Below are positions 1 to 64,000 of a DNA stretch of 64,000 nt, one piece after another. Numbering within the stretch: the stretch's first letter is position 1; each line of letters opens with the position of its first letter. The stretch is from UHGV virus genome UHGV-2031204. One strand, given 5' to 3'. Source of the stretch: a virus. The notes beneath the pieces are model-generated. The model worked only from the letters and a program-made list of their open reading frames with translations. It did not search any database and was not told where the DNA came from. The position numbers and the translations under genes are program-made.

Positions 1-1
1 G

Positions 2-67
2 GATCATGAAAGCGCGGAATTGGACATCACTCTCACGTTAGAAGATGATGGATTAAAACCAGTATAA
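2..67 (+). CDS. 3' end of an upstream ORF running off the window start (function unknown)
   Basis: Open frame from position 2 to TAA at 65-67 (…DITLTLEDDGLKPV*). Confidence 0.3.
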   Translation, partial: DHESAELDITLTLEDDGLKPV

Positions 68-89
68 TAGTCCGCTTATAAAAAATATT

Positions 90-118
90 GGGGGGGGGGT
101 AAAGCACCTCCCCAGATC
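90..118 (+). terminator. G10 tract plus CCTCCCC stem element after upstream ORF (weak terminator or RNA structure)
   Basis: GGGGGGGGGG-TAAAGCACCTCCCC; near-identical element at 21370-21394. Confidence 0.35.
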
Positions 119-147
119 TTTTAGCTCCCGATAGAGAATTAAATATC

Positions 148-3100
148 ATGGCTAAAGCGGTAAAGAAAATTCGTTTACACGATTTACGTCCATACACCGG
201 GGATATAGGTGAAGGCGTTTTACTTTTTTCGAAAGACGAAAAAGATTATAAGTTACCCGTCCGCGAAATTGTTGCGGATATTGACACTGTCAGAAACGCA
301 GTTGCTGATGCACAAACAGCTGCAGCCAAATCGCAACAGTCTGCAACAGAAGCTACGCAAGCAAAAAATTTAGCAGAAACCGCGAAGCAACAAACTGACA
401 CGTTAGCTTCTACAGTTAGTGAGCAAGCGGGAACCGTTGCCACTAAAACTGCTGAGGTTAACAAAAAACACGCTGAAGTGTTGGCAGCGAAAACTGCCGT
501 AGATACTGTTTCACAATCAGTAAATGAGAAGGCTCAAGCTGTCGCTACAAGCGAACAATCGGTGACGGCTACAGCGGCTGATGTAACTAAGAAAGCAGAA
601 ACGGTTACGCAACAGGCCGGGCAAGTTCAACAAACCGCTACCAGTATCGCAGATACCGCAGCTTCAGTTGAGGCCAGTAAAGGTGCAGTGGAGAAGATTG
701 CTGCACAGGTCACGAAAGATAAGGAAAGTTCAGAAGGTGCAGCAACACGATCGGAATCAGCCGCTTTGCGTGCGGAGAAAATCGCTGCACAGGGTTTAGT
801 TGACGCTAGTACGACCGGTAAAGGTATCGTTAAACTTAACAATACCCTGACTAGCGAATCCGTGACTGAGGCTGCCACACCATCCACGGTTAAACAGCTG
901 AATGACGAATTACAGTTAAAAGCCAATAAACATTCGCCGAATTTTACGGGTAAACCGTCATCCCCAACACCCCCGAAGGACTCGAACGACACGAGCATCT
1001 CCACAACGGCCTGGGTGCGTGACGCGATTGCAGAACTGGTTGGTTCTTCACCCGAGACGTTAAACACCTTAGCGGAATTAGCTGAGGCGTTAGGTAATGA
1101 CCCTAACTTCGCAACAACGATTACTGAGGAACTTGCGCAGAAACAACCTCTCAGTCCGTTACTCACCGCTATTGCCGCAGTCACCACAGCGGCAAACAAA
1201 CTCATGTATTTCACCGGCAGTAATAAAGTCGGATTAACGGATTTTACAGAAACGGCCAGATCCTTGTTAGCGAAAGGGTCAACTGCGGATATCATCAATT
1301 TCTTGGGATTAAGAGCCACCGTAGATAAAGCGAATGGTGCGTTACAGAAGAACTCTAACGGCGCTGATATCCCAGATAAAGAAACGTTTGCTCGCAACAT
1401 CGGTCTATCTCCTGACACCTATCTGCGTTTCCGTGGCGAAATGCCTGTAGATGCTGATATTAACACATTTGCTCCAGATGCTAATTACACAGGAACGTGG
1501 GCTAAGTCGACATCAACCAATGCGTCGATGGCAAAACACTTCCCAGAAGACGGCGCAGTCGGTTATCTGGAAGTGTATAAAGCGGGCAACTACAGCGGCG
1601 CGCAACGTTTTACCTGTCGTAATGGTAACGTGTACAACCGTATGTTGTCAGGTGCGTGGAACGGAACTAATGGACCCTGGTCACCGTGGAGAATGGTAAC
1701 TACTGGTGTTCGTCCACTGTCTACCGCTATAGACTTGAACTCTCTGGGTGGCGCTGAGCATATGGGTAACTGGCGGAACTCGTCCAGTTCGTTAGCGGTG
1801 TTCGACCGACATTACCCCGAAGAAGGCGGTGGTGCGCAAGGCGTACTAGAAGTAATGGAAGGTGGTCTTTACGGACGGTTGCAGCGATACACTACGCGTC
1901 GTGGTACAATGTATGTCCGTGGTTTGACTGCAACGTGGGATTCATCAAACCCGCAATGGGAAGATTGGATTCAGGTTGGTTATCAGACTGACGGTGCTTT
2001 CTTTAAAGCCAATTTTAACGATCTCGTTAAACCAGGACGTTTCAGTGTCACTGGTGAAGCAACTAATGGTCCACTTACCGGTTCTTCTGGTGAAACCATA
2101 TTAGGCGTTTGTGAAGTTACCTTACGCTTAGACGGTACAGGGGTCGAACAGAATTATACTACATACGGTACGGGTGTAGAAACTAAAGGTCGTAAATTCC
2201 AACGTATCCGTACGGGTAACGCTTGGAGTGATTGGCGTGAGATTTTCACATCGTATTCGCTTCCGTTAGTATTAGGGGTTGGCGGTGAGCGTGCGAATGT
2301 TGATCCTTTAGACTGGCAAACCTATGACTTTAAACCAGGTGAGTTAATCTGTACGCCACTTAACACCATGAAAAACATTCCTGCGGGAATGGATTGGGGT
2401 GTTATTGACGGTAACTTAATTAGCATCCTGGTTGGACCATCAGATGGTGCATCCTCGGGTCGGAGCATGTTGGTTTGGCGTAGTACGGTGTCTACTGCCA
2501 ACTATCGATTCTTTGCCGTTCGCCTTGCAGGTAATCCGGGTAATCGTACTATTACTCCTCGACAGATGCCTGTATTGACCGCAGCACACACCTGGGCAGA
2601 AAAACAGACCTTTGCAAAAGGGTTAGCAGGTGAGTTAACAGGCAACGCTTCAACCGCCACTAAATTAAAGACGGCGCGTAGAATTGGTGGGGTCGCCTTC
2701 GATGGTAGCGGCGACGTTAACCTCCCAGGTGTTAACCAACAAGGTAATCAAAACACCACGGGTAACGCCGGTACAGCCACTAAACTTCAAACCGCTAGAA
2801 ATATTAACGGTGTGAGGTTCGATGGTTCTGCTGACATCAATATCAACACCTTGGTGGGTCGTGGTCGGGTTACCGCACTAACCGGTTCAAACAAAGGTAC
2901 GCCTGGTATTCAGATGTACGAAGTTTACAATAACGGCTATCCGTACGCTTATGGTAACTTACTCCATTTGGGTGGTGCTGCTGCGCTAGGCGAAGGCGAG
3001 TTGTTAATTGGTTGGTCGGGCACGAGTGGTGCGCACGCGCCAGTTTATATTCGTAGTCGACGTGATACGGCAGATGCGCCGTGGTCAGATTGGGCACAAG

Positions 3101-4770
3101 TTTATACTACACGTGACAGTATCCCTGGCGTAAATACCACAGGTAATCAGGACACTACTGGCAATGCCGCTACCGCGACGAAACTGAAAACCGCTCGCAG
3201 AATCGGCGGCGTTACCTTTGACGGTACTGGGGATATCAATTTACCGGGGGTTAACCAAGCCGGTAACCAGAATACGTCAGGTAATGCTGCAACAGCGACT
3301 AAACTCCAAACTGCTCGAAGTATCGGTGGTGTGGCTTTTGATGGTACTAAAGACATCAGTTTACCTGGGGTAAACCAAACTGGGAATCAGTCAACTACGG
3401 GGAACGCGGCCACTGCAACGAAGTTGCAGACAGCGCGTACCATTAATGGTATTGCTTTCGATGGCACGAAAAATATTGAACTGACCCCAAGAGCCATAGG
3501 CACGATTAACTCAACAACCATGTCTTTTAATGGTGGTGCCGGATGGTTCAAGCTGGCAACTGTAACTATGCCACAAGCCAGTTCCGTGGTTTACATAAGC
3601 ATGATTGGTGGCGCAGGGTTTAACGTTGGCTCCCCGCAGCAAGCTGGCATTTCTGAGCTGGTACTGCGTGCTGGAAATGGTAACCCAAAAGGTATTACTG
3701 GCGCATTATGGCGACGGACATCGGTTGGATTTACTAATTTTGCATGGGTGAATACATCTGGTGACACCTATGACATTTATGTAGAAATAGGTAATTACGC
3801 CACAGGGGTTAATATTCAGTGGGATTACACCAGTAATGCAAACGTAACAATCCACACAACACCAACTTATACAGCAGATAAACCAGCTGGCCTGACTGAT
3901 GGAACGGTATATGTCGTTTACAGTTCACACATTAAACCTACGGCGGGTGATGTTGGGGCGTTGCCATTATCCGGCGGCCAATTGAATGGAGCTTTGGGTA
4001 TTGGAACCGCCAATGCTTTAGGTGGGAACTCCATAGTTTTAGGGGATAATGACACCGGCCTTAAGCAGAACGGGGATGGCGTTCTAGATGTTTACGCCAA
4101 TAATGCTCACGTTTTACGCTTTACGAGTGGGGCTGTTCAAAGCAATAAACCTCTCAACGTTACTGGGGATATAAGAACCAATACTTGGGTTTATGCAAAT
4201 AGATATTCTATTAACAGCAACTCAGGTTCTTGGATTAGCATGAGAGACCATAACGTTATTTTTGGTCTTAATGCGGTAGGAACTAGTTCTGCTCAGGCAT
4301 TGTTAAGACAAGACCATGCTGATAGGAAATATTTTGTTGGTGGTTTAGGTAACAGTCAATTCGGCTTTTACATGATAAACAACTCACGTACTGATAATGG
4401 CACCGATGCCAATGCTTATTTGCAAAATGACGGTACTTGGGTTTGTGGTGGGAACGGTAACTTTAACGACGTTTATATACGTTCAGACGCCCGGCTGAAA
4501 AGTAATTTCTCTCCAATAACTAATGCATTGGAGAAGGTAAAGGAATTGTCAGGTTTAATATACGACAAAAAGGAGAACTTTAAATCCACTAATGTTCATC
4601 GTGAGGCTGGTGTTGTAGCGCAGACCTTACAAAAAGTGTTACCTGAGGCAGTTTCTACTTATAAAGACGCTAATGGTGAGGACGTTTTGACGGTCTCTAA
4701 TTCTGCTCAAATAGCTTTACTTATTGAGGCAATAAAGGAGTTGGCGGAGATAATTGAGACCAAGTTATAA
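148..4770 (+). CDS. Long tail fibre protein (distal-subunit-like) with tandem fibre repeats and C-terminal S74 intramolecular chaperone
   Basis: 1540 aa; Ala/Thr/Gln-rich N-terminal shaft; five tandem ~35-aa repeats TGNAATATKLxTAR.I.G..FDG..DI.L; C-terminal SDARLKSN…NALEKV…ALLIEAIKEL matches the S74 autoproteolytic chaperone signature. Confidence 0.85.
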   Translation: MAKAVKKIRLHDLRPYTGDIGEGVLLFSKDEKDYKLPVREIVADIDTVRNAVADAQTAAAKSQQSATEATQAKNLAETAKQQTDTLASTVSEQAGTVATKTAEVNKKHAEVLAAKTAVDTVSQSVNEKAQAVATSEQSVTATAADVTKKAETVTQQAGQVQQTATSIADTAASVEASKGAVEKIAAQVTKDKESSEGAATRSESAALRAEKIAAQGLVDASTTGKGIVKLNNTLTSESVTEAATPSTVKQLNDELQLKANKHSPNFTGKPSSPTPPKDSNDTSISTTAWVRDAIAELVGSSPETLNTLAELAEALGNDPNFATTITEELAQKQPLSPLLTAIAAVTTAANKLMYFTGSNKVGLTDFTETARSLLAKGSTADIINFLGLRATVDKANGALQKNSNGADIPDKETFARNIGLSPDTYLRFRGEMPVDADINTFAPDANYTGTWAKSTSTNASMAKHFPEDGAVGYLEVYKAGNYSGAQRFTCRNGNVYNRMLSGAWNGTNGPWSPWRMVTTGVRPLSTAIDLNSLGGAEHMGNWRNSSSSLAVFDRHYPEEGGGAQGVLEVMEGGLYGRLQRYTTRRGTMYVRGLTATWDSSNPQWEDWIQVGYQTDGAFFKANFNDLVKPGRFSVTGEATNGPLTGSSGETILGVCEVTLRLDGTGVEQNYTTYGTGVETKGRKFQRIRTGNAWSDWREIFTSYSLPLVLGVGGERANVDPLDWQTYDFKPGELICTPLNTMKNIPAGMDWGVIDGNLISILVGPSDGASSGRSMLVWRSTVSTANYRFFAVRLAGNPGNRTITPRQMPVLTAAHTWAEKQTFAKGLAGELTGNASTATKLKTARRIGGVAFDGSGDVNLPGVNQQGNQNTTGNAGTATKLQTARNINGVRFDGSADININTLVGRGRVTALTGSNKGTPGIQMYEVYNNGYPYAYGNLLHLGGAAALGEGELLIGWSGTSGAHAPVYIRSRRDTADAPWSDWAQVYTTRDSIPGVNTTGNQDTTGNAATATKLKTARRIGGVTFDGTGDINLPGVNQAGNQNTSGNAATATKLQTARSIGGVAFDGTKDISLPGVNQTGNQSTTGNAATATKLQTARTINGIAFDGTKNIELTPRAIGTINSTTMSFNGGAGWFKLATVTMPQASSVVYISMIGGAGFNVGSPQQAGISELVLRAGNGNPKGITGALWRRTSVGFTNFAWVNTSGDTYDIYVEIGNYATGVNIQWDYTSNANVTIHTTPTYTADKPAGLTDGTVYVVYSSHIKPTAGDVGALPLSGGQLNGALGIGTANALGGNSIVLGDNDTGLKQNGDGVLDVYANNAHVLRFTSGAVQSNKPLNVTGDIRTNTWVYANRYSINSNSGSWISMRDHNVIFGLNAVGTSSAQALLRQDHADRKYFVGGLGNSQFGFYMINNSRTDNGTDANAYLQNDGTWVCGGNGNFNDVYIRSDARLKSNFSPITNALEKVKELSGLIYDKKENFKSTNVHREAGVVAQTLQKVLPEAVSTYKDANGEDVLTVSNSAQIALLIEAIKELAEIIETKL

Positions 4771-4774
4771 TTAT

Positions 4775-4796
4775 CAGTGAGGGGTTCCCCTCACTG
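4775..4796 (+). terminator. Stem-loop after fibre gene (CAGTGAGGGG-TTCC-CCTCACTG), no T-run
   Basis: Perfect 9-bp inverted repeat immediately 3' of the stop; weak or attenuating. Confidence 0.3.
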
Positions 4797-4825
4797 ACTC
4801 ACAAGTACGTTATAAGGTGGTTATT

Positions 4826-5608
4826 TTGTCTGTATCAGCGACTCCCGGATGGATTGGTTCTTCAGCAAAAGCTGAAGCTGGTAATGGTTGGATGTCTGGC
4901 GCGATGCGCACACTTGGTGTGCCGGTCCCAGGCTGGATGTCGCAATTGGCGGGAAAATCAAAAGAGGCTCAGTATTCGATCGGGGCTAATCACAATTACA
5001 ATAAAGATACGCTTATTAACTATTTACGTTCCATAGGCTCTACTGCTGTCGTTGTGACCATTACAGGGGATTTAGTGTCTTATAGTAGCGGGGTTCCTTG
5101 TTTAGAGTTCCCTAGCAATCTTCCAAATTCGTATATTACCCTCATCATCAATCCTGGGGTTACAGTATACGGCAGAGGAGGCAACGGCGGTTCTAACTCA
5201 CCAGGCGGTGCAGGTGGAACCGCAATACAGAACGGAATAGGAAACAGACTGCGTATAACCAACCGTGGCGCTATTGCCGGAGGCGGTGGCGGCGGTGGCG
5301 GCGGTAACAGGGGTAGACTAATATTTGGTGGTGGCGGTGGTCGCCCATTCGGTGCTGGTGGGTCTTCCTCTCATATGAGTTCCGGTGCGGCTGCTGGTAC
5401 TATTTCCGCTCCTGGTAGAGGATCTGTTGGTGAGGGGTCTCTTAGTGCATATACAGGCGGTTCGGGTGGTAATGTCGGTGCTGGTGGAGGAAGATGTAAT
5501 ACTCATGGTAACGGTACAGAATATAACGGCGGGGCAGCTGGTGCTGCTGTTACTGGTAATGCGCCAAGATGGGACGCAGTAGGTGCAATATACGGTTCAC
5601 GTGTTTAA
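4826..5608 (+). CDS. T2-type gp38-like tail-fibre tip adhesin with polyglycine motifs
   Basis: GWIGSSAKAEAGNGWMS…GANHNYNKDTLINYLR…ITITGDLVSYS…CLEFPS…GGTAIQNGIGNRLRITNRGAIAGGGGGGGGG…GGGGGRPFGAGG resembles T2/T6-type gp38 (recalled, not searched). Start taken at TTG 4826 (RBS AAGGTGG 5 nt upstream); track start GTG 4817 is possible. Confidence 0.8.
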   Translation: MSVSATPGWIGSSAKAEAGNGWMSGAMRTLGVPVPGWMSQLAGKSKEAQYSIGANHNYNKDTLINYLRSIGSTAVVVTITGDLVSYSSGVPCLEFPSNLPNSYITLIINPGVTVYGRGGNGGSNSPGGAGGTAIQNGIGNRLRITNRGAIAGGGGGGGGGNRGRLIFGGGGGRPFGAGGSSSHMSSGAAAGTISAPGRGSVGEGSLSAYTGGSGGNVGAGGGRCNTHGNGTEYNGGAAGAAVTGNAPRWDAVGAIYGSRV

Positions 5609-5625
5609 TTAAAAAAGGAGGGTAG

Positions 5626-6129
5626 ATGGGGGTAGCGTCAGGATGGGTCGGATCTTCAGCTAGGAATGAAACTGGCCAACAATGGATGAGCGCTGCGGGT
5701 AGTAAATTAGGATTGGGTAGACCTTTTATGATGAGTCAAATGGTGGGACGATCTATGGGCTGTAAAATTGCAACCGCTGCATATAGCGATTCTTTAGGTA
5801 AGAAATGGGGCGCAGTAGGACCAAGCTGGCCGTTAAACCAGAAAAATCAGGGAACCATTCAAAACGCGGGTAACTGCGGGGTGGGAACTTTAGTAGGTAT
5901 TGAGTTACAGTTAACAACGATAGTTGCCAACGCAAAGCCTACTTTAGCGGTTTACTTACAAGGAGGCAGAGCCTCTAACATTACCGTAAATTTAGGTGGT
6001 AACACCTGCGCGCTGACCTATCAGCAGGTTATTAACGGACAGCATTATTACTGGACTAATAACATCAGCGCTGCGTTCCAAAACGTGATGAAATCAACCG
6101 GTACACTGAGAGATTTCAAAATTAGTTAA
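5626..6129 (+). CDS. gp38-like paralog: same N-terminal domain, unrelated non-glycine-rich C-terminal domain
   Basis: MGVASGWVGSSARNETGQQWMSAAG aligns with the N-terminus of 4826..5608; strong RBS AAGGAGGG; C-terminal 100 aa lack polyglycine tracts. Confidence 0.65.
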   Translation: MGVASGWVGSSARNETGQQWMSAAGSKLGLGRPFMMSQMVGRSMGCKIATAAYSDSLGKKWGAVGPSWPLNQKNQGTIQNAGNCGVGTLVGIELQLTTIVANAKPTLAVYLQGGRASNITVNLGGNTCALTYQQVINGQHYYWTNNISAAFQNVMKSTGTLRDFKIS

Positions 6130-6216
6130 TTATTTTTCAAGTGGAAGCGCTTGAAATCGTAATCGGGGGGATGTTTTAAAAGACTTTCTACGTCCCCCTA
6201 AACTTAAAGGTGTGTT

Positions 6217-8151
6217 ATGATGTTGGTGCGCGATATTAAAGATTACACCGAACTAGCAACATACGCGTTAAATTCGTTGTTAACGCTTGACAAACCAGAA
6301 ATACTCGATGAATCCGTCACGATAACGGTAGACCAGGAAACGAACTATGATTACGTTGGTCAAGTTACTGGTCGTGTTTCTGTAGCTAGTCCCACTGAAT
6401 ATAAAATTGCGATGTATACCTATACAACGGGAGAGTACGCGCAAGGTGAATCAGCATTAAACGAATCGGGTGAGTTTAATTTTAAACGAACATGGCCGGG
6501 GACAAAACAATTTCGTTTAATTAGAATTGCTGATGGCAAATGGATTTCTACGTTAGAGTTCCCATTGTGCATCCGTAGTTACCATATGCCAGAAAACGCG
6601 GACCCTGAAACGATCAGGATTATGAAAGATCGGTGTTATACTTACGATCAGGCTGTTGCTGCTCTTGCATTAATGGTATACGGTCATGAAAAGGTAGAAC
6701 AGTTTGTAAAAGGTCTTTTAGCGCTGGTCAATGAAGACGGGGGCGTTAAATTCTACGTAAACCGACTTTCAGCTAAATCTTCGCGAAATTATTACCGTAT
6801 GGGTAACGTCGCGTGGGTACTTTACGCTTTAGCTTTTTATCTTGAAAAATTTCCTGCCGGAAATCTAGCGGCACAGGTTCGTGAAAAATTAACACTTTCC
6901 TTAACCTGGCTGGAAACTTACAAGGTAACGCAGGAGACAGATCGCCGCAAAGGTTTATATCTTGGTGGAAAGGGTCGTTTTGTTACTACCGAATCAGGCG
7001 AACGTGTTTTTGAAGAAGACTACGTTGCACCTTTTGCGGCTTTAGAACATCAGGTAGATATTTGGTTCCTGTTCGAATTACTAGGGCGCGTCGGTTTTGA
7101 TGCATACCAACAAAAAGCAGCGGACTTCGGTAATAGAATAGTAGAAGCTTTTTGGATGGAAGACGAAGGACGTTTTCGTCAGGGTGTGAGAGAAACAGAA
7201 GATGATAACGCAGCTGCGTTAGATCAGTCCAGTTGGGGTGGGCTATTTGCGGCCAAATTTAAACCAGAGTACGCCGAACGTTGTCACGCTTTTATGGAGA
7301 AATTTCGTTCGGAAACCTCTGAGTGTCGTGGCTACACACCATACAAAACCGAGTTTGGTTACCCTAATGCTAAAGAAGGGGTGTGGGTTGAAGGTGCCGC
7401 CGGTGTTGCATTATTCGAACGTCAGTTAGGAAATGATAAACGTGCTGTTGAGATCATTAACGACTTAGATGTTCTTTTATCAGAATACGGTTATCGTGAT
7501 TCTTGCGATGATCCTACCTATGATACGCTGCCGCCGTGGTGGTCAACCACAAACACTGCATGGGTGCTTTTAGTCTGTAAGCCAAGTAATTTTTGGCTTG
7601 TAGATAAGTCTCCTTTAACGGAGAGATATAATCCGCAGAATAAATTTTTACCAGATATTTCATTAAACTCTTTAAATCTTGTAATTTCGTTAGTGAATCA
7701 CGATTTAAAAACAGATTACACGGAGTCTGATGTTGAAATCAGCAAGATTTCACTTAGCACGGAAGAAAATCGTGACACAACAGCGATAATGGAAATAAAA
7801 CGTCCTAATAAACGGTCGTTACAGATCTATTACAACCGTTTAACCGCAGCGCGGTGGTTAAACCAGCAACCTATTCTGGTAAAGGTCACCGGTAATGGTT
7901 TTACTACTCGCGATCTGATCGACGGAATTAACGCTGTCTGTGGTAGTAATTTACAAGCCGACGATCTTACCGATAAAACATTTACCGTAGGGAGGGACGC
8001 TGTAACATTACAAGTTTCACCCAACTCGCTAGGTTATAAAGGCCAATTCTCCGTTCTGGTTTTCGGTAACGACGAAGAAGCCGCTGTAGTAAAAGACAAC
8101 GATTTAATCGTTACTGCAGATAACCGTGTCTTAACATTCGGAGGTCACTAA
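6217..8151 (+). CDS. Hypothetical 644-aa protein, possible (alpha/alpha)6-toroid glycosidase-like fold
   Basis: RBS AAAGGTG; recurring aromatic helix-end motifs (NVAWVLYALAFY, VDIWFLFELL, SSWGGLFAA, GVWVEGAAGVALF, TNTAWVLLV). Fold assignment is inference. Confidence 0.55.
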   Translation: MMLVRDIKDYTELATYALNSLLTLDKPEILDESVTITVDQETNYDYVGQVTGRVSVASPTEYKIAMYTYTTGEYAQGESALNESGEFNFKRTWPGTKQFRLIRIADGKWISTLEFPLCIRSYHMPENADPETIRIMKDRCYTYDQAVAALALMVYGHEKVEQFVKGLLALVNEDGGVKFYVNRLSAKSSRNYYRMGNVAWVLYALAFYLEKFPAGNLAAQVREKLTLSLTWLETYKVTQETDRRKGLYLGGKGRFVTTESGERVFEEDYVAPFAALEHQVDIWFLFELLGRVGFDAYQQKAADFGNRIVEAFWMEDEGRFRQGVRETEDDNAAALDQSSWGGLFAAKFKPEYAERCHAFMEKFRSETSECRGYTPYKTEFGYPNAKEGVWVEGAAGVALFERQLGNDKRAVEIINDLDVLLSEYGYRDSCDDPTYDTLPPWWSTTNTAWVLLVCKPSNFWLVDKSPLTERYNPQNKFLPDISLNSLNLVISLVNHDLKTDYTESDVEISKISLSTEENRDTTAIMEIKRPNKRSLQIYYNRLTAARWLNQQPILVKVTGNGFTTRDLIDGINAVCGSNLQADDLTDKTFTVGRDAVTLQVSPNSLGYKGQFSVLVFGNDEEAAVVKDNDLIVTADNRVLTFGGH

Positions 8152-8771
8152 TGGCTGAACTGGTAGGAAAGGTACGCGTTCACGAACTACCGACACTTTC
8201 AGATGACGTCACAGGTGTAGTCGTCTTAGCGTCTAAAGAACAAACTGAATACCAACTCCCGATTGAGAACTTAGGGGGTGGTGAGGTTACAGTGAGTCCG
8301 TCGGCGAATAACATCCTTAAGTCTAACAGTGATGGGTTGTTTGTTAATGGTGCACATCCGATTGTACCAAAAATGGATGCAAAAACCGTATCGGGAAATA
8401 TGGTAGTAGAAAAAACGTTGACGGGTGGTGCGGTAATCTGCAAAACAACGGTTGACGTTAATAACAGGCTGGGTGTTACGCAATTATCAGGGGTATCAAT
8501 TTATAGCCAGTGTCTGTTGGAAAATAAATTGGTTTACCTGGCAGCAGATGGTGGTATTATTGATGCGTACTTCTACGTTAGTGGTACAAAAACCACAGCG
8601 AGTACAATAACCCACACCATTCGTGTTGTTTTAGCGAAGATACCCTCTAAAGTTATCGATATCACCGATTTGTCTGAAACCGAAGTACAATACGAGAATA
8701 GTAATTTACCTGTTAAGATCGTTATTAAACATCTTGCAGGGACAACACTTTCTCAGAACGGAATGAAATAA
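8151..8771 (+). CDS. Short fibre-like protein sharing the N-terminal anchor domain of the 1540-aa fibre
   Basis: MAELVGKVRVHELPTLSDDVTGVVVLASKEQTEYQLPI aligns with MAKAVKKIRLHDLRPYTGDIGEGVLLFSKDEKDYKLPV of ORF 148..4770; ATG overlaps the upstream stop, RBS GGAGGT. Confidence 0.6.
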   Translation: MAELVGKVRVHELPTLSDDVTGVVVLASKEQTEYQLPIENLGGGEVTVSPSANNILKSNSDGLFVNGAHPIVPKMDAKTVSGNMVVEKTLTGGAVICKTTVDVNNRLGVTQLSGVSIYSQCLLENKLVYLAADGGIIDAYFYVSGTKTTASTITHTIRVVLAKIPSKVIDITDLSETEVQYENSNLPVKIVIKHLAGTTLSQNGMK

Positions 8772-8777
8772 TTTTTA

Positions 8778-8818
8778 GGTAGTAGGGGCTTAGCCCCTAC
8801 TACCTTTTTTATTTTTTC
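8778..8818 (+). terminator. Rho-independent terminator
   Basis: GGTAGTAGGGG-CTTAG-CCCCTACTACC followed by a T-run. Confidence 0.7.
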
Positions 8819-8863
8819 TCAGATATATATTACCTAGAGGAGAGTGAAATTTACGTTCACTCC
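8816..8863 (+). promoter_or_regulatory. Conserved phage promoter-like motif plus 5'-UTR hairpin (copy 1 of 4)
   Basis: TCAGATATATATTACCTAGAGG followed by hairpin GGAGAGTGAA…TTCACTCC; related copies at 13205, 45418, 49705. Confidence 0.45.
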
Positions 8864-8891
8864 ATTAGTTATAGCCGAAAAGGAGGATTAG

Positions 8892-9743
8892 ATGCATTAC
8901 CCGTATTATCTCCCGCACATTCTAGCAAATAGGGACCCTGGTTATTACTACGAACAAACAGAAGGATCTTTTAATCGACTATACATTCGTGAATTTGATA
9001 CCGATGAAATGACGGATGACCAGTATCTGGAGTATCTAAAAGACCTTTACAGTTTTTCAAAATCGAATAAAGATGGCTTTGGACGTCTCTCAGTCATTAG
9101 CGATGGCGAATATCGTCATTTAGCTAAGCCTGTTACGTACCCTATTATTACGCGAGCTTATACATCGGATAGGCAATATCTTGCTGAACTAAAAATTCCT
9201 CTACGGATAGACGGGCCCCAAATTAGCTGTATGGAAGTAGAAATTCAACCGATTGCTGAAGACTACATCGAAGACTACTTCAAGAAAGCTAAAGACTTAC
9301 TCGACGAGGGTTTAAGTTTCTCTGAAGAAGGCACGATTTGTCTTCTCTCGCTACTCTCGAAGACTTATGTCACGGCAAATTTCCGTGTCTCTGATTCCAG
9401 TAACTACAATACACTTACTCCCTCTAAGACAAAACCGGTTTATTGGGACGATCGGTTAGTCGATAGACACCGTTGGCTTACTATCTTAGATAAAGTAAAA
9501 TTCGAACCCCCTAAACACACCGAAGACAATTTTACTTTATTACACAACTTCGACCCGATCTATATCCCGACGCATTTTGAACAAGCCTTACGTCATCGGT
9601 TGAAATATGTGTTGGAATTACGGTACGGGAAGATAAATGGGCTAACCTGTTCTGGTGAATTGGGAGAAGAAGAACGCGAGAAAATAAAAATCGTGTTTGA
9701 TAAGTTGGTTGAAGATTACATTAAGAAGGAAGGGCAATTATGA
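8892..9743 (+). CDS. Hypothetical protein
   Basis: 283-aa ORF with RBS AAAAGGAGG; no motif recognised. Confidence 0.55.
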   Translation: MHYPYYLPHILANRDPGYYYEQTEGSFNRLYIREFDTDEMTDDQYLEYLKDLYSFSKSNKDGFGRLSVISDGEYRHLAKPVTYPIITRAYTSDRQYLAELKIPLRIDGPQISCMEVEIQPIAEDYIEDYFKKAKDLLDEGLSFSEEGTICLLSLLSKTYVTANFRVSDSSNYNTLTPSKTKPVYWDDRLVDRHRWLTILDKVKFEPPKHTEDNFTLLHNFDPIYIPTHFEQALRHRLKYVLELRYGKINGLTCSGELGEEEREKIKIVFDKLVEDYIKKEGQL

Positions 9744-10183
9744 AACCAAATACTACTAACGGCATTATGCTACTTTGTGATTCTGAAACGTTAGCAAACC
9801 GTATTCGCGGTTTGATGCAAGTACGTTGGCAGCAAAAAGTTCTCGTGGATTACGATGCACCGTTTGTTCACATTACATGGTTGCCAGAAGCTAGTGATTT
9901 CAAAGAACGTATAACCACAAGAAGAATTAAAGAATGGTTATCGGCGATCATTAATAAACAGATTACCGTCATCAATTTCCAGTTGTTCGGTACCGCTGAA
10001 GAACATGAAATCTTAAAACAATGTTTAAGAGCGTTGGCTGTTTCCTTTTCTGTTCGTGGTAGCTGCTATACGGCTTACTTTATCGGTTCACTTGAGCTGT
10101 TTAAGAATACGCTAATGCTTCAGCTAAAAGATGACTACAAACTTTTAGATAAAATCGATTTCGAATTCCCAGGTATGATTTAA
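9740..10183 (+). CDS. Hypothetical protein
   Basis: 147-aa ORF, start overlaps upstream stop (translational coupling). Confidence 0.5.
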   Translation: MKPNTTNGIMLLCDSETLANRIRGLMQVRWQQKVLVDYDAPFVHITWLPEASDFKERITTRRIKEWLSAIINKQITVINFQLFGTAEEHEILKQCLRALAVSFSVRGSCYTAYFIGSLELFKNTLMLQLKDDYKLLDKIDFEFPGMI

Positions 10184-10194
10184 GGAACTATAAC

Positions 10195-11040
10195 ATGTTA
10201 CAGTTCGAACTCACCGAAGAAGAAAAAGTCATCACCAAGTTTAAAATTTCCCCTATCCCTACTGAAGAACAAATTAAGGAAATCGCTGAGCTACAAAAAA
10301 CGTACACTTTTTACTATAAAGTTAAATCGGAAACATTTAACATTTTCTGGGTAGAAGGTGATGTCGATTTTCCTAACAAACTCATTAGTGCGATTACGGA
10401 TATTTTAGTACGGTCTGTTGAGGTGTCTAAAGATCCAGAATTACCAGAACAGTCGACTTGTGGGCTAATGGACAAGCCAACTATGAAAGACACCGCTCGT
10501 TACACAAGCGAGTTTCCACTTACCCCTAAACAAGCAGATAAAATTGAACCAATACTACACCATTTTTTCAGCGATAAATTCACGTATGTGATTGAAGACA
10601 ACGTGCTTAAAGCGAGCTATAAATATACTGGTTATCGTGCTCTTATAGATCAACTATTGAAAGATATAGAGGACGAGAATATTCTGCTATTTACCGTTGA
10701 AAATATCACAGAAGCCGATGCTGATGAGCTTATTATCCGAGCCGTGGATGTTGAAAAAGAACTCGGTGGGTTTATAATTTGTCAAAGCAAGTATTTTAAA
10801 GATAATTTACATCTCCTGATCAGAAACAAACCGCGGTTTCTTAAAGCTTTGAAAACTCATGTGCGGGAAATTAAGAGATGTAATGAATCTTTTAAACACG
10901 TTTTCGAGAAATACGAAAAGGAAGTCAGCGAACGTCTTTCACGCCACCTTTTTGGGGAGTTCGAAAAACACGTTGACAAATACGCCCAGTTGTTTGATAA
11001 GTTTTGTAACGAGATGAGAGAAATTCGAAATCTTAAATAA
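10195..11040 (+). CDS. Hypothetical protein
   Basis: 281-aa ORF in tight co-directional array. Confidence 0.5.
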   Translation: MLQFELTEEEKVITKFKISPIPTEEQIKEIAELQKTYTFYYKVKSETFNIFWVEGDVDFPNKLISAITDILVRSVEVSKDPELPEQSTCGLMDKPTMKDTARYTSEFPLTPKQADKIEPILHHFFSDKFTYVIEDNVLKASYKYTGYRALIDQLLKDIEDENILLFTVENITEADADELIIRAVDVEKELGGFIICQSKYFKDNLHLLIRNKPRFLKALKTHVREIKRCNESFKHVFEKYEKEVSERLSRHLFGEFEKHVDKYAQLFDKFCNEMREIRNLK

Positions 11041-11082
11041 CGAAGGCTTAAACACCACACCATCTACCTAAAGGAGCATTAA

Positions 11083-11598
11083 ATGTCAGTAAATATTAAC
11101 ATGAATCTTTATACTAAACGTGAACGTCAGATTCTGGCGAATCAACCTGGCGTTACTGCCATCGACGGTAAACCTATTGACCGTTTAAAAGTTATCGTTG
11201 CGCGAAATTGCCATGAACGCGATTGGGATATCACCTACTTCCGTTGCTGTTCGGTCGCAAACGCGCTTACCCAACTCTCCAACTATCACCCAGGACCGCT
11301 ATTAAAAGACTGGGTTTGGTTAGTCCCTAAAACTCCCTCAGCAATTGAGTATCCCGCTGGGTTAGTCTATATTCGACCTGTCGCTTACCCAGAACGTCTG
11401 AAAGAGTATCTTGAAGTTATCTGGAACCGCCCTCGTAAAGAGCTGGTGTCGATTATTAATTTACTGCAACAGATCGATATCCCCGGTGTTTTGAATTTGA
11501 AACTCACGTCTCGCGATATTAACCAGGCTTACTGGGAACTGGAGTGGACTGAACCGAAATTCGAAAACACTAACCGTATTTTCTTGCACCGGGGGTAA
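11083..11598 (+). CDS. Hypothetical protein
   Basis: 171-aa ORF, RBS AAAGGAG. Confidence 0.5.
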   Translation: MSVNINMNLYTKRERQILANQPGVTAIDGKPIDRLKVIVARNCHERDWDITYFRCCSVANALTQLSNYHPGPLLKDWVWLVPKTPSAIEYPAGLVYIRPVAYPERLKEYLEVIWNRPRKELVSIINLLQQIDIPGVLNLKLTSRDINQAYWELEWTEPKFENTNRIFLHRG

Positions 11599-11600
11599 AA

Positions 11601-11882
11601 ATGTTAGATTGGTTGTTGGGGTTAATTAACTCACGTCAACAGGAGCTTTATAAAGAAAACACGCGATTACGGCAGGAACTTAGTAACAATCGCCAAACCA
11701 AACGACAATTAATTCGGATGGTAAAACAACAGGCGCGTTGTATACGGGATATCGATTATCAGTATCACCGTCTGAATACCTTAGACCCAACAACAAAAGC
11801 TTTAGGCAGTACGATTGGACATGCACGTAAAGTCAGTCACGATGCGTTAGTTCGATTAGATACAATAGAAGAGAAACTGTGA
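11601..11882 (+). CDS. Hypothetical small coiled-coil protein
   Basis: 93-aa ORF, heptad-like basic/Gln-rich sequence; followed by hairpin CTCTCCCTCGG-GAACG-CCGAGGGAG. Confidence 0.45.
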   Translation: MLDWLLGLINSRQQELYKENTRLRQELSNNRQTKRQLIRMVKQQARCIRDIDYQYHRLNTLDPTTKALGSTIGHARKVSHDALVRLDTIEEKL

Positions 11883-11925
11883 TTAGCTCTCCCTCGGGAA
11901 CGCCGAGGGAGATAAGGTGATTTAC

Positions 11926-12315
11926 ATGATGTGTTTATTTTACTTAAAAAGGCGTTTGTCATTAAAAGCCCAACTGTTTGTTAACGGGAAAGTTAAAAAC
12001 TGGCTGTGTGGTAAAAGAGTACAATATGTCGTTAAAGAAGGCGACTGGTATACGGAGGTTGTGACTTCCCCTAACGGTGAACTTATAAACGTTACTATTC
12101 GTGACGTTATGGTTAAGGTTGGCAGGGGAGGCGGTCGGTTGTTTGAATCGGAAACTATAAGAGTCGCTGCTAAACAATTGAAAGAAGGTCGAGTTATATT
12201 CAACTCTACTGCCCAGAAATACTACGACAATTTATTCGAGTGTCAACGAGCAATGGAGAGAATGACCCGTGAGATGCGAAAAATGCACATCACGGAGATC
12301 ACTATAGGAGTTTAA
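11926..12315 (+). CDS. Hypothetical protein
   Basis: Track ORF 11917..12315; ATG at 11926 sits 6 nt after RBS AAGGTG. Confidence 0.45.
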   Translation: MMCLFYLKRRLSLKAQLFVNGKVKNWLCGKRVQYVVKEGDWYTEVVTSPNGELINVTIRDVMVKVGRGGGRLFESETIRVAAKQLKEGRVIFNSTAQKYYDNLFECQRAMERMTREMRKMHITEITIGV

Positions 12316-12317
12316 CG

Positions 12318-12626
12318 ATGGAAAGTAAAATCACAAACACATCGGTACCTGAGAACATTGTCAACTATATTCTCCGCGGTGGGTTGTTAGAAGACAACAA
12401 AGAAACGTGCGATAAACTCGTTTCTCAACTACTGCCTATTCGTTCAGAATACTGCGAAATCGTTATCTTAGGTTCCGAGTATTGCGTACGCTCTTACTGC
12501 CGTCGTTTCGAAGCCTTACGCGTACCTCGTACGTTAGGCGGCGTGATCTTGCTGATTTCGTCTTTTCAAGACGCTCATGTGCGTGTGGCGACCTGGATTG
12601 CCAAAGGAGGCGATAGTGGTTTTTAA
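12318..12626 (+). CDS. Hypothetical Cys-containing small protein
   Basis: 102-aa ORF. Confidence 0.45.
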   Translation: MESKITNTSVPENIVNYILRGGLLEDNKETCDKLVSQLLPIRSEYCEIVILGSEYCVRSYCRRFEALRVPRTLGGVILLISSFQDAHVRVATWIAKGGDSGF

Positions 12627-12924
12627 ATTGCTAGGTTTTGGAAAATGCAAAGCGTGCGCAGAGCACGAAGAATTTATCAAGCTATTAGAAGAAACAGTTG
12701 AAACACAACAAGAACTTATCTCTGAATACCGTGCGAAAACAGGTTCAGTAGAATATTTGACTGTTCTCGTTTGTGCTATTGCTGAATTGGGTTGCGAGGG
12801 TAAATTGCCTAAAGAGGAGATATTAAAACTATTAAAAGAAAAAACGTCGTTTTACCGTAAAGATATTGAAGACTGTAAACGTGAGATTATAAGAGCGAAT
12901 TGGGAGATTATCAATGAAGCGTGA
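12616..12924 (+). CDS. Hypothetical protein with CKAC motif
   Basis: GTG at 12616 preceded by AAAGGAGG; track start 12577 would overlap upstream gene by 50 nt. Confidence 0.4.
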   Translation: MVFKLLGFGKCKACAEHEEFIKLLEETVETQQELISEYRAKTGSVEYLTVLVCAIAELGCEGKLPKEEILKLLKEKTSFYRKDIEDCKREIIRANWEIINEA

Positions 12925-13195
12925 AACTATTGTATTTTGTCAAAACGGTGATGTAAAACAGTACCGGGGTAAGAAGTTAATTCGTACGTTAGATTATCGT
13001 GAAGCAAAACGTTTCGTTGAAGAGTGCGCGTGGTTAATGCATTACGAAGGGAACTATCGTGCCATCTTAGAAGCGCCGCGTTTAGAACGTGCAGTTGCAC
13101 AGATGGCAATAGGTAATCCTAAGAACTGTTACCTGGCACGCAAACCAAAATACCTACAGCGTGTCTCGCTAGGCAGTTTTATTGCGGGATTTTAA
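12914..13195 (+). CDS. Hypothetical protein
   Basis: 93-aa ORF overlapping upstream stop. Confidence 0.45.
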   Translation: MKRETIVFCQNGDVKQYRGKKLIRTLDYREAKRFVEECAWLMHYEGNYRAILEAPRLERAVAQMAIGNPKNCYLARKPKYLQRVSLGSFIAGF

Positions 13196-13204
13196 TAAAA
13201 ATAA

Positions 13205-13247
13205 TTTCAGATATATATTACTTAGGTGAGAGTACAAAAGCTCTCAC
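13205..13247 (+). promoter_or_regulatory. Conserved promoter-like motif plus 5'-UTR hairpin (copy 2 of 4)
   Basis: TTTCAGATATATATTACTTAGGTGAGAGTACAAAAGCTCTCAC; near-identical over ~75 bp to 49700-49776. Confidence 0.5.
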
Positions 13248-13275
13248 TTAACGAACCATTTTAGGAGAATATACC

Positions 13276-13770
13276 ATGAACTTCACTAAACTTGATTACA
13301 CTAACGAATTAGTCGACAAAGAAAAATACAAATTCACAGTTGACTTGGGTTATGGGCTGTGGGACGTAGAAAAAGACGTCCTATACAAAGAATTCCGTGA
13401 GCAGTTCGGTGCTTTGTTCTGCGCAGGTTTCCGTAGAAACTCTATCGATGTCGGTTATAGCGCAACACCGTATACCGACGAAGAAATGTTTAAGCTGATA
13501 ACAGAGATTGTCGGAACACGTGTAGCCAAACGTCTTAACTATTCCAACGAACTTGTTTCGAAAGACCATTACAAATTCACCGTTAGATTACACGTACCCC
13601 TCACCGAAGAAGATAAGAATACACTCTATAAAGCCCTACAAACCGAATTCGGTAAAACACTCAAAGTCGGGTTCCGTAGTCGTAGTATCGACATCGGCAT
13701 TAGCGTAGACTTGTGCAGTGACGATGACCTTTACGAATTAGTTTCGGAAGTTATCAGAAAACATCTCTAA
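13276..13770 (+). CDS. Hypothetical protein built from two tandem ~80-aa internal repeats
   Basis: LDYTNELVDKEKYKFTVDLGY…GFRRNSIDVGYS versus LNYSNELVSKDHYKFTVRLHV…GFRSRSIDIGIS. Confidence 0.55.
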   Translation: MNFTKLDYTNELVDKEKYKFTVDLGYGLWDVEKDVLYKEFREQFGALFCAGFRRNSIDVGYSATPYTDEEMFKLITEIVGTRVAKRLNYSNELVSKDHYKFTVRLHVPLTEEDKNTLYKALQTEFGKTLKVGFRSRSIDIGISVDLCSDDDLYELVSEVIRKHL

Positions 13771-13825
13771 GCATAAATCAACTCATTATCACTTCGACAT
13801 GTAAAAACTAAAAAGGAAGATAAAA

Positions 13826-14602
13826 ATGAAAACTGTTGAGTTTAAAAATAACAGTCTTTGGGCATACTCGCACATCATTACGAGTTTCCTGAAAAACGTT
13901 ACTTCGCACCTCGCTTATCAGTTTTGTGGAAATGAGCTCACTATCGGTGGTTTTAACGAGGAAGAATTAAAACGTGCAAAAGAGTTCATTGACGATGTTC
14001 TTCATGGCGACGCGACGTGTTTAGTTGCGAGTTACGTTGCTAAAGACAAAGGAAGATTAAACATCATGGCAATCTTCAGGGCACACTCCGAGAAAGTATA
14101 CGAAGTTGAGAAGGTTAGTCATGGTGTTTATATTGTTTACTTTAAACGTTCAGCGGAGAAAAACGCTGATAAACTTCTGGAGTATTTCGACTGTAACCCA
14201 GGGGAAGGTATGGATGTCTATACGCTCGGTTATGATGGGGTACCTCACCGGAATAACCTTATTCGTATTGACGAACCTTTTTCAGTCAATGATAGCTCCA
14301 CGCCTATAGAGTTGGTTCTGGTATACAAAGATCGTTTCGCGCATTACGATTCTGATACTATTCAACGTGTCCTGAACAACGTTAATATTCAGTTTTCACA
14401 AACCGAGCACCTGGTACGTGCTTGTGTTAGGTCTAATGGCACAACATCATTTTTCCTCGAACGTCAAATCGTTTGGCAGACTTATCTGGCTTTGATGGAA
14501 GAACTCGATAGGATCGAACCAGTTCAGGTTGGTACAAATTGCTTATATTGGATAAAAACAACGGGGTTCAAGAATGAAAATACTCAATTCAGATTTGCGT
14601 GA
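13826..14602 (+). CDS. Hypothetical protein
   Basis: 258-aa ORF, RBS AAAGGAAG. Confidence 0.5.
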   Translation: MKTVEFKNNSLWAYSHIITSFLKNVTSHLAYQFCGNELTIGGFNEEELKRAKEFIDDVLHGDATCLVASYVAKDKGRLNIMAIFRAHSEKVYEVEKVSHGVYIVYFKRSAEKNADKLLEYFDCNPGEGMDVYTLGYDGVPHRNNLIRIDEPFSVNDSSTPIELVLVYKDRFAHYDSDTIQRVLNNVNIQFSQTEHLVRACVRSNGTTSFFLERQIVWQTYLALMEELDRIEPVQVGTNCLYWIKTTGFKNENTQFRFA

Positions 14603-15002
14603 TTATATCCGTAAGTACCCAGCCAGTATTCCTGTACTGGCTTCACTTACGCTTTCAGGTACTGACGTTAACGTCTTAACTGTGGAACAATTTCACGAGA
14701 TAATAAAAACCGCTTATAACTCCATTACCGCAACCTCAGTACGTAAACGTTGCGATTATCCCGACGGTCCTTTCGGGACAGAGATGTTCACAGACTACGC
14801 AGTTGCGTTTCTGTTAGGACGACACTGTCTCGATAAACTTAACACTGCTGTAGAAGGGGAAACAGTGACGGAAATAGTCAACGCTTGGCAGCAACGTATT
14901 CTGAGCGACCCTTACTGCCGCCAGGCGTTAAAACGAATGTCCACAACGGCGATTACAAACGACCAGCGTGCTTTAGAGTTCTTTAAGCACAATTACAGCT
15001 AA
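14574..15002 (+). CDS. Hypothetical protein, paralog of 16195..16626
   Basis: N-termini align (LNSDLRDYIRKYPASIPVLA vs LNDEIRNYIRNNPIALGVLA). Confidence 0.5.
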   Translation: MKILNSDLRDYIRKYPASIPVLASLTLSGTDVNVLTVEQFHEIIKTAYNSITATSVRKRCDYPDGPFGTEMFTDYAVAFLLGRHCLDKLNTAVEGETVTEIVNAWQQRILSDPYCRQALKRMSTTAITNDQRALEFFKHNYS

Positions 15003-15024
15003 TTTACCAAAAGGAAAAAATGAC

Positions 15025-16125
15025 ATGTTTAATATCGAAATTACCCCGCTCGTTAAAACTGAAATCCGTCCGGTTCCTGAAGCACAGTTACTTGATCAAC
15101 TTTATCGCATATTCCTGGATAAAGGTGTACATTTCCGTGTAGAGCAGGTCAACGATGAAAGCATCGTATTCTACTGGACTCACACCAATGATTACCTTTA
15201 CACTATCGTGAAAGAAATCGGTGAGTTACTCAACCCGGTAGCCGAGAACGCCAAGGTAAAAGCGACCGAGGCTGAGCAACCGAAAGTCGATGGCCAGCAG
15301 TGGCCTGGCAATGATGACACGTCATACGTAAATCAATATGATGTCGAAACGATCGAGAAAATTAAAGAAGCATTAAATATCCTCTATCCCGACGCCTTAT
15401 ACATTAGTCAAAAATACGACATGTTGGCTTTCAGGATGAAGGAATTCGATCCTAAGATCATGAAAGCTATTCGCATCATCGTTTCTCTGATCGTCAAAGA
15501 CGCCGTTCGCCTTATTTCGGTTCGCGATATCGGAAAAGAAGACGCAGATGAAATCATGCGTGGTGCTGTTCACGAATACCAGGGGAAAATTCGTGGGTCT
15601 AATTATGTCGACGGCACTCTAACTGTGCTTGTTGATAATGATCCTGACGTTATTAAATGGTTCGAAGAACTGTATTCCTTTACTTACACTGGCCCAAAGG
15701 CCAAAGTGATTAATGATACATTGACAGCAATCTACTCTAGCAGGGTAGAAACTAAACTCGAGAGCGAACGACTCACCATTAAGTTCCAGTTAGGTGACCT
15801 TTCCTTGCAAGATGAAATTCATAGCCTCATTGATGAGTTTGTTAACAACCGCCTACGTCTTCTAACGATCAATACTATCGGGGAAGAAGATGCTGATCTG
15901 TTTATGGGCGAGATTCTTCACACGTTTCCTGAGAAAGTCCGTCAGTGGACTTACACAGACAATACACTTACCATTCTACTCAACTATGAACCTGGCCTTA
16001 TTAAAAATTTAGAACGCCGTCTAGAGGATTTGTCGCTCAAACGTTTTCTTAAAGATGGCGCGCGTTCAGTCCTTAAAGGATTATTTTCTGATTGCAACTG
16101 CCCTATTTGCCAGAAGCATCGCTAA
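15025..16125 (+). CDS. Hypothetical protein with internal duplication and C-terminal CNCPIC motif
   Basis: 366-aa ORF; repeats around IGKEDADEIMRG / IGEEDADLFMGE. Confidence 0.55.
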   Translation: MFNIEITPLVKTEIRPVPEAQLLDQLYRIFLDKGVHFRVEQVNDESIVFYWTHTNDYLYTIVKEIGELLNPVAENAKVKATEAEQPKVDGQQWPGNDDTSYVNQYDVETIEKIKEALNILYPDALYISQKYDMLAFRMKEFDPKIMKAIRIIVSLIVKDAVRLISVRDIGKEDADEIMRGAVHEYQGKIRGSNYVDGTLTVLVDNDPDVIKWFEELYSFTYTGPKAKVINDTLTAIYSSRVETKLESERLTIKFQLGDLSLQDEIHSLIDEFVNNRLRLLTINTIGEEDADLFMGEILHTFPEKVRQWTYTDNTLTILLNYEPGLIKNLERRLEDLSLKRFLKDGARSVLKGLFSDCNCPICQKHR

Positions 16126-16143
16126 TTAACTAAATTCGTACAA

Positions 16144-16175
16144 GGGGTGGTTTACCACCCCTCTATTATTGTATT
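16144..16175 (+). terminator. Putative terminator
   Basis: GGGGTGGTTTACCACCCC followed by T-rich tract. Confidence 0.5.
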
Positions 16176-16194
16176 TACCTAAAGGAGTATTAAA

Positions 16195-16626
16195 ATGTTT
16201 TTCGTATTAAATGATGAAATCCGTAACTACATTCGTAACAACCCTATTGCTCTGGGCGTTTTAGCAGGTTTCTGTCGTCCAAATACTGATTTCGATTTAG
16301 TTAAGTTAGAAGAATATCAGGAAATTGTGAATACTAACTACATGCACATCTGTAGCTGGGGTAAACGTCCTCGCGAAGAGTACCCTGTAGGTGAGTTAGG
16401 TGACACTATGCATCGTGACCAGAATCTGATGCACGAATTCGTTGAATACACACTGGAAAATCTTAACTATCCGCTTCTGGTCGACACTGTACCAGAAATG
16501 GTTGACGAATGGTTAAGTCGTGTTTACAATGACCGTACTGCCAGCACTCTACTGAGTCAGATGTCGCAAACTTCTCGCGATATCGATACCCGGACCCTGA
16601 TGTACTTAGCACACAACGTTCGTTAA
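16195..16626 (+). CDS. Hypothetical protein, paralog of 14574..15002
   Basis: 143-aa ORF, RBS AAAGGAG. Confidence 0.5.
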   Translation: MFFVLNDEIRNYIRNNPIALGVLAGFCRPNTDFDLVKLEEYQEIVNTNYMHICSWGKRPREEYPVGELGDTMHRDQNLMHEFVEYTLENLNYPLLVDTVPEMVDEWLSRVYNDRTASTLLSQMSQTSRDIDTRTLMYLAHNVR

Positions 16627-16633
16627 GCTCTCA

Positions 16634-16680
16634 CCGCTATAGACTTCGGTCTATAGCGGAATTAATTTTCTTTCCCTTTT
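16634..16680 (+). terminator. Rho-independent terminator
   Basis: CCGCTATAGAC-TTCG-GTCTATAGCGG followed by T-rich run. Confidence 0.7.
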
Positions 16681-16792
16681 CTTTTTTGTTATTTTGACGC
16701 TACTTTGCTTACCCTCTACTCGACTATTCCTATGCTGGCTGAGGGATGTAAAACAACCTCTTAAACCTTTTTACTTATTGTGAGTTAACGCG

Positions 16793-17641
16793 ATGTCTCT
16801 TACGTCAAAACAGAAACTGCTAAAACTCATCAACACTGAAAACAATATTGTTCCGCCATTGACCTTCAGTGATGTTGATATCGGCGAACCTACTGGTACT
16901 GGGGTTGATACCCAGGTGGTTCTGACTTCTAAACTCAAAGGCGACGAGTCTACTACTTTAACGGTGACTTACCATCGTCGTAATTTGCCCGAATACCTAA
17001 CAGGTGAGTTGGTATTCGGTAACGACGGTGTTGTAACCGCTGCAGATTTGCTTAATGCGATCAACGCAAAATACGATTTAAATATTCTGCCGTCGGATAT
17101 CGTTGATGCGAAAGTTGAAGGTAAAACCCATCAGCTTACCGCTAACGAGAAATCCTACGAGTGGTGTGGCGAAGTAACACTTACGCTACGCGATCCTATT
17201 GATCTGGCTAAACTGTTACCTGTTACTCAATTAGAAAACCTGGTAGAGTATCCGTCCACTAAGAAAGGTAACGCGGCAGTTTATTCTTATCCGATTGATT
17301 TCACCGCAGAAAAAGATTACCTTGATCCTATTACCATTAACGACACCGTCGACCTGGCCGAGTTAGCCACTAAACTGACTAACGTCGTTGATGAGAAATG
17401 GGTAAGTGTACCTAAGAACGCTGCTAATAACCTGTACGGTGCTAAGGTTATCTACGATGGCCCTACCGCAGGTTTCGAAGGTGCAAATACGAAGTACACG
17501 CGTGTGCTGGTACTCACCCTAAGCGGTATGTGTTCTAACCTGACCGGTAAACTGTTAATTCACTTTAACGGAACCGATCGTCCGAAGTCGAAGATTGAAT
17601 TAGCCAAGACTAATTCGGTCTTACCGGGATTCTTAGATTAA
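16793..17641 (+). CDS. Member of a four-paralog family of small proteins, possibly virion-associated
   Basis: 282 aa; N-terminal pattern shared with 17655, 20822, 21430. Confidence 0.55.
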   Translation: MSLTSKQKLLKLINTENNIVPPLTFSDVDIGEPTGTGVDTQVVLTSKLKGDESTTLTVTYHRRNLPEYLTGELVFGNDGVVTAADLLNAINAKYDLNILPSDIVDAKVEGKTHQLTANEKSYEWCGEVTLTLRDPIDLAKLLPVTQLENLVEYPSTKKGNAAVYSYPIDFTAEKDYLDPITINDTVDLAELATKLTNVVDEKWVSVPKNAANNLYGAKVIYDGPTAGFEGANTKYTRVLVLTLSGMCSNLTGKLLIHFNGTDRPKSKIELAKTNSVLPGFLD

Positions 17642-17654
17642 GAGGATTACAGTA

Positions 17655-18152
17655 ATGACCAGTCAAGAAACTATCTTCGACCTTATTAAAAAGGCTAACC
17701 CAGACGCTGAGTTCGACACCGCCAAAGTCACGCTGGGCGATCCGGTTGTGACCACCGGTACTTACAACACCGAAATTACGGTTGCGTCAATTAAGAATCT
17801 CGGTTACACTAACGAACAAACGTTCCAGTATAACCGTATTGACGCAGGTTTATATTTCCTGAACGTATTACCGAAGCTGTTGGTAGAATCTGCAACGACT
17901 ACCGCTGACTTACTGCCCGTCATTAACGAGCAGTACAGCCTAACCCTTACAGAAGACGACGTGTGGGTAGAGCAGGTCGGCGAGTTACCGTTAGACGGTA
18001 GCGCAATCGAACACGGTATTTTCTTCCGCCCTGAATGTTTAACCTGGGTAGGAGGTTTTACGGTGCGCGTTGCACGTAAAACTGCTGAAGATGCTGAACC
18101 TGCGCCAAAAGCAGCTAAAGCACGTACAACTCGTGCACGAAAATCCAAGTAA
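17655..18152 (+). CDS. Paralog-family member with basic Ala/Lys-rich C-terminal tail
   Basis: 165 aa; ends …EPAPKAAKARTTRARKSK. Confidence 0.55.
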   Translation: MTSQETIFDLIKKANPDAEFDTAKVTLGDPVVTTGTYNTEITVASIKNLGYTNEQTFQYNRIDAGLYFLNVLPKLLVESATTTADLLPVINEQYSLTLTEDDVWVEQVGELPLDGSAIEHGIFFRPECLTWVGGFTVRVARKTAEDAEPAPKAAKARTTRARKSK

Positions 18153-18157
18153 GATTT

Positions 18158-18193
18158 GGGTGGGGTAAAACCCACCCAACGTTTTTCTTTTTT
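18158..18193 (+). terminator. Rho-independent terminator
   Basis: GGGTGGGG-TAAAA-CCCCACCC plus T-run. Confidence 0.7.
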
Positions 18194-18216
18194 GTGTAAA
18201 ATGGGGGTTAAACAAA

Positions 18217-18807
18217 ATGGCTGAACGTTGGACTAAAGAAGGTATTATTGAATCCAAAACGGATTTAGAAGGCGGGTACGTCAACGACCCTGACGACTTA
18301 GGTGCAGAAACGAACCACGGTATCACGGTAACGACTGCACGTGAGTATGGTTATAAAGGGAAAATGAAAGACCTTACCCGTGCTCAAGCTTTTGACATTT
18401 ACGATCGTGGTTGGTGGAAGAAACTCAAACTCGATGAGATTTTTGCTATCTCGCCTTTACTGGCTGACCGGATGTTTGATTTCGGAATTAACGCAGGTCG
18501 TGCCAACTGCGTGAAATCGCTCCAGCGTATTCTCAACGTGTTGAACAACGAAGGTAAACTCTACGCGGACATCGATGCTGACGGTGGAATGGGGCCTAAA
18601 ACGCTGGGCGCGTTGAACGCGTATCTGAAATACCGTAAAGATAAAGGGTTAAGCATTTTAATCTTTGCGTTAATCTCGCACCAAGTAACTTACTACACGG
18701 AAATCTCCGAAAAACGTAAGAGAAACGAGAAATACACCTACGGCTGGTACGGCCGCGTGTTCAGAGAAATGGCAGATTATGCGGTGAAAGCGGGGTTAGT
18801 AAAATGA
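18217..18807 (+). CDS. Endolysin-like GH108 glycosidase with C-terminal peptidoglycan-binding region
   Basis: EGGYVNDPDDLGAETNHGIT matches the GH108 N-terminal signature. Confidence 0.8.
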   Translation: MAERWTKEGIIESKTDLEGGYVNDPDDLGAETNHGITVTTAREYGYKGKMKDLTRAQAFDIYDRGWWKKLKLDEIFAISPLLADRMFDFGINAGRANCVKSLQRILNVLNNEGKLYADIDADGGMGPKTLGALNAYLKYRKDKGLSILIFALISHQVTYYTEISEKRKRNEKYTYGWYGRVFREMADYAVKAGLVK

Positions 18808-18908
18808 ACTGGTTTGCTAAACTCTTAGTGTTATTGTGGAAAGCGTTAACGTTTGGTCGAAAACGTAAAGACGAAAAACGTGGGCAAGAATTCTTCTGGT
18901 TTTTGTAA
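18804..18908 (+). CDS. Small 34-aa hydrophobic/basic ORF overlapping the endolysin stop (possible lysis accessory protein)
   Basis: ATGA overlap at 18804; MNWFAKLLVLLWKALTFGRKRKDEKRGQEFFWFL; not in track (under 60 aa). Confidence 0.3.
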   Translation: MNWFAKLLVLLWKALTFGRKRKDEKRGQEFFWFL

Positions 18909-18923
18909 GGAAAGGTGTGGGTA

Positions 18924-19589
18924 ATGGAAAAGCTTCAATATAAACGTTTAGATAATAAGTGGTTTGTATTAACGGAGGATTACCATTATCCGTTTACGTT
19001 ACGTGAGATTTATCACGACCACGTACACTTAGACCGTGCGGTTTATTTAACCGGTGTATTACCTGACACGCAACTGTGGTTAACCGCTCCGAAAGGGTTC
19101 GTAACGGACTTAGCGTCGATACCCGAACGCTTACAGGGAATTTTCCATCCTGACGGGCCTTGGGCACCGGCTGCGTGTATTCACGACTTACTCTATCAAA
19201 AATGTAACACGGAGCGTAGCTATCCCATGACACCGGGTGGTAACGTTTCACGTATTATCGATAAAGAGTTCTCTGACTTAACATTCCTGCGTATTATGCA
19301 GTCGTTGGAAATCTCGCCTTATATCTGCCAAACATTTTATAAGGCCGTTGTTGAATTCGGCTGTGATGCCTACGTAGATCCTAATGCAAAACCATCCTAC
19401 AGCACTAACGCGTTTCGTACGTTAGATTACAATCGAAACTATTTATTCGTTCGTGAGTTTAGGGAACCTGCAATCCCTAACCACGAACGTATTGATATCA
19501 CCACAGAACAACCCGTTAATGTCAAATACCTGAACATCAAACGTGCTTTTCTGTCTGGGAGGGAAGATGTTTCATCCAAATCCGAGTAA
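18924..19589 (+). CDS. DUF1353-like protein
   Basis: GFVTDLASIPERL and IHDLLYQ motifs; ATG 18924 follows RBS GGAAAGGTG. Confidence 0.6.
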   Translation: MEKLQYKRLDNKWFVLTEDYHYPFTLREIYHDHVHLDRAVYLTGVLPDTQLWLTAPKGFVTDLASIPERLQGIFHPDGPWAPAACIHDLLYQKCNTERSYPMTPGGNVSRIIDKEFSDLTFLRIMQSLEISPYICQTFYKAVVEFGCDAYVDPNAKPSYSTNAFRTLDYNRNYLFVREFREPAIPNHERIDITTEQPVNVKYLNIKRAFLSGREDVSSKSE

Positions 19590-20082
19590 CTTTAAACTCA
19601 GAGAGTTAGTACCACAGTCCTATATTGCCAAATACGGCGATTCTGCAATTCGGTTTATGAATCCGTTGCTAATGATTTCACTGCAACAGATTCGTAACCG
19701 TTTCGGTAGAATGGTGATTAACTCAACCGCCTCACAACAACGCGGACTAAGAACCTTAGATTTCTTTATTAATCAAGAAAAGCCTAAGGGCGGTAGTTAT
19801 AAACAACGTGCGTTACAGCTTTACGCCGATTCAGGAAGTCAACACAAGTTCGGTAACGCCATTGATGCAACGTTGTTGGACAGTACCGTAAAACAGGTTC
19901 ACGACTATATCGCTGCTAACCCTGATGAGTTTCCGTTCATTCACTTTATTGAATGTGACATCAGTTGGTTACACATCGACGTTCGTAACCAGCCTAACAT
20001 TACTTTCTGGTCACCAAATCGTGGTACTGTGAAAGTGGTTAAGCAAAAACCAATCGATTGGAGCGCCTTAGTCGAGATTTAA
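19567..20082 (+). CDS. Peptidase M15-like zinc cell-wall peptidase (possible L-Ala-D-Glu peptidase)
   Basis: SQHKFGNAIDAT (H-x6-D) and WLHIDVR zinc-ligand motifs; ATG 19567 after RBS GGGAGGGAAG. Confidence 0.7.
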   Translation: MFHPNPSNFKLRELVPQSYIAKYGDSAIRFMNPLLMISLQQIRNRFGRMVINSTASQQRGLRTLDFFINQEKPKGGSYKQRALQLYADSGSQHKFGNAIDATLLDSTVKQVHDYIAANPDEFPFIHFIECDISWLHIDVRNQPNITFWSPNRGTVKVVKQKPIDWSALVEI

Positions 20083-20167
20083 CTATTTCTAAGGCGTTTA
20101 TACCTTATTTTGTATAAAGACGCTTAGAATGCGTTTTACGCACGATTTGGCGGTTAAAATGAATATA

Positions 20168-20199
20168 CCCTACTCCTTAATAGGAGTAGGGTAGTTTTT
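20168..20199. terminator. Terminator between convergent genes
   Basis: CCCTACTCC-TTAAT-AGGAGTAGGG plus T-run; same stem family as 61200 and 61811. Confidence 0.65.
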
Positions 20200-20680
20200 A
20201 TTGTTCCGCAGGATGGAGCATTGTTCCAGTGTCAGGCGCTACACCTTCAATACAGCGGAAGAACGTAATGCCTTTACCATCACCCGTTTTATATTCTAAA
20301 GTAGAATACGCAAACGTTGGTGTTTTTGAAAGTAAACCGTTTACACGGTAATAACGTTGTCCTGTGATAGGATCAATATTCCCATTGACTTTACCTAATA
20401 AATCTTTATAAAGTTGGGGCGACTCAATCTTACCATTTGGCCAAGTGGCTACCCAATTAGCACCAGTATCGACTACGGTTACTGAACCTAACATGAGGTT
20501 AGTCGAACTGACGACAGGTTTGTAATTTGCAAAATCTTGCTCTACGCCCATACAGGTGTAAATAACCATGTCGTGTGGTTCCACCGGCACAGTCGAGAAT
20601 TGACCGTTAGCGGTGGGTTGTAAAGCACATCCTGCTAATGAAAAAACACCAACCATAACGGTAAGAAAACGCTTTATCAT
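20198..20680 (-). CDS. Lipoprotein (signal peptide with lipobox LAG-C), opposite-strand moron
   Basis: MIKRFLTVMVGVFSLAGC…; ATG 20680 after RBS AAGGTGA; track start GTG 20689. Confidence 0.65.
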   Translation of the reverse strand: MIKRFLTVMVGVFSLAGCALQPTANGQFSTVPVEPHDMVIYTCMGVEQDFANYKPVVSSTNLMLGSVTVVDTGANWVATWPNGKIESPQLYKDLLGKVNGNIDPITGQRYYRVNGLLSKTPTFAYSTLEYKTGDGKGITFFRCIEGVAPDTGTMLHPAEQ

Positions 20681-20821
20681 ACTTTTCACCTTTTTTATAA
20701 AAAGTTAAAAAAAAATATTTTTACAGACAAGCCTTACTGCCGTCTGTCATAACAATTAACACCACTTCTATAATCCGAACAATACTATGCAATCCACCCT
20801 GCCAACCACGAGGTAAATACG

Positions 20822-21361
20822 ATGGCTAAGGCTTTTCAACAGCAACTTATTGACGCCGTTAATGCCAAAAACGGTTCCCTGGAACACCAACTGACTGTTG
20901 GAGATGTTAATTTCGGTACTGTAGAACTTTATAGTCCTTCTGGCGAAGACGACAACCGTAACACTAAAGTTGTCCTGACCGCAAAAGACGAAAGCGCTAA
21001 CTTTACCGGAAGCAAAGAGTTCCATTATATCCGTCTGGTCGCTGAATCTTTAATCGGTGTGAAAACCGTTACCGATGCAACTACAGATGTCGCTAACGAT
21101 GTTATCGTAGCTGCTCTGAATGCCGACATGATTACTAAAGGTTATGTCAATGATGCCTTTACCGCTGAAGAACTGGAAATCCAGAAAACTGATGCAGGTG
21201 AAGGCGGTTTCAACTATACCGTTCAGGTAAAAGAAGGTCATATCAAGTTCCAGGCTGGTATGATCGCAAACTACCAGTACCGTGTACCGGCTCCTCCGAA
21301 GGTAGCTCTGGACGGCCTGGACGGTGAGCTTGACGGCTTCAATGCAGAAGCGGTTATGTAA
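20822..21361 (+). CDS. Paralog-family member (family of 16793/17655/21430)
   Basis: 179 aa; …NTKVVLTAKDESANFTGSKEFHYIRL…GELDGFN. Confidence 0.55.
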   Translation: MAKAFQQQLIDAVNAKNGSLEHQLTVGDVNFGTVELYSPSGEDDNRNTKVVLTAKDESANFTGSKEFHYIRLVAESLIGVKTVTDATTDVANDVIVAALNADMITKGYVNDAFTAEELEIQKTDAGEGGFNYTVQVKEGHIKFQAGMIANYQYRVPAPPKVALDGLDGELDGFNAEAVM

Positions 21362-21369
21362 GTTAAATC

Positions 21370-21394
21370 GGGGGGGGGGGTAACCTCCCCCGAT
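21370..21394 (+). terminator. G11 tract plus CCTCCCCC stem element
   Basis: CGGGGGGGGGGG-TAAC-CTCCCCCG directly after stop; related to element at 90-118. Confidence 0.4.
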
Positions 21395-21429
21395 ATTTCT
21401 CTAACTCGTATTATTAAGGACCTAAGATA

Positions 21430-21960
21430 ATGGCCGCTACTAACCAGATGATGTTGGTCGCGCTTTATAATGCTGCTAACACTGAGCTACCACATCAGAT
21501 TACTGATAAAGAAGTGTCCTTTGGTCTCCCTACTGCGCTGGAGGGCGAAAGTAAGAATACCAAAGTTACCATGACTGCACTACCAGGTTCTGAGAATTTC
21601 AAAGGTGCAATCGAACTGCATTACGATCGTCTGGAACCGGGTGTTGTAGGACGTATTGAACTAACTGACGATCTGTCTCGTTGGGAAGATCAAAACGAAT
21701 TGCGCGCATGGTTACAATATTACATCAACAAAGTAAAACCTGACGATGCTATCGCACCAGCTGACGTTTCTTATTCTACCGAAGACCAGAAAGACGAACA
21801 TGAAAACGTCACTCTGCGTACGGTAACGTGCACCGTTACTGAAAAGAACCTCCGTTATAAACCGGGCGTAATGGCAACTTTCGTAATTACACCGAAAGTT
21901 GTTGATAATCGTATTGACCTGGCCACCACCAACGGTGAGCTGGACGGTTTTACGTCCTAA
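21430..21960 (+). CDS. Paralog-family member
   Basis: 176 aa; …NTKVTMTALPGSENFKGAIELHYDRL…GELDGFT. Confidence 0.55.
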   Translation: MAATNQMMLVALYNAANTELPHQITDKEVSFGLPTALEGESKNTKVTMTALPGSENFKGAIELHYDRLEPGVVGRIELTDDLSRWEDQNELRAWLQYYINKVKPDDAIAPADVSYSTEDQKDEHENVTLRTVTCTVTEKNLRYKPGVMATFVITPKVVDNRIDLATTNGELDGFTS

Positions 21961-21973
21961 GAAAAAATAAAAA

Positions 21974-22013
21974 TACCTACCTCCCGTAATAGGAGGTAGG
22001 TATACTTTTTTTT
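21974..22013. terminator. Bidirectional terminator between convergent gene blocks
   Basis: TACCTACCTCC-CGTAAT-AGGAGGTAGGTA flanked by A-run and T-run. Confidence 0.7.
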
Positions 22014-22022
22014 CGCTGTCGA

Positions 22023-22694
22023 TTACAGCCCTTGCTCTAACGCAAACGCTTTTATCGAATCGTAATCACGTGCTTCAGCCCAAGCCCTGACTTCTCTCTT
22101 CTGCTCAGACATTGCGTGGTGTAATCTTTGATCGCGCTCAACGATTGCTGCCAGCAACGTCTTGCACTGTTCTAACGTAAACGGTTCGATACGGGTGTTG
22201 TTAGCCGTTAACCAATACGCTGGCGCAGTTTCTGACTGGATATAACGACTCAGTGCTACCTGTGACTTCTCATCTGCCTGGAAAGTGAAATCACCTACCT
22301 GAATCTCAGCATAGCGCGCATCCTGATAACGGAATTCCAAAGCGCTTAGAATTTTCTGAACATCGGTAAAGATATACCGCACCGTGGAACGTAAACCTGT
22401 ACGAATTTCTTCCAGGTCAATCCCCAACGTGTCGTTAACAAAGTCTTTCGCTTTCTGTAGCGTAAACCGTGCTTCGATTTCAGACATGTCGTAGTTACGC
22501 ATTTGTTCCAATGCTTCGCGATCAGACATCCCATCAATCAGCTTATAGTGCAGTAACGCACAAAACCCTGTACGGCCGTGATCTTCGCTACCGATTTTCT
22601 CCATGTAGTTACCATGACGGTCAATCGGTAAATCATGCGCAAAATAACGGCGACGGATTTCTTCTTTCGTTAAGCCTTCACCAGTAGCAGACAT
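22023..22694 (-). CDS. Hypothetical protein, last gene of the radical-SAM operon
   Basis: 223-aa ORF overlapping upstream gene by 25 nt. Confidence 0.5.
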   Translation of the reverse strand: MSATGEGLTKEEIRRRYFAHDLPIDRHGNYMEKIGSEDHGRTGFCALLHYKLIDGMSDREALEQMRNYDMSEIEARFTLQKAKDFVNDTLGIDLEEIRTGLRSTVRYIFTDVQKILSALEFRYQDARYAEIQVGDFTFQADEKSQVALSRYIQSETAPAYWLTANNTRIEPFTLEQCKTLLAAIVERDQRLHHAMSEQKREVRAWAEARDYDSIKAFALEQGL

Positions 22695-23242
22695 TCATCG
22701 TCTCCTTTAATCAACCCTAATTCGATTAACAGTTCAAAATCGATATGACGGAATCTTGTGTCGAAATCCGATTCCCAATCGATACGGATACCCTGGCATT
22801 CTTCTGGCGTTAGCTCAGGAAAAATCACGGTATTAAATTTCTCTCGCTCATCGTAAAACCCATCAATCGGTGAGTTCGGGTTACGTGTTGCGAAGATAGT
22901 AATGCCGGGGAAGGACAATGCCAACACAGTGATAGATTCTGCGCTGGGTTCGCTTAAAGAGCGGCGTAGAAACGCAATTTTGTGACGTGGGAAATCCAAT
23001 ACCCGTTCTTCAAACCCTGGGTTACGTTTTTCAATTTCCGCGACCGACAGGTCAGTAAGTTCGGTGCAGTACATTGGGATGATTACAGTCACGCCGTGAC
23101 GAATCAGTAAGCGTTTTACGTCATCGGTAAAATCTTCACCGTTAATCACCGCATAGCAACCGAATAGCTTACTGTTTTCCAGAAACTTATCCAGAAGTCG
23201 AATTCTACGCTTCGTAATATTGTTGATCAGAATTGGTTTCAT
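22670..23242 (-). CDS. Hypothetical protein in the radical-SAM operon
   Basis: 190-aa ORF; RBS AAGAGAAG; overlaps the 3' end of the upstream gene. Confidence 0.5.
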   Translation of the reverse strand: MKPILINNITKRRIRLLDKFLENSKLFGCYAVINGEDFTDDVKRLLIRHGVTVIIPMYCTELTDLSVAEIEKRNPGFEERVLDFPRHKIAFLRRSLSEPSAESITVLALSFPGITIFATRNPNSPIDGFYDEREKFNTVIFPELTPEECQGIRIDWESDFDTRFRHIDFELLIELGLIKGDDECLLLVKA

Positions 23243-24527
23243 CTTTGGCTTCTCTTAATAATTTTTCCTTTTGGGCACGTTCACGAACACAGCGTGGGCA
23301 ATAACACATACTCGTGTCGTGGAACGCTTTTGCTGACGTCGTACCCATCTTCTGTTTCCAGTATTCCGCCACCATCAGTTTCGCTGTCGTCCAGCCGCAC
23401 TGGCGTCGTTCAGCGTGATACGCTTTACGGTCTTCTAACGTTCCTTCCCCGTTCTCGTAAGAAGCCGCCGCACAGCTACCACAAGCGTGTTTCATCGGAC
23501 AACCTAAACAGGTTTCTGGGTAGTTGGTATATTGCGTTTGAATCTCTTCTAGCAGCTTACCGTTGTCCAGACTGACGAATTCCCGACCTACCAACTCAAA
23601 CACCGCAGAACGCGACGTTACCGTTGACATAAAGCGGTTACAGCCAAAGATCTTACGGTCAAATCCTAAGCACGTCATGTGCGTTAATGTCCCACAGAAC
23701 GGACGTAAGCGTTCTGGGTTCAACCGTACGGTGTCATTATACAGTAACTGGTCACGCCAGTTCGGTTCCCAAATCGTATCGAAATCCAACCCTTCTGGAA
23801 TGATGTGCGATAAGATATTACGTGGGTTGGTGTGTAATCCTTTCTCAACCCAGTAATCTATCACATCCATCATCTGTAAAGCGATTGACGTCGCCATGCT
23901 ACGTGGCATAACGTCTTCGAAAGTTACGTTTCCAGAAATTGTCCCACCGCCAGTAATGTCAATTAATGACTTCATCCCCGCAGCATAGAACGGCAGCGTT
24001 TCTAACGTAAAGGTTGCTTTTACGCCGAGCTCTGCAATGCCAACCTCTTTTAAGTAGTTATAGCCACGTACTGCGGCTTCGTAAGAACCCTGGCGTGTTG
24101 TTGTGAAGATACGATAACGGTCATGGGATTCAGGTAAGCCATCAATCGAAACCCCAACCGAAAGTTTATCTTTCCAACGTTCTACAATCTCACGGTTCAA
24201 CGGACGATCTAACAGCGTTCCGTTCGTGGAGATACTAAACATAAACGGTCGGTTGTGTTCTTTACACAACTGCTCAGCGGTTTCAAACGCAGCCAGCAGC
24301 AGTTTAGGCTGCATGAACGGTTCGCCACCGATAATGTCGATAATAACTTCAACATTCGGTTCGTTTTTATCGCGTTCAAAACAGGCGTGCAAGAAATCAA
24401 CAATATCTGCCGCTTTGTTGTTACGTGGGTACTTACGTTCGTAACAATATTCGCAGTCCAGGTTACATGAAAGGTTGGTTACGATCTGATACGTTAACTG
24501 CTTAGGGAATTCATTTACTTGACTCAT
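23205..24527 (-). CDS. Radical SAM enzyme with C-terminal SPASM-like Cys cluster
   Basis: CNLDCEYC (CxxxCxxC) near N-terminus; C-terminal cysteines CLGCPMKHACGSC…CGW…CYCPRC. Confidence 0.75.
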   Translation of the reverse strand: MSQVNEFPKQLTYQIVTNLSCNLDCEYCYERKYPRNNKAADIVDFLHACFERDKNEPNVEVIIDIIGGEPFMQPKLLLAAFETAEQLCKEHNRPFMFSISTNGTLLDRPLNREIVERWKDKLSVGVSIDGLPESHDRYRIFTTTRQGSYEAAVRGYNYLKEVGIAELGVKATFTLETLPFYAAGMKSLIDITGGGTISGNVTFEDVMPRSMATSIALQMMDVIDYWVEKGLHTNPRNILSHIIPEGLDFDTIWEPNWRDQLLYNDTVRLNPERLRPFCGTLTHMTCLGFDRKIFGCNRFMSTVTSRSAVFELVGREFVSLDNGKLLEEIQTQYTNYPETCLGCPMKHACGSCAAASYENGEGTLEDRKAYHAERRQCGWTTAKLMVAEYWKQKMGTTSAKAFHDTSMCYCPRCVRERAQKEKLLREAKDETNSDQQYYEA

Positions 24528-25434
24528 TTGCCGCCCCTCTATTACGCCCTGCCATCACTACGCGACGAATATATTCGTACGCCTCTACACCGATAGAGAA
24601 GGCCAGTTGGTTACATCCCGATTCCAGAACGTTAGGTGCATTCTGGAGTTGGTGCTCACCACCGTCTGCATTAATCCAAAGACTTTCGCTGCAAACGTTA
24701 CACCCTTCTTCAAACACTTTACTTACCGTAAAGCCACATTCACGACTATTTACTACATTCAGTCGTTCAATGTTGTCCTGAACCTGATAGTAGCCGTAAA
24801 TAAAGTTCATGACGTGGTCGGGCGATAAAGGTTTTGGCATTTTCGCATCTAAGAGTAACGTCATTGCACGGAAACCGTAATGGTAAATCGCGCTGTGCAG
24901 CTGAATAATATCTTCGTGCCAGCGTTTGTCCCCTAAACGGTCCCGTGTCAGGACACCCCAAGTCTGGACATTATCCAGCTCGTAGATCGTTTCCAGTGCT
25001 TCGTAACAGCCTTCGTCAATAAAGCGCATAAACGGGCGCTCAGACGACTTAAACCCATCGATGCTAACGTAGACATTGTCAAACTGTTTTAGCAACGGGA
25101 GATGCGATTTACGCATCTTTAAGCCATTGGTATACAACTGGTGTTTGAGTTCTGGACGAATCACTTTTAATTCGTCAACAAACGCCTCAATTTTACGGGT
25201 TGCCAGTAATGGCTCACCACCCGTCCACTGAATTTCGGTAATGGTTGGATTAGCTTCCAGCGCTTCCAAAATTCGCTCACGTTGAAACTCTCGCGGAGAA
25301 TCTTCACGATTCATGTAATAGGCTCCACCGCAGAAGCTACAGTCCAGGTTACACTTGGACGTAGCGACTACGGACAATACGGTGGGTTTATCGTATAAAC
25401 GATTCGATAACCTTGGTTCTGCATTGGTTGTCAT
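24511..25434 (-). CDS. Radical SAM enzyme (second maturase-like protein)
   Basis: CNLDCSFC motif; C-terminal CGF…CNVC…GCNQ cysteines; 17-nt overlap with downstream gene. Confidence 0.7.
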   Translation of the reverse strand: MTTNAEPRLSNRLYDKPTVLSVVATSKCNLDCSFCGGAYYMNREDSPREFQRERILEALEANPTITEIQWTGGEPLLATRKIEAFVDELKVIRPELKHQLYTNGLKMRKSHLPLLKQFDNVYVSIDGFKSSERPFMRFIDEGCYEALETIYELDNVQTWGVLTRDRLGDKRWHEDIIQLHSAIYHYGFRAMTLLLDAKMPKPLSPDHVMNFIYGYYQVQDNIERLNVVNSRECGFTVSKVFEEGCNVCSESLWINADGGEHQLQNAPNVLESGCNQLAFSIGVEAYEYIRRVVMAGRNRGAANESSK

Positions 25435-25455
25435 TGCAGGTGACTCCGGTCGTTT

Positions 25456-26343
25456 TTAAATATAATCAATGGCGAACAAAGGATCGTCGTCTACGTTAGC
25501 ACCAGGGGTTAACAAGAATGGAGAGTTATACGCTTCCAAAATACGGTTAAGGTCTTTATAACGGACATTTAAACGTTCTAAATCCGCTAACGTTACGTTA
25601 CGGTCCAACACCGCCGACACTGCTGCTTTCTCTTCGTCAGTTAACGTGACTTTCGTCATTAAGAAACTAACGAGTTTTGCCAGATCCGCTTCTGTTGACG
25701 GATGCTCGCCAATACGCGTTTGAATCAAATGCTGCATCCAAGGCTTACGGATGCGTTTTGTGATTTCGTGTTCATCCGTCAGGGCAACCCACACAGAACG
25801 TTCACGATCCCACACGAACTTATAGCTATACGCCATTAAATCCGCTAAGCAATTAATCCCTAACGCTTCGTACCCTTCAATTTCGATATACGATTCCGTA
25901 TCGAAATAGTTCTTCGTTTCTGGTGTTACCAGGGTAAAGAAATACGGGAACGAGCCTAAGTAATCCGGTGACCACCAACGACGGGCAACCGGTTTTGCGC
26001 CCATTTCTTCAAATGGGGTAAAGAACAATTCCATATCTACGGAGTTATTCAAAATCCCATCACTAAAGAAATATTTACCCGCAACCAGTTTACCACGCAA
26101 CTCGGAGTCACCGGTAAAGACCACTACACTTTCTGCCGACAGATCACGAATCTTAAACGTATTTTCTACACGATAGTTTTTACGATCGGTAAAGAAACGC
26201 CCGCGCACTTTAGGCCATTCGCCCGGCAACTGTGTCAACAGACGAACTTCGTCTGCTAAGTGTGCACGTACGGAATCAGGGGAAGAAATGTGAAGTGGAT
26301 GATTGAAAATTGTTTTGTACGCTAAATGTAAATCATTCTTCAT
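25456..26343 (-). CDS. Hypothetical protein, first gene of the enzyme block
   Basis: ATG 26343 follows GGAG; track start TTG 26355. Confidence 0.5.
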   Translation of the reverse strand: MKNDLHLAYKTIFNHPLHISSPDSVRAHLADEVRLLTQLPGEWPKVRGRFFTDRKNYRVENTFKIRDLSAESVVVFTGDSELRGKLVAGKYFFSDGILNNSVDMELFFTPFEEMGAKPVARRWWSPDYLGSFPYFFTLVTPETKNYFDTESYIEIEGYEALGINCLADLMAYSYKFVWDRERSVWVALTDEHEITKRIRKPWMQHLIQTRIGEHPSTEADLAKLVSFLMTKVTLTDEEKAAVSAVLDRNVTLADLERLNVRYKDLNRILEAYNSPFLLTPGANVDDDPLFAIDYI

Positions 26344-26492
26344 TGATTGCTCCAATTATTTCACGGTCAAACGGGCATTCAGGGTATAGAACCCACCGCG
26401 CCATTGCCTACCGGTAACTTGAAACTCAGTAGTAAACCCGTACGATTAACTCGGTTATTGCGTAATAGACATACTACCACTGGAGGGCTTAG

Positions 26493-26699
26493 TTACCTTC
26501 CCCCCGCACCTTTACTACAGCTACCACTGCACGACCAGCTACATCCGCCGTTACAGTTATAATGGCTTAAAGGTAAACCGGCAAGGTTATTGGTTGAAGA
26601 CACAGTGCCTTGGTTTGCAATATAGTTGTTTGCGTTAGCGGTCGTAATATACCCTTCCGCTGTTACTAACCGATCACGAAGGTTCTTAAGGCTAATCAC
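26493..26699 (-). CDS. Short Cys-repeat peptide 3 (precursor-like: leader plus short Cys core)
   Basis: GTG 26699 after RBS GGGAGGT; MISLKNLRDRLV…SHYNCNGGCSWSCSGSCSKGAGGR; track start TTG 26729 would overlap upstream gene. Confidence 0.5.
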   Translation of the reverse strand: MISLKNLRDRLVTAEGYITTANANNYIANQGTVSSTNNLAGLPLSHYNCNGGCSWSCSGSCSKGAGGR

Positions 26700-26701
26700 A
26701 A

Positions 26702-27100
26702 TTACCTCCCAGAACACCCACCAGAACAACTACCTGAGCAGCCTGCAGAACAGTTTCCTACACACGAGTTAGAACAACTCCCCGTACAGCTTCCTGAACA
26801 GCCACCAGAACAGGTATTCGAACATCCACTACAGCCTGCACTACAACCTGATACACAGTTTGCAGAACACGAAGAACCACAGCCGCCTGATGCGTTCCCT
26901 GTACAACCACCAGAACAGCTCGAACAGGTCCAGCTACAGCTCCCACCACAGTCGTAGTGGTTGCGAGCTTGCCCACCGAATAAGTCTGCGTTGTTCGTCG
27001 CTTTCCCACGAATATAGTTTTGCACTGCACCCGTATTCTTCAATGCAGTGTTGTCAATGTTATTTAGCCGCGCTTGTAGCGCAGGTAATCCAATTGCCAT
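26702..27100 (-). CDS. Cys-tetrad-repeat peptide 2 (precursor-like)
   Basis: RBS AAGAGGTGA; ~50-aa leader then …HYDCGGSCSWTCSS followed by ~19 C-[ST]-[GSN]-x repeats. Confidence 0.6.
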   Translation of the reverse strand: MAIGLPALQARLNNIDNTALKNTGAVQNYIRGKATNNADLFGGQARNHYDCGGSCSWTCSSCSGGCTGNASGGCGSSCSANCVSGCSAGCSGCSNTCSGGCSGSCTGSCSNSCVGNCSAGCSGSCSGGCSGR

Positions 27101-27110
27101 TTTTCACCTC

Positions 27111-27506
27111 TTAGGTTGGGCCAGAACAGCCACCAGAGCAAGCACCAGAACAACCCGTAGAGCAACGGCCCGAGCAAGCACCCCCACAGGTCCCACTGCA
27201 ACCTGAGCAGCCACCGGAACACGTTGAACTACATCCAGTACACTGGTTACCGCACGCAGAGGAGCAGCTACCTACACACACTGACGTACAGGTGCCCGAA
27301 CAACTCGTACAGCCATGCGTACAACCGTTTGAGCACGTCCAGCTGCAGCTCCCCCCGCAGTCTAACCGACTTGGCGTCCAACCCGAAAAAGTGTCGGCGG
27401 CATTATGTGCTTTCGACGCAACTTGCGGATCAACACGTGGGCCAGTTGCCATTTGGTTCTCTACGTTGGTGATTCGGTCACGTACATTTTTAACACTGAT
27501 CGCCAT
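27111..27506 (-). CDS. Cys-tetrad-repeat peptide 1 (precursor-like)
   Basis: ATG 27506 after RBS AAGGA; leader …SRLDCGGSCSWTCSNGC then 21 Cys at period-4 spacing. Confidence 0.6.
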   Translation of the reverse strand: MAISVKNVRDRITNVENQMATGPRVDPQVASKAHNAADTFSGWTPSRLDCGGSCSWTCSNGCTHGCTSCSGTCTSVCVGSCSSACGNQCTGCSSTCSGGCSGCSGTCGGACSGRCSTGCSGACSGGCSGPT

Positions 27507-27573
27507 CACGTATCCTTAAAATAAAAAAGAATGGAGGACTACGCCCATAAGCATAGTTCCTCCTGTAATAAAG

Positions 27574-28773
27574 TTATCGCGTACCCGCTTCTGCCTGAAC
27601 GTCATCACGGGACGTCAAGTTAGCGTTAACGTGTACTGGAGCCTGAACCACACCACCATATTTCTTGTGGAGATAGCCCGTATGTGGGTTATCCGCCGCA
27701 ATATGGTTTTGCAGGTTCTGATTCGCCTGACTGATTGCGTTCGTGTTATTCGCAACCTGTTGTTTAAGCGCATCCAGGTTTTGTTGCAGATTATCAATTT
27801 TCTGATCGGACTCATTACCCCGCTGTTCTAACGCAGCAATGCGCTGAATCGCTTGGTTGAGTTTGGTGCTCAGATCGTTGATATTTTTCTGTAACTGTAA
27901 CACTAGCGAATTTAGGTTCGCCAATGCCAATGCCATCTTCTGGTAGTTTTGTGCAACGATGTTAAGTTGGTCGTTCCACGCTTCCAAAGATTTGACAACA
28001 GCATCAATACGTTTTCCTAACGCTTCGTCTGCTTTCTTCAACGCATTAATATCAGTAATGGTTGCATCGATGGCAGACTGTACGTCACGGATAAGTGCAC
28101 GGATCTCCGTTTCTGTTAACCCGTTAACCTGGTGAATATCCAGATGGTGGACGTTACCCGTGGCGTTAATGTGCGCGTTCAGCGCGTCCAGGAAATCGTT
28201 TTTCAGGCTTTCGAGAATCGCTTTGATGTTCTCAAGCTGTACAGCATCGCCCGCCGTTATCGCATCTTTGATGCCAGCGAGCACTGTAATAATGTATTCG
28301 AAGCCGTAAATATCGCCGACGTCTTTATACGTCGGTGCCGACGGAAATGTATCAGGAACATTTCGCAAGTCTTTAAAGCCAACAGTTCGATTATCGAGAT
28401 TCAACTCAGCAATCGCCTGTTCTATCGCAGTCACGTTTGCCGACTGCGGACCCCCGACTACTTGCGCCGATACCGTGATATCGGTCGGAATCGCGGTGTT
28501 CGTTACAACAACCGCCATTACCACTTCCCGGTTCTTCGTCAATTTCTCGTAAGCCGGGTGTGCAAAAATCAACTCATAGTCCGTTCCGCGCTCATACGTC
28601 GCATCGGGGCGGTTAGCAACCCGCAAGCGGAACGTATCAGCATAAAACGGTCCGTCAGGAAAAGCAAACGCACGGTTAACTTTACCTGTACCTAACGTAA
28701 CCTGACGCTCCACGGCGTTAGAGGTTAGGCTTCCCGTTAAATCTAAAGGGTATTGGTATACAATGGAGGCCAT
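27574..28773 (-). CDS. Fibre protein with N-terminal anchor domain and long coiled coil (fibritin/whisker-like)
   Basis: ATG 28773 after RBS AAGGAGA; heptad-rich 250-380 region; N-terminal motif shared with the three giant proteins. Confidence 0.6.
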   Translation of the reverse strand: MASIVYQYPLDLTGSLTSNAVERQVTLGTGKVNRAFAFPDGPFYADTFRLRVANRPDATYERGTDYELIFAHPAYEKLTKNREVVMAVVVTNTAIPTDITVSAQVVGGPQSANVTAIEQAIAELNLDNRTVGFKDLRNVPDTFPSAPTYKDVGDIYGFEYIITVLAGIKDAITAGDAVQLENIKAILESLKNDFLDALNAHINATGNVHHLDIHQVNGLTETEIRALIRDVQSAIDATITDINALKKADEALGKRIDAVVKSLEAWNDQLNIVAQNYQKMALALANLNSLVLQLQKNINDLSTKLNQAIQRIAALEQRGNESDQKIDNLQQNLDALKQQVANNTNAISQANQNLQNHIAADNPHTGYLHKKYGGVVQAPVHVNANLTSRDDVQAEAGTR

Positions 28774-28813
28774 GGCCACTCTCCTTAATCCGAGACGTCC
28801 TTGTCTCGTGGCG

Positions 28814-31800
28814 TTAAGATGTAAACATAAGATTGAACTGGAGCTTATCGATATCGCGCGTTTGTGCTGGGTTAACCGCGTCGTACGTGGTTGCCACGTA
28901 AACCGTTAATGTCCCGTCAGCAAACGAGGTTTTCACCGGTGGTGTAGTCCCTGTTTGTCCGTCGGTTACAATGACAACAGGTTGAGCTGGAAGTTGATGG
29001 AACTGACCCTTAACCGCTTTGTACACCAAACCAGATTGCGCTGCTAACTCCGTGTCGGTATACACGATAAACGGTGTGTCGATATCTGTCTGTTTAATGA
29101 CAGTGTTCGTCTCAACGTCAATCAGCTGAACAGCACCGAACTTCATACGGTAGCTATCGTATTCATTTTTTGGAATGACAAACGTAGCATGTACACGGAC
29201 TTCTTCGGCGGGTTTAAATCCGGCGTGTTCTTTTTCCAGATAGCTGTTAGCAGTTAACGTTACTGTCTGTTCAGTCATCGTACCACCAGACTGGTTTAAC
29301 CCGTAACGAACTTGGGTTATACCTGTCGGAGCCGCAAGCCTGATTTTTAGTCTACGGTTAGCGGTGCCGGGATTACCAGGCACTCTAACACGCAGGCTCA
29401 AAGCCAGATATGCATTCGTACCGGTAGTCGGTTTCGTATACGCACCCAACCACTTCATATTCGCGGTTGCCGCTTGACTGTTCTCAGAAGCAGTAGCCGC
29501 TACAACGTTTGCAGCGACCGCTTTCTGCCAGAACTGGTCAGCGCAGTTCTCATACGCTACTCTACCGATACTTTTATAACCTGCATAGGTTTCCTGTATC
29601 GGCAGCTTGGGGCGTGTTGTGATCCCGCTCAACGCATTCCATCTCTGACCATCGACATACCCCGCACCATTGCTCGCGGATGCCGTGGGGGCTTTCAGCG
29701 GTTGGTTAACCAAGGTTTGGAGTGGACCCGTTTTTCGATCGTACGCCGCTGCAACGTCGTGCTGATCTCTAACAGCAGCGTGTTCTTCTAATTCACGAAC
29801 CCTGCCTAACCGTTTCACTTTATCGATGTTAATAGCAACTATACGCTTTTTATCGGTTGTAACTGTACCAACAAATAATCGCGAACTCGTATCCGGCAGC
29901 TTTTCCAGACCGATCTGATATTGAGCTTTCGAACCTACAAGAGCAGCATGAACATAGAACGTCTGGTTAGCATGGTTTTCTGGGAATTCGTTGCTTAAAT
30001 CCACCGACCACGTCGGTAATGTATAGCTATTACTACCGAAATCTAACCTGACCTCTTCCGTCAAGTATAGAATCCAACCTTCCGCGGTTTCCACGCCTGC
30101 GATAATAACTGCCTGCCCCGCTGTTGAGAATGTGGTATCATTAACGAACTCTTCGACTGTGTATGCGTTACCTGAACAGAAAACGCGGTCAGCTTTAGAG
30201 AAAATTCGTGCCATCTTGTCCCAATTACCCGCACCCATGTAACAACCAGATTCTGGGTTGTGGGCAGGAGCCATCTGACGCAACTGTGACTTACCGGGAA
30301 CTCGCGTCCAACCCGACCCAGGGTTAAAGGTATACTTCGCAGCGTAACCCAAAGCATTTAGGTCCCCGATATTCCGTATTGTCAGCGTATAAGGCAGCCA
30401 TAGACCGAAGTTTACACCGTCGGCAGAAGCAAAAATTGGCTGGCCTACACGTCGCGTTTTATTACCCGCTTCTTCCCTCAGAGACTGATAACTTAAGCCG
30501 TAATCAAGGTCTAAGAACCAATCAACGAGTTTGAAAGTAGCCGAGTTAAAACGTAGATAACCATTTTCTTTAGTCGGACTTACCATGAAGTAATAGATGT
30601 CGAGGACCCGACGTCCGTTACTCAAGATTTTCATGCATGAAACTTGTAATAAGTCGAACTCACAAACGGTGTTAATACCTAACATCCAAAGAGCAAACAA
30701 TGCATTGCCGCTTTGGTGTGCTGCACTGATGCGCTCGTTCGCGTAACCATTTGCCTGACCAGATGGTGCGCCATCGACAATCATCCTAATCATCTTCTGG
30801 CGATCCGCTTCCTCTAACGTCAGCCGTTCTGATGACAGGGCAAAGTTACCGTAGATGTTTCGATATGGGAAGGTTTCCGCTTTCGTCAAATACCAACCGT
30901 TTAACTGACCGTGACGCTCCTCTGGAGTCATACATGCAGCCATACAGCTTAACTGTTCGTAAAGCGTCGGATCAACTTCTCGGCGGTTGTTGTTCGGACC
31001 ATAGCCGCTATATCCGGGAACGTCATAAGGTTTACTTGGGTCAACTTCTACTTCGATCGTATAACGGTTACGTGGATTGGATAGCCATACTTTGTTTGAG
31101 CCACCGATACCAACAGGATGAGAAAGACCGATGGTATAGATAGAACCACGACCTTTATCCCAAGTAAATGTTGCTTCGCCTGAGGTATTGTTTGGGTTAT
31201 CGTAACGCAGATAATCAAAAAACTCTTTGCCTTGCGTACTTTTAATAGTAACGTTCGGCATCTGGTCCGCATCGTTAATCTGCCAGCAGGAAAGCATCAT
31301 CCCTGAGACATTAGGTTTAGCATACATCGCAAAACAACGATTGTTTGCCTGTCCACCGCCCCACTTACGACTGGTTTCTACAGTTGAGCCATCCGCGAAC
31401 GATAGTCTGGTAGCATCAACCTTAATGGGGAAACGTTCGGCACCCTCTAACGTAACTCTGCCCGTTAACGTATCGATTGTGAAACTTGTTGACCATTGAC
31501 GGAAATTAATCGTCGTACCGTCGGCAGCCGCAAACCACACGCTGGGCACATGATTCACACGAATCACGCTGTCGCGTACCGCACAAGCATGGTTACATTC
31601 TGGACCGTGAACAAAGTTGTGACCGATTGTCCATTTAGCCCGTGCCTCTGGCGGGTAATACGTAAAGAACTGACCAGTCTGCGACTCTTCGGTCTTCTGA
31701 CCAATTCGTAAACAGAGGTTATCTCCGAATTGCCCCATTTCTCCGGTTAGGGTTACACGTTCAAATTCTAACTCAGTATTAGCAGACAAGTCGGCTTTAC

Positions 31801-33997
31801 GTAAACGCCATGCCGCCACGGCATAAGCAGCGTTATTTACCGTGGAGCGAAGAAGATAAACGTGGTCGTCAACTAACACAACATCGTCAGCTTCTGGCCA
31901 AGGATTCCAGGTTTGTTCCACAGTACCGCTGGGGTTGCCATTACGGTATTTAGGCATTGTAACACGACATACCACCATGTGTTTACTGTGGTCCATTGAA
32001 CCATTGAACAACACCAAATAACGGTTATTGTCAGAACCCAGACAAATAATCGCTTCCTGACCACCGATCAATATAGCTTTTAAGGTCACTCCAGGATATT
32101 TACTCATCCCAACAGGATGGTATTTCACCGAAGTTTGCTGAGGGTTCACAAACACATTCGACGTATTGATATCAGCATAACCGTAGTAAATCGCCTCTGT
32201 ACCAGGTACACCATTAGAAGCATTACGTAACGAATAAACTTTACCTTGTTGGAATCCTACGACACCTTTCTGATAAGACTGATTCTTTGTAAAACCTGAA
32301 TAATTACCGAGTGCCGGGATGGGTAAGAAGTTTTTGTTACCGAACTTCGCCCCACCGACAGTCCACGCAGGTAAGATGGTATTCAGTTTATCGGAAACCT
32401 TCTTGATCTCTTTTGCGAACAACCACCCTTGACGCGACGTGACAGCTTTGTCGTTCGTGGCATCAATCGCATCCCACAGCTGTAAAATACCATCTACAGT
32501 CGCACTACCAATCGGGACATTATCCAAATCGGCGGTAGTGTGCGTGTGCTCCTTCACACTTTTATTTTTCAGCACGTTCGCTAACGCTTTTGTTACCGGT
32601 TTAGCGATCGGCATGGTGTTATCCATCTTATCGATACCGAAATCGGTTTTCGTTAAGGTTAACACCATTTTATCGCCCGTCTTAACAAACCCTTTACCGT
32701 TAACCGTGTAGTCATCGTCAACGTACAAGTCTAACCGGTCTTTTAATTCGGTCACCGCCTTTTGGGAAATAGCAGTGCCTAGTGCTACGGAGGTTGCGAT
32801 ATTCGTAATCGAAAACACCCCATAAACCGACTCGGTTGCTGTGGGAATATTCGCGTTCAACGTTAGCGGGTTAGACTGCTTCGCTGTACCGTATGGTTTT
32901 ACGGTGTCTGATGGTTTGAAATAGGCATTTGCTTCAAGTAACGTTACAGACGTCAGGTACATGTTCACCATTTCTGGTGTAACCAAATACACGGAGTTGT
33001 AAACCGGGGCTAATACATCTTGTTCTGTCCCAGAGTGTACCCAAAGCGTATTCAGGCCCGCACTAAATTCAACCGCCAAACCCGATTCGTTGTTGTCCTG
33101 GTCCGCTTTAATCACTAACGGTTGTGGTGAGGTAATTAACCACTTATCACCACGGATACTGATAATGTGCCCGCCTGCGGTTTTAAACGTCAGTTCGTTA
33201 CCATTCGTGCTCCCCCATCGACCGTAAACAGTACCGAGGGCTTCACCCATTAACTGATCGACGTCTGACTGCTCAATGCCCGCCGAACCCATCAGCGTAG
33301 CCAATTCGTCAATCGTCAGTCCAAACGCTTTTGTCGCGTCAACAGCACGTCCTAAGACTGGAAGGGCACCAACGTCAGTGGTCGTATACTGGTGTGCGTT
33401 AGGATTAAGGTGGTGTTGGTATAACCCCTCGTCGAAAACCTTTTTACCGTTCTCGTAAATCAGGTTAGTGACTTCGGTAAACGCTGCATCTAACTCTGTT
33501 GAACGTTGAACGATTTTCTTACGGATGTCGTTTAACGCTTTAACAACCTCATCCCTCAGAATAGCTTCTTCTAAGTTAGCAGGAGGATCGATGGGTTGAA
33601 TAACTGGCGCATACGCCATTAACTCTGACCAGTCCACGTTACGTGGGTCTTTCAGGTCAGTACGAACTAAGAACTTTCCGATTTCAGATTGTGGTACACG
33701 ATACTGGCGTGCTACCCCTAAAATCTCATATTCGATTTCTGTTGCGGTCAGCAACATGAACCCGCCGTAGATCTGATCTTGCTCAGCTTCTGCGAGTTCT
33801 TTAAAGTAATAGCCTAAATAGTAGTCCAACCCCTCAATCAGAGTACGACGTCCGTTAGGCGCGGTATCGTCGGCTACTGTGAGTTTTAATCCGATACGAT
33901 AAAAAGGTCCTTCAGGCGGAATGACCACATTAAATCGGTTAGGGTACGTCGCTGTGCTTAACGTACCGTTAAACTGCGCCGCGTCTTCTCTCGGCAT
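28814..33997 (-). CDS. Giant fibre-like structural protein (1727 aa)
   Basis: N-terminal VVIPPEGPFYRIGLKL…GLDYYLGYY shared-anchor motif. Confidence 0.7.
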   Translation of the reverse strand: MPREDAAQFNGTLSTATYPNRFNVVIPPEGPFYRIGLKLTVADDTAPNGRRTLIEGLDYYLGYYFKELAEAEQDQIYGGFMLLTATEIEYEILGVARQYRVPQSEIGKFLVRTDLKDPRNVDWSELMAYAPVIQPIDPPANLEEAILRDEVVKALNDIRKKIVQRSTELDAAFTEVTNLIYENGKKVFDEGLYQHHLNPNAHQYTTTDVGALPVLGRAVDATKAFGLTIDELATLMGSAGIEQSDVDQLMGEALGTVYGRWGSTNGNELTFKTAGGHIISIRGDKWLITSPQPLVIKADQDNNESGLAVEFSAGLNTLWVHSGTEQDVLAPVYNSVYLVTPEMVNMYLTSVTLLEANAYFKPSDTVKPYGTAKQSNPLTLNANIPTATESVYGVFSITNIATSVALGTAISQKAVTELKDRLDLYVDDDYTVNGKGFVKTGDKMVLTLTKTDFGIDKMDNTMPIAKPVTKALANVLKNKSVKEHTHTTADLDNVPIGSATVDGILQLWDAIDATNDKAVTSRQGWLFAKEIKKVSDKLNTILPAWTVGGAKFGNKNFLPIPALGNYSGFTKNQSYQKGVVGFQQGKVYSLRNASNGVPGTEAIYYGYADINTSNVFVNPQQTSVKYHPVGMSKYPGVTLKAILIGGQEAIICLGSDNNRYLVLFNGSMDHSKHMVVCRVTMPKYRNGNPSGTVEQTWNPWPEADDVVLVDDHVYLLRSTVNNAAYAVAAWRLRKADLSANTELEFERVTLTGEMGQFGDNLCLRIGQKTEESQTGQFFTYYPPEARAKWTIGHNFVHGPECNHACAVRDSVIRVNHVPSVWFAAADGTTINFRQWSTSFTIDTLTGRVTLEGAERFPIKVDATRLSFADGSTVETSRKWGGGQANNRCFAMYAKPNVSGMMLSCWQINDADQMPNVTIKSTQGKEFFDYLRYDNPNNTSGEATFTWDKGRGSIYTIGLSHPVGIGGSNKVWLSNPRNRYTIEVEVDPSKPYDVPGYSGYGPNNNRREVDPTLYEQLSCMAACMTPEERHGQLNGWYLTKAETFPYRNIYGNFALSSERLTLEEADRQKMIRMIVDGAPSGQANGYANERISAAHQSGNALFALWMLGINTVCEFDLLQVSCMKILSNGRRVLDIYYFMVSPTKENGYLRFNSATFKLVDWFLDLDYGLSYQSLREEAGNKTRRVGQPIFASADGVNFGLWLPYTLTIRNIGDLNALGYAAKYTFNPGSGWTRVPGKSQLRQMAPAHNPESGCYMGAGNWDKMARIFSKADRVFCSGNAYTVEEFVNDTTFSTAGQAVIIAGVETAEGWILYLTEEVRLDFGSNSYTLPTWSVDLSNEFPENHANQTFYVHAALVGSKAQYQIGLEKLPDTSSRLFVGTVTTDKKRIVAINIDKVKRLGRVRELEEHAAVRDQHDVAAAYDRKTGPLQTLVNQPLKAPTASASNGAGYVDGQRWNALSGITTRPKLPIQETYAGYKSIGRVAYENCADQFWQKAVAANVVAATASENSQAATANMKWLGAYTKPTTGTNAYLALSLRVRVPGNPGTANRRLKIRLAAPTGITQVRYGLNQSGGTMTEQTVTLTANSYLEKEHAGFKPAEEVRVHATFVIPKNEYDSYRMKFGAVQLIDVETNTVIKQTDIDTPFIVYTDTELAAQSGLVYKAVKGQFHQLPAQPVVIVTDGQTGTTPPVKTSFADGTLTVYVATTYDAVNPAQTRDIDKLQFNLMFTS

Positions 33998-34091
33998 CGT
34001 AAAGACTCCTACTTTTAAATAAAATGGATACCCCTCCCCATTACAGGGAGGGGTTACCTACGGACACACAACTGCCCGCAGGCAGCCTGTC

Positions 34092-37000
34092 CTAAGTACG
34101 ATCCCCTAACTGCTTCCCGTTAAGTTCTCGTTTCAGTACAGCCAAAATCCACTTCCACGCTTTACTCGTGATGTGGTACGGATTGCGTTTCTCCATTAAG
34201 AACTGACTTTCGCCGCTACGGAGTTCGAAGCTCTGCGCATTGAGTTGGTCTTGACGAACACCGTTCTCGTCAGTGACATCTAACGAACAGGTAAAGTTAA
34301 GCTCGTAGCCTTCAGGATTATTACCCGGTGGTTCTAAGACAATATAAATGTCCTGCCCTACACGTTGGTCCTTTGGCGTAAGGGTAACTGCTTTACCTGT
34401 GTCCGCGTTGGTCGAAAGCGCAAACGGTACGCTATCGATAGCTGATACATACGCGTCCTTCCCAGCATCACCGATAATCACCTTACCCGGCCAGTTACAC
34501 TTCACCGTTCCTGTCACTTTTGCAACACGGTACTGCTGTTTATCAGCACCTTGTGCAAAGCGTAAAATGAGTTTATGCCGATACCGGTTTGCGGCAACTT
34601 TGGATGTACTCCACTCATTGTTCCAGGAGGCATGAAGTTCACCTTTCTTGGCCATCAAAGCACCACGAGACAGCTTACGTGGGAAGAATTGTGCCGGAAG
34701 TTGCCCTTCGTGGGAAATCGCTACACTCCCTTGTCCGGTTGGAAGTGCTATTGTTTCCGTAGGGCAATAATTTAACTCGTACACGTGTGTTGTAGGATCG
34801 ATCAATTTCTGATAGTAATCACCGTCCTTACTGTCCGCTAACCAACCAACGGAAGAATCCGTATACGATTCAAACAGTGAACGTAAATAGTGATACTTAT
34901 CGATATCGATGTTGCCCGTTTTTGGATCGATCAGTGCATGGTTAATAGTGAGGAAACACTTCTCACTCAAACCATTAAACGCCAGCCCCACACCGTCACC
35001 GGTAAAATAGTCTACCAGGTCAAATGGAAGCGTCATTTCTATTTGTCGCAGGTTGATAGTCGTTGAACCAAACTGCGAAAAAGATAGCGCTAAACGAAGT
35101 ACACGAGTATTAACATTATAACGATAACGAATCATCCCACGCGGCGCATGGTTCGCGGAGATCTTATCACCGTTTGCACCCCACCCAATTAAATCGAGTA
35201 TTTCGGCGTTTGCTACTTCACCATTAAACAAAACGTCTTTAGTCGTGACTTCAACTGACGTTTCCCTTCCGGCATCCATCAACATCGAACCGTTATTCAA
35301 CTCGAAGCTCTTGTGCCAAACTTCAGAAGTCGAACCAGCACCTACACCCACCTTACAAGTTTTACTAGTAAGGTTAATACGCACATAACGGCGTCCCACT
35401 GTACCGCCCTGCGAGCTTGCACACAAAATAAGATCAGGTGCCGCAGACAGTGCCTTGGTCCCTCCAATGTCATCAACATCGAAAACGAATGAACCTTCGA
35501 ACGTTGGTGCGTTATTTTCCTTCGGGTTAAATGGCGTAAACCAACAATAAGGCGTCGCGCCCTCGGTTGAGAAAATCAACTCTAAGTCAGATTTAACATT
35601 TAATCCGTGGGAATAAGAAAAAAGACCGCGACTTAAGGTACAGAGCGTTCCACCGCTTCCGCTACCTAACGTTTTTCGATATATTAAAGCGCGGGGTTCT
35701 GGGATAGCACGGTTTAATAACGGCAACCGTGGGTTATCCGTTAACGCCCAGTCTACAGAACTGAGTCCGTGCGCTTTGCGTGTGTCAATATGTTCACTAA
35801 CCTCGGTACTTTTCCCGAAATCAAACGTGGTTTCAAAACTCACGGTTTTATTCGAGTAAGATTCACCGGCAACAATATCAACGTAGCCAATATATCCGCG
35901 CTCAGGGTCAACTGCAATACTCTGAATTGGCTCAGTACGCGAATACAGAGAGCCTGTGAGCATGTTAACGTACAGATAATGACGAATGCCTACGTGTGTT
36001 GTAACGAACTCTTGGAGAAGCTCTACGTGCGTTTCAGGACCACTGAAATAAACGGGGTAGTCACCGTCGTAAATTTCGAATTGCACCGCTGCGGATTTAG
36101 CCGTGTCGCTACACTCAGCTTTAACCGCTACGGTGTAGTTTTCAACGTCTGCTGATGTTTCATACACTGCAACAAGCGGAGACTGGCCTGTGGCTGCCTG
36201 GATACCGTTAATGTAAACTGTAACCGGGCCACCCCCTGCGGCATAAACCCAAAGCTTCGGCTGGCGTGCTCTTACCCGCGTTTTTGCCAACACAGTAACA
36301 ACTGACTGGTCACCCATCTGTGAGGCAGTTTTACCTACCGGAACAGATTGGAAACCCATTAGTGGTGGTTCTTCAATACCTGTCCAGCTAATGCCCTTAC
36401 CAGCACTCACTTTCCCCGTAGGCCAAGTCGTCTCAATTTGGTTGTTCGGTGAGAACCAGTTAAACATCGGTGTAGTTTGCAGGTCAATCGAACCTGTAAC
36501 GGCGCTATCAGCTTTCGCGCCGTTCAGCAAATAGAAATATTTCAAATCTTGAACGGAGATTGCCGTACCCTGGCTATTAAAGCGCCAGTCTGCGCCTTTT
36601 ACCGCAGCGAAATCCGTTACCGACCCTTCTTTCGCGTTTGCAATCGCCGCAGCAACCACATCTAAACGCGCCGAAAGTTCTTTTAAAATGTTCGGCACCA
36701 CTGCACGGTTTTCAACCAAACCGTTCTGGTTAGTTGCGTAACGACCGATACCGTAAACGGATTGCGAGGCTTTATAAATGCCTAGTTCCGACCAATCGTG
36801 GTGGTGGCCTGCATCCGCTAAGCCGCTAAGTGCCGCATTTAACTCGGTAGACAACGGCTTGTCAACGTCTGCGGTGTTATCCGCTTGCCCTAACCCCAGA
36901 TCAGCTTTCGTGATTGTCCTGGAGCCGTCGTTCATCGGCTTACCGTTAATCATGGTCGTTTTAGCCACATACCCCGATAGGTCGGTCGAGTATGGTGCTA

Positions 37001-38297
37001 ACGAAGCCGGAGTTGCAGCAACCCCAGTCGTTTCTGTACCTTTACCTGTTTTAAGTTTAGCGACGCCTTTTTCGGCGGTTGTCGCTTTTGTTGGGTCGAT
37101 AGTCCCCACGATAGGGTCGGCGCGAGAACCTTTACCGGTAAAGCTAATCCCATTACGGCCTTCAATGTACACCTTCGAGTCATCAGGGTCGCCACCGCCA
37201 CCAGAACCCGCATCTGGATCTTGTTGGTATTCCATCAATGTCGTGGTAGTCAGTAACGGGTTACCGTTCAGGGTGAGTTTGTTCATCCCTAAAGCATCGC
37301 CTGTTGACTCGATGCGTAATGTGTTTTTACCGGCACGCCAATTAATGTAACGTCCTGCACCTGTGCCTTCCAGATGTCCTACCGCTAATACCACAGAACC
37401 GTTGGATTTTAACGTAAAACCATCGTTGGCAAAAATGATTTCTGACTCACCGTTTTTCGAACGGAACTGTGCGCGGTTTCCTGACACCGTACAGTTAAAC
37501 ACGCCCCGTACTTCCGAAGAAATCCAGTGAGAGATATACGTGTCGATAACCGACTGCGGTAAACGAAACGCTTTCAGCTCATCCGTCAGTGCTTTCAACT
37601 TTAACCCGTACGCCATAAAGGTGTCGGGGGTTTTCAAGTTAACAGGATGCGCGTTAATCTGCGCGGATGTGGTTTCGTGCGGGTTCTTCGCTGCGATGTG
37701 TGCCGGGTAGTTAAATGCTTCGATTTCTTTACCCAACGCAGTCACTAACGCTTTAACTTCAGCTAATTTGTCTTTAATTAACTGGTTAGCGTCGTCGGTT
37801 TTCAATTCAATATCGTGAACTGCCGACGCTAAATATTTTTTGTTCAGCAAATCCGCCCAGGACGTTGCTGCTGGCGTCGCTGGATATAACGATGGTCTAC
37901 CGTCTAATAACAACCAGTCAGCACTGACTGGGTTATTCAAATATTTCACCAGTTCATCAAGAATATCAACGAACGGGTCGTAGAACGTACCACCGAGCAT
38001 TTGTCCTTCAAAGGTTACGATGCCTTTGATGGATGGGTTGATAAGGTGTACCCCACAATACACGTTGGCTGCTACCGAGTCATCCAGTTCCGTCAGCTGA
38101 TATTGCAGTTCGTAGTCCACCCCACGACTCAGTGGGGTGGTTGAACCTGGTTGTCTGACGACCAAATCTTCAAAGAACGGGCGGTGGTCTAAAATCACCA
38201 CCCGATCGTTGTTGTTCTCTGACCCGATGATACGCTCCTCTAAGAAGTGATTCTCGGCTTTCGTCCCCCGAGGATCGTAAGGATACGCTTTCATCAA
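34092..38297 (-). CDS. Giant fibre-like structural protein (1401 aa)
   Basis: N-terminal VVILDHRPFFEDLVVRQ…GVDYELQYQ anchor motif; hairpin at 34012-34040 between this gene and the next. Confidence 0.7.
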   Translation of the reverse strand: MMKAYPYDPRGTKAENHFLEERIIGSENNNDRVVILDHRPFFEDLVVRQPGSTTPLSRGVDYELQYQLTELDDSVAANVYCGVHLINPSIKGIVTFEGQMLGGTFYDPFVDILDELVKYLNNPVSADWLLLDGRPSLYPATPAATSWADLLNKKYLASAVHDIELKTDDANQLIKDKLAEVKALVTALGKEIEAFNYPAHIAAKNPHETTSAQINAHPVNLKTPDTFMAYGLKLKALTDELKAFRLPQSVIDTYISHWISSEVRGVFNCTVSGNRAQFRSKNGESEIIFANDGFTLKSNGSVVLAVGHLEGTGAGRYINWRAGKNTLRIESTGDALGMNKLTLNGNPLLTTTTLMEYQQDPDAGSGGGGDPDDSKVYIEGRNGISFTGKGSRADPIVGTIDPTKATTAEKGVAKLKTGKGTETTGVAATPASLAPYSTDLSGYVAKTTMINGKPMNDGSRTITKADLGLGQADNTADVDKPLSTELNAALSGLADAGHHHDWSELGIYKASQSVYGIGRYATNQNGLVENRAVVPNILKELSARLDVVAAAIANAKEGSVTDFAAVKGADWRFNSQGTAISVQDLKYFYLLNGAKADSAVTGSIDLQTTPMFNWFSPNNQIETTWPTGKVSAGKGISWTGIEEPPLMGFQSVPVGKTASQMGDQSVVTVLAKTRVRARQPKLWVYAAGGGPVTVYINGIQAATGQSPLVAVYETSADVENYTVAVKAECSDTAKSAAVQFEIYDGDYPVYFSGPETHVELLQEFVTTHVGIRHYLYVNMLTGSLYSRTEPIQSIAVDPERGYIGYVDIVAGESYSNKTVSFETTFDFGKSTEVSEHIDTRKAHGLSSVDWALTDNPRLPLLNRAIPEPRALIYRKTLGSGSGGTLCTLSRGLFSYSHGLNVKSDLELIFSTEGATPYCWFTPFNPKENNAPTFEGSFVFDVDDIGGTKALSAAPDLILCASSQGGTVGRRYVRINLTSKTCKVGVGAGSTSEVWHKSFELNNGSMLMDAGRETSVEVTTKDVLFNGEVANAEILDLIGWGANGDKISANHAPRGMIRYRYNVNTRVLRLALSFSQFGSTTINLRQIEMTLPFDLVDYFTGDGVGLAFNGLSEKCFLTINHALIDPKTGNIDIDKYHYLRSLFESYTDSSVGWLADSKDGDYYQKLIDPTTHVYELNYCPTETIALPTGQGSVAISHEGQLPAQFFPRKLSRGALMAKKGELHASWNNEWSTSKVAANRYRHKLILRFAQGADKQQYRVAKVTGTVKCNWPGKVIIGDAGKDAYVSAIDSVPFALSTNADTGKAVTLTPKDQRVGQDIYIVLEPPGNNPEGYELNFTCSLDVTDENGVRQDQLNAQSFELRSGESQFLMEKRNPYHITSKAWKWILAVLKRELNGKQLGDRT

Positions 38298-38307
38298 AAA
38301 AATCTCC

Positions 38308-41300
38308 TTAATCGCGAATGATTACCGCCTGCACTTTATTGTTGGTGTCGATAAACGACATTACGCGCTCCTTGTTAAGATAAGGAGGTATCGGTAACGC
38401 AGCGTAATCCGCCAGGTTGTTATTAAATTCAGTTGCCACTAACGCATTAAGCGTTTCGGGGTCTGAACTGACACCGGTCAAATCCATAACGCGCACACGA
38501 TTTAATGAGGAATAGTTGCTAATATAGTCTAACAACGTACCATAGACTTTATTCGCGGTTGCGCTATCTGCCGTAGAACGGATGTTGGCACGAACCTCAT
38601 CCTCATAAAGTCCCCCTAAACCGTAGTAAATAGGGGTATACGGATCGTTAACGATAGGTGCGATATTGAACCCTGTTAAACGGTCAGTTAGAGGGATTTT
38701 CTGCGTAGCTCCCCCTGCTGCCGTGCAGCTTACGTATTTATCTGTCGCAGATAAAAACACCACGATGGTATACGTAGTGCCCGCTAAGGTCAATGTTGCG
38801 TTAAACGTTATTGCGTTATTTGCAGCACGGGTGTGGGTAAACGTTACGTCAGGTTGTAACGTATTCCACGGCGCAGGCGTAACACGCTTCGTTGGTGTGA
38901 AACCTAACACTACCGATTTCCCGCTACCGAAGTTCAAACCGAACCCTGCGTAACAATATTCACCGTTGCTGTCAGTTAAACGATAACCACGAGTGATAAG
39001 TAACGACAACCGCATAAACTCGCCGTCGGTGTTTTTCCAACAACCTAAAACAGTTTCTAACACCGTGCCAGTTTTTGCGTTGCTTTCTGTTTCCCAACTT
39101 ACCCGCATTCCTGCGTTCTTAAAAGCTGGGAACGTGTTGTGGATAAACCCGTGTAGGTTATCGCTTACTCCTTTCGCGTCAAAAATCCACTTGGATGCAA
39201 GCTGGTCGTATTTCACCCCGTCTAAAGCTTTATACTGCCCCCCGGCAACATAACGCCAATCTGCTTCACCGCGTACTACTGCCTGGAGTCCAGAAGCCCA
39301 GCAAGGCGCGCCTACCGTTAAGTTAGCTAACCCAAGCGCTGCACGTGACGCGGTGCGTTGAATGTGTGCGTTGTCATCGGCCTTATGATCTTTCAGTTCA
39401 CGGAAATCACCCAACCGTGTGACATTACGCATCTCCGTAACGAACACCTCAGAAATGTCGTTAACACCAATCAACCCTACACGCGTCATGGTATCCGTTT
39501 CAGCCTGACTGTAGCTGTCGTGGACAATATACTTCGCTTTGTTGTCAACAATATCAACAAAAATCCCTGCGTAGATTTCTGTATTCAATTTCGGAAAACG
39601 TTCACTGACGTTAATCGTCATCAACGGAACGTCGTATGTTTCACCACCGATAAAATACGTTGAAGCTGGAAGCGTGACCAGAATTTTGTCTTTGACCGTA
39701 AGGTCTATTAAGTCGTTACCAGACTCACCAAAACGTATAATGTCAAGACGTGCCTCCGAGTCAACACCGCTGACAGCGCGCTCCAATTTTTCAATCTGAG
39801 AAGTCTGCGCCATTACCACACTCCCATCGAGTGCTAAAGTCGCATCATCCACATCCAGACCAAATTTAATCAGACCACGTTTCGCGGTGGTTGCGTTTCC
39901 AGTACCAAAAGCGGTAAACGGGTGTTGGTGAACTTTAGGCGAGTATTTATCTAACTCCGCACGTTGTGCTGTAGAAATCGGTAAATCGACATCGGGCGTA
40001 TTCGCAACATTACCTAAACCAAAGGTAATCTTATCGATAGTAACCGAGCTGGTAAGTTGCATGTCGTTAATGTACGATTTAACTGCAACTAACTTACCGG
40101 TGAACTCCGCATCGAGTTTTTCAATCAGTGCTGGCGTTGCTGCAAGGTTTTCAGCGGTACCGAACTCATCGGTCAACTGCCAAGCTGCCAGAGTTGTTGT
40201 ATCGGTCGCGGTAGGAAGAATAAAGGTCGCTACGAACGGCGAGGCTTTTATCCCGCTACCGGTGATCGTAACCGTTGTTGTCGAGTTTGCGTAGAATAAA
40301 CCTGTACCACCTGCGGTATTGCCTGGCAGATACGGGGCTACGGTGGTGGGGTCTAAGAGTTTTTTACCACGCCACAACAATCCTCGGTCATCGGGGTATA
40401 GCACAAGCTGGTTAGTACCTGCTTGGAACGTTACGGGGTTGTTACCCACGTTAACATCAGTTGAACCTTGGCCAATAAACTTAATGGATTTCGGATCAAC
40501 AACAAACTGAGCGCCTAAACGTGTCTCGTCAACAACATCCGGTGCTTTCTTAATGGTAACCGTGTTACCTTTGTTTTGCGAACTAATGGTAACGGCGTCG
40601 GCAACATTATTGATCAGCGATTTAAAGTGGTGCTGATTCTCTAATGCTTCTAACGCAGCGTCCATGTTATTGAAGTTGATCCGACCGCTATACGTTTTAC
40701 TGTTTACGGTAATAACGACGTCAAACACATTCCCTGTACGCTTCAGTTGAAAACGTAGCGTAAAATCCCCATCCGGTATTGCCGGGTTAGGAGCTTGTGA
40801 AATATACCGAACTGCCGGTACCGGACTACCGTAACCGTGCAACGCCAGTTCGATAGTAAGAGTACCGGACCAGACTTCACCGGTAATCTCTACGTACTTA
40901 CCGGAGTTACTACCAGGATTTTCGTAGAAACGTAAACCAACCCTACCGACCGCTTCATTACCAGACGCTGTTTTACGTCCAGTAACAATAAAGTCAATAT
41001 CTTGCAGGTTGGCAGGCACCGCATTAAAGTTAGCACTGAAACCGCTTTTCGCTCCTGTATAACGAAGCGCACCGTGATATCTGTGACCACTACTAACATA
41101 GCTTTCGCTAAAATAAGGACTCACGTATTTCGACATCGAGACCGGATCAACTTCCGTCGTGAACGAAGTAAAACCCGGAAGTGTGGTAATCGTGCCGTTA
41201 ACGTTCTTGCTCGCCGATTCACGAAGCAGTTTTTTCTGTGCGGTTAACGTTGCTTGTGTTGGGTACTTAGCATTAACGTAATCCGTTAACTGCTGTTTCG

Positions 41301-42630
41301 TTTTCCCGTAAGCTAACGCGGCATCCGACGCAATACCATTCAGCTCTAACGCACGGATCGGACCCCACGTATCGGTGTGCGGGTTGTCCTTACGTGTAAC
41401 GTGTTCGTGTGCAGGCGCGTTACGATACAGCTGCTCAACTAACTGATGGTATTTAACTATTAACTGGTAAACATCGTTATCGACGTCAGGTTCTGGTGCG
41501 CCGGGTAAAGAACGAATTTGAATATAATCATTTTCGGCCGCATACCAGTTTAGATTAATGTTCGTTTTAAACTTCAACCATTTAGCAACATCCGTTTTCG
41601 AATACCCTGCCGAGAACTCATCAGGCGGCGTATCGACGTTGAATGTGTAATCCATGGTCTGTTTATTTGTTTTTACTACGATGACGTAAACACCGTTTCC
41701 GGGTTGACGGGTTACACTAAAATCGATATCGTTTTTTAACTCATCGTCAGTTAAACCGTTGATTAACGTATAATCGTAGTTTGTTGAACCGCTACCAATA
41801 GCGACCGTTAAGACCAGTGAGATTTTGCGCTGTTTTAGCTGCAGCCGTAGAATACTTGCACCGCCGTTAGCATAACAGAGCATCCAATCGATCTGTTCGT
41901 TTGGATTCAATTTCGTCATGTCTGGCAGAATAGCAGGAATTCTGTGTTTCACTGACAGGACGTAGTCGTTAAAGGTTGCAGTTTTATAACTCAAGCTATA
42001 ACGATGACGGGTAGTGTTGTAGGTGAAGCCACCTTTATTGTCGTATACGGCATACTGCTCGGAAGTGATAACCTTGCTATTAGCACGGTATTCCAAATCC
42101 AGGGTATTGCGTGCGATGGGGTTAAGCCGACTCACGACTTCCCCTAACGAATCGCCTAATCCAGCAATAGCCTGCATTAATTCCAGTTCACCTTTCCAAT
42201 TCTCCCAATCGAACTGGATATCAACCGGCGGAAAGTAAACGTCCCCGATGACGGTGTCCCACTGACACGCAGACGGGTATTTATCTTTATTGAGTTCGCG
42301 TTCTGCGGTAATCTGTTGTTGGGTAGCCTGACCGCAACCAACGGCGTGGTAATCTACCGTAAAATTCGATTTGTATTTGTCATTAACAATCCAAATCATC
42401 CCGTGAATGAGATAGGCTGTGCGCAACATACCGGTCTCGTACGGGTGTGTAATAATGTAATCGTCGCCTAAGGTCAGTGTTTTGCCGCCGCTCTTGACCA
42501 CCAGGGATGTGGTGAAAAAAGGGGCGTGGGCAGGTACCAACATTCGGTATTTCGTACCAATGACGGCGACCGCTTCACCGGTTATTTTATTCCCCGGTTT
42601 TTTGAAGTGTGGGTCTAAGACGACAGCCAT
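38308..42630 (-). CDS. Giant fibre-like structural protein (1440 aa)
   Basis: N-terminal MLVPAHAPFFTTSLVVK…GDDYIITHPYE anchor motif; first gene of the minus-strand operon. Confidence 0.7.
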   Translation of the reverse strand: MAVVLDPHFKKPGNKITGEAVAVIGTKYRMLVPAHAPFFTTSLVVKSGGKTLTLGDDYIITHPYETGMLRTAYLIHGMIWIVNDKYKSNFTVDYHAVGCGQATQQQITAERELNKDKYPSACQWDTVIGDVYFPPVDIQFDWENWKGELELMQAIAGLGDSLGEVVSRLNPIARNTLDLEYRANSKVITSEQYAVYDNKGGFTYNTTRHRYSLSYKTATFNDYVLSVKHRIPAILPDMTKLNPNEQIDWMLCYANGGASILRLQLKQRKISLVLTVAIGSGSTNYDYTLINGLTDDELKNDIDFSVTRQPGNGVYVIVVKTNKQTMDYTFNVDTPPDEFSAGYSKTDVAKWLKFKTNINLNWYAAENDYIQIRSLPGAPEPDVDNDVYQLIVKYHQLVEQLYRNAPAHEHVTRKDNPHTDTWGPIRALELNGIASDAALAYGKTKQQLTDYVNAKYPTQATLTAQKKLLRESASKNVNGTITTLPGFTSFTTEVDPVSMSKYVSPYFSESYVSSGHRYHGALRYTGAKSGFSANFNAVPANLQDIDFIVTGRKTASGNEAVGRVGLRFYENPGSNSGKYVEITGEVWSGTLTIELALHGYGSPVPAVRYISQAPNPAIPDGDFTLRFQLKRTGNVFDVVITVNSKTYSGRINFNNMDAALEALENQHHFKSLINNVADAVTISSQNKGNTVTIKKAPDVVDETRLGAQFVVDPKSIKFIGQGSTDVNVGNNPVTFQAGTNQLVLYPDDRGLLWRGKKLLDPTTVAPYLPGNTAGGTGLFYANSTTTVTITGSGIKASPFVATFILPTATDTTTLAAWQLTDEFGTAENLAATPALIEKLDAEFTGKLVAVKSYINDMQLTSSVTIDKITFGLGNVANTPDVDLPISTAQRAELDKYSPKVHQHPFTAFGTGNATTAKRGLIKFGLDVDDATLALDGSVVMAQTSQIEKLERAVSGVDSEARLDIIRFGESGNDLIDLTVKDKILVTLPASTYFIGGETYDVPLMTINVSERFPKLNTEIYAGIFVDIVDNKAKYIVHDSYSQAETDTMTRVGLIGVNDISEVFVTEMRNVTRLGDFRELKDHKADDNAHIQRTASRAALGLANLTVGAPCWASGLQAVVRGEADWRYVAGGQYKALDGVKYDQLASKWIFDAKGVSDNLHGFIHNTFPAFKNAGMRVSWETESNAKTGTVLETVLGCWKNTDGEFMRLSLLITRGYRLTDSNGEYCYAGFGLNFGSGKSVVLGFTPTKRVTPAPWNTLQPDVTFTHTRAANNAITFNATLTLAGTTYTIVVFLSATDKYVSCTAAGGATQKIPLTDRLTGFNIAPIVNDPYTPIYYGLGGLYEDEVRANIRSTADSATANKVYGTLLDYISNYSSLNRVRVMDLTGVSSDPETLNALVATEFNNNLADYAALPIPPYLNKERVMSFIDTNNKVQAVIIRD

Positions 42631-42698
42631 TCTCTACTCCTATAATCCGTGGGCGTCGAAGTTCATACTATGACTTGAATCTATAGAGGAAAAGAGCT

Positions 42699-43961
42699 GT
42701 GACTACTGCTTATCAAGTGCGGCCCGACAGCGCTTTTGGCTTCTCTCGAGAGTCCCGTACCTGGGGAGCCATCGATGTCACGCAACCCTTAAATACGTTG
42801 TGTTCAGACTACCACACCTTTGAGATCGGTTTAAGTGCACTTGGTAAAGACTATACGTTAGTCAGCCAATACCATCTTGCCGAACTACAAAACCGAACAG
42901 ACACTTTACAAGATTGGTTAAATGAAAAAGCCGGAAACGTCATCCCCACTCTAAAAGCCGGATTGCCGAAACTGGAATTCAGTTGGGCGCATTACCAATC
43001 AATTAATGCCGATGTACCTGTCGAAACGTACCTGTGTCCGCCGGGGTACCACCACAGTCAAGATTTCAGCTTAGACGATGCTGATGACGTTGTCGTCGTT
43101 TGTGAGGACAAGTGGAAGGACAAATACCGTAATAGTGTACTGTACAACATTAACGGTCAATGGGTACCGCATCAGACAGATACCGTAGGTGTCCGATTAC
43201 CCGGGGCCGGTAAAATCGTACGGAGAGCCTGTACGCCTGATATCGGCTGTATGGTTTTTGGTCAGTTAGGGAATGTTAAAACTTACCCCATTGCCAACCT
43301 TACCCTAAACAAGCTCGACACTACACGTGACTATTACTCCACGTTAATGATTTCGCTGCCCGAATCTATTACGGGAAAAACGGTGGGTTTCGTCATCGGT
43401 GGACTGTTACGTTGGTTGCCTCCGGGCGGTTATTTCTCCGACCGTGCGATCATGATTTCTTTGCCGAATTTTGATCTTGCTCGGACCGTTCTAGAAACCC
43501 GTCGCTATTACGACTGGGATGCCATCGGTGTGGGGGATTTATCAACGCCTACTAATGTCCAACGCATTCGCAACCCCGAAACATTAAAGGCGCTTTTACT
43601 CCACGAGTCTTCGTTTATCTTTACGGTAGATAACCCGTATTTAGAAGAAGAGGTTGTGGGTGTATCGCATAACGCAGTTTGGGGACGTTGTTATCTCAAG
43701 GACCCTAGCGATCCTGATTCTGAAAAACCATTAGGGTACTTAAATAATCGCTTCGGGAAGACGGTGGGCTATTGGCCTACATGGGAGGAGGGTGAGTGGG
43801 TATTTAACACCACCGAATTCGACAGTCAAAACTACGTCTTTCGTGAAGCCCGGTGGTATAATCAGAAGAAGATTAACGACGCGCAAGCAATCGTCGGTCC
43901 ATTCGGTCCCTGGGAAAAAGTGTATTTAGAAATGCATCGCTTTAGAGCACGAAAAAAATAA
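42699..43961 (+). CDS. Hypothetical 420-aa protein
   Basis: GTG start; isolated plus-strand gene between minus-strand blocks. Confidence 0.5.
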   Translation: MTTAYQVRPDSAFGFSRESRTWGAIDVTQPLNTLCSDYHTFEIGLSALGKDYTLVSQYHLAELQNRTDTLQDWLNEKAGNVIPTLKAGLPKLEFSWAHYQSINADVPVETYLCPPGYHHSQDFSLDDADDVVVVCEDKWKDKYRNSVLYNINGQWVPHQTDTVGVRLPGAGKIVRRACTPDIGCMVFGQLGNVKTYPIANLTLNKLDTTRDYYSTLMISLPESITGKTVGFVIGGLLRWLPPGGYFSDRAIMISLPNFDLARTVLETRRYYDWDAIGVGDLSTPTNVQRIRNPETLKALLLHESSFIFTVDNPYLEEEVVGVSHNAVWGRCYLKDPSDPDSEKPLGYLNNRFGKTVGYWPTWEEGEWVFNTTEFDSQNYVFREARWYNQKKINDAQAIVGPFGPWEKVYLEMHRFRARKK

Positions 43962-43966
43962 AGTAA

Positions 43967-44009
43967 CCTCCTACCCTCTAAGAGGGTAGGAGTAGCACGT
44001 TTTTTTTTC
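43967..44009. terminator. Bidirectional terminator
   Basis: CTCCTACCCTC-TAAG-AGGGTAGGAG flanked by A-run and T9 run. Confidence 0.7.
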
Positions 44010-44011
44010 GC

Positions 44012-44221
44012 TTAGTCTTTTTTGTAGACAATTGCGTTACCGTGCAGTTTGTTGTTGCCGGAAATACCGATAACTTTGAATGCGTCGCCGCCAATTTTTT
44101 CAGCTTCAGCAGCCAGCTTACCCGTTACATGATCAACGGTGTCGCCGAAAGCGCTAACGTTACCGATTTTCTTAAACTCTTCTGGAATATGCTCAGCAGA
44201 AGAGAACTCTTTAATAGACAT
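44012..44221 (-). CDS. DUF1471 (YhcN/BhsA-family)-like small protein without signal peptide
   Basis: …IGNVSAFGDTVDHVTGKLAAEAEKIGGDAFKVIGISGNNKLHGNAIVYKKD; ATG 44221 after RBS GGAGAG. Confidence 0.55.
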   Translation of the reverse strand: MSIKEFSSAEHIPEEFKKIGNVSAFGDTVDHVTGKLAAEAEKIGGDAFKVIGISGNNKLHGNAIVYKKD

Positions 44222-44427
44222 AACAGCTCTCCATTTCAAAAGGAAGGTGGTCTAAGACCGACGTGTGTTACAACCGAAGCATAAGATAGCTCCTCCCCGT
44301 AGGGAGGAGTAGAGTGCGCGAAAAAAGTGGCCTGCTTAACTAAACGATGGGTTTAAGAAAAGTGTTGATAAAAAGCTTTACCAACGTCAGGTCACAATAT
44401 ATAAACACAACGTAAGAAAAAGGGGAA

Positions 44428-45393
44428 TTATTGCGGAGGTGATGTCGGACCATGTTTACCTTGGTGAATGTGAACGCTAAAGGTAATACCGGAAATAATG
44501 GCATCTTTAACCGTAAAGACACCCACGCCTTCACCCGTACCACCGTATTTGAAGTTCTTAGCGACTTCCAGATTACCGGTGAACATCGCTTCCTTCCCTT
44601 CTTGTTTAAAGTTCGGCGTTTTGAACGTTGTCGAACTGCCCGCTTCTGTTAACCAGGTTTGTGTTTTAAACGTAACGGAATTCGCTGCTTCCGTATTGCG
44701 GACTTCACATTTTTCATTAATCGTTTTCGTTTCCAGGTTAATAGAACGCTTTGAATAAATGAACGCATCTTCTTTGTTGATGTTCACTTTTGAAAGCATC
44801 GCATTCTCAAACCCGAGATCATCTTCAACCGAGTTAATGTAATACTTGTTTCCTTTATGGTCAACGCACTGCCACGTACCGTTTGCATTATCAAACTGAA
44901 ACAACCACGCCGCTTTCTCGCCATTCACCATACTCGTTCTTAGCGTGATATGTTTGTCAATCGTCGAAACGTTCAACACATACGCATTGGACAAGTCATC
45001 CGCCATTTGGTTTTCAGGGTCAGCCGACCACGCATAAACCGCATCTTCTAATCGCTTAACGTTAGCGAAGTTCAGATCAATCCAAAAATAAATATCGGTT
45101 TTCCCCAAACGTAACAAGATAACGTAGTCTTCTCGTTTAACGTCAGGGGAATTAATTCGGTTGGAGTTAAACTTCCACCACTTTGCTGTTATCGTGTTAC
45201 CCGTCTTAATGGTTAGGTTATCTGTTGCACCAGACGTTTCATGCGTCTTTTCAGTTGCTGAAGAAACAGATTGTACCACGGTAGGGTTAGCAAAGTTAGT
45301 TTCAATTGGTATCACTTTTACCCGATCTGTACCACGGGGTTTGTCTTCCGCGACGATACCAATTGAGAAAAAATCAACACTGGATTTCTCCAT
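44428..45393 (-). CDS. Putative central tail spike (P2 gpV-like) with C-terminal HxH apex
   Basis: C-terminus …ITFSVHIHQGKHGPTSPPQ resembles the His-rich apex of P2 gpV (…LHTHKHPGDSGGTTGSPL). Confidence 0.5.
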   Translation of the reverse strand: MEKSSVDFFSIGIVAEDKPRGTDRVKVIPIETNFANPTVVQSVSSATEKTHETSGATDNLTIKTGNTITAKWWKFNSNRINSPDVKREDYVILLRLGKTDIYFWIDLNFANVKRLEDAVYAWSADPENQMADDLSNAYVLNVSTIDKHITLRTSMVNGEKAAWLFQFDNANGTWQCVDHKGNKYYINSVEDDLGFENAMLSKVNINKEDAFIYSKRSINLETKTINEKCEVRNTEAANSVTFKTQTWLTEAGSSTTFKTPNFKQEGKEAMFTGNLEVAKNFKYGGTGEGVGVFTVKDAIISGITFSVHIHQGKHGPTSPPQ

Positions 45394-45417
45394 CGGGACG
45401 TTCCTTAGATCGGAATT

Positions 45418-45473
45418 GATTTCAGATATATTTTACTTAAGTGAATAGGGACTGAAGTACCAGTTCAGTCCCT
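45418..45473 (+). promoter_or_regulatory. Conserved promoter-like motif plus hairpin (copy 3 of 4)
   Basis: GATTTCAGATATATTTTACTTAAGTGAA then hairpin GGGACTGAA-GTACCA-GTTCAGTCCC. Confidence 0.45.
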
Positions 45474-45714
45474 ACGGACACGTTACCCTTTTAGTACCTT
45501 TCGTTAAAGGTTACTAAAAAATTACATTATGTCCCTTTATTCTGCTACTCGGGATACCGGTAGGGGATAGGGGGCATTATGTATACGGATATAAATAGCG
45601 GAGGTATACGGAGTATACCGACATACTCTTCCCAGAGGAACGTAGTGACTTCCTTATACCTCTTTTACAATCCATAATAATAGCCTTCCCTTCATTGGGA
45701 TTAGCGAGTAAATC

Positions 45715-46449
45715 ATGAAAGAATTATTAGACGATATCTTTACCAATACCAGTTTAGAACTTTCTTCTACGGTGGTTAACGAACTAATAAAACAATCGCA
45801 ACCTGCTAAGTTAGGCGCTGCCAGGGTAGTTAACCCTAAAGATTATCTAGGCTGCGATATCATAGGTGGTACGATCGATGAGTACGCAATTGGTATTTAC
45901 CCCAACTGGGTCTTCTTTGTTCTTAATACCGAAACCGGTGTCATGTTAACCTACACGATGAGTAGTGATGCCGAACACGAAGTTGTAGCGGAACATATTC
46001 GCCACATCGCCAGCACGCCTATCTTTTCCGACGTTACGTTTATTGGGGGAAGCACTATGCTGACGTTATTCTCTTACTTCCCACTGTTTAGACATGGGGT
46101 AGGGTTAATCAAGCATGTAGAAAACCTTCCCGATAACGTAGAGTTATCACTGCTTGGCCCCGGCATCGATCTTTATCCATTAAAAGATAACGGTAAGTTA
46201 TACGGTTTACGTATCTATGTTTCTTGGTTAAAGGGATACCGCGTTATTGAACTGATTGCATCAGACTTAACAAAACAGATCCCAGAAGTAGAAACGATTT
46301 CTAAAGCCACCCACCTGGTTGAGATTAACCCAGACGATCCGTTTTTACAGTACCACAAAGAAATTGCCCTTCGTGGTATCGCGGCCGTAAAAGGGTGGGG
46401 CTGTGCTGAGATTACGAAGGGCTATCTGCTTCTAATTAAAACCGCGTAA
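45715..46449 (+). CDS. Paralog-family protein A (conserved C-terminal GW…LLF module)
   Basis: 244 aa; N-terminal MKELLDDIFTNT resembles 48282 ORF. Confidence 0.55.
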   Translation: MKELLDDIFTNTSLELSSTVVNELIKQSQPAKLGAARVVNPKDYLGCDIIGGTIDEYAIGIYPNWVFFVLNTETGVMLTYTMSSDAEHEVVAEHIRHIASTPIFSDVTFIGGSTMLTLFSYFPLFRHGVGLIKHVENLPDNVELSLLGPGIDLYPLKDNGKLYGLRIYVSWLKGYRVIELIASDLTKQIPEVETISKATHLVEINPDDPFLQYHKEIALRGIAAVKGWGCAEITKGYLLLIKTA

Positions 46450-46478
46450 TTAAGAAAACCGAAAAAGGAGAATATACC

Positions 46479-47033
46479 ATGTTTCAAACTGAACTGAAAA
46501 ATGAAATTATCCAAACCCTTGAAAAGGGCGTAGGCGAACATTTCTTTGTCCGTCCTTATACCGTACTGACCAATACCATTATTCAGCCAGGTGCGATGAT
46601 AGTAGGGGTGAGTGTACAAGCTGTGGAGGAAACCCCACTGCGTCGCAACATCACACGTAAAACCCATATCCCGTTTAGAACAGGTTTTACAGATTACTTT
46701 CAGAGCTTACTGAAAGATAGCGTTTGGAAAACAGGTAGCTTCTTCCACGAAGGGAAGACTTCCACGCTGGTTTATAAAGAGAACACCAAGTATCTGGTCG
46801 ATTTTCTCTTAGCGCGTCAGTATGCTTTCTTTCCAACCCCTACTGACTGCACCACAGACAACCCAGGTAAGTTATTAAACCAAAGCGAAGCCGAGGCACT
46901 CTTTACAAGACTTCGGAATGAGCAGTGCGATGTTGACGACTGGGAAACATTGATCGCGGTCGCTAAAGCCCACGGTTGGTATACCGTACGTAAACTCGGT
47001 CAGCAGTTGTTGTTCTTAGCTTACCCTGCTTAA
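46479..47033 (+). CDS. Paralog-family protein B
   Basis: 184 aa; C-terminal AKAHGWYTVRKLGQQLLFLAYPA. Confidence 0.55.
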   Translation: MFQTELKNEIIQTLEKGVGEHFFVRPYTVLTNTIIQPGAMIVGVSVQAVEETPLRRNITRKTHIPFRTGFTDYFQSLLKDSVWKTGSFFHEGKTSTLVYKENTKYLVDFLLARQYAFFPTPTDCTTDNPGKLLNQSEAEALFTRLRNEQCDVDDWETLIAVAKAHGWYTVRKLGQQLLFLAYPA

Positions 47034-47062
47034 GTAACGAAAAAACCTAAAGGAGAGTAAAA

Positions 47063-48214
47063 ATGCGAAATATTATTTCTAAACCAGGACATGTCAAAAT
47101 CCTAAAAGAACTGATGGACAGATGCTATAATCGGACTTGGTCACTACCAAGCTTAACCATCGAGTCTTCATTACAACGTGAGTTGTTTGGTTATAACTTG
47201 GGCTGTTGTGTACTTACTGAATACAATGAGATTATCGCGCCTGTCGATGTCTGTACTTACGATGAAGAAATTGAAGGTTACAAGTTCGCGGTTTACACAA
47301 ATTGTGGACTAAATTACCGTAAACTCGTTGTTAGGGAAAAGAGTAGCAGCCGGAAGATTATGTTTAAGGTCTTCCCAAGTGGTAAAGTCAGTAATTTATG
47401 TTTTCAGCTTGAGAAAGTGCCCTTTCACGGTGCGGACATTTTAACTAAACCGGAGCTCGCGTTATTAAGCGGGTTAATTGGCTTTGAAGCAAAAACCATC
47501 AAAGTTGAGCAGGAACTTACACGAAACGATTTCGGGTCAACTTGGTACGAAAGTTTCTTCCGCTACGAAATGTTAAGTGATAAAGCTATCAAACTCACTT
47601 ACCGTTCTACCGACGACATCGTTTACCACATTTTAATTAGCGGCGAACCCCACCAGATTATTGAAGTCGAAGGAGAAAAATCCGTGCGTACCTTAAAAGA
47701 TGAATTAACTGATTTTGTTAACAAAATTGATAACGTGGGTATCAGTGAATTATTATTCCCGATTCAACATCCAGAGTTGCTTGACGAGAAATGTGAAAAC
47801 ATGATTATGGCGGTGCATTTACTTCCTGACCATCTTGCTATCTACCGTACACTTTCTAAGAACCAACTTAAAGTGTGGTGTCTGTTAAAAGGTCTTTTAA
47901 CAGAGGCGGGGTGGTCGTGTAGTGTAGATGTTAACTGTGAAGGAGTTGCGTTCTTCATCACAATAGGCAATCGTAGTTTTTCTGTCGATTTACCTACTCG
48001 CAGCTATTACGATTTCTTCCCGACCGCAGAAGGACGTACTGAAAAAGAACCCGCATTACTGCTCAGTGCTGAGGAGTCCAATGCGTTAATGGCGAAACTG
48101 AAGGCGAAAGACGAGAAGCTGGATGCTTTACATCTACCTATAATCGGGAAAGACTACGGTTGGGCTGACGTGCAAAAATACGGCAGTCAGCTGTTGTTTG
48201 TTGCTGACCTCTAA
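47063..48214 (+). CDS. Paralog-family protein C
   Basis: 383 aa; C-terminal GKDYGWADVQKYGSQLLFVADL. Confidence 0.55.
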   Translation: MRNIISKPGHVKILKELMDRCYNRTWSLPSLTIESSLQRELFGYNLGCCVLTEYNEIIAPVDVCTYDEEIEGYKFAVYTNCGLNYRKLVVREKSSSRKIMFKVFPSGKVSNLCFQLEKVPFHGADILTKPELALLSGLIGFEAKTIKVEQELTRNDFGSTWYESFFRYEMLSDKAIKLTYRSTDDIVYHILISGEPHQIIEVEGEKSVRTLKDELTDFVNKIDNVGISELLFPIQHPELLDEKCENMIMAVHLLPDHLAIYRTLSKNQLKVWCLLKGLLTEAGWSCSVDVNCEGVAFFITIGNRSFSVDLPTRSYYDFFPTAEGRTEKEPALLLSAEESNALMAKLKAKDEKLDALHLPIIGKDYGWADVQKYGSQLLFVADL

Positions 48215-48281
48215 TAAGTGAAAATACACTTTCTCTAACTGCCGCGCTTTAGTCGCGGCTTTTGTTAAGAAGGAAATAGAA

Positions 48282-49055
48282 ATGAAAGTCCATTTAGACG
48301 ACATCTTTAAAACCGAACCGTATATGATCGAAGGCCCGCTATCATCACTACTATTTGCCGATAGATTAGATCGTACGCTGCAATTACAATCGGTCGAAAC
48401 TGCACCCGTTGACGATGTAGAGCGTTACGAGCGCATCAACTATACGCGTGGTGAGTATCGTCGCTATAAGCCAAATTCACTAAGCATCAAGCTTTGGAAT
48501 GTGAGCACAGGTAAAGTATTAACTTATCGCGCTGTTGGTAGTTATTACATTCAACAAGCCAAAGAGTGGTTAGAAAAAGTTAAAGAACTGAACTTCGATC
48601 TACTGAGCAAAAAACTGCGCGATCATAACGCCAGTTTGCCGATACGTAATTATTTCTCCACGATTGAAAATAGTCGTTGTTTCGTTTCACGTGAAACCAC
48701 GATATTACCTGGGGATGATGTTCAGACAACACTAAAAGATGTGGTTGTGAAGAAAATCTTTCATGAATCTGAACACGTTGGATTTCGTATCTATTTAACG
48801 CATAAGAGACCATTTACCGTGATTCACGTTGTTACCGCACCCGAAGGCTCAGCGATTATTCGTGAACTTCCTGATGCTCGAGACCGTTGCCCTAATGAGC
48901 CGCTTTATTTAATGTCAGGAACAAAATCAACCGCGTTGATGTCCCGTTACAGCATGTTAGATGTTGTTGACGCTGCTATGAAACTAGGTTGGAAAGAAGT
49001 GCAGCAACATGGTAAACAATTGCTGTTTATTGCCGATGTAAAACTTAATCAATAG
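48282..49055 (+). CDS. Paralog-family protein D
   Basis: 257 aa; C-terminal AMKLGWKEVQQHGKQLLFIADV. Confidence 0.55.
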   Translation: MKVHLDDIFKTEPYMIEGPLSSLLFADRLDRTLQLQSVETAPVDDVERYERINYTRGEYRRYKPNSLSIKLWNVSTGKVLTYRAVGSYYIQQAKEWLEKVKELNFDLLSKKLRDHNASLPIRNYFSTIENSRCFVSRETTILPGDDVQTTLKDVVVKKIFHESEHVGFRIYLTHKRPFTVIHVVTAPEGSAIIRELPDARDRCPNEPLYLMSGTKSTALMSRYSMLDVVDAAMKLGWKEVQQHGKQLLFIADVKLNQ

Positions 49056-49067
49056 TGAGGTGGTACC

Positions 49068-49646
49068 GTGTACCGATTAATAGAAATGCGAAAAGACGTT
49101 TGGTTGGAAAACCTCGTCGATGGGGAGCTTGAGGGAATAGAGCTTTCCTTACCAGAAAGAGCGGACACGGTATTGGTCTTTCTGATAAAACAGGCAGCGA
49201 AGGAACCGGTAGGAATCTTCAGCGTGGACTATAAAGACCCACGAGGGATTCATTTACGGAACATTTGCAGTGGTTTAGAAAGCTTACCGGCTAATCCGTT
49301 CTTAAACTACGCAAAACGTAAACTCCAGCCAGGGCAACATCTCTGGGTAGTTCTAGCGCCTGATACACGCATTATACGTGACGACCAGACTGCGTTTGTC
49401 CAAGCAACGAAAGTCAGTTTGTACAATCCTAATGCGGATCGTACCGATATGCCGTTTACAATCACCTTAGAAGACGATGGAACGCAAGAGGGTATTGAGG
49501 CAATTACGGAATTAGTAAACTCTTATCCGGTAGCATCTATTGAGTTAGAAAACCCAAACCGATTACCGTTGGGTGATTTACTCGAATGGATTGAGCTGAA
49601 TACCGAGTTCCTCATTAACTCCCGGCAGTACCGGTTCGATGTATAA
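49068..49646 (+). CDS. Hypothetical protein
   Basis: 192-aa ORF, GTG start after RBS GAGGTGG. Confidence 0.45.
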   Translation: MYRLIEMRKDVWLENLVDGELEGIELSLPERADTVLVFLIKQAAKEPVGIFSVDYKDPRGIHLRNICSGLESLPANPFLNYAKRKLQPGQHLWVVLAPDTRIIRDDQTAFVQATKVSLYNPNADRTDMPFTITLEDDGTQEGIEAITELVNSYPVASIELENPNRLPLGDLLEWIELNTEFLINSRQYRFDV

Positions 49647-49650
49647 CATC

Positions 49651-49683
49651 GGTGGGGGTAAACCCCCACCTTTTATTTTTTTG
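49651..49683 (+). terminator. Rho-independent terminator
   Basis: GGTGGGGG-TAAA-CCCCCACC plus T-run. Confidence 0.7.
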
Positions 49684-49704
49684 TTCGTTAATATTAAAAA
49701 TAAT

Positions 49705-49747
49705 TTCAGATATATATTACTTAAGTGAGAGTACAAAAGCACTCACT
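49705..49747 (+). promoter_or_regulatory. Conserved promoter-like motif plus 5'-UTR hairpin (copy 4 of 4)
   Basis: TTTCAGATATATATTACTTAAGTGAGAGTACAAAAGCACTCAC; near-duplicate of 13205-13247. Confidence 0.5.
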
Positions 49748-49776
49748 TAACGAAAACCATTTTAGGAGAACTAAAG

Positions 49777-50148
49777 ATGAAAAACGAATTATTCAAAGAC
49801 CCGTTTGTTGTATTAATGATCGTTACTCGCGCTGCCACTAACCCAGAAAACCTGAAACGTTTACTTACTAACGAAGCATACCTTATCGAACAGCGTGACG
49901 CGCAGTTAGCCAAACCACACGCTGAAGGCCAGGCGAAAGACCTTATCTCTATTTTCCGTAACGAAGAATGGCGTAAAAACAACGAGCTGTCCGACAACCT
50001 GACGGTTGCAATTGCAAAACTCTTGACACTGTTCAATCTTGACAAAGACATTAACCAAAGCCTTTCTACAGAAGAGCGTCTGGAAATGATAAGAGGTATC
50101 GGAGATAGTTATACACAGATTAAAGCATTACCCAACACAGTTATTTAA
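49777..50148 (+). CDS. Hypothetical protein
   Basis: 123-aa ORF; RBS TAGGAGAA. Confidence 0.5.
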   Translation: MKNELFKDPFVVLMIVTRAATNPENLKRLLTNEAYLIEQRDAQLAKPHAEGQAKDLISIFRNEEWRKNNELSDNLTVAIAKLLTLFNLDKDINQSLSTEERLEMIRGIGDSYTQIKALPNTVI

Positions 50149-50194
50149 TTTCATAATTTGTGGGAACTTCCCCATAACCCGAAGGAGCATTTCA

Positions 50195-50656
50195 ATGAAA
50201 ACCTTTATCACTTTCTTAATAACTATTTTAACTTTCGGCCTCAATACTGCACACGCCGCTATCAACAGCTGGGAACAAATACAAAACCCTGGCCAGGCAG
50301 TTTACGAAATTGAAGACACCGCCGGAAACGGACTGTCTATCAACTGTGACACTGAAACTGCGAATCGCAAATTTTACGGTCGCATGGTTTGGTATTACGG
50401 GGAACCCGTAGGTGCAACTAACGCTGAAGATAACACGATGGATATTGTCGTAAACGGCAAGACCTATAACATCCCTACCGTGGACGGTAGTGACAAAGCA
50501 GAACACGCTTGGGTTGCTTTCGTTAATGCTATCGGTAATGCCAAAACTTTCAGTGTGAGTATCAATGGTAACGATGCCGCTAACTTTACCGTAGAAGGCG
50601 AACGTCTGTCTGAAACTTTCTTCCAGAACTGTGGACACACCCGTCCTAACAAATAA
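50195..50656 (+). CDS. Small secreted protein (signal peptide, 2 Cys)
   Basis: MKTFITFLITILTFGLNTAHA-AINSW; RBS GAAGGAG. Confidence 0.6.
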   Translation: MKTFITFLITILTFGLNTAHAAINSWEQIQNPGQAVYEIEDTAGNGLSINCDTETANRKFYGRMVWYYGEPVGATNAEDNTMDIVVNGKTYNIPTVDGSDKAEHAWVAFVNAIGNAKTFSVSINGNDAANFTVEGERLSETFFQNCGHTRPNK

Positions 50657-50684
50657 GTATTAATCTTTTTTAGAGTGCGTGAAA

Positions 50685-51071
50685 ATGAATATCAGAACTA
50701 TACTTTATACTATCATTATTTTCTGTGCGGTCGGAATTACTGGCACTTATGCTTTCGGTGATTCAGATGTCCGTTATTACGAACCGGCTCCTGACTCACC
50801 GATTATCAACCCGGATGAGACGCCTACGTTAATGCGCAGTTTCGGTAAACTGCAAGTTTATCGTTTAGTGCGTGGTGAAACCTGTACGGGTTTACTCATT
50901 GCTGACACCCGTGCACAAGTCTACCAACGTCTAACCGATATCGCCTGCGAACAACCAAAAGTAATGTCAGTTAGTATCCATCCGCTATCAGTTGGTAACT
51001 ATACCGCTGTGGACTTCTTTCACAACGCCGAATTAATCGGACGCGTTACCTTAAATCGTCCTGCCGAATAA
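50685..51071 (+). CDS. Small secreted protein (signal peptide, 2 Cys)
   Basis: MNIRTILYTIIIFCAVGITGTYA-FG; track start GTG 50679. Confidence 0.55.
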   Translation: MNIRTILYTIIIFCAVGITGTYAFGDSDVRYYEPAPDSPIINPDETPTLMRSFGKLQVYRLVRGETCTGLLIADTRAQVYQRLTDIACEQPKVMSVSIHPLSVGNYTAVDFFHNAELIGRVTLNRPAE

Positions 51072-51089
51072 TCTAAAGGAGTAGTTACA

Positions 51090-51575
51090 ATGAAACGTTT
51101 ACATACACTGATGTTCTTTCTGGTTTTCTTGTTTATCGGTGCCACGCCAACTGTAGATGCGGCCTCCGTAGACGAATTGCTTACCTGCGATGGAAACGCT
51201 TGGGAAGGTCAGCCAAATGCGTGCCCAAACATCAACGACTTGTACGATACCGATAAGTCGTTTAAAGCCGTTGTTGATAAAACACTAGACCCCGTAGGGC
51301 TGGATGGTATGTTCGGCTCTAAAGGTTACATGGATGGCCCTGGCGGTAACATGTATCCGGTAAACATCAACAACAAAATCTGGATTGAAAGCGGCGGTTG
51401 TAAAGCTAACGCTTGTGGTTGGGAATACATCGTAACGCTATACAACCCACACACTAAGAAACTCGTCGGCTATTACTACAACATCGACCCCGGTTACCTG
51501 ATTTGGTTCGGTGATATCGGTGTTGCCGAATTCGCTTACCTGGTTAAGAAATACGTAGAACAATCTAAATACTAA
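51090..51575 (+). CDS. Small secreted protein (signal peptide, 4 Cys)
   Basis: MKRLHTLMFFLVFLFIGATPTVDA; RBS AAAGGAG. Confidence 0.6.
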   Translation: MKRLHTLMFFLVFLFIGATPTVDAASVDELLTCDGNAWEGQPNACPNINDLYDTDKSFKAVVDKTLDPVGLDGMFGSKGYMDGPGGNMYPVNINNKIWIESGGCKANACGWEYIVTLYNPHTKKLVGYYYNIDPGYLIWFGDIGVAEFAYLVKKYVEQSKY

Positions 51576-51586
51576 GGACTTTTATC

Positions 51587-51997
51587 ATGAAAACTATCAT
51601 TAATACTCTTCTCATTGCAATGGCTGTTCTGTTCTCTGTCAACGCTACAGCAAAAACAATACAGTTGCCAGACAATATTAAGTACGTCAATAGCACCGAT
51701 GATTTCTATTGTACGGAAATTGACGGCTTGTACTGTCAGGCAAAGAGCCTGTTTAAATACAAAGGTAGCAGATACGTATTCATCGTTGAGCAAGGTGGTG
51801 CCTGGTGCTACGACAGCCCAATGTCCGTACTCAACCTCGAAACGTGGAAGGCTCAGCGTCTCGAATACAACGACAAACGTCTGTGCTCTGGTAATAACAA
51901 ACCATTCTTCGAAGTCGTAGATGGTGTGCCAATGGTAGGGATATTAGACACTTCGGAAAAACCTATCGTTGTAGCTATGGATAAACTTAAAATTTAA
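51587..51997 (+). CDS. Small secreted protein (signal peptide, 4 Cys)
   Basis: MKTIINTLLIAMAVLFSVNATA. Confidence 0.6.
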   Translation: MKTIINTLLIAMAVLFSVNATAKTIQLPDNIKYVNSTDDFYCTEIDGLYCQAKSLFKYKGSRYVFIVEQGGAWCYDSPMSVLNLETWKAQRLEYNDKRLCSGNNKPFFEVVDGVPMVGILDTSEKPIVVAMDKLKI

Positions 51998-52007
51998 GGA
52001 GTAACTC

Positions 52008-52397
52008 ATGCGTCTCGTCTGCGTTTTAGCATTCTTCTTCTCCCTGAGTGTAGCAGCATCTACCCAAGTTAACGATTTACTGCTAACCCCAAACAACAAT
52101 ACCGATTATCAGTACAATCCTCCGGGGTTTGAAGTTTGCGAAGTCGGTGAAACAATCTGCCAAGAAGTCGGCGCAGACGGGCGCTATATTCTGGTAAAAG
52201 CTGACGGTGGCACAATGTGTCCCGCAGGTTATTACTTTCTGCTCGATTCCGTCGCAAGAGAGGTTCTTCCTATCACCACGAAAACGTGCGACCCTACCGT
52301 TGTCTTAACTCTCGCTAAAAGTAAATCTCGCGACCGTTATCTGATCGTTATCGAAGAACGGGGCAAGATGGCGGGTGCTATTGAATTAGATCATTGA
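52008..52397 (+). CDS. Small secreted protein (signal peptide, 4 Cys)
   Basis: MRLVCVLAFFFSLSVAAS; RBS TAAGGAG. Confidence 0.6.
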   Translation: MRLVCVLAFFFSLSVAASTQVNDLLLTPNNNTDYQYNPPGFEVCEVGETICQEVGADGRYILVKADGGTMCPAGYYFLLDSVAREVLPITTKTCDPTVVLTLAKSKSRDRYLIVIEERGKMAGAIELDH

Positions 52398-52407
52398 GTG
52401 TAGTCTT

Positions 52408-52434
52408 GACCCCGGTACGTCCGGGGTCCTTTTT
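52408..52434 (+). terminator. Rho-independent terminator
   Basis: GACCCCGG-TACGT-CCGGGGTC then CTTTTT. Confidence 0.65.
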
Positions 52435-52463
52435 ACGACATGTTTACCTAAAGGAGTATTAAA

Positions 52464-52940
52464 ATGCAATTATCTAACGTTTACCAAGCTGCGCAATTTC
52501 ATCATGACCTGTCGGCTAAACCTGAACAAATTCGCCACAACTTAACGGTGGCCTGGAAACTGCTACGTATCGCCGAAGCCTCGCGCCTTAACGATCAGTC
52601 GACGATTATCGAAACGGTGCGCACACTACATCCAGTCGACCTGGAAACAATCTGGACCTTTGATTTAACCCGAATTTATCACCGTCGTTTTAATGCGGCA
52701 GTTGATGCAATCCGTCCTTACTTTCACCACCTGCGAACAACACGCGAAAATGATACCGCACTTGAGTGGGTGTTGGTACAAAGCGTATGGAGCGACTACA
52801 TTTATCTCCTTTCTTTAGAGACGGGTGAATGTATCGTTGCTAACGAAGTTTTTTCAAGTAACGCAGAAATGTATCGTTCCTACGCGACGATTAAAGGTGA
52901 AACACAACCTATTTTATCACTCACGCACTTAGGGCTGTAA
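52464..52940 (+). CDS. Hypothetical protein
   Basis: 158-aa ORF; RBS AAAGGAG. Confidence 0.5.
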   Translation: MQLSNVYQAAQFHHDLSAKPEQIRHNLTVAWKLLRIAEASRLNDQSTIIETVRTLHPVDLETIWTFDLTRIYHRRFNAAVDAIRPYFHHLRTTRENDTALEWVLVQSVWSDYIYLLSLETGECIVANEVFSSNAEMYRSYATIKGETQPILSLTHLGL

Positions 52941-52948
52941 TTAGCCCG

Positions 52949-52976
52949 GCCCCGTTTACTCGGGGCTTCTTTTTTT
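52949..52976 (+). terminator. Rho-independent terminator
   Basis: GCCCCG-TTTACT-CGGGGC plus T7. Confidence 0.65.
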
Positions 52977-52996
52977 GATCTAAAAGGAAAGACCAG

Positions 52997-53605
52997 ATGA
53001 ACGAAATTACATTAGTTCGTTTTCTTGAAGCGATGCAAAATGCAGAGCGCTTTTCGCACGCGCCTTTATTCATTGACTTAATGGAAGAAGAAGTAGAGGG
53101 CTTCCTGGCATACCCTCGCTTACGGGAGTATTTTAAACGTAAAACACCGACTGCTTACGAAAAGTTGGTTTACGCGCTTGAGAACAGTACAACATTGTTA
53201 ACGTCGCCTTTTAAGGCGTTGGAGGCTTTAGACCCGGCTGGTACCACAAGTATCCCACAACGTGTTGTGTTCTACTATATCGACCACGATCGAATTAAAG
53301 CCGATGTTGTTAACTGGATCTCTGAAAACGCAGTTCCTGAAACACGCACTTTTAATCTCTGTCCTGTAGAAGAAGGATGGAAGGTCGGTAGCCACTATTC
53401 TTACCCGTACCAATCCATTAAATCGCCGTTTTTATACCCGGTTTATCTGGATGATGTTACACCTGGAAATTGTATCCCGGTAACAAATCTGATCTGTACA
53501 TTGACGATGGAAGTCTTAGCCACAAAGGCGGGACAGGTTTGGGTAGAAAACACGAAGAACGTCGATTATTGGACTTCAATGGGTTATCACCTGTACACCA
53601 AATAA
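52997..53605 (+). CDS. Hypothetical protein (no Mre11/SbcD phosphoesterase motifs)
   Basis: 202-aa ORF; RBS AAAGGAAAG. Confidence 0.5.
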   Translation: MNEITLVRFLEAMQNAERFSHAPLFIDLMEEEVEGFLAYPRLREYFKRKTPTAYEKLVYALENSTTLLTSPFKALEALDPAGTTSIPQRVVFYYIDHDRIKADVVNWISENAVPETRTFNLCPVEEGWKVGSHYSYPYQSIKSPFLYPVYLDDVTPGNCIPVTNLICTLTMEVLATKAGQVWVENTKNVDYWTSMGYHLYTK

Positions 53606-53610
53606 CGTTT

Positions 53611-53653
53611 GGGAGAACCTTCGGGTTCTCCCTTTCTTTATTTTTTTCTTTTT
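53611..53653 (+). terminator. Rho-independent terminator
   Basis: GGGAGAACC-TTC-GGGTTCTCCC plus T-rich tract. Confidence 0.7.
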
Positions 53654-53683
53654 ACACCACACTCCGTCTTTATGGAGGTGGGT

Positions 53684-56188
53684 ATGCTAAAAGTTGAACG
53701 CATTATACTCAAAGGTTTTACGGGGATGGGATTACATGAAATTGAAACTTTCGATTTCACTATCCAGTCTCCAACAACAATTATCCTAGGTGGGAACGGT
53801 TGCGGGAAAACCAGTCTACTGTCTGTATTCTTACCCTTAGCACCGGCTAAAACTGAATTCAGAGACGGCGGTTCTTACACGAACTACTGTTTAGTTGGCG
53901 ATCAACGCTATCGTTTCAAAGTTGCCCGTAAAGGCAACTCTTTGGTTTGCGATATTGAGAACCTGACCACGGGGACAAAGATCGTCGAACAAGGCAATGC
54001 GAAAGTCTACAACTCCCGTGTTGAAGAAATCACGGGTATTACGAAAGAGATTAAAGAATTATTAAATGGTGAGGTGTTGTTAACTGATGCGGGAACCGAA
54101 CTACGTCGCAAGTGGTTTTACCGTTTAAGTACCTCTGACCTCACTTACGCGTTAGGGTTTTATCAACGTTTACGTAAAAACCTTACTGCCTTAAATGGGG
54201 GGATTGAAATCACCAGCCGTAAGATCGCCGAATTACGGACGCGTGTTATTGAGAACGAGGAAGAACGTCAGCAATTAGCGACGAGATTAAAAGGTTTGGA
54301 ATCGGATTTACGTGAACTGAACCGAGAAATCGAACAGTTGCCAGGATTAAATCGCGGCGTCACCATCGAAACAATCCAAGCGTCATTAAACAGCTTGGGT
54401 CCAACCATCGACGCAATATTACAACATCGTGGTGGTCTGCCTACTGATGAACAGATACAGGTCGCACGACAAAACGAGGCGACCGCCCGCGAAGCCGTCG
54501 TGTCTACTGAAACAGAGGTATCGATGTTGAATAAAGACTTGTCGCTATTGATGGATGAGTCGACACGACAAGACTACCTGATGCGGAATCACGAAGGTCT
54601 CAAGAATACACTGGCACGTTTACGTGAGTTACTTACCAAATGGGACACCGAGCATCTCTTTCCGGGTTTATTTAACGACAACGTCAATTTAGACCAACTT
54701 CGTGCGGCTACCGATGCGCGTGTCTGGGGGCAACGGTTAGGAACAACACTGGACGCAATTCATTCAACCGAAAAACTCAATGTTTTGGAAGAACGGCTTC
54801 TGGTGATGGATCAAAAAACCGCAGGGTTGCGGGATAGACTCCAGCGAGTGGAGAACGTTTTACAGAATTTAAATCACGAACGTAATCACTACTTAGAAAC
54901 AGCGGAAGTGGATTGCCCGCAGTGTCGGTTTAAGTTCCGTCCTGGTGTTACGCGTTCTTTACCTGAACTTGAGTCTTCGATTCGCGGACAACAACAGCAG
55001 CGCACGGAACTGCAAACGCAGTTAGAGACCTTATTACGCGATCGTGTTGAATTAGAATCTGATGTAACTTATATGCGGCAGGTTCGTGAGATTGTACTGA
55101 CGTATTCAAAGGACCCGGTATTGAGCATGTTCTTTAAGCGTTTGCAAGAACGTAACGTTTTCACAGAATCACGCGAGCAGTTCGGGAGTCTATGCGCAGC
55201 GTTTGACAGCGAGTTGTACTCTGCTATTGAGTACCATGAAACCCGTCAACGGTTAGTGAAGGCGGAAAAAGAATGGCAGGATGCCGTGGCGGCCGTTGGT
55301 AACGTCGATGGTGCTTTACAACAAAAAATCGCTTTCCAACAGTCACGATTAGGTAAAGCCACAGAGATGCTCTCAATGCGTCGTAGAGAGCACGAACTGG
55401 CTAACACGACACTTACCTATCTGGTGAATGTTAAACGTGCTGTAGATGATTTCAGTGCGTTATTCGAACGGTTAGAGAGTGATGTTAAGGTTACGTTGAC
55501 AAATACAGTCGTCGAGGAACTCTTACGTACACGAGAAGGGAAGCTGGATGCTTTTACAACCGCACGCGAACGTTATCGTCAAATGGAAAATGAATTGAAC
55601 CAGCTCAACAGTTTGGAACGCGAACTTGCTGACTTACAAGCCCAGCAGTTCAATAACAAACTGATGATTCAAGCCTTCTCGCCAGAAAAGGGTGTACTTA
55701 GAAAGTATTTTTACAACGCTATCGTTAGAATCACAGAGTTAATGACGCGTTATATCGAACAGGTCTGGACGTACCCCATGCGTGTTATGCCTTGTGATCT
55801 CACTGACGGCGATTTGGATTATACTTTTCCTGTCCAGCTAAAAACGCATCCTGAGCCTGTTCCTGACGTGCGTAAAGGGTCAAAGGCGCAGCGTGCGATA
55901 TTTAATCTGATGTTCAGACTGACTGCGTACAAAGCGCTGAAGTTGCATCAGTTTCCGTTGCTTTTGGACGAGCCTTCGGAGGGTATGGATGAGGAGCACC
56001 GTAACAACCTGGTCGGCTTTATTAAAACGTTAGCAAACTCAGGAGATTTTTCACAACTGTTGGTAGTCTCCCACGAAGCTGAGGTTCATTCTAAACTTAA
56101 TGAAGCATCGTACTGTGTCATCGAACCGGAAGGGGTGACATTACCTGCGGTGTATAACGAAGGAGTAAAAATTGTTTATGCAAACTGA
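53684..56188 (+). CDS. SbcC/Rad50-like SMC-family ATPase with coiled coil and CxxC zinc hook
   Basis: Walker A GGNGCGKTS; central CPQC; C-terminal LLLDEPSEGMD and VVSHE; ATG 53684 after RBS GGAGGTG (track start 53609 lies in the terminator). Confidence 0.75.
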   Translation: MLKVERIILKGFTGMGLHEIETFDFTIQSPTTIILGGNGCGKTSLLSVFLPLAPAKTEFRDGGSYTNYCLVGDQRYRFKVARKGNSLVCDIENLTTGTKIVEQGNAKVYNSRVEEITGITKEIKELLNGEVLLTDAGTELRRKWFYRLSTSDLTYALGFYQRLRKNLTALNGGIEITSRKIAELRTRVIENEEERQQLATRLKGLESDLRELNREIEQLPGLNRGVTIETIQASLNSLGPTIDAILQHRGGLPTDEQIQVARQNEATAREAVVSTETEVSMLNKDLSLLMDESTRQDYLMRNHEGLKNTLARLRELLTKWDTEHLFPGLFNDNVNLDQLRAATDARVWGQRLGTTLDAIHSTEKLNVLEERLLVMDQKTAGLRDRLQRVENVLQNLNHERNHYLETAEVDCPQCRFKFRPGVTRSLPELESSIRGQQQQRTELQTQLETLLRDRVELESDVTYMRQVREIVLTYSKDPVLSMFFKRLQERNVFTESREQFGSLCAAFDSELYSAIEYHETRQRLVKAEKEWQDAVAAVGNVDGALQQKIAFQQSRLGKATEMLSMRRREHELANTTLTYLVNVKRAVDDFSALFERLESDVKVTLTNTVVEELLRTREGKLDAFTTARERYRQMENELNQLNSLERELADLQAQQFNNKLMIQAFSPEKGVLRKYFYNAIVRITELMTRYIEQVWTYPMRVMPCDLTDGDLDYTFPVQLKTHPEPVPDVRKGSKAQRAIFNLMFRLTAYKALKLHQFPLLLDEPSEGMDEEHRNNLVGFIKTLANSGDFSQLLVVSHEAEVHSKLNEASYCVIEPEGVTLPAVYNEGVKIVYAN

Positions 56189-56357
56189 TTGGTTCCGTCG
56201 TTTTATGGACGCGGCGGGGTTTGGTTTCATGTCCATTCTAGCGGTTCTTTATGTCATGTTTTGCGTGGTGATGATTTTATGGGTAGTTTCATCTTATCTG
56301 ATTAAACTATCGTGGGGTTCAATTTGGCGTCAACGCGAATGCGAATGGCGGAATTAG
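56172..56357 (+). CDS. Small membrane protein (61 aa)
   Basis: Hydrophobic core FGFMSILAVLYVMFCVVMILWVVSSYLI; overlaps SbcC-like stop. Confidence 0.45.
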   Translation: MFMQTDWFRRFMDAAGFGFMSILAVLYVMFCVVMILWVVSSYLIKLSWGSIWRQRECEWRN

Positions 56358-56367
56358 GAGAGGGAAT

Positions 56368-56466
56368 ATGGTTGTAGGGGTTCTGTTAACACTTGGCTCG
56401 TTGTGGTTAATTGGTAAAGGTTTAAACTGGCTGATTAAACGTCACCGTTGGGCATTCGAAGATTAA
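56368..56466 (+). CDS. Tiny single-TM protein (32 aa)
   Basis: Strong RBS AGGAGAGGG; MVVGVLLTLGSLWLIGKGLNWLIKRHRWAFED; not in track. Confidence 0.4.
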   Translation: MVVGVLLTLGSLWLIGKGLNWLIKRHRWAFED

Positions 56467-56523
56467 CCACCCAAATAATCCAGAAGATACCCTCCGGTGT
56501 GAGGGTATTGATAGGAGCAGAAA

Positions 56524-56652
56524 ATGACCACGATAAACGCTACGAATGTAGCGATATCCGCACTATACGACGCGGAACTTTCATGGGGTGGGTTAATAAT
56601 CACCACAGCCATATTAGCCGCTGCGGCTTTCGTCATCGCGCGTTGGTTTTAA
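56524..56652 (+). CDS. Tiny single-TM protein (42 aa)
   Basis: RBS AGGAGCAG; …GGLIITTAILAAAAFVIARWF; not in track. Confidence 0.4.
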   Translation: MTTINATNVAISALYDAELSWGGLIITTAILAAAAFVIARWF

Positions 56653-56683
56653 TTTTACTTTTTTGCGTCTCTAAGGTTTGCAA

Positions 56684-57127
56684 ATGGAAATTTATTTGTT
56701 GAACGCATCTTCTAAAGTCGGCGAACGACAAGCTGCCGATTTACTCAAACTGCACTACCGTTACTTAGACCACCAGGCCACGTTACTGAAAATCAAAATG
56801 TCGGTGCCGAAGTTAAATGCGCGACAGCTGATCGAAGGTAACTGCATAGTTCTGGTGTATCAGGATGATGTCGCGGTAGGATACTGTAGTTATCGGAATC
56901 GTAACGGTTCACTTAAGATACGTTCGGTATACGTGCTCCCAGACTATCGTCAACGGGGTGTAATGAAAGAGATTTTCAAAGCAATTGCAGCTGATGAGGT
57001 TTTCGGCGAGATTGTTACTGGCATGTATGCGAAATGTAAAGAAGCAAAAGAGTATTTCATCCGACGCGGCTATCAAGCGGTTTACTCACGCGATCGTGAG
57101 TGGGTCGATTTTAGCAAAACATTCTAA
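56684..57127 (+). CDS. GNAT-family N-acetyltransferase-like protein
   Basis: VYVLPDYRQRGVMKEIF resembles the GNAT acetyl-CoA-binding motif. Confidence 0.55.
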   Translation: MEIYLLNASSKVGERQAADLLKLHYRYLDHQATLLKIKMSVPKLNARQLIEGNCIVLVYQDDVAVGYCSYRNRNGSLKIRSVYVLPDYRQRGVMKEIFKAIAADEVFGEIVTGMYAKCKEAKEYFIRRGYQAVYSRDREWVDFSKTF

Positions 57128-57193
57128 AAACAATAAAGCTCTCTTGGCGTACCTCACTATGAGTGTGAGAAATTTACGTCAGGAGAGCTAATT

Positions 57194-57439
57194 ATGTTAA
57201 AATCGTACGGAGTGGGTGGTTTGGATACGAGTATTTGTTGGAAGGAATACGAACGTGCGAAAGCGTTCTTACAGCATCCCAATGTAGGGACAATAGGTAA
57301 GGTCTGTTTCGGCAAACCTTCACTGACGGCTTGTATCCAAGGGGCTTTAGGGACGTTGCCACCCGAATCACATTTCGAGCCTGAGGAGAATATGAATGTT
57401 CACAGAGAACCCATCAATTTACGGTATACCGTTGAATGA
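57194..57439 (+). CDS. Hypothetical protein
   Basis: 81-aa ORF; RBS AGGAGAG. Confidence 0.45.
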   Translation: MLKSYGVGGLDTSICWKEYERAKAFLQHPNVGTIGKVCFGKPSLTACIQGALGTLPPESHFEPEENMNVHREPINLRYTVE

Positions 57440-57764
57440 AATTGATATTCTACAAATTTGTTATCAGTGTGGTGACTTCGGTAAGACGCAGGTAACGCCG
57501 TTAGTTAAGCTTTTAGGTTACTTGCCTGAAATCGAGTTGCCTTTTGTTAAACCTAGCTTAGTTCGTCGTGCATCGTGTCGTGAAGCTTATTTGCTCTGGA
57601 AACACAATATTGCGGTAGAGAAGGTCTGGGATCGTATGAACGATCATCAGTTCCGTGAGCAGGTCGTACATACGCTTAACTTGGCACTGACTATGCAGCG
57701 CCTGGGCTTACAACACGAAGGTTTAGAAGCGGCGGTCAAGCAATGGATTACGAAAAATCGATAA
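57396..57764 (+). CDS. Hypothetical protein
   Basis: 122-aa ORF; RBS GAGGAGAA; overlaps previous ORF. Confidence 0.45.
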   Translation: MFTENPSIYGIPLNEIDILQICYQCGDFGKTQVTPLVKLLGYLPEIELPFVKPSLVRRASCREAYLLWKHNIAVEKVWDRMNDHQFREQVVHTLNLALTMQRLGLQHEGLEAAVKQWITKNR

Positions 57765-57788
57765 TGGGTAAAACATATATCGCTATAC

Positions 57789-58349
57789 TTGTCGAGCTAT
57801 CAATCGGCGGTACACGTTTTAATGCTACACATCAGCTCCGGGCGTTTCGTTATGTTAACGGTACGTAAAGAATCTGAAATTGGTAACGATCTTTTTAATG
57901 CACCCGAAGACTATAAAGTCGTTACCATTAACTGCGTAGGAGCGATGGGTCGCGGTATTGCACTCGCGTGTCGTGAACGCTACCCCAACCTTTACCAGGA
58001 TTATCGTAAGCGGTGTCGTGAAGACGAAATTAAGATTGGTAGCGTTTACGTTTACTCTGACGAAAAGTGTATCTTGCTCCCCACGAAAACCCATTGGCGC
58101 TTAAAGTCCCAGGTTTCTTATGTTACTGCGGGCATTACCGCACTAGCAGACTGTGCTGAGGATCTAGATACCAGCGTTGCTATCCCTCCACTGGGAATGG
58201 CAAATGGGTGGTTAGATTCCTGGGAAAGACAAGAAATCTTTTTGTGGCTTTACAAAAAACTTGAACCGAGGAGACAACACTACACGTTATACTTACCCGA
58301 TAGTTTGTACCGAGAAGCAGAGTCATTAATTCCAAACTCTTTTAAATAG
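57789..58349 (+). CDS. Macro-domain protein (TARG1/O-acyl-ADP-ribose deacylase-like)
   Basis: DLFNAPEDYKVVTINCVGAMGRGIALACRERYP…LLPTKTHWRLKS…IPPLGMANG; start uncertain (TTG 57789, ATG 57822 or 57852). Confidence 0.65.
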   Translation: MSSYQSAVHVLMLHISSGRFVMLTVRKESEIGNDLFNAPEDYKVVTINCVGAMGRGIALACRERYPNLYQDYRKRCREDEIKIGSVYVYSDEKCILLPTKTHWRLKSQVSYVTAGITALADCAEDLDTSVAIPPLGMANGWLDSWERQEIFLWLYKKLEPRRQHYTLYLPDSLYREAESLIPNSFK

Positions 58350-58449
58350 ATATTATCATTAGGGCACACAACAAAGGAGTATTAGCTGTCCGCGCCGTCA
58401 TTTCGTCTTACGGAATACGGAAATGTATAAATCCAACTGGAGAAACAAA

Positions 58450-59148
58450 ATGTTTCGTATCTTCTTTCTTTTACTGGTAACACTTTTCGCGTTTAACGCA
58501 CAGGCGTCAACGTCAACGCCACATTCTAAACATCAGCGTGAGTTTACACAAATCCAACATCGGTTCGAAAAAGTCAGTCCGTTAATTGTGGAAATCTCAC
58601 GAAAGCAAGGCGTTGATCCTAAGCTGATGATTACGCTGATTTATCGTGAATCGCGTTTTGATCCCAAGGCTTACAACAAAAGCTCACGAGCACACAGCCT
58701 GGTACAGATGCTTCCAAGTACCAAGCGTAATCTGCTAAGGCTTTATGGAAAAGAATTAGGTCTTAGTCAGAACGCCGATTTGTATAATCCGCGTAATGCT
58801 GTTTTGCTGGCTGCCGCGTATGTTAAACATCTTGAAAAGGGGTTAACCAAACGACTCAAACGCAAGCCCACCATGGCTGAAGTTGCGTTAGCTTACCACT
58901 GGGGTGAAAGTGGCGCTCACACGCGAATCAAAAGCAAATCTCGAGCAGCACAACGAGAAATGGCAGGCTTTATGAAAGACGCCTCGTTCTATAGCGCGAA
59001 AATCGATGTGCCTGTTGTTGTGGGCTCGGCCCCACGTCAGCTTGCGTTTGCGAAGAAAACACCACGTCAGATTCAATTGGCGGAAGTTAGTAAAATTTGG
59101 GATACGATAAACACGAGTTTTCCAATCAATAGAGGAGTTACCCTTTGA
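58450..59148 (+). CDS. Secreted lytic transglycosylase (SLT domain)
   Basis: Signal peptide MFRIFFLLLVTLFAFNAQA; YRESRFDPKAYNKSSRAHSLVQMLPST matches the SLT motif; RBS GGAGAAAC before ATG 58450. Confidence 0.7.
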   Translation: MFRIFFLLLVTLFAFNAQASTSTPHSKHQREFTQIQHRFEKVSPLIVEISRKQGVDPKLMITLIYRESRFDPKAYNKSSRAHSLVQMLPSTKRNLLRLYGKELGLSQNADLYNPRNAVLLAAAYVKHLEKGLTKRLKRKPTMAEVALAYHWGESGAHTRIKSKSRAAQREMAGFMKDASFYSAKIDVPVVVGSAPRQLAFAKKTPRQIQLAEVSKIWDTINTSFPINRGVTL

Positions 59149-59654
59149 GCATCGTAGTAACCGATTGGTATAAAGGCATTACAAAAGCCGCACAATTGAC
59201 CGCGAAAGACGTTTACAGTATCGTCCGAAGCAGCATCGAAGACGAGATTAAGTCGGATGAAGAATTCGCAGAGAAACACGAATTTTACGATGCTTTACCC
59301 ACAGCATTCGGTGATGACGAAGAAGAAGGTTTAGAGTTTGACTGGAACGTCAACCTTGCCTTGTTGTGGATTTGTGGTTTACGACCAACGGTAAAAGAAA
59401 CCGAAGAAGGGAAAGTCTTGCTTTGGAATTTTACCGGACAGTATAATCGTAGTTTAGTCTTTAAACAGGCGTATATGGACGCTACTGTAGAACTTCAAAA
59501 TCTACTGCTTGGTGAAAACACATACTGCCAGCGTAGTTTTTTAACGATTCTGGAAAAACTTGTGACGACGCACAAAGTCTGGCGTAAAGAAGACGCCCCA
59601 GAACACATGTTCATTTTAGAGTACGCTGTCATTCCAAATCAGCCGTTCTTCTAA
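59145..59654 (+). CDS. Hypothetical acidic protein
   Basis: TTG start after RBS AGAGGAG. Confidence 0.45.
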   Translation: MSIVVTDWYKGITKAAQLTAKDVYSIVRSSIEDEIKSDEEFAEKHEFYDALPTAFGDDEEEGLEFDWNVNLALLWICGLRPTVKETEEGKVLLWNFTGQYNRSLVFKQAYMDATVELQNLLLGENTYCQRSFLTILEKLVTTHKVWRKEDAPEHMFILEYAVIPNQPFF

Positions 59655-59660
59655 CCTCTA

Positions 59661-59698
59661 CCCCTTACCCTATACGGAGTAAGGGGTACTTTTATTTT
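59661..59698 (+). terminator. Rho-independent terminator
   Basis: CCCCTTACCC-TATACGGAG-TAAGGGG plus T-run. Confidence 0.65.
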
Positions 59699-59720
59699 CA
59701 TTCCCTAAAGGAGCAGAGTT

Positions 59721-60200
59721 ATGATAAAATTCATTTGGCGTTATCCAACGCGTTTTTGGTTTGTGGTACTTGAACTGTGTATGGTTCTTGTAGCAGTTAC
59801 TTTTGTCGATGCACCTGCCTCACAGTTGACCATTTTCTGTCTATTCGTGACTGTTCCTGTATGGGTTATTGCGAAGGCTATTAAGTTCCTCATGGTGAGT
59901 TGGGCGAATTATACGTGTCCGTATAAGCCCAGACAAATCATGAACTGGCTAATGTATATTGAAGAACGTTTACCGGCGCAACGTAAATTACTGGGCTGGT
60001 CGTCAATGTTGGATATTGCGCTAGAAACCAATGCAAAGTTCCCCGGTGCGAAAAATCCGTATTTGTTGATGGCGGTAATTGTTGCACAACAAAAACTGGT
60101 AGGCGATCGTTGGTTGCCAGAAGAAGCGAAAGCGTATATCCGTAAACATCCAAAAGCTTTTTACTCGGTAGGGCAATGGCGTAACTTGCCATTATTTTAA
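59721..60200 (+). CDS. Membrane protein (two N-terminal TM helices)
   Basis: 159-aa ORF; RBS AAAGGAG. Confidence 0.5.
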   Translation: MIKFIWRYPTRFWFVVLELCMVLVAVTFVDAPASQLTIFCLFVTVPVWVIAKAIKFLMVSWANYTCPYKPRQIMNWLMYIEERLPAQRKLLGWSSMLDIALETNAKFPGAKNPYLLMAVIVAQQKLVGDRWLPEEAKAYIRKHPKAFYSVGQWRNLPLF

Positions 60201-60253
60201 CTTTTTACATAACCCTTAGTTGATTTGAACAAACCTAAAAGAGGACTATTAAA

Positions 60254-61189
60254 ATGACTTTTCCATCTGAAGTAATTCACGAACTGGCTAACACGCTACG
60301 TCGTTACCATAGCAGCAAGACGATGCAAACCAATGTGGGCGCGACCGCCGACTTTTTACGTGGTTATTTCCTAGGCAGAAATCCAACGTCGATTACACAG
60401 GAAACGGTTTTCTCTATCGAACGTACCTCCTTAATCCTTCCAATTGATAATTTCACTGCGTTTCAAGAAAGGAATACGTTCAACTTCTCTATGGGAATGC
60501 TGTATTCGACCATCGCCATTAATCCCATCATGAGAGATGACCCATCTTTCGTGCCTTACCAACATACAACGGATCACGGTAATTGGTTCGTTGTGGTAGA
60601 ACAAGGTGCGAATCAGTATGATGTTGTTGCGGCTCGTGACGAAGCTTTCTTTGATTTAGGACAGATTTATCGCCGTCAAGAAATTGCGTTTGACCTACGT
60701 CAAGGTAATATCGGATTAAGTGGGTCTGCTGTCTATTTCATCCTGAGCAGTTGGTCACATGTAGGTTTTGTGTTGATGAAAAAAGGACCGTTGTTCAACT
60801 CACCGTTGGTAAAATACCATAACCCTGAGGAAGGAGATCATGACGAAAAAGAAACGGTACCTGGCACAGAAGTCGCCGTTTGTGAAAACTACGATGATCT
60901 GAAATCTGTGCTCGTTAAACGTGATGTTTTCGAATCGTTAAACCTGGATTTCCCTGGTGACGAAAAAGAAATATCCGTAGCTGACCTGGTAGAAGCATTG
61001 TGTCAGAAAGACCAAGCTAATGAGATCAGTGACGAAGAAGCGGAACTCTTCCAAGTTCAACAACTCGTCAGCAAGGTTATCGGCGGCCAGGAAATCGTTG
61101 ACACCCTTATGGCTTTACCACCGAAGAAACGTACTCAAAAGTACATTCGTGAACTGGTTCTTAAAAACCTGGGTCAAGTCAAAAAGTAA
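60254..61189 (+). CDS. Hypothetical protein, N-terminus paralogous to 61251 ORF
   Basis: 311 aa; FPSEVIHELANTLRRY vs FPSSEYLTHLAYGIRR. Confidence 0.5.
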   Translation: MTFPSEVIHELANTLRRYHSSKTMQTNVGATADFLRGYFLGRNPTSITQETVFSIERTSLILPIDNFTAFQERNTFNFSMGMLYSTIAINPIMRDDPSFVPYQHTTDHGNWFVVVEQGANQYDVVAARDEAFFDLGQIYRRQEIAFDLRQGNIGLSGSAVYFILSSWSHVGFVLMKKGPLFNSPLVKYHNPEEGDHDEKETVPGTEVAVCENYDDLKSVLVKRDVFESLNLDFPGDEKEISVADLVEALCQKDQANEISDEEAELFQVQQLVSKVIGGQEIVDTLMALPPKKRTQKYIRELVLKNLGQVKK

Positions 61190-61199
61190 TTTAAGTCCC

Positions 61200-61230
61200 C
61201 TACTCCTCCGGGAGTAGGGTTAATTCTTTC
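61200..61230 (+). terminator. Terminator hairpin (CCCTACTCC family)
   Basis: CCCCTACTCC-TCCG-GGAGTAGGG then T-rich. Confidence 0.6.
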
Positions 61231-61250
61231 TCCATCTTAGGAATATTAAA

Positions 61251-61799
61251 ATGTTTCCATCGTCTGAATATTTAACTCATCTGGCTTACGGTATTCGCCG
61301 TGGTTCTGTTTTCCGCTCACGTTTAAAGGATATAAATTTCCTGGCTAATTTCTTATATAACCATTTTGGAGATGGCAATAGCGTTTACAAAAAGATCACC
61401 ACAACACAACTTTATTCCCTTATAGCAGCGTCTGAAATTGTACCTACAGATATTTGCCGATTCAAACGGTATTGCGAGGAAATTACGATCATTTTTCTTG
61501 ATCATTCTACGATTACCGTTGAAATCGTCGATCGCGTTGATATTAATAGTGAAGTATCAGGTTGGAAGATTCTGTTCGATTGTGGCAATCGTTACGCGGT
61601 ACTCGGTTCCTCTGATGAACGTGACTTCCCATTCGACAAACCCTACTACTACCTTAGCGAGGATGATTTCCCGGATAAAGAATCCAATATCTATTTAAAC
61701 GGGGATACCGTTTACTTCATTTTTCGTACTTGGAACGATGTTGCTGCTATGATTGCTCAAGGCGTCATCGATTACCGTAAACTAGAAGTCGACATTTAA
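61251..61799 (+). CDS. Hypothetical protein
   Basis: 182-aa ORF. Confidence 0.5.
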   Translation: MFPSSEYLTHLAYGIRRGSVFRSRLKDINFLANFLYNHFGDGNSVYKKITTTQLYSLIAASEIVPTDICRFKRYCEEITIIFLDHSTITVEIVDRVDINSEVSGWKILFDCGNRYAVLGSSDERDFPFDKPYYYLSEDDFPDKESNIYLNGDTVYFIFRTWNDVAAMIAQGVIDYRKLEVDI

Positions 61800-61810
61800 A
61801 ATAAAAGCTA

Positions 61811-61842
61811 CCCTACTCCTTCGGGAGTAGGGTAATCTTTTT
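61811..61842. terminator. Bidirectional terminator (CCCTACTCC family)
   Basis: CCCTACTCC-TTCG-GGAGTAGGG plus T-run, A-run upstream. Confidence 0.7.
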
Positions 61843-62465
61843 TAGTTAACTAACCCGTTAGCTTTAAGAATCTCTAACATTTGGTTGTTTAACTCTTTTA
61901 ATTTTTTGTTTTCTTCTGTCAACGCAGCAACTTTCTCACCCAACGGAATAGACTCACGAATTTTATTTTTTCGTGCCGCTTCCATCTGCAAGTGTTGTTC
62001 CTCCGTTACCTTCCCCTCATACTCGAGTGTTGTAATCTCAACTTTCGGCTCAATCCCCAGTGTATGCGTGAGAATATCTGAAACGTCTTTTGTTATAGAC
62101 GACACTTTCACGTAATCTGGTACCAGTGCCAAATCTACCACTAACACATTTCGTTGATACGTGATACCGGATAAACCCGGGTACGATTCCAGGTAGGTGT
62201 CGGGTATGTATACAACCTGACCATCGCGTGATTTAAATGTCAGTATCGACGCACTAACATTCGCATCTGCTAAATATTCTTCACGTCCTAGCCCTACTGG
62301 CTGGTAATACGAGTTATAAACATCGATATTCTGACGTACTAAATCTGGGAAGGTGCGCGATGCCTCTACCGTATAAATGACGGTCTCGGCTAAAGTAAAA
62401 GGCGTTTTTACTCTAAACAGACCCGTGGTGTTGACTGGTACCTGAAGTGGTAAACGCGTAGCCAT
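61842..62465 (-). CDS. Hypothetical protein with C-terminal coiled coil, possibly structural
   Basis: 207-aa ORF. Confidence 0.5.
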   Translation of the reverse strand: MATRLPLQVPVNTTGLFRVKTPFTLAETVIYTVEASRTFPDLVRQNIDVYNSYYQPVGLGREEYLADANVSASILTFKSRDGQVVYIPDTYLESYPGLSGITYQRNVLVVDLALVPDYVKVSSITKDVSDILTHTLGIEPKVEITTLEYEGKVTEEQHLQMEAARKNKIRESIPLGEKVAALTEENKKLKELNNQMLEILKANGLVN

Positions 62466-62468
62466 TCA

Positions 62469-63842
62469 TTACTCCTCGTCTAACTCGGTGTACCATTTCG
62501 CTTTCCGAGACAGGATTCGATATTCTACGTTGTCGTATTCGAACACCCAGAAGTAGTTGTCAGGGTCAGCCTCGTCGACCAGTTTTACAACATCTAAACT
62601 GGTTTGATACGGGTGGTATTCTTCCGCAGCAATAAGTGCCTGGAAGAATAACGCCAACCATTCGGTTGTTGATTTCGACATACGCGCAATATCAGGGTTA
62701 GTCGTCGCAATTAACGCATAATCCGGGATAGTTTCGTGTAAGGTCGCTTTCCGTGTATCGTTTTCCGGCCCACTGATTACAACACAGTTTAATGATTTAT
62801 AAACTGTTGGTAAGTCAGTTACGTCTGTTGTAGGTTTACTGATCGTTTTAGTATTTCTTTCTGCTACCGTCTGGTCTGCCCATTCTCCAAACCGACTGAT
62901 AGCTTTGACCCAGAAATCATATGGAAGGATGGGGGAATAAAGCGCCGCCACATCTTCCTCATTGGGTATCCCACGAATTTTCCATCCAGGGACAATTGTA
63001 AATTTCGTGGTAGTGAAAATTTCGGGAAATACTTTTACCCCGATAGGGACAGTAAAGCTAGAATTAGCGAGAATGTGTTCTCGCAACGCTTGCTTTATTT
63101 TCGTTGGGTTTTTTCCCGCACGTCCGTAGATAATAACCGACATTGGGACAACTAGGGTAGACTCGTAGTTTTCTTGATCGTGCCAAGTATAGTAGTTGGT
63201 TTGGATAGCGGTATAAGGAAACCCTGCCATTAACTCATTGATTTTCTTATGGTGTTCGGTAAGGTTAAACCCTTCCATCGCCTTTTCAACGACTGACTTG
63301 GTCGACAAAAATGTGTCGATTGGTGAAATCGGCATCTGTACTTCGATTTCGTACCCTGTGTAATCTTGATCGAAGTCTTCATCCGAGAACCAAACAATGA
63401 TCTGATTATCTACATCAGTGTCATCTTGTACTTGATCTGCCGTTACTTCATATTTCCAGCTCACCCAACGTGGGAACCAGTTACTGTTCGTCTGGATCAT
63501 CGCACCGGACTGAACGCCAGAAATGGTTGATTGGAATTGGCCTAGTAATAGGCGCTGGAATTCAAGTTCGTCATTTCTCAGATTACCCAAGATGGCTTGC
63601 TGGTAAATCCATTGAGAAACGGTTAGAATATGATCAGAAAATTCGGCTGGTACAACAACCGTCTGTTTTTCTCGTTTAGACGTAAAAGTCACCAATTGAA
63701 CTTGCAAATTGGTTTTAGTAAACGTCTGTTTACTCTTCGCGTACGAGAGTGTCAAATCCGACAGCTCGCCCACCGGAGCGGTGACGCCGTCCTGATTGTC
63801 AAACAGTGCCGGTATCTGAATAAAACCTTGTAAGTCTAACAT
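62469..63842 (-). CDS. Hypothetical 457-aa protein, possibly structural
   Basis: ORF tightly coupled to the downstream gene. Confidence 0.5.
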   Translation of the reverse strand: MLDLQGFIQIPALFDNQDGVTAPVGELSDLTLSYAKSKQTFTKTNLQVQLVTFTSKREKQTVVVPAEFSDHILTVSQWIYQQAILGNLRNDELEFQRLLLGQFQSTISGVQSGAMIQTNSNWFPRWVSWKYEVTADQVQDDTDVDNQIIVWFSDEDFDQDYTGYEIEVQMPISPIDTFLSTKSVVEKAMEGFNLTEHHKKINELMAGFPYTAIQTNYYTWHDQENYESTLVVPMSVIIYGRAGKNPTKIKQALREHILANSSFTVPIGVKVFPEIFTTTKFTIVPGWKIRGIPNEEDVAALYSPILPYDFWVKAISRFGEWADQTVAERNTKTISKPTTDVTDLPTVYKSLNCVVISGPENDTRKATLHETIPDYALIATTNPDIARMSKSTTEWLALFFQALIAAEEYHPYQTSLDVVKLVDEADPDNYFWVFEYDNVEYRILSRKAKWYTELDEE

Positions 63843-63867
63843 AATTAAAAATACTCCGAGGTGAGCA

Positions 63868-64000
63868 ATGGGTTCATTTTTTAAAGTGCTTCCGTTCTTC
63901 CTTCAGATGTTAATGGAAGCATTTAAACCAGGAGAAGGAGAAAACGTATCAAGAGCAAGCAAGATAATGACTTTAATCATCACGATCTTGTTGTCGTATT
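63868..64000 (+). CDS. 5' end of a membrane-protein ORF running off the window end
   Basis: RBS GAGGTGA before ATG 63868; MGSFFKVLPFFLQ…IMTLIITILLSY. Confidence 0.3.
   Translation, partial: MGSFFKVLPFFLQMLMEAFKPGEGENVSRASKIMTLIITILLSY

Follow-up and report, generated by a model that had tools for sequence, protein, structure and literature searches.

A gene at positions 6217-8151 of the window (the whole stretch of viral DNA that was analysed, 64,000 nucleotides long) encodes a chimera in which an enzyme-like module (residues 1-465) is joined to a DUF7941 unit (residues 474-644). On balance, we favour the reading that this is a virion protein, in which a glycan-degrading module is carried on the DUF7941 unit of an SPN3US-like jumbo phage. 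This phage, on that reading a chimallivirus, probably carries the enzyme against the surface sugars of its host. The sequence-only reading of this DNA had suggested a “virion-associated polysaccharide-modifying enzyme,” which is consistent with the operon context and with the fusion to DUF7941.

The 644-codon ORF is a real gene, since a protein of identical sequence and length (644 aa) is already recorded (P0001, found by protein search) and its 90% cluster has 52 members; the gene therefore stands where it had originally been placed. The 15 members listed are 643-644 aa long and lie on contigs of up to 226 kb. The gene and its start signal are:

6217..8151, plus strand: coding sequence of the 644-aa chimeric protein (ATG at 6217, TAA at 8149-8151; ORF list and translation)
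6206..6212, plus strand: Shine-Dalgarno-like AAAGGTG, 4-6 nt 5' of the ATG, read from the sequence

With a GC content of 0.43 and a GC3 of 0.36, the gene is similar to the adjacent phage genes. Recent acquisition from an E. coli chromosome was rejected in view of this phage-like composition and of a best homologue that is only ~60% identical. An assembly or frameshift artefact was rejected in view of the 15 independent full-length variants and the presence of the fusion in two distinct genomes.

The sequence-only reading had also proposed a six-hairpin glycosidase fold and had treated the 644 aa as one domain. The fold appears in the predicted structure, but it is confined to residues ~125-465; the single domain does not hold up, as a beta-sandwich, a barrel and a separate DUF7941 part (474-644) follow one another, and the chimera had been missed. 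The parts of the module are:

6304..6576, plus strand: N-terminal beta-sandwich sub-domain, residues ~30-120 (AlphaFold2 strands at 35-114, pLDDT 96-98)
6589..7611, plus strand: (alpha/alpha)6 barrel, residues ~125-465, with near-invariant residues from Y143 to W449

As modelled, residues 1-465 thus combine a beta-sandwich with an (alpha/alpha)6 barrel, and a further helix at residues 10-23 stands before the sandwich. Twelve helices form six hairpins in a closed barrel, which agrees with the six-hairpin (alpha/alpha)6 fold at the superfamily level. The sandwich is kept in close homologues and is missing from many distant ones. Please note that AlphaFold2 run from the single sequence gave a pLDDT of 38 and was unusable.

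The nearest structural neighbours of the module are enzymes, with cellobiose 2-epimerase, mannose isomerase and YihS among the best matches. The solved (alpha/alpha)6 enzymes compared were dextran dextrinase 9ju0 (GH15-like), MmpH 7qsj, the GH15-related 5z3a, cellobiose 2-epimerase 4z4j, GH76 mannanases and the GH78 rhamnosidase 4xhc. The likeness to them comes with a sequence identity of only 8-14% and no HMM-level relationship, and their catalytic residues cannot be equated with those of the module. Nor could catalytic residues be mapped onto E. coli YihS, because hhalign of the family alignment (A1) against that protein returned a probability of 0.12. It is important to remember that this fold houses not only glycosidases but also epimerases, isomerases, lyases and cyclases.

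At E<=1e-3 the module matches 1,940 cluster representatives (clusters at 50% identity), with members in Gram-negative, actinobacterial and Thermus phages and among secreted bacterial proteins. Across 131 members that are mutually <60% identical, 14 positions are 97-100% conserved: Y143, D144, G196, G251, E277, H278, D281, L335, D336, W340, W390, E392, G393 and W449. In the model all of them lie at the N-terminal ends of alternate helices (142, 195, 276, 335, 391, 444). The recurring aromatic helix-end motifs noticed at the outset do exist, as six conserved motifs that each open a predicted helix: YDQA (143-146), GNVAW (196-200), EHQVDIW (277-283), LDQSSW (335-340), WVEG (390-393) and TAW (447-449). 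The acidic residues D144, E277, D281, D336 and E392, together with H278 and Y143, reach 97-100% across the 131 members, and all are present here. Two findings had been named in advance as contrary to the enzyme proposal, a fold other than the (alpha/alpha)6 toroid and a lack of conserved catalytic acids. What was found is the predicted toroid and five acids at 97-100%, kept in 15/15 fusion variants.

Curated models do not recognize this family. Pfam gave no match to residues 1-478 even at E<=10, NCBIfam gave none to the module, and the Pfam models for GH15, GH63, GH76, GH78, GH100 and GH127 and those for AGE epimerases gave none above threshold. Among 69 distant relatives, sub-threshold matches were to the GH127 catalytic domain in 4 and to GH63-like Pfam models in 2. 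Searches of PDB sequences with phmmer and with a profile of the module returned chance matches only, so that no solved relative is found by sequence, and a literature search for a “six-hairpin” fold together with phage tails found nothing relevant. The module is a candidate new carbohydrate-active family without a Pfam or NCBIfam model. If true, this would be a widespread enzyme family with neither a curated model nor a sequence-detectable solved relative.

Other phages use the same module at the distal ends of their side tail fibres. It is homologous to their distal tail-fibre domains: the C-terminal parts of three PHROG “tail fiber protein” families (13714, 7032 and 4128) match residues 7-464 (E down to 2.7e-181), and prophage tail proteins with the N-terminal anchors PF08400, PF12571, PF18668 or PF03406 are 45-60% identical to it. 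The side tail fibres of enterobacterial prophages, such as WCJ00198.1 of phiSTEC1575-Stx2k and a 608-aa E. coli “prophage tail fiber N-terminal domain-containing protein,” are homologous over residues 7-470 and share with the 644-aa protein the beta-sandwich, the (alpha/alpha)6 barrel and all family-invariant residues. In the lambdoid phiSTEC1575-Stx2k the homologue follows J and lom, in the slot of the side tail fibre. Of 26 IMG/VR loci, 23 have the module at the very C-terminus; in one protein (P0153) it stands N-terminal to a gp5-like spike. A stand-alone copy lies amid small non-structural genes in Asteriusvirus ph0011.

The domain order sets the 644-aa protein apart. Whereas prophage fibres have their anchor at the N-terminus and the module at the extreme C-terminus, here the module is at the extreme N-terminus and the attachment domain is C-terminal; that domain also belongs to a jumbo-phage-specific family, unlike the anchors of prophage fibres. 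Phage depolymerases and receptor-binding proteins with an “alpha/alpha toroid” have been surveyed before and are rare, at ~1% of the total (DepoScope, PMC11326577; a Klebsiella prophage survey, PMC12491483). Their likeness to the 644-aa protein is at the level of the fold, and they are typical tail proteins with an N-terminal anchor and a C-terminal enzyme, unlike the protein described here.

That a phage tail protein should have a glycosidase-like domain is unsurprising by itself. If the reading is true, however, the family would be the business end of very common side tail fibres of E. coli, Salmonella, Citrobacter and Yersinia prophages; this role and the lack of a curated model would therefore make it a candidate new carbohydrate-active family and host-range determinant.

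The distal, receptor-binding position in prophage side tail fibres would also suit a non-catalytic, lectin-like domain whose task is only to bind a surface glycan or protein receptor, as one more adhesin of the virion. No curated glycoside hydrolase family was matched, and binding alone could account for the conserved Trp, Tyr and acidic residues. Nevertheless, we consider this unlikely, while taking it seriously: five acids and a His that are near-invariant across such diverse members form a pattern typical of catalytic centres, the residues of a binding site should differ from ligand to ligand, and the nearest structural neighbours are enzymes.

The rest of the protein consists of the DUF7941 unit and the junction leading into it:

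7612..7635, plus strand: short junction, residues 466-473 (...SPLTERYNP...), from alignment with stand-alone orthologues
7636..8076, plus strand: DUF7941 (PF25613) N-terminal globular domain, residues 474-620, including a YxR motif (Pfam and family alignment)
8077..8148, plus strand: conserved C-terminal tail, residues 621-644 (...KDNDLIVTADNRVLTFGGH), from alignments A4 and A5
6150..7768, plus strand: segment without a nucleotide counterpart in the relative L002, which has 201 bp in its place (blastn of window 1-12000)

Pfam places residues 482-620 in DUF7941 at 52.3 bits (cut-off 27), on profile positions 5-156 of 276, and residues 621-644 align with the start of the “linker” in other family members. 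Of the full module (N-terminal domain, linker and C-terminal globular domain), the protein therefore has the N-terminal domain and a ~25-residue tail only, a minimal form common to Goslar gp23 and gp91 and SPN3US gp122. This part of the AlphaFold2 model is of low confidence (pLDDT 40-65). The A4 profile matches the phiKZ gp127 chain in PDB 9xqd (E 1e-6).

Stand-alone proteins of 170-171 aa share 65-84% identity with the C-terminal part; they fill the same slot in L002 and four IMG/VR relatives (~225 kb SPN3US-like jumbo phages) and begin MGQFVPDLSL, aligned with QNKFLPDISL of the 644-aa protein. The flanks of the segment 6150-7768 are 94-96% identical to L002 by blastn, and the segment itself runs through the ribosome-binding site and the entire enzyme-like module into the DUF7941 part, of which it covers the first ~44 codons. 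The fusion has persisted: in 15 variants the module is 90-100% identical, the C-domain 86.5-98%, and all 14 key residues are kept.

SPN3US gp122, the stand-alone proteins (P0098-P0141) and Goslar gp91 are the same minimal DUF7941 unit without the N-terminal extension, and they likewise adjoin a tail-fibre cassette, upstream of a gp123-like gene. Within SPN3US, gp122 is the protein closest to the C-domain, at 31% identity. A further DUF7941 paralogue of 186 aa, encoded upstream of the fibre, is 45% identical to gp122; this 186-aa gene is the orthologue of gp122, and the C-domain is a paralogue.

The surrounding genes form a terminator-bounded unit that opens with a long tail fibre and holds two gp38-type adhesin genes, the 644-aa gene and a gp123-like gene:

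148..4770, plus strand: long tail-fibre gene, 1540 aa; its product carries Phage_fiber_2 repeats and ends in a Peptidase_S74 chaperone (Pfam and PHROGs)
4817..5608, plus strand: gp38-type adhesin, 263 aa (Pfam GP38, E 6e-69)
5626..6129, plus strand: second adhesin-like protein, 167 aa, with a Gp38_N domain only (Pfam Gp38_N, E 2.9e-20)
8151..8771, plus strand: 206-aa gp123-like small tail protein gene, 3' neighbour of the 644-aa gene, from the sequence
8777..8805, plus strand: strong intrinsic-terminator-like hairpin, 13-bp stem and T run, closing the fibre operon (terminator scan)

The gene for the 263-aa adhesin has 77-90% nucleotide identity with gp38 of RB49/JSE-like phages. The 206-aa gene overlaps the stop of the 644-aa gene with its ATG (TAATG) and has GGAGG 8 nt upstream. 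Its product shares 43% identity with SPN3US gp123 over the N-terminal 44 aa (E 7e-10). The sequence-only reading had located the gene between adhesin and short-fibre genes. The upstream half of this stands, with the gp38 adhesin and Gp38_N in place; the downstream “short fibre” is plausible only, because the start of the 206-aa protein matches gp123, a tail protein of SPN3US by mass spectrometry.

What DUF7941 proteins do is best approached through three phages. A model of phiKZ places gp127 in the outer periphery of the baseplate (PMC13250141). Goslar virions are rich in DUF7941 proteins; in that phage purified gp22 makes filaments, and gp86, gp92 and gp161 bear CBM, GH or LRR domains; the authors propose head-to-tail, baseplate-anchored filaments that dock through linkers and display carbohydrate-active domains in host recognition, a preprint model that is mostly AlphaFold-based (bioRxiv 10.64898/2026.04.21.720040). 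In SPN3US, gp138-145 match Pfam DUF7941 and are that phage's “paralog family B,” most of which occur in tailless heads at the wild-type level by mass spectrometry. These head data conflict with the baseplate-filament model.

Combining DUF7941 with a carbohydrate-active or carbohydrate-binding domain in a virion-gene context has parallels in Goslar gp86, gp92 and gp161, in KODAMA_01370 and KODAMA_01380 of Serratia phage Kodama and in SPN3US gp145, and the composition of the 644-aa protein agrees with theirs. The order is reversed: DUF7941 is N-terminal and the effector C-terminal in Goslar gp86 (DUF7941 at 2-277, then a TIM barrel), the Kodama proteins (1-147) and SPN3US gp145 (1-150), whereas here the effector occupies 1-465 and DUF7941 474-644. 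That DUF7941 is normally N-terminal is concluded from where the PHROG and Pfam matches fall, from four proteins that were checked and from the Goslar preprint (bioRxiv 10.64898/2026.04.21.720040); a profile search for DUF7941 architectures returned only proteins of <=313 aa. A search of Goslar gp85-gp88 and gp90-gp93 with the A1 profile found no such module.

The protein might instead be a non-virion one, made late and acting in the cell or after lysis, either as an enzyme-bearing assembly factor for the gp123-like protein or fibre, or as a soluble depolymerase that clears polysaccharide or receptor debris. The authors of the SPN3US study class gp122 as “Non-virion” because of its low spectral counts, and score its neighbours gp123 and gp124 as “Tail”; the TAATG overlap with the gp123-like gene resembles chaperone-client pairs, and the Asteriusvirus copy among small non-structural genes would fit as well. 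Yet each of the three replicates of wild-type virions gave 7-8 PSMs for gp122, against none from tailless heads; Goslar, SPN3US and phiKZ all have DUF7941 proteins in their virions, and the homologous module belongs to structural tail proteins elsewhere. We regard this reading as distinctly improbable.

The wild-type levels of gp138-145 in tailless heads suggest another location, with the enzyme associated with the head, internal and ejected or displayed on the capsid, as for most of “paralog family B.” This is very improbable, as the gene sits in a fibre operon, the closest homologue gp122 is absent from tailless heads, phiKZ gp127 is modelled at the baseplate periphery, and the module is elsewhere a tail-fibre or spike domain. 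We give least credence of all to the barrel being not a hydrolase but an AGE-like sugar epimerase or isomerase, or else a polysaccharide lyase, even with the three structural matches named above, an E277-H278-x-x-D281 motif that we take to resemble the H-x-x-E motif of AGE enzymes, and Y143 and H278, which could suit a lyase mechanism.

Under the preferred reading, that of a virion-borne glycan-degrading chimera, the module would most likely bind and cleave a bacterial surface polysaccharide (e.g., O-antigen, capsule, ECA or colanic acid), because a candidate funnel of invariant Asp, Glu, His, Tyr and Trp is intact. The DUF7941 part may tether it to the baseplate or fibre periphery, as follows from the phiKZ baseplate model and the Goslar filament proposal. 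Since the enzyme is N-terminal to an intact DUF7941 unit, both docking surfaces would be kept, and the protein could sit within a filament as an enzyme-bearing link and not only as a cap.

A bolder version can be put forward tentatively, and may well prove wrong: the ~1,900 clusters would be a very large new GH (or lyase) family, with this module as its first phage-borne example, that phages plug into at least three virion positions (side-tail-fibre tips, gp5-like central spikes and DUF7941 filaments), with the 644-aa protein as a non-terminating enzyme-bearing link, such that the “fibre cloud” is studded with depolymerase along its length. If the preferred reading is true, a receptor-binding or enzyme module moves between lambdoid prophages and jumbo phages that form a nucleus, its domain order being inverted, and the inversion probes how flexible the attachment rules of DUF7941 are.

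The clade itself offers a natural matched pair: some members have the plain 171-aa unit, others the 644-aa fusion, and the DNA is otherwise ~95% identical. With this pair one could test the 2026 proposal of first host contact through DUF7941 filaments (bioRxiv 10.64898/2026.04.21.720040), and could resolve the conflict between the SPN3US assignment (“head protein”) and that of Goslar and phiKZ (“baseplate filament”). Candidate filament partners are encoded further along the window:

16793..18152, plus strand: two more DUF7941 paralogues, of 282 aa and 165 aa (Pfam E 4.5e-54 and 2.9e-28)

These are the positional counterparts of Goslar gp22 and gp23, which precede the endolysin gp24 in that phage; in L002, too, an endolysin follows.

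The 644-aa window protein is virtually certain to be a chimera, in which an (alpha/alpha)6 module precedes a C-terminal DUF7941 unit. Its gene belongs to a same-strand succession of fibre, gp38 adhesin, Gp38_N protein, 644-aa gene, and 206-aa gene. Between the 644-aa and 206-aa genes there is a TAATG overlap, preceded by GGAGG, and residues 1-44 of the 206-aa protein match SPN3US gp123 (43% identity, E 7e-10). The features concerned are listed here.

148-4770, + strand: fibre (1540 aa) with a C-terminal Peptidase_S74 chaperone
4817-5608, + strand: gp38 adhesin (263 aa), 77-90% nucleotide identity to RB49/JSE-like phages
5626-6129, + strand: second protein, with a Gp38_N domain only
6206-6212, + strand: ribosome-binding stretch AAAGGTG, read from the sequence
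6217-8151, + strand: 644-codon ORF, from the ORF list and its translation
8777-8805: 13-bp-stem terminator after the 206-aa gene
3389-3949 and 10001-10516 of the related genome L002: small DUF7941 genes

For the 644-aa gene, a chance ORF or assembly artefact is excluded by an identical database protein (P0001), by the 52 members of its 90%-identity cluster, and by a second genome (L003) encoding the same protein. Among the 52, the 15 listed measure 643-644 aa each and come from contigs of up to 226 kb. In L003, the fibre gene differs from that of the window and one adhesin gene is missing, the 263-aa gp38 being absent. Nucleotide searches group the window with the SPN3US-like jumbo phages, Seoulvirus and its relatives, at ~73% identity across conserved genes; its nearest relatives are ~225 kb contigs from metagenomes and Salmonella/Shigella isolate assemblies.

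Residues 7-464 are matched by PHROG tail-fibre families 13714, 7032, and 4128, in each case with the C-terminal part of the profile aligned. Enterobacterial prophages encode the homologues of this first module, as “tail fiber” or “tail” proteins that are 45-60% identical and differ in their N-terminal anchor (PF08400, PF12571, PF18668, or PF03406). The homologue in lambdoid phage phiSTEC1575-Stx2k is encoded after J and lom, at the side-tail-fibre position. The sole Pfam match of the window protein is DUF7941 (PF25613), at residues 482-620 and profile positions 5-156 of 276, and homologues of this second module are stand-alone proteins of 170-171 aa on ~225 kb contigs (65-84% identical).

L002 shares the gene order of the window, with a 171-aa DUF7941 gene between Gp38_N and the 206-aa gene. 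The two DNAs are 94-96% identical on each flank, and window positions 6150-7768 are unmatched, standing in place of 201 bp. The start of the stand-alone protein, MGQFVPDLSL, aligns to QNKFLPDISL of the window protein (from about residue 474). Taken together, the DNA break and this alignment indicate an in-frame fusion, with a complete, anchor-less module joined to the front of a small gene that is otherwise whole. As the unfused 170-171-aa form is found in all four IMG/VR relatives, the fusion is the derived state. The inserted module has the same composition as the adjoining genes (GC 0.43, GC3 0.36).

The sequence-only reading had proposed a glycosidase-like (alpha/alpha)6 protein here, and for residues ~125-465 that fold was correct. 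AlphaFold2, run on a 96-row alignment, gave a pLDDT of ~97 over residues 10-470, with a helix at 10-23, a seven-stranded beta-sandwich at 35-114, and a set of twelve helices from 130 to 454; residues 480-644 are modelled with low confidence (pLDDT 40-65). Foldseek matches of the model are in agreement (GH78, AGE isomerases, GH100, GH63, and GH76), and we regard the predicted (alpha/alpha)6 fold as very highly probable.

No Pfam or NCBIfam model matches the module of the window protein or its close relatives, sequence search detected no solved relative, and a few distant family members give sub-threshold matches to GH127 and GH63-like models. An exhaustive profile search recovered 1,940 cluster representatives at E<=1e-3 (428 at E<=1e-30). 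Across 131 family members <60% identical to one another, 14 residues are 97-100% conserved (Y143, D144, G196, G251, E277, H278, D281, L335, D336, W340, W390, E392, G393, and W449), and the window protein has them all. Each stands at the N-terminal end of an alternate helix (142, 195, 276, 335, 391, 444); from known fold topology, they would converge on one barrel end, the usual catalytic funnel. Fifteen fusion variants keep 14/14 of these residues, with the module 90-100% and the DUF7941 part 86.5-98% identical. A module at least as conserved as its partner, with the 14 residues kept, speaks for purifying selection acting on a functional domain.

Elsewhere, the module is the extreme C-terminal domain in 23 of 26 IMG/VR viral loci, after 100-620 residues of anchor or shaft, and it also occurs in minor tail proteins of Microbacterium phages and in proteins of Thermus phages. 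In two database proteins it precedes a different domain: a T4 gp5-like beta-helix spike in P0153 (1050 aa; Gp5_C/Gp5_trimer_C, PHROG 430), and another tail-protein domain in P0159 (720 aa). The P0153 architecture therefore puts it on the central puncturing device in some phages. Escherichia phage ph0011 (Asteriusvirus) carries a stand-alone 494-aa copy, 52% identical (L006 4932-6416). This copy is not part of a tail cluster; its neighbours are small hypothetical genes together with genes for an RNA ligase and a methyltransferase. Bacterial family members join the module to Big, PASTA, BACON, Kelch, or Por-secretion domains. Judged by domain architecture, this is the profile of a putative portable glycan-active module, repeatedly mounted on virions.

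Pfam matches place SPN3US gp138, gp139, gp141, gp143, and gp145 in DUF7941. This family is thus the one that Ali et al. 2017 (PMC5694885) term “paralog family B” in SPN3US, suggesting gp122 as a possible additional member. The closest SPN3US homologue of the window C-domain is gp122 (177 aa, 31% identity), but a 186-aa L002 gene upstream of the fibre is nearer to it (45% identity), so the C-domain is a paralogue of gp122. By mass spectrometry of SPN3US, gp122 has PSM counts of 7, 7, and 8 for wild-type virions against 0 for tailless heads; the authors class it as “Non-virion,” gp123 and gp124 as “Tail,” and gp138-154 and gp160 as “Head” (Table S2, PMC10052503). The domain profile also matches PDB 9xqd chain “0” (PHIKZ127, E 1e-6), and the phiKZ structural atlas (PMC13250141) places gp127 in the outer peripheral baseplate, within its “star lobe.” Goslar has ten DUF7941 proteins, including gp23 (~2,140 copies per virion) and gp22 (~580), the latter forming filaments when purified; AlphaFold predicts head-to-tail docking, the linker of one protomer on the N-terminal domain of the next. 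In gp86, gp92, and gp161, DUF7941 stands at the N-terminus with carbohydrate-binding, glycoside hydrolase, or LRR domains behind it, and the authors propose a baseplate-anchored “fibre cloud” serving host recognition (2026 preprint, 10.64898/2026.04.21.720040).

DUF7941 is N-terminal in every DUF7941-effector protein checked: Goslar gp86 (2-277, then a TIM barrel), two ~685-aa proteins of Serratia phage Kodama (1-147; one annotated pectin lyase), and SPN3US gp145 (1-150). In the window protein, by contrast, the effector comes first. Searched with the A1 profile, the family alignment of the module, Goslar gp85-gp88 and gp90-gp93 show no (alpha/alpha)6 module. The window DUF7941 part has the entire N-terminal domain and a conserved tail (...DNRVLTFGGH) aligning to the linker start of other members, a minimal layout shared with Goslar gp23 and gp91. 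In the window's clade, N-terminal-domain-only DUF7941 genes flank a swappable fibre cassette (186 aa upstream, 171/644 aa downstream). Similarly, Goslar places the small DUF7941 gene gp91 (175 aa; L053 24869-25396) directly upstream of the P1-S-like fibre gp90 and assembly protein (gp89). The two arrangements together suggest that minimal DUF7941 units and long fibres are functionally linked, and that this link is conserved.

Overall, we lean towards a virion-borne, glycan-targeting enzyme tethered by DUF7941. The (alpha/alpha)6 module would bind, and probably cleave, host surface polysaccharide, and the DUF7941 unit would anchor it on the fibre or peripheral-baseplate apparatus. With both docking elements intact, the protein may enter DUF7941 filaments without terminating them. 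Catalysis is predicted with somewhat greater assurance than this whole, and virion association is probable. A binding-only adhesin is unlikely. Less likely again is a non-virion enzyme or assembly factor. We think it very improbable that the protein is head-associated, as are most SPN3US family B members. The literature conflicts here: DUF7941 proteins are scored as head proteins in SPN3US, being present in tailless particles (PMC5694885, PMC10052503), whereas in Goslar/phiKZ they are proposed baseplate-anchored filaments (10.64898/2026.04.21.720040), and our confidence is limited by this. Non-hydrolase chemistry (epimerase, isomerase, or lyase) is the least credible alternative.

The alpha/alpha-toroid depolymerase fold is known in phage proteins, if rare (about 1%; PMC11326577, PMC12491483), and DUF7941-effector fusions were described in 2026 (10.64898/2026.04.21.720040). 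What is new is the combination, a prophage side-tail-fibre module from a large family without a curated model, moved into a chimallivirus with domain order reversed.

Other parts of the window deserve mention. At 148-6129 (+), the fibre has a self-cleaving Peptidase_S74 end, yet a T-even-type gp38 and a Gp38_N protein follow, so that two different fibre-tip maturation/adhesin systems share one jumbo-phage cassette. At 16793-18807 (+), DUF7941 paralogues of 282 and 165 aa precede a 196-aa ORF whose L002 counterpart is a GH108 endolysin; this is the order of Goslar gp22, gp23 (its two most abundant DUF7941 virion proteins), and endolysin gp24. Near-complete clade genomes of ~220-226 kb (P0105, P0108, P0113, P0114, P0139, and P0291) lie within Salmonella enterica/Shigella isolate assemblies, which may reflect carrier-state or pseudolysogenic persistence, or else contaminated isolates. 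Three ORFs at 23205-26355 (-; 440, 307, and 299 aa) fall within sequence ~73% identical to that of SPFM/SPN3US-like phages, whose annotation there gives two radical SAM superfamily proteins. Finally, three giant ORFs in succession at 28814-42630 (-; 1727, 1401, and 1440 aa) resemble in size SPN3US gp168-170, which are paralog family C and phiKZ gp131-like baseplate or fibre candidates.

What the first reader, a model, noticed from the sequence alone, without database searches (positions are those of the whole stretch)
8816..49776. Conserved promoter/5'-UTR cassette repeated four times
A TTTCAGATATAT(A/T)TTAC(T/C)TA motif followed about 5 nt later by a stable hairpin occurs at 8816, 13205, 45418 and 49705. 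Copies 2 and 4 are near-identical over ~75 bp through the RBS (…CATTTTAGGAGAA). This looks like a phage-specific promoter class with a leader structure, and the duplicates are potential recombination sites.
Basis: seen in the sequence. Interest (0 to 1): 0.5.

Follow-up and report, generated by a model that had tools for sequence, protein, structure and literature searches.

The report
Jumbo-phage early promoter cassettes
These are four copies of the conserved start signal that a giant phiKZ/SPN3US-like phage's own injected RNA polymerase most likely uses to switch on its first genes, each followed by a small selected RNA hairpin; this is a known kind of element, found here in a previously undescribed phage.

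Summary
TTTCAGATATATWTTACYTA occurs at 8817, 13205, 45420 and 49704, against 0.01 sites expected by chance. All four sites are on the + strand, intergenic and followed by a hairpin. Copies 2 and 4 are 74/79 identical through the RBS.

The window comes from a new SPN3US/Erskinevirus-like jumbo phage, and the motif is the only DNA it shares with GenBank phages. The same element occurs 4-9 times per genome in about 86 related phages. It has the same architecture as the experimentally validated phiKZ early promoter read by the virion RNA polymerase (A-rich tract, GAT-n-TATATTAC-N5-TG). The close relatives encode the vRNAP subunit gp241. The downstream genes are ORFans.

The hairpin is under selection. 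Native arm pairs fold better than swapped chimeras (p=3e-5), and copy 3 shows three compensatory pairs and no broken pair. phiKZ lacks this hairpin, so it is specific to this clade. Copy 4 is a mosaic whose breakpoint lies exactly at the promoter core, which resembles T4-type PeSL cassette shuffling.

This is a new member of a known kind. The transcription start and the hairpin's role are inferred, not shown.

The parts
8777..8815 (+). Intrinsic terminator (13-bp stem plus T-run) immediately upstream of copy 1
   Evidence: stem 8777-8805, 8 G-C pairs, tail TTTTTATTTT.
8817..8843 (+). Copy 1 promoter core, TCTCAGATATATATTAC-CTAGAGGAGA. The inferred TSS is G8840.
   Evidence: The TSS is inferred from the near-invariant G at offset 23 and from the phiKZ geometry.
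8842..8862 (+). Copy 1 leader hairpin: 7-bp stem GAGTGAA/TTCACTC with a 7-nt loop. The RBS AAGGAGG lies at 8880-8886 and the ATG at 8892.
   Evidence: This is the weakest of the four hairpins (z -1.2). It is conserved in the relative locus L037.
13205..13231 (+). Copy 2 promoter core, a perfect match to the 27-mer family consensus. The inferred TSS is G13228. There is no terminator upstream; the preceding gene ends at 13195.
13222..13251 (+). Copy 2 leader hairpin: TTAGGTGAGAGT-acaaaa-GCTCTCACTTAA. The RBS AGGAG lies at 13263-13267 and the ATG at 13276.
   Evidence: -16.3 kcal/mol, z -5.0. Only 2% of arm-swap chimeras fold as well.
45420..45446 (+). Copy 3 promoter core, TTTCAGATATATTTTAC-TTAAGTGAAT, 27 nt from the divergent baseplate gene ATG at 45393. 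The inferred TSS is G45443.
   Evidence: The site is conserved at the same position in four close relatives.
45446..45474 (+). Copy 3 leader hairpin: 11-bp stem TAGGGACTGAA/TTCAGTCCCTA
   Evidence: Across 5 sequences it is 100% paired, with 3 pairs changed on both sides and none broken.
45475..45714 (+). Long leader of copy 3. It holds a second, imperfect hairpin at about 45489-45519 and a clade-wide conserved G-box/GCGGAGG/hairpin/CCGACATxCTT element at about 45563-45660. The first ORF of at least 60 aa starts at 45715.
   Evidence: The function of this leader is unknown.
49651..49680 (+). Intrinsic terminator immediately upstream of copy 4
   Evidence: stem 49651-49670, 7 G-C pairs, tail TTTTATTTTT.
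49704..49730 (+). Copy 4 promoter core (1 mismatch to the 27-mer). The inferred TSS is G49727.
   Evidence: It is syntenic with the SPN3US site at 165683, upstream of the SMC/SbcC-like gene.
49721..49750 (+). Copy 4 leader hairpin, of the copy 2 type with one mismatch in the stem. The RBS AGGAG lies at 49764-49768 and the ATG at 49777.
49732..50182 (+). Segment present in the window but replaced by 33 bp in the 90-94% identical relative. It comprises a copy-2-type leader, a 123-aa ORF (49777-50148) and a spacer. The left junction is the promoter core and the right junction is the RBS of gene 50195.

Best explanation
The four sites are early-class promoters of a phiKZ-like (chimallivirus-type) jumbo phage. 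[quoted passage not shown]

The recognition element runs from an A/T-rich tract (about -12 relative to the motif start) through TTTCAGATATATATTAC to YTAGGTGAGA. Transcription most likely starts at the near-invariant G 6-7 nt after TTAC, at window positions 8840, 13228, 45443 and 49727. It runs rightward into operons of small ORFan genes.

The first 5-35 nt of each transcript fold into a hairpin that is kept by compensatory evolution. Its most likely job is to protect or mark the 5' end of early mRNAs against 5'-end-dependent decay by the host. That role is an inference.

The whole unit (terminator, promoter, hairpin leader, RBS) is about 40-80 bp of portable homology. It also serves as a crossover point for gain, loss and exchange of promoter-proximal ORFans. 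This explains why copy 4 carries a copy-2-type leader and an extra gene.

Shown here: the motif, its strand and position bias, its conservation across the clade, its shared architecture with phiKZ, the hairpin covariation, and the mosaic junction. Inferred: recognition by the vRNAP, the exact transcription start, the hairpin's function, and the recombination mechanism.
For: Motif statistics
- Four sites were found against 0.01 expected.
- All four lie in the gaps between genes and are co-directional with the next gene.

Identity of the phage
- The giant virion proteins are 41-50% identical to those of the SPN3US and Erskinevirus phages (PHROG matches).
- Gene order follows SPN3US from about 106 to 180 kb.
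- The motif is the only stretch that megablast matches in GenBank phages.

Family-wide element
- blastn finds it in 86 phage records at 392 places, 4-7 per genome, almost always in unannotated DNA.
- SPN3US has 9 sites, all on the + strand and all just upstream of a gene.
- An exact-match scan of IMG/VR found multiple copies per contig in contigs longer than 200 kb.
- Positions are syntenic: c4 corresponds to SPN3US 165683, and c3 is kept 27 nt from the baseplate gene in four relatives.

Same architecture as validated phiKZ early promoters
- Upstream of phiKZ gp005, gp006, gp031, gp036 and gp054 the sequence reads aaaaataaTTaAGATnTATATTAC-N5-TG. TATATTAC occurs 7 times on the + strand and never on the - strand in 50 kb.
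- The literature states that phiKZ early promoters are AT-rich, centred about 10 bp upstream of the TSS, used by the vRNAP, and independent of host RNAP and of new protein synthesis (PMC7598289; PMC8244752; PMC10914365; PMC11512511).
- The information profile shows a near-invariant G at offset 23.

The polymerase is present in the lineage
- SPN3US gp241 is a virion-packaged vRNAP subunit (PMC5694885).
- Homologues with 76-77% identity are encoded by the window's 90-94% identical relatives.

Other support
- The downstream genes are ORFans, as reported for early genes.
- Sigma-70-like sites are not enriched: 29 found against 27 expected, and 24 against 32.

Hairpin
- Mean z is -1.4, and 42% of sites have z below -1.5.
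- Native arm pairs fold at -7.7 kcal/mol against -5.7 for chimeras, p=2.7e-5.
- c3 is 100% paired, with 3 compensatory pairs.
- The sense strand folds better than the antisense strand, p=0.013.

Mosaic
-.
Against: - No transcript data exist for this phage, and I could read none for any SPN3US-type phage. The transcription start and the early timing are extrapolated from phiKZ and 201phi2-1.
- The window itself contains no RNAP gene. The presence of a vRNAP is inferred from relatives.
- In c2, c4 and their orthologues the stem includes 6 nt upstream of the inferred +1 G. The start may therefore lie further upstream, or the longer stem may form only in read-through RNA.
- The c1 hairpin is not significant on its own (z -1.2).
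- The sense/antisense asymmetry is modest.
- phiKZ promoters lack the hairpin, so the hairpin is not needed for vRNAP promoters in general.
- The copy 4 mosaic is a single case, and the donor of its leader and ORF was not identified.
Confidence: 0.8

Rival explanations
1. The sites are host sigma-70 early promoters with an UP-like A/T tract, used by the bacterial RNA polymerase as in T4-type phages.
For: The core contains a -10-like TATATT and sits behind an A/T-rich tract. Copy 2 scores 9/12 as TTAATA-16-TATATT in the consensus scan. Some Erwinia-phage copies have TTGACT or TTGATT 17 nt upstream of TATATT.
Against: - Only one of the four copies reaches even the weak sigma-70 threshold, and sigma-70-like sites are not enriched in the window.
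- The best-conserved positions (TTTCAGA, the C of TTAC, and GTG at offsets 21-23) are not sigma-70 determinants.
- The phiKZ motif of the same architecture is used independently of host RNAP (PMC7598289).
Confidence: 0.06
2. The sites are promoters of a later class (middle or late), read by the non-virion RNA polymerase rather than by the injected enzyme.
For: Timing was not measured. Some genes further downstream in these units, such as the SbcC/SMC-like gene 3.9 kb after c4, are replication or repair genes rather than host-takeover genes.
Against: The published phiKZ middle motif is TACT centred at about -22 and preceded by an A-rich repeat (PMC8244752). The late motif is T-3ATG+1 (PMC7598289). 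The window motif instead matches the early TATATTAC class. The genes immediately downstream are ORFans.
Confidence: 0.06
3. The motif is not a promoter. It would be a repeated operator for a phage DNA-binding protein, an RNA processing or stability signal within longer transcripts, or the footprint of a small mobile element.
For: The ATATATAT core is self-complementary. Copy 2 has no terminator upstream, so it is also transcribed as RNA by read-through from the copy 1 unit. The cassettes take part in rearrangements.
Against: - The strict strand bias argues for a directional initiation signal: 4/4 sites in the window, 9/9 in SPN3US, and 7 against 0 in phiKZ.
- Copies 1 and 4 sit directly after strong terminators.
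- The distance to the RBS and ATG is fixed at about 54-58 nt in three copies.
- The positions are syntenic across phages whose proteins are only 41-50% identical, unlike a mobile element.
- There are no terminal repeats or transposase genes.
Confidence: 0.05
4. The hairpin is part of promoter recognition at the DNA level, like the extruded hairpins of N4 vRNAP promoters, or it is a transcription attenuator. It would then not be an mRNA-stabilising leader.
For: In c2, c4 and their orthologues the stem reaches up to the base after TTAC, upstream of the inferred start. In many Erwinia-phage copies the hairpin is followed by TTTT. phiKZ shows frequent premature termination in 5'UTRs (PMC10914365).
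Against: - The hairpin's position (0-10 nt after TTAC), stem length (5-15 bp) and sequence vary between sites. N4 hairpins are conserved and centred at -11 (PMC4496689).
- phiKZ promoters work without a hairpin.
- The four window hairpins have no T-run after them.
- The sense strand folds better than the antisense strand, and 63 G-U pairs are used. This favours an RNA structure.
Confidence: 0.15

Closest known systems
phiKZ and 201phi2-1 early promoters (vRNAP-dependent; Ceyssens 2014, as cited in PMC7598289, PMC8244752, PMC10914365 and PMC11512511)
   Same: They share the core TATATTAC, preceded by GAT-n and an A-rich tract and followed by N5-TG. Both are intergenic, strand-biased, present in several copies per genome and placed upstream of small hypothetical genes. 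In both cases the phage lineage encodes a split multisubunit vRNAP.
   Different: - The window clade has a longer and more rigid consensus (TTTCAGATATATATTACYTAGGTGAGA).
- It has fewer copies per genome: 9 in SPN3US against 28-32 in phiKZ.
- It has a selected hairpin directly downstream, which phiKZ sites lack.
- No TSS mapping exists for this clade in the literature I could read.
AR9/PBS1 early promoters (Bacillus jumbo phages with a vRNAP; PMC5312081)
   Same: The logic is the same: an over-represented AT-rich motif that can be predicted from sequence and lies upstream of early operons, read by an injected multisubunit RNAP.
   Different: The consensus differs, the genome contains uracil, and the lineage is distant. 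No sequence similarity to the window motif was tested or seen.
PeSL cassettes of T4-type phages (promoter-early stem-loop; PMC2839356, PMC4122927)
   Same: Both are repeated regulatory cassettes of about 50-100 bp that combine an early promoter with a stem-loop. Both flank ORFans in variable regions and serve as crossover points for gene insertion, deletion and replacement. The reported crossovers lie between the -10 element and the SD or ATG, which matches the junctions of the copy 4 mosaic.
   Different: PeSL promoters are sigma-70 promoters read by the host RNAP, and the PeSL stem-loop is a G/C-rich terminator. Here the terminator is a separate upstream element, the promoter is phage-specific, and the hairpin is a transcribed leader without a T-run. 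Mini-circles were not tested.
N4 virion RNAP hairpin promoters (PMC4496689)
   Same: In both systems an injected virion RNA polymerase transcribes early genes, and an inverted repeat is associated with the promoter.
   Different: The N4 enzyme is a single-subunit polymerase. Its hairpin is conserved, centred at -11, extruded by supercoiling and directly recognised, with the start 8 nt downstream. Here the conserved core is not flanked by inverted repeats, and the hairpin lies downstream and varies in sequence.
5'-terminal stabilising stem-loops of bacterial mRNAs (ompA-type; from my own knowledge of Emory, Bouvet and Belasco 1992 and of later work on RNase E and RppH)
   Same: In both cases a hairpin sits at or within a few nucleotides of the 5' end of an mRNA, upstream of the RBS.
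   Different: Its position relative to the real 5' end is inferred here, and no stability data exist.

Membership tests
vRNAP-dependent early promoters of phiKZ-like (chimallivirus-type) jumbo phages | The phage encodes and packages a split multisubunit virion RNA polymerase | tested here: met
   The window has no RNAP gene, because it is syntenic with SPN3US 106-180 kb, which also has none. The 90-94% identical relatives encode a full-length homologue, 76-77% identical, of SPN3US gp241, which is a virion 'head ejection, vRNAP' subunit (PMC5694885). Packaging in this particular phage cannot be tested.
vRNAP-dependent early promoters of phiKZ-like (chimallivirus-type) jumbo phages | A conserved AT-rich core of about 10 nt, of the type found at validated early promoters | tested here: met
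   The window core ATATAT(A/T)TTAC contains the phiKZ TATATTAC (TATTTTAC in copy 3, one mismatch). It has the same flanks: an A-rich tract and GAT-n upstream, and N5-TG downstream.
vRNAP-dependent early promoters of phiKZ-like (chimallivirus-type) jumbo phages | Several copies per genome, intergenic, co-directional with and just upstream of operons of small hypothetical genes | tested here: met
   This holds for 4/4 sites in the window and 9/9 in SPN3US. The downstream genes have no Pfam match, and their PHROG matches are absent or of unknown function.
vRNAP-dependent early promoters of phiKZ-like (chimallivirus-type) jumbo phages | Primary 5' ends about 10 nt downstream of the motif centre that appear immediately after infection, independent of host RNAP (rifampicin) and of protein synthesis | not testable with these tools
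   This needs transcript mapping. The start at offset 23 is inferred.
PeSL mobile regulatory cassettes (T4-type phages) | A strong sigma-70-like early promoter | tested here: not met
   There is no consistent -35 element. Only c2 reaches 9/12, and sigma-70-like sites are not enriched. The conserved positions are not sigma-70 determinants.
PeSL mobile regulatory cassettes (T4-type phages) | A stem-loop within the cassette that acts as a transcription terminator | tested here: not met
   The hairpins downstream of the motif have no T-run in the four window copies. Terminators exist upstream of c1 and c4, but they are separate elements.
PeSL mobile regulatory cassettes (T4-type phages) | Association with ORFans, and with indels or replacements whose junctions fall inside the cassette | tested here: met
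   The copy 4 mosaic has its left junction at the promoter core and its right junction at the next RBS. ORF123 homologues always sit first behind a motif copy, at non-syntenic loci. The first gene after c3 is unique to this phage, and a micro-ORF has been lost from the c3 leader.
N4-type vRNAP hairpin promoters | A conserved hairpin centred at about -11 that is itself the recognition element, with the start about 8 nt downstream | tested here: not met
   The conserved core is not flanked by inverted repeats. The hairpin lies downstream of the core, and its sequence, length and offset vary. The N4 features come from PMC4496689.
Known RNA families (Rfam 15) for the leader hairpins | A match to a curated covariance model at the gathering score | tested here: not met
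   There were 0 matches in the whole window and no tRNA or tmRNA.

The most novel reading that the evidence does not exclude
In the enterobacterial nucleus-forming jumbo phages (SPN3US, Erskinevirus and this lineage), the vRNAP early promoter has evolved into a composite portable cassette of terminator, promoter, 5'-terminal hairpin and RBS. This cassette would do two things not described for these phages. First, its structured 5' end, kept by covariation, would be a dedicated determinant of early-mRNA survival or handling. Examples would be resistance to RNase E and RppH before the phage neutralises the degradosome, or recognition for export or translation from the early infection vesicle. 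Second, it would be the homology that drives PeSL-like shuffling of host-takeover ORFans between genomic sites and between phages.
Probability: 0.3. Interest if true: 0.55.

Novelty: new member of a known kind. Interest (0 to 1): 0.35.

Why it matters
- It marks where the earliest transcription units begin in an uncharacterised jumbo phage. That flags about 25-30 ORFan genes as candidate host-takeover or anti-defence genes.
- The vRNAP promoter is conserved from phiKZ to enterobacterial phages, so a single 27-mer can annotate early operons across about 86 genomes.
- The rigid consensus and the near-invariant G give concrete templates for biochemistry and structural work on the vRNAP, which has not been characterised on promoters.
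- The hairpin and the mosaic junction are testable leads on early-mRNA stability and on how these phages exchange accessory genes.

Tried and rejected
- Rfam (gathering threshold) and ARAGORN on the whole window found nothing. The hairpins are not a known RNA family or a tRNA.
- Text searches for the motif strings TATATTAC and CAGATATATATTAC found no relevant paper, because logos are published as figures.
- The primary phiKZ paper (PMC4178840) and Lavysh 2016 (PMC13189113) are not held. The supplements with TSS tables are not held either. The TSS offset therefore could not be calibrated directly, and I could not check whether the SPN3US-type logo has already been printed.
- Sigma-70 reading: rejected on the consensus scans.
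- N4-like hairpin promoter: rejected on geometry.
- I asked whether the conserved G-box element in the copy 3 leader is the published conserved 5'UTR sRNA upstream of phiKZ gp182. The window's baseplate gene has no homologue in that phiKZ region, so the idea was rejected as far as it could be tested.
- A search for relatives of the first gene after copy 3 found none.
- ORF123 is not a paralogue of the first gene after copy 2. The c2/c4 identity is therefore confined to the promoter and leader.

Full report
**1. Observation.**
I read the four regions directly. A search for TTTCAGATATATWTTACYTA with up to 3 mismatches returns exactly four sites: 8817 (one mismatch), 13205, 45420 and 49704. All are on the + strand. 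0.01 sites are expected from dinucleotide-preserving shuffles. Loosening the search to a 27-mer family consensus with up to 7 mismatches adds no further site.

Each site lies in one of the few gaps between genes and is co-directional with the next gene. The gaps are 8772-8891, 13196-13275, 45394-45714 and 49647-49776.

A hairpin follows each site. Three are strong (c2, c3 and c4, with z between -4.8 and -5.1). One is weak (c1, 7 bp, z -1.2).

Copies 2 and 4 are 74/79 identical from the A-tract through the RBS, whereas any other pair of copies shares only 18-28 nt.

**2. Where the window comes from.**
Megablast of 8-14 kb against 50,697 GenBank phage records gave only short hits, and every one of them was to the motif itself (window 13194-13261). 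The hits were in Erwinia phages phiEaH2, Asesino and Stratton and in Salmonella phages of the SPN3US group.

At protein level the 1401-aa virion protein is 41-50% identical to homologues in those phages. The three giant paralogues match the PHROG families of their virion proteins. Gene order follows SPN3US from about 106 to 180 kb: radical-SAM gene, three giant virion proteins, baseplate protein, SMC/SbcC-like gene.

The window is therefore a piece of a new jumbo phage of the SPN3US/Erskinevirus type. Its nearest relatives are uncultivated IMG/VR contigs (3300045988_113438 and others) at 90-94% nucleotide identity.

**3. The motif is a clade-wide element.**
An exact-pattern scan of IMG/VR found 84 loci, with several copies per contig in contigs longer than 200 kb. 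blastn with the copy 2 cassette finds 392 places in 86 phage records, typically 4-7 per genome and almost always with no annotated feature underneath. The hosts include Erwinia, Salmonella, Serratia (PCH45), Cronobacter (CR5), Vibrio (pVa-21) and Proteus.

In the complete SPN3US genome a degenerate scan finds 9 sites. All are on the + strand and all sit immediately upstream of a gene (read against the annotation).

Positions are conserved although the flanking DNA is not. Copy 4, which lies 3.9 kb upstream of the SbcC/SMC-like gene, corresponds to SPN3US 165683, which lies 3.2 kb upstream of its SMC gene. Copy 3 sits 27 nt from the baseplate ATG in four close relatives.

An information profile over 52 non-redundant sites shows the conserved block to be gAtTaaAAAt.A-TTTCAGATATATATTAC-cTAgGTGAgA. 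Only the 17-nt core was used to retrieve the sites, so the flanks are unbiased. The profile has a near-invariant G at offset 23.

**4. What it is.**
The review of jumbo-phage RNA polymerases states that every RNAP-encoding jumbo phage has a conserved AT-rich motif of about 10 nt upstream of its presumed early operons. The motif is centred near -10 of the TSS. Wherever transcripts were profiled, it proved to be the early promoter used by the injected vRNAP, independent of host RNAP and of protein synthesis (PMC7598289). dRNA-seq and ONT-cappable-seq confirm this for phiKZ and 201phi2-1 (PMC8244752; PMC10914365; PMC11512511).

I tested the link directly on the first 50 kb of phiKZ. The regions upstream of gp005, gp006, gp031, gp036 and gp054 read aaaaataaTTaAGATnTATATTAC-N5-TG, and TATATTAC occurs 7 times on the + strand and never on the - strand. 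PHIKZ054 is explicitly reported to have an early-motif primary TSS. The window motif, AAAAATAATTTCAGATATATATTAC-ttagg-TG, has the same architecture.

The enzyme is present in the lineage. SPN3US gp241 is a virion-packaged vRNAP subunit (PMC5694885), and the window's nearest relatives encode a homologue 76-77% identical to it.

The ten genes immediately downstream of the four sites have no Pfam match and no functional PHROG match. This fits the reports that early motifs precede hypothetical proteins.

Sigma-70-like sites are not enriched in the window (29 found against 27 expected, and 24 against 32). Only copy 2 even reaches the weak threshold. Strong terminators sit directly upstream of copies 1 and 4.

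**5. Transcription start (inferred).**
If the invariant G at offset 23 is +1, TATATTAC occupies -14 to -7, which agrees with 'centred at about -10'. The starts would then be at 8840, 13228, 45443 and 49727, giving leaders of 52, 48, 272 and 50 nt. I could not calibrate this against published phiKZ coordinates, because the papers and supplements that hold them are not available.

One point is unresolved. In copy 2, copy 4 and their orthologues the stem also pairs the 6 nt upstream of that G. The start may therefore be a few nucleotides further upstream, or the longer stem may form only in read-through RNA.

**6. The hairpin.**
- Across 74 unique family sites, the 45 nt after TTAC fold better than shuffles (mean z -1.4; 42% below -1.5). 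The stems mostly begin 0-6 nt after TTAC.
- I swapped the 3' halves between 56 non-redundant sites. Native combinations fold better than chimeras (-7.7 against -5.7 kcal/mol, Wilcoxon p=2.7e-5). For window copies 2, 3 and 4, at most 4% of chimeras do as well. The 3' arm therefore tracks its own 5' arm.
- For copy 3, five closely related sequences keep all 11 pairs (100% paired). Three pairs change on both sides, none is broken, and the loop is free to vary. Sliding the partner columns gives only 20-49% pairing.
- The sense strand folds slightly better than the antisense strand (p=0.013), and 63 G-U pairs are used. This favours an RNA structure, but not decisively.
- phiKZ early promoters show no consistent hairpin (mean z -0.37, n=12), so this is a feature of the enterobacterial clade.
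- The four window hairpins have no T-run after them, so they are not terminators. Many Erwinia-phage copies do have TTTT after the stem, which leaves room for attenuation there.

My preferred reading is a 5'-proximal stabilising or marking structure on early mRNAs. This rests on general knowledge of 5'-end-dependent decay in enterobacteria, not on data from this system.

**7. Why copies 2 and 4 are nearly identical.**
Against the 90-94% identical relative, colinearity breaks exactly at the end of the copy 4 promoter core. Window 49732-50182 replaces 33 bp of the relative, whose own leader runs straight into the orthologue of window gene 50195. The window segment holds the copy-2-type leader, a 123-aa ORF and a spacer.

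Homologues of that ORF (52-60% amino-acid identity) sit at a different, non-syntenic locus in the relatives and in SPN3US (223349). In every case the homologue is the first gene behind its own terminator, motif variant and a different hairpin leader.

Copy 4 is therefore a mosaic of a resident promoter, a copy-2-type leader and an imported ORF. The junctions fall at the promoter core and at the next RBS.

This is the geometry reported for PeSL-mediated shuffling in T4-type phages, where crossovers fall between the -10 element and the SD or ATG (PMC2839356; PMC4122927). The cassettes here fail two defining PeSL features, the sigma-70 promoter and the terminator stem-loop. They work like PeSLs in this respect but are not members of that family.

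Recombination between copies 2 and 4 within one genome would remove 36.5 kb that includes the structural genes, so it should be lethal.

**8. Copy 3.**
Copy 3 is the most divergent copy (TATTTTAC) and has a leader of about 272 nt. The relatives carry a micro-ORF of about 25 aa after the hairpin, which is deleted in the window. Further downstream lies an element conserved even in SPN3US and phiEaH2, which lack a motif at that spot. It consists of a G-box, TATG, GCGGAGG, a small hairpin with 3 of 5 pairs compensatory, and CCGACaTCCTT.

This element may be a second, later-class promoter with a structured leader. phiKZ late promoters carry TATG, and PHIKZ054 has tandem early and middle starts. I did not resolve this.

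The first gene after copy 3 has no relative in IMG/VR.

**9. Verdict.**
The element belongs to a known kind, the vRNAP early promoters of phiKZ-like jumbo phages, and is found here in a new phage. Two modestly new observations came out of the check: a clade-specific leader hairpin under selection, and promoter-anchored cassette exchange.

I put the promoter identity at about 0.8. I put the hairpin's stabilising role at about 0.4, and cassette-mediated recombination as the origin of the copy 4 mosaic at about 0.6.

Noticed in passing
window 45563-45660 (+), inside the copy 3 leader; alignment A4: A non-coding element is conserved across the whole SPN3US/Erskinevirus clade, including phages that lack a promoter copy at this spot. 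It reads GGGGGTAGGGGG-N3-TATG ... GCGGAGG-[small hairpin, 3 of 5 pairs compensatory]-CCGACaTCCTT. The two boxes resemble an SD and an anti-SD sequence. The TATG resembles the phiKZ late-promoter start. It has no Rfam match, and its strand and function are unknown.
   Followed up: partly
window 45475-45525, compared with L107, L108, L109 and L116 (about 3300-3400 on the - strand): Close relatives encode a micro-ORF of about 25 aa right after the copy 3 hairpin (for example MSTEKKSGLDEVIELFKRYNPAIPR). It appears frameshifted in L116. In the window it is deleted, and an imperfect 13-bp hairpin (about 45489-45519) stands in its place.
   Followed up: partly
window 10195-11040; L037 5753-6160: There are whole-gene indels against the 90-94% identical relative within the copy 1 operon. 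The 281-aa ORF at 10195-11040 is absent from the relative. The relative has about 400 bp extra between the positions matching window 11883 and 11916. The putative early regions are hyperplastic.
   Followed up: no
window 20166-20193, 61198-61219, 61809-61834 (also 18156-18179): Several terminators, some of them bidirectional, share the same stem sequence CCCTACTCC...GGAGTAGGG. They form a repeated terminator family, reminiscent of the conserved terminator motifs reported for phiKZ and 201phi2-1. Terminator-like sites are about twice as frequent as in shuffles.
   Followed up: no
L087 (SPN3US) 15610: A degenerate motif copy (6 mismatches) lies upstream of a 617-aa gene. That gene is followed at 17704 by an RNAP beta-like gene that is not one of the five virion subunits. 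This fits the idea that early promoters drive non-virion RNAP genes.
   Followed up: partly
window 13222-13227 and 49721-49726, with their partners 13246-13251 and 49745-49750: In copies 2 and 4 (and in L031, L037, L059 and SPN3US 113982) the stem pairs TTAGGT with ACTTAA. These 6 nt lie upstream of the G that best fits the phiKZ start geometry. This remains unexplained: the start may be different, or the stem may form in read-through RNA.
   Followed up: partly
window 1-64000: Apart from the promoter motif, the window has no megablast-level similarity to any of 50,697 GenBank phage records in the region tested (8-14 kb). The nearest relatives are uncultivated IMG/VR contigs from sample 3300045988. 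This suggests an undescribed genus-level lineage.
   Followed up: partly
window 51079-52022: This stretch is about 69% identical to loci from several small IMG/VR contigs (L027, L042, L048, L055, L083; 19-51 kb). These contigs also carry one exact copy of the 17-mer motif about 250 bp from the shared stretch. They may be non-jumbo or fragmentary phages that share a gene and its promoter.
   Followed up: no

What the first reader, a model, noticed from the sequence alone, without database searches (positions are those of the whole stretch)
20198..20680. Opposite-strand lipoprotein moron between lysis and structural genes
A single minus-strand gene with its own divergent AT-rich upstream region and terminator encodes a lipoprotein (lipobox LAG-C). 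Phage-encoded lipoproteins in this arrangement are known to block the phage's own receptor (for example T5 Llp), so this is a candidate superinfection-exclusion factor.
Basis: partly seen in the sequence, partly recalled or inferred. Interest (0 to 1): 0.55.

Follow-up and report, generated by a model that had tools for sequence, protein, structure and literature searches.

The report
Conserved jumbo-phage outer-membrane lipoprotein gene
A giant (SPN3US-type) phage carries a small stand-alone gene for a protein predicted to be lipid-anchored to the inner face of the host's outer membrane; the gene is real and conserved, it may shield infected cells or newly released phages from wasted re-infection, but its function has never been tested.

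Summary
Window 20198-20680 (-) encodes a 160-aa lipoprotein precursor (lipobox LAG|C, Cys18) with its own hairpin terminator and its own upstream region. It is the homolog of Salmonella phage SPN3US gp159, Erwinia phage Asesino gp174 and E. coli phage Goslar gp88 (PHROG 9559, function unknown). The family is phage-only and narrow: 13 representatives among 1.84 billion proteins. All 31 members aligned keep the lipobox and two further cysteines. AlphaFold gives a compact beta-barrel of about eight strands, with only generic fold matches. The best-superposing one is the MliC/PliC-type protein PhiA, and no sequence homology supports it. The protein is missing from the SPN3US virion proteome although its neighbours are virion proteins. 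A conserved TATG motif suggests transcription by the phage's own late RNA polymerase. It is not the spanin: a canonical lysis set lies elsewhere. It is not related to Llp, Cor or Rtp45, and is more than twice their size. Superinfection exclusion or progeny protection is the best guess (about 0.35) and is untested. "Moron" is half right: the gene is an autonomous unit and is absent at the same junction in phage CR5, but it is old and occurs in 55 related phage records.

The parts
20198..20680 (-). CDS of the 160-aa prolipoprotein. It is the homolog of SPN3US gp159, Asesino gp174 and Goslar gp88, and belongs to PHROG 9559.
   Evidence: dN/dS is 0.04-0.10.
20630..20680 (-). Signal peptide, residues 1-17 (MIKRFLTVMVGVFSLAG).
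   Evidence: Read from the sequence. Hydrophobicity and regex scan. Weak LPAM_1 matches in three relatives.
20627..20638 (-). Lipobox L-A-G-C. Cys18 (20629-20627) is the predicted lipidated first residue of the mature protein. Residue +2 is Ala, which by the +2 rule predicts sorting to the outer membrane.
   Evidence: Cys is invariant in the alignments. A lipobox is present in 31 of 31 members and +2 is never Asp.
20390..20425 (-). Most conserved motif of the family, E-S-P-Q-L-Y-K-D-L-L-G-K (residues 86-97). It is a candidate functional site.
   Evidence: L90 is invariant; S87, Q89 and Y91 are at least 90% conserved.
20252..20554 (-). Span between the two invariant cysteines, Cys43 (20554-20552) and Cys143 (20254-20252). 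They lie in the first and last long barrel strands, which suggests an intramolecular disulfide. The beta-barrel core covers roughly residues 39-145.
   Evidence: Invariant columns. AlphaFold2 model with mean pLDDT 83.6 and core above 90. The disulfide is inferred.
20687..20692 (-). Ribosome-binding site AAGGTG, 6 nt before the ATG.
   Evidence: Read from the sequence.
20691..20722 (-). A/T-only tract of 32 nt. It falls inside the 5' UTR if transcription starts at the TATG motif.
   Evidence: Read from the sequence. The intergenic region is 34% GC.
20723..20747 (-). Hairpin in the 5' UTR (ACAGAC...GTCTGT). The other phages keep it through changed stems.
   Evidence: Alignment of four phages. 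Stems are GACAG/CTGT in SPN3US and STsAS, and GACAAT/ATTGTC in Asesino.
20745..20751 (-). Conserved TATGACA block. It is the putative late promoter for the phage non-virion RNA polymerase, with the start at G20748.
   Evidence: A 7-nt invariant block in an otherwise diverged intergenic region. The phiKZ late promoter consensus is TATG with the start at the G (PMC4666361). Promoter function here is inferred.
20166..20193 (.). Bidirectional intrinsic-terminator hairpin, shared with the convergent M15-like gene.
20786..20789 (+). TATG inside the second conserved block (TATGCA..CCC). It is the putative late promoter of the divergent gene for the gp160-like head protein. Listed as context, not as part of the lipoprotein unit.
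   Evidence: SPN3US gp160 is an abundant head protein (PMC5694885).

Best explanation
The gene encodes a non-virion protein. [quoted passage not shown] There a short tether would hold a compact, disulfide-braced beta-barrel of about 15.6 kDa in the periplasm.

It is probably transcribed from its own TATG-type promoter by the phage's non-virion RNA polymerase, together with virion genes.

My best guess at function is that it acts on the infected cell's envelope. It would bind, from the periplasmic side, an outer-membrane component that phages of this lineage need for irreversible adsorption or tail penetration. Infected cells and post-lysis debris would then no longer consume phage particles. 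That is superinfection exclusion and progeny protection, working like T5 Llp, Cor or Rtp45 but with an unrelated and larger protein.

Shown here: the gene is real and constrained, the lipobox is conserved, the family is phage-restricted, the fold class is a small beta-barrel, and the gene is linked to fibre and virion genes. From the literature: the SPN3US homolog is not listed among virion proteins.

Inferred: outer-membrane location, late timing, the disulfide, and the whole exclusion function and its target.
For: - Lipoprotein signal with lipobox in 31 of 31 family members, and +2 never Asp.
- Two further invariant cysteines.
- Confident beta-barrel model, pLDDT 83.6.
- Not among SPN3US virion proteins, although gp155, 157, 158, 160 and 161 are.
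- Purifying selection.
- The family is confined to phages: 13 representatives in 1.84 billion proteins. The sequences and contigs I could place are jumbo-phage ones.
- The gene always sits in fibre or virion-surface modules. In Goslar it directly follows the P1 S-like tail fibre and its Caudo_TAP chaperone. In metagenomic relatives it directly follows large genes and lies among DUF7941 genes. This is the arrangement known for llp, cor and rtp45 beside the receptor-binding protein gene (PMC9586334; PMC12685063).
- The canonical lysis genes are elsewhere.
- The gene is an autonomous unit, absent at the same junction in CR5. That fits an accessory host-interaction function.
Against: - The mature protein is about 2.5 times larger than known exclusion lipoproteins.
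- The putative promoter is of the late (TATG) type, whereas Llp is made shortly after infection (abstract of bioRxiv 10.64898/2026.03.26.714494). Late timing fits progeny protection better than classical exclusion.
- SPN3US is reported to use the flagellum as receptor. A periplasmic lipoprotein cannot mask a flagellar filament directly.
- The core motif ESPQLYKDLLGK is nearly invariant across phages of Salmonella, Erwinia, Proteus and E. coli. This points to a conserved target rather than a receptor-specific one.
- In SPN3US the immediate neighbours are head proteins, not tail fibres.
- There is no experimental evidence of any kind.
Confidence: 0.35

Rival explanations
1. Periplasmic inhibitor of a peptidoglycan hydrolase. 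This would be a MliC/PliC/PhiA-like barrel used the way T4 uses Spackle. It would neutralise the cell-wall hydrolase carried by incoming tails of the same phage type, or the GH108 or M15-like enzymes encoded next door. The result would be protection from lysis-from-without or superinfection, or control of lysis timing.
For: - Neisseria ACP, a small barrel protein that I recall (from memory) to be a lysozyme inhibitor, also appears at 21% identity.
- A BFVD hit is named as carrying an LprI-like lysozyme-inhibitor domain (RB49).
- PhiA, MliC and PliC have an eight-stranded barrel, and the PhiA barrel is stabilised by a disulfide (PMC8334348). This family likewise has invariant Cys43 and Cys143 in its first and last long strands.
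- E. coli MliC is also a lipoprotein and shows the same Y-x-C at a similar distance from the lipobox.
- The gene is adjacent to a GH108 muramidase and an M15-like peptidase. The SPN3US homolog of the peptidase is a virion protein not found in tailless particles.
- An S-P-Q-L-Y motif loosely resembles the inhibitory SGxxY loop.
Against: - No Pfam MliC (PF09864) match in any of the 31 members, even at E up to 10.
- hhalign aligns only the signal peptide, lipobox and first strand, at probability 30-64%.
- SGxxY itself is absent, and I could not show that SPQLY occupies the same loop.
- In Goslar the neighbouring genes include no annotated or Pfam-detected GH108 or M15 gene, and Asesino lacks the M15-like gene at this site. 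Linkage to these enzymes is therefore not conserved.
- PhiA itself failed to inhibit its proposed target in vitro.
Confidence: 0.18
2. Lysis component. The protein would be an o-spanin-like or other outer-membrane-disrupting or lysis-timing lipoprotein that works with the neighbouring cell-wall hydrolases at the end of infection.
For: - Predicted outer-membrane lipoprotein with a late-type promoter.
- Lies within about 1.4 kb of a GH108 + PG_binding_3 gene, which is followed by a conserved 34-aa ORF with a hydrophobic N-terminus.
Against: - SPN3US has a separate, canonical-looking lysis set. It comprises gp198 (a transglycosylase-like protein annotated as putative endolysin, with a hydrophobic N-terminus), gp200 (hydrophobic, with at least one predicted membrane segment), gp204 (N-terminal membrane segment followed by a Pro-rich tail, i-spanin-like) and the adjacent lipoprotein gp205 (o-spanin-like).
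- The window carries the equivalents at 58423-59148 and from 63907 onward.
- There is no i-spanin partner next to this gene and no C-terminal membrane segment, so it is not a u-spanin.
- A compact, disulfide-braced barrel is unlike known o-spanins (from general knowledge).
Confidence: 0.07
3. An envelope-remodelling accessory protein with another target. Examples are the flagellar basal body rings, Tol-Pal/Lpp, Bam/Lpt or secretion machines. It would change motility, envelope stability or vesiculation for the benefit of the phage, without blocking re-infection as such.
For: - The arguments for location are the same as for the best explanation.
- The near-invariant core motif across phages of four host genera argues for a conserved host target.
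- The family is restricted to chimalliviruses of Enterobacterales (55 of 289 chimallivirus-type records).
- SPN3US is flagellotropic.
Against: No positive evidence for any particular target. No similarity to known effectors of these machines was found.
Confidence: 0.2

Closest known systems
T5 Llp, T1/phi80 Cor and Rtp Rtp45: small superinfection-exclusion lipoproteins of siphophages
   Same: All are phage-encoded lipoproteins anchored in the inner leaflet of the outer membrane. They carry an intramolecular disulfide. Each is encoded as a small separate gene beside the receptor-binding or fibre genes; in Goslar the homolog sits directly after the tail fibre and its chaperone. They act from the periplasmic side on an outer-membrane receptor (PMC9586334, PMC12685063).
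   Different: No detectable sequence or fold relation. The mature protein here is 143 aa and forms a beta-barrel of about eight strands, against about 60 aa. The host phage is a contractile-tailed, nucleus-forming jumbo phage. The promoter is probably late. The target is unknown, and SPN3US's reported receptor is the flagellum.
MliC/PliC/PhiA periplasmic or membrane-bound lysozyme and peptidoglycan-hydrolase inhibitors
   Different: No Pfam PF09864 match, and no profile-profile alignment across the barrel. The SGxxY inhibitory loop is not present. The barrel here is larger, about 107 residues with extra strands.
Lambda Bor (from general knowledge, not tested here)
   Same: A lipoprotein gene transcribed against the flow of the neighbouring late and lysis genes, with its own promoter and terminator. 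It is the textbook moron layout.
   Different: Bor is expressed from a prophage and confers serum resistance. This phage belongs to a lytic jumbo-phage group with its own RNA polymerases. No similarity was tested or found.
T4 Spackle (from general knowledge, not tested here)
   Same: A periplasmic phage protein that blocks the tail lysozyme of superinfecting phage. It is the functional template for the hydrolase-inhibitor rival.
   Different: Spackle is a soluble helical protein made early. It is neither a lipoprotein nor a barrel.
o-spanins (Rz1 type)
   Same: Late-expressed outer-membrane lipoproteins of phages.
   Different: They need an adjacent or embedded i-spanin. This lineage has a separate i-/o-spanin-like pair (SPN3US gp204/gp205; window ORF from 63907).

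Membership tests
Bacterial lipoprotein (substrate of Lgt/LspA/Lnt) | N-terminal signal peptide with a basic n-region, a hydrophobic h-region and a lipobox [LVI][ASTVI][GAS]-C | tested here: met
   The sequence is MIKR-FLTVMVGVFS-LAG-C. All 31 relatives keep a lipobox. No SignalP or LipoP tool was available, and processing was not shown experimentally.
Bacterial lipoprotein (substrate of Lgt/LspA/Lnt) | Outer-membrane sorting by Lol, meaning no Asp at position +2 (the enterobacterial rule) | tested here: met
   Residue +2 is Ala here, and A, T, S, V, Q or M in the 31 relatives. The rule itself comes from general knowledge.
Llp/Cor/Rtp45 superinfection-exclusion lipoproteins | Sequence or structural relatedness to Llp, Cor or Rtp45 | tested here: not met
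Llp/Cor/Rtp45 superinfection-exclusion lipoproteins | Very small mature protein (about 6-7 kDa) | tested here: not met
   The mature protein is 143 aa and 15.6 kDa. Llp has 61 residues and Rtp45 is about 6 kDa.
Llp/Cor/Rtp45 superinfection-exclusion lipoproteins | Gene adjacent to, usually downstream of, the receptor-binding protein gene | tested here: inconclusive
   Met in Goslar, where gp88 directly follows tail fibre gp90 and chaperone gp89. Also met in the Goslar-like metagenome contig L004. In the window and in SPN3US the neighbours are DUF7941 head-protein paralogs, an M15-like virion protein and DUF1353.
Llp/Cor/Rtp45 superinfection-exclusion lipoproteins | Blocks adsorption or infection by the cognate phage when expressed | not testable with these tools
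   This needs efficiency-of-plating and adsorption assays.
MliC/PliC lysozyme inhibitors (Pfam PF09864) | Match to the family profile | tested here: not met
   None of the 31 members matches PF09864, even at E up to 10. hhalign against an MliC/PliC alignment covers only the signal peptide up to the first strand, at probability 64%.
MliC/PliC lysozyme inhibitors (Pfam PF09864) | Eight-stranded antiparallel beta-barrel braced by a disulfide | tested here: met
MliC/PliC lysozyme inhibitors (Pfam PF09864) | SGxxY loop that inserts into the lysozyme active site | tested here: not met
   There is no SGxxY in the family consensus. A conserved S-P-Q-L-Y exists at residues 87-91, but I could not show that it is positionally equivalent.
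Spanins (o-spanin or u-spanin) | Partner i-spanin gene adjacent or overlapping (two-component), or a C-terminal membrane segment (unimolecular) | tested here: not met
   The flanking genes are the M15-like and DUF7941 genes. The hydrophobicity scan found no membrane segment beyond the signal peptide in the SPN3US homolog, and the window protein's C-terminus (...GVAPDTGTMLHPAEQ) is not hydrophobic. A separate i-/o-spanin-like pair exists (SPN3US gp204/gp205; window 63907 onward).
Moron (autonomous accessory gene) | Own promoter and own terminator | tested here: met
   The terminator is at 20166-20193. The conserved TATGACA block and 5' hairpin are shown. Promoter activity is inferred from the phiKZ late consensus.
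Moron (autonomous accessory gene) | Present in some genomes and absent at the same site in close relatives, often with atypical composition | tested here: inconclusive
   Absent at the M15-like/gp160-like junction of CR5, and tblastn finds no homolog in the Derbicus-group records. In Goslar it lies elsewhere in the genome. GC3 is 0.335 against 0.41-0.50 for the neighbours. On the other hand, it occurs in 55 of the roughly 62 records that carry the neighbouring gene.

The most novel reading that the evidence does not exclude
This is the founding example of an uncharacterised class of phage envelope effectors. It would be a 15-kDa barrel lipoprotein of MliC/PliC-like shape, made late by nucleus-forming jumbo phages of Enterobacterales. 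It would disarm the envelope step of infection for phages of the same lineage. It could do this by neutralising the virion-borne cell-wall hydrolase, or by jamming a conserved outer-membrane or flagellar basal-body component. As far as my searches found, no superinfection-exclusion or progeny-protection system has been described in Chimalliviridae. This one would use a mechanism unlike Llp, Cor or Rtp45.
Probability: 0.15. Interest if true: 0.65.

Novelty: new variant of a known kind. Interest (0 to 1): 0.4.

Why it matters
Nucleus-forming jumbo phages (SPN3US, Goslar, the Erwinia jumbo phages) are model systems and candidates for phage therapy and biocontrol. My literature searches found nothing on how they deal with superinfection, lysis-from-without or loss of progeny on cell debris.

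This family is conserved, phage-only and predicted to be exported, and it has homologs in two genetically tractable systems (SPN3US gp159 and Goslar gp88). Its function can be tested with one plasmid and a plating assay.

If it excludes related phages, it matters for designing cocktails of jumbo phages. It would also add a structurally new class to the known exclusion lipoproteins. If it inhibits a cell-wall hydrolase, it would be a phage-borne MliC/PliC analogue. If it does neither, it remains an ordinary conserved hypothetical lipoprotein.

Tried and rejected
- **Pfam, NCBIfam and PADLOC scans of the protein:** no family matched. PHROGs returned only phrog_9559, function unknown.
- **Sequence search of the PDB with a family profile:** only a trivial signal-peptide match to TrwH.
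- **MliC/PliC homology:** I verified the E. coli MliC sequence against 2F09, built an MliC/PliC alignment and ran hhalign twice. Only the N-terminus aligned, so family membership is rejected. The third homolog search returned only close MliC relatives and added little diversity.
- **afdb50 fold search:** the library was unavailable. BFVD returned the family itself plus weak hits inflated by the signal helix.
- **Spanin hypothesis:** I rebuilt the whole SPN3US genome and scanned it for lipoboxes and membrane segments. A separate i-/o-spanin-like pair turned up, so this hypothesis is largely rejected.
- **Sigma-70 promoter:** none on the gene's strand upstream of the ATG. This is expected for a phage group reported to transcribe without host RNA polymerase.
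- **TATG enrichment:** TATG upstream of genes is not enriched over chance in the window as a whole (my reading). The promoter call therefore rests on cross-phage conservation, not on motif counting.
- **Diversifying selection:** not seen. dN/dS is 0.04-0.10. The sharp identity drops against near-identical flanks look like mosaic recombination, because dS is saturated.
- **Literature on SPN3US gp159, Goslar gp88 or jumbo-phage lipoproteins and superinfection:** nothing found. The SPN3US infection-proteome paper (PMC6384053) is not held.
- **The "DUF2846" label on one Erwinia phage homolog:** not reproduced by hmmscan.
Full report
**What is there**

- It starts at an ATG preceded by AAGGTG.
- It encodes 160 residues beginning MIKRFLTVMVGVFSLAG|CALQ..., which is a textbook lipoprotein signal peptide with lipobox L-A-G-C and Ala at +2.
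- Five bases after the stop codon lies a 12-bp G+C-rich hairpin (20166-20193). It folds at -30.1 kcal/mol (z = -6.9) and reads as a terminator on both strands, so it also serves the convergent upstream gene.
- The gene is the only minus-strand gene at the end of a 20-kb plus-strand run.
- It is the only ORF in the 64-kb window that passes my lipobox and hydrophobicity scan.
- The upstream intergenic region is 34% GC against 44.7% for the window, and includes a 32-nt A/T-only tract.

**Where the window comes from**

The window is a jumbo phage of the SPN3US / phiEaH2 lineage (Seoulvirus/Erskinevirus-like; SPN3US is placed in the Chimalliviridae).
- At the DNA level only an adjacent gene matches known phages, at 81%.
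- The protein has tblastn matches in 55 phage records: 27 Erwinia, 22 Salmonella, 4 Escherichia, 1 Proteus and SEGD1.
- It corresponds to SPN3US gp159, STsAS_134 and Asesino gp174, in the same place and orientation. At 33% identity it also corresponds to Goslar gp88.
- It belongs to PHROG 9559, function unknown. It has no Pfam, NCBIfam or PADLOC family.

**How wide the family is**

- A profile search of 1.84 billion representative proteins found only 13 representatives. The 5.8-billion-protein search found 31 clusters.
- Several hits lie on contigs of 220-250 kb, and the others whose context I inspected are phage-type contigs. Some of the phage contigs sit inside bacterial assemblies.
- A core virion protein of the window hits 289 chimallivirus-type records. 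The lipoprotein therefore marks the subgroup that infects Enterobacterales.
- Its neighbour hyp190 occurs in 62 records. The records that have hyp190 but not the lipoprotein are the Derbicus/CR5 group.
- In CR5 the M15-like gene is followed directly by the gp160-like gene, with no lipoprotein between them.

**The protein**

- All 31 aligned members keep a lipobox Cys, and +2 is never Asp. By the enterobacterial +2 rule (general knowledge) this predicts an outer-membrane location.
- Cys43 and Cys143 are invariant, as are D71, G73, L90, R109, Y111, S126, G133 and G135. The block E-S-P-Q-L-Y-K-D-L-L-G-K (residues 86-97) is nearly unchanged from the Salmonella phages to the Erwinia phages.
- With the 31-sequence alignment AlphaFold2 gives mean pLDDT 83.6, with the core above 90. 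The model is a signal helix, a short tether containing a conserved GQFSTVPV strand, and a compact beta-barrel over residues 39-145.
- The two invariant cysteines lie in the first and last long strands, so a bracing disulfide is likely (inference).
- The mature protein is 143 aa, 15.6 kDa, with pI 5.2.
- Against a close relative, dN/dS is 0.04 for the mature part.

**Fold comparison**

PhiA is the tightest superposition: 2.5 A over 78 of 90 residues at 18% identity. PhiA has the MliC/PliC fold with a stabilising disulfide (PMC8334348). I tested real membership and it failed:
- no PF09864 match in any member;
- hhalign against E. coli MliC, or against an MliC/PliC alignment, covers only the signal peptide, lipobox and first-strand Y-x-C;
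- the SGxxY inhibitory loop is absent.

The resemblance is therefore at fold level only. BFVD returned the family itself plus weak matches to other phage proteins.

**Context and expression**

In SPN3US the neighbours are virion proteins.
- gp160, the homolog of the divergent gene at 20822-21361, is a head protein present in more than 300 copies. It is described with a 20-member head paralog family (DUF7941 here), which also includes gp161 (DUF4376).
- gp157 (DUF1353) and gp158 (M15-like) are low-abundance virion proteins. gp158 is missing from tailless particles.
- gp159 is not in the virion tables (PMC5694885 and PMC5105663).

Aligning the divergent intergenic region from four phages shows two conserved blocks in otherwise diverged sequence. 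TATGACA points toward the lipoprotein gene and is followed by a hairpin whose stem changes in a compensatory way. TATGCA..CCC points toward the gp160-like gene.

TATG, with the start at the G, is the late-promoter consensus of the phiKZ non-virion RNA polymerase (PMC4666361). Goslar gp88 also has a TATG 37 nt upstream of its ATG. I infer late, phage-polymerase transcription. This is not shown, and TATG alone is too frequent to count as evidence.

A different motif, TCAGATATATATTAC, occurs four times in the window against 0.08 expected. It looks like the early promoter, and it is absent from this gene's upstream region.

**Is it part of lysis?**

The reconstructed SPN3US genome has a separate and conventional set:
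- gp198, a transglycosylase-like protein annotated as putative endolysin, with a hydrophobic N-terminus;
- gp200, a small hydrophobic protein with at least one predicted membrane segment;
- gp204, with an N-terminal membrane segment and a Pro-rich tail, which is i-spanin-like;
- gp205, an adjacent lipoprotein, which is o-spanin-like.

The window holds the gp198 homolog at 58423-59148. The gp204 homolog begins at 63907 and runs off the end of the window.

The lipoprotein has no adjacent i-spanin and no C-terminal membrane segment. A spanin role is therefore unlikely.

**Linkage in distant relatives**

- In Goslar and a Goslar-like metagenome contig the homolog directly follows a P1 S-like tail fibre and its Caudo_TAP chaperone.
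- In three other metagenomic contigs it lies co-directionally among DUF7941 genes that carry varied C-terminal domains such as LRR, DUF285 and a TIM-barrel. In one of these it is convergent with M15-like and DUF1353 genes, as in the window.
- The constant feature is a fibre or virion-surface gene module, not the cell-wall hydrolases.
- Among close relatives the flanks are 95-100% identical. The lipoprotein is 71-92% identical and the gp160-like gene only 59-60%. Because dS is saturated, this looks like mosaic exchange rather than positive selection.

**Interpretation**

What is shown is a real, constrained, phage-specific gene for a lipoprotein that is predicted to be exported and is not reported in the virion. 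It forms its own transcription unit inside a virion-gene region. What it does is inferred.

The best-supported reading (about 0.35) is an envelope-acting exclusion or progeny-protection factor in the manner of Llp, Cor and Rtp45. Those are periplasm-facing outer-membrane lipoproteins, encoded beside the receptor-binding protein gene, that deform the receptor from inside (PMC9586334, PMC12685063).

Against this reading:
- the protein is unrelated to them and 2.5 times larger;
- the promoter looks late;
- the core motif is conserved across host genera;
- SPN3US's reported receptor is the flagellum.

The rivals are:
- a Spackle-like or MliC-like inhibitor of a peptidoglycan hydrolase (about 0.18);
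- another conserved envelope target (about 0.2);
- a lysis accessory (about 0.07).

**Verdict**

The gene is an uncharacterised, conserved jumbo-phage lipoprotein family whose members are already in the databases as hypothetical proteins. If it is an exclusion factor, it is a structurally new variant of a known kind. Interest is moderate: nothing here is startling, but the hypothesis is cheap to test in SPN3US or Goslar.

Noticed in passing
window 8819-8833, 13207-13221, 45422-45436, 49706-49720 (+): The motif TCAGATATATATTAC occurs four times against 0.08 expected. At the three sites whose downstream sequence I examined (8819, 13207, 49706) it lies upstream of a gene and is followed by a hairpin. 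It is probably the early (virion RNA polymerase) promoter of this phage.
   Followed up: partly
window 58423-59148 (+) and 63907-64000 (+); SPN3US gp198, gp200, gp204, gp205: A canonical-looking lysis set lies far from the finding. It comprises a transglycosylase-like protein with a hydrophobic N-terminus and an i-spanin-like ORF that runs off the window end. In SPN3US the next gene, gp205, is a second lipoprotein that looks like the o-spanin.
   Followed up: partly
window 18804-18908 (+): A conserved 34-aa ORF (MNWFAKLLVLLWKALTFGRKRK...) overlaps the stop codon of the GH108 gene. It is annotated in Asesino (gp172) and is called in close relatives. It has a hydrophobic N-terminus and a basic tail. 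Its function is unknown, and it could be a small membrane partner of the muramidase.
   Followed up: no
window 20822-21361 (+): The gp160-like DUF7941 gene, whose SPN3US homolog is a head protein with more than 300 copies per capsid, is only 59-60% identical between phages whose flanking genes are 95-100% identical. dN/dS is 0.19-0.28, the highest in the region. It is a local hot spot of divergence or exchange in a capsid-surface protein.
   Followed up: partly
window 22023-26355 (-): A conserved operon encodes DUF4376, a 190-aa protein, two radical SAM enzymes and a 299-aa protein. In CR5 and one metagenomic contig it is co-directional with the DUF1353 and M15-like genes. This may be a protein-modification module for virion proteins. 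One record labels the radical SAM enzyme AlbA-like.
   Followed up: no
window 21367-21394 (+) and about 70-100 nt upstream of the gene at 148: Terminator-like hairpins are built on runs of 10-11 G (GGGGGGGGGGGTAACCTCCCCC). Such homopolymer tracts are error-prone in sequencing and could also slip during replication.
   Followed up: no
proteins P0015 and P0020: Two entries of the 1.84-billion-protein library are scrambled, block-permuted versions of an SPN3US-gp159-like sequence, each matching the profile in 7 stretches. They look like artefacts of gene calling or assembly, not real proteins.
   Followed up: no
window genes against SPN3US and Asesino: The phage is a mosaic. The radical SAM genes are closest to SPN3US (82% against 74%). 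The lipoprotein (59% against 48%) and the gp203-like virion protein (82-83%) are closest to the Erwinia phages Asesino and phiEaH2.
   Followed up: partly
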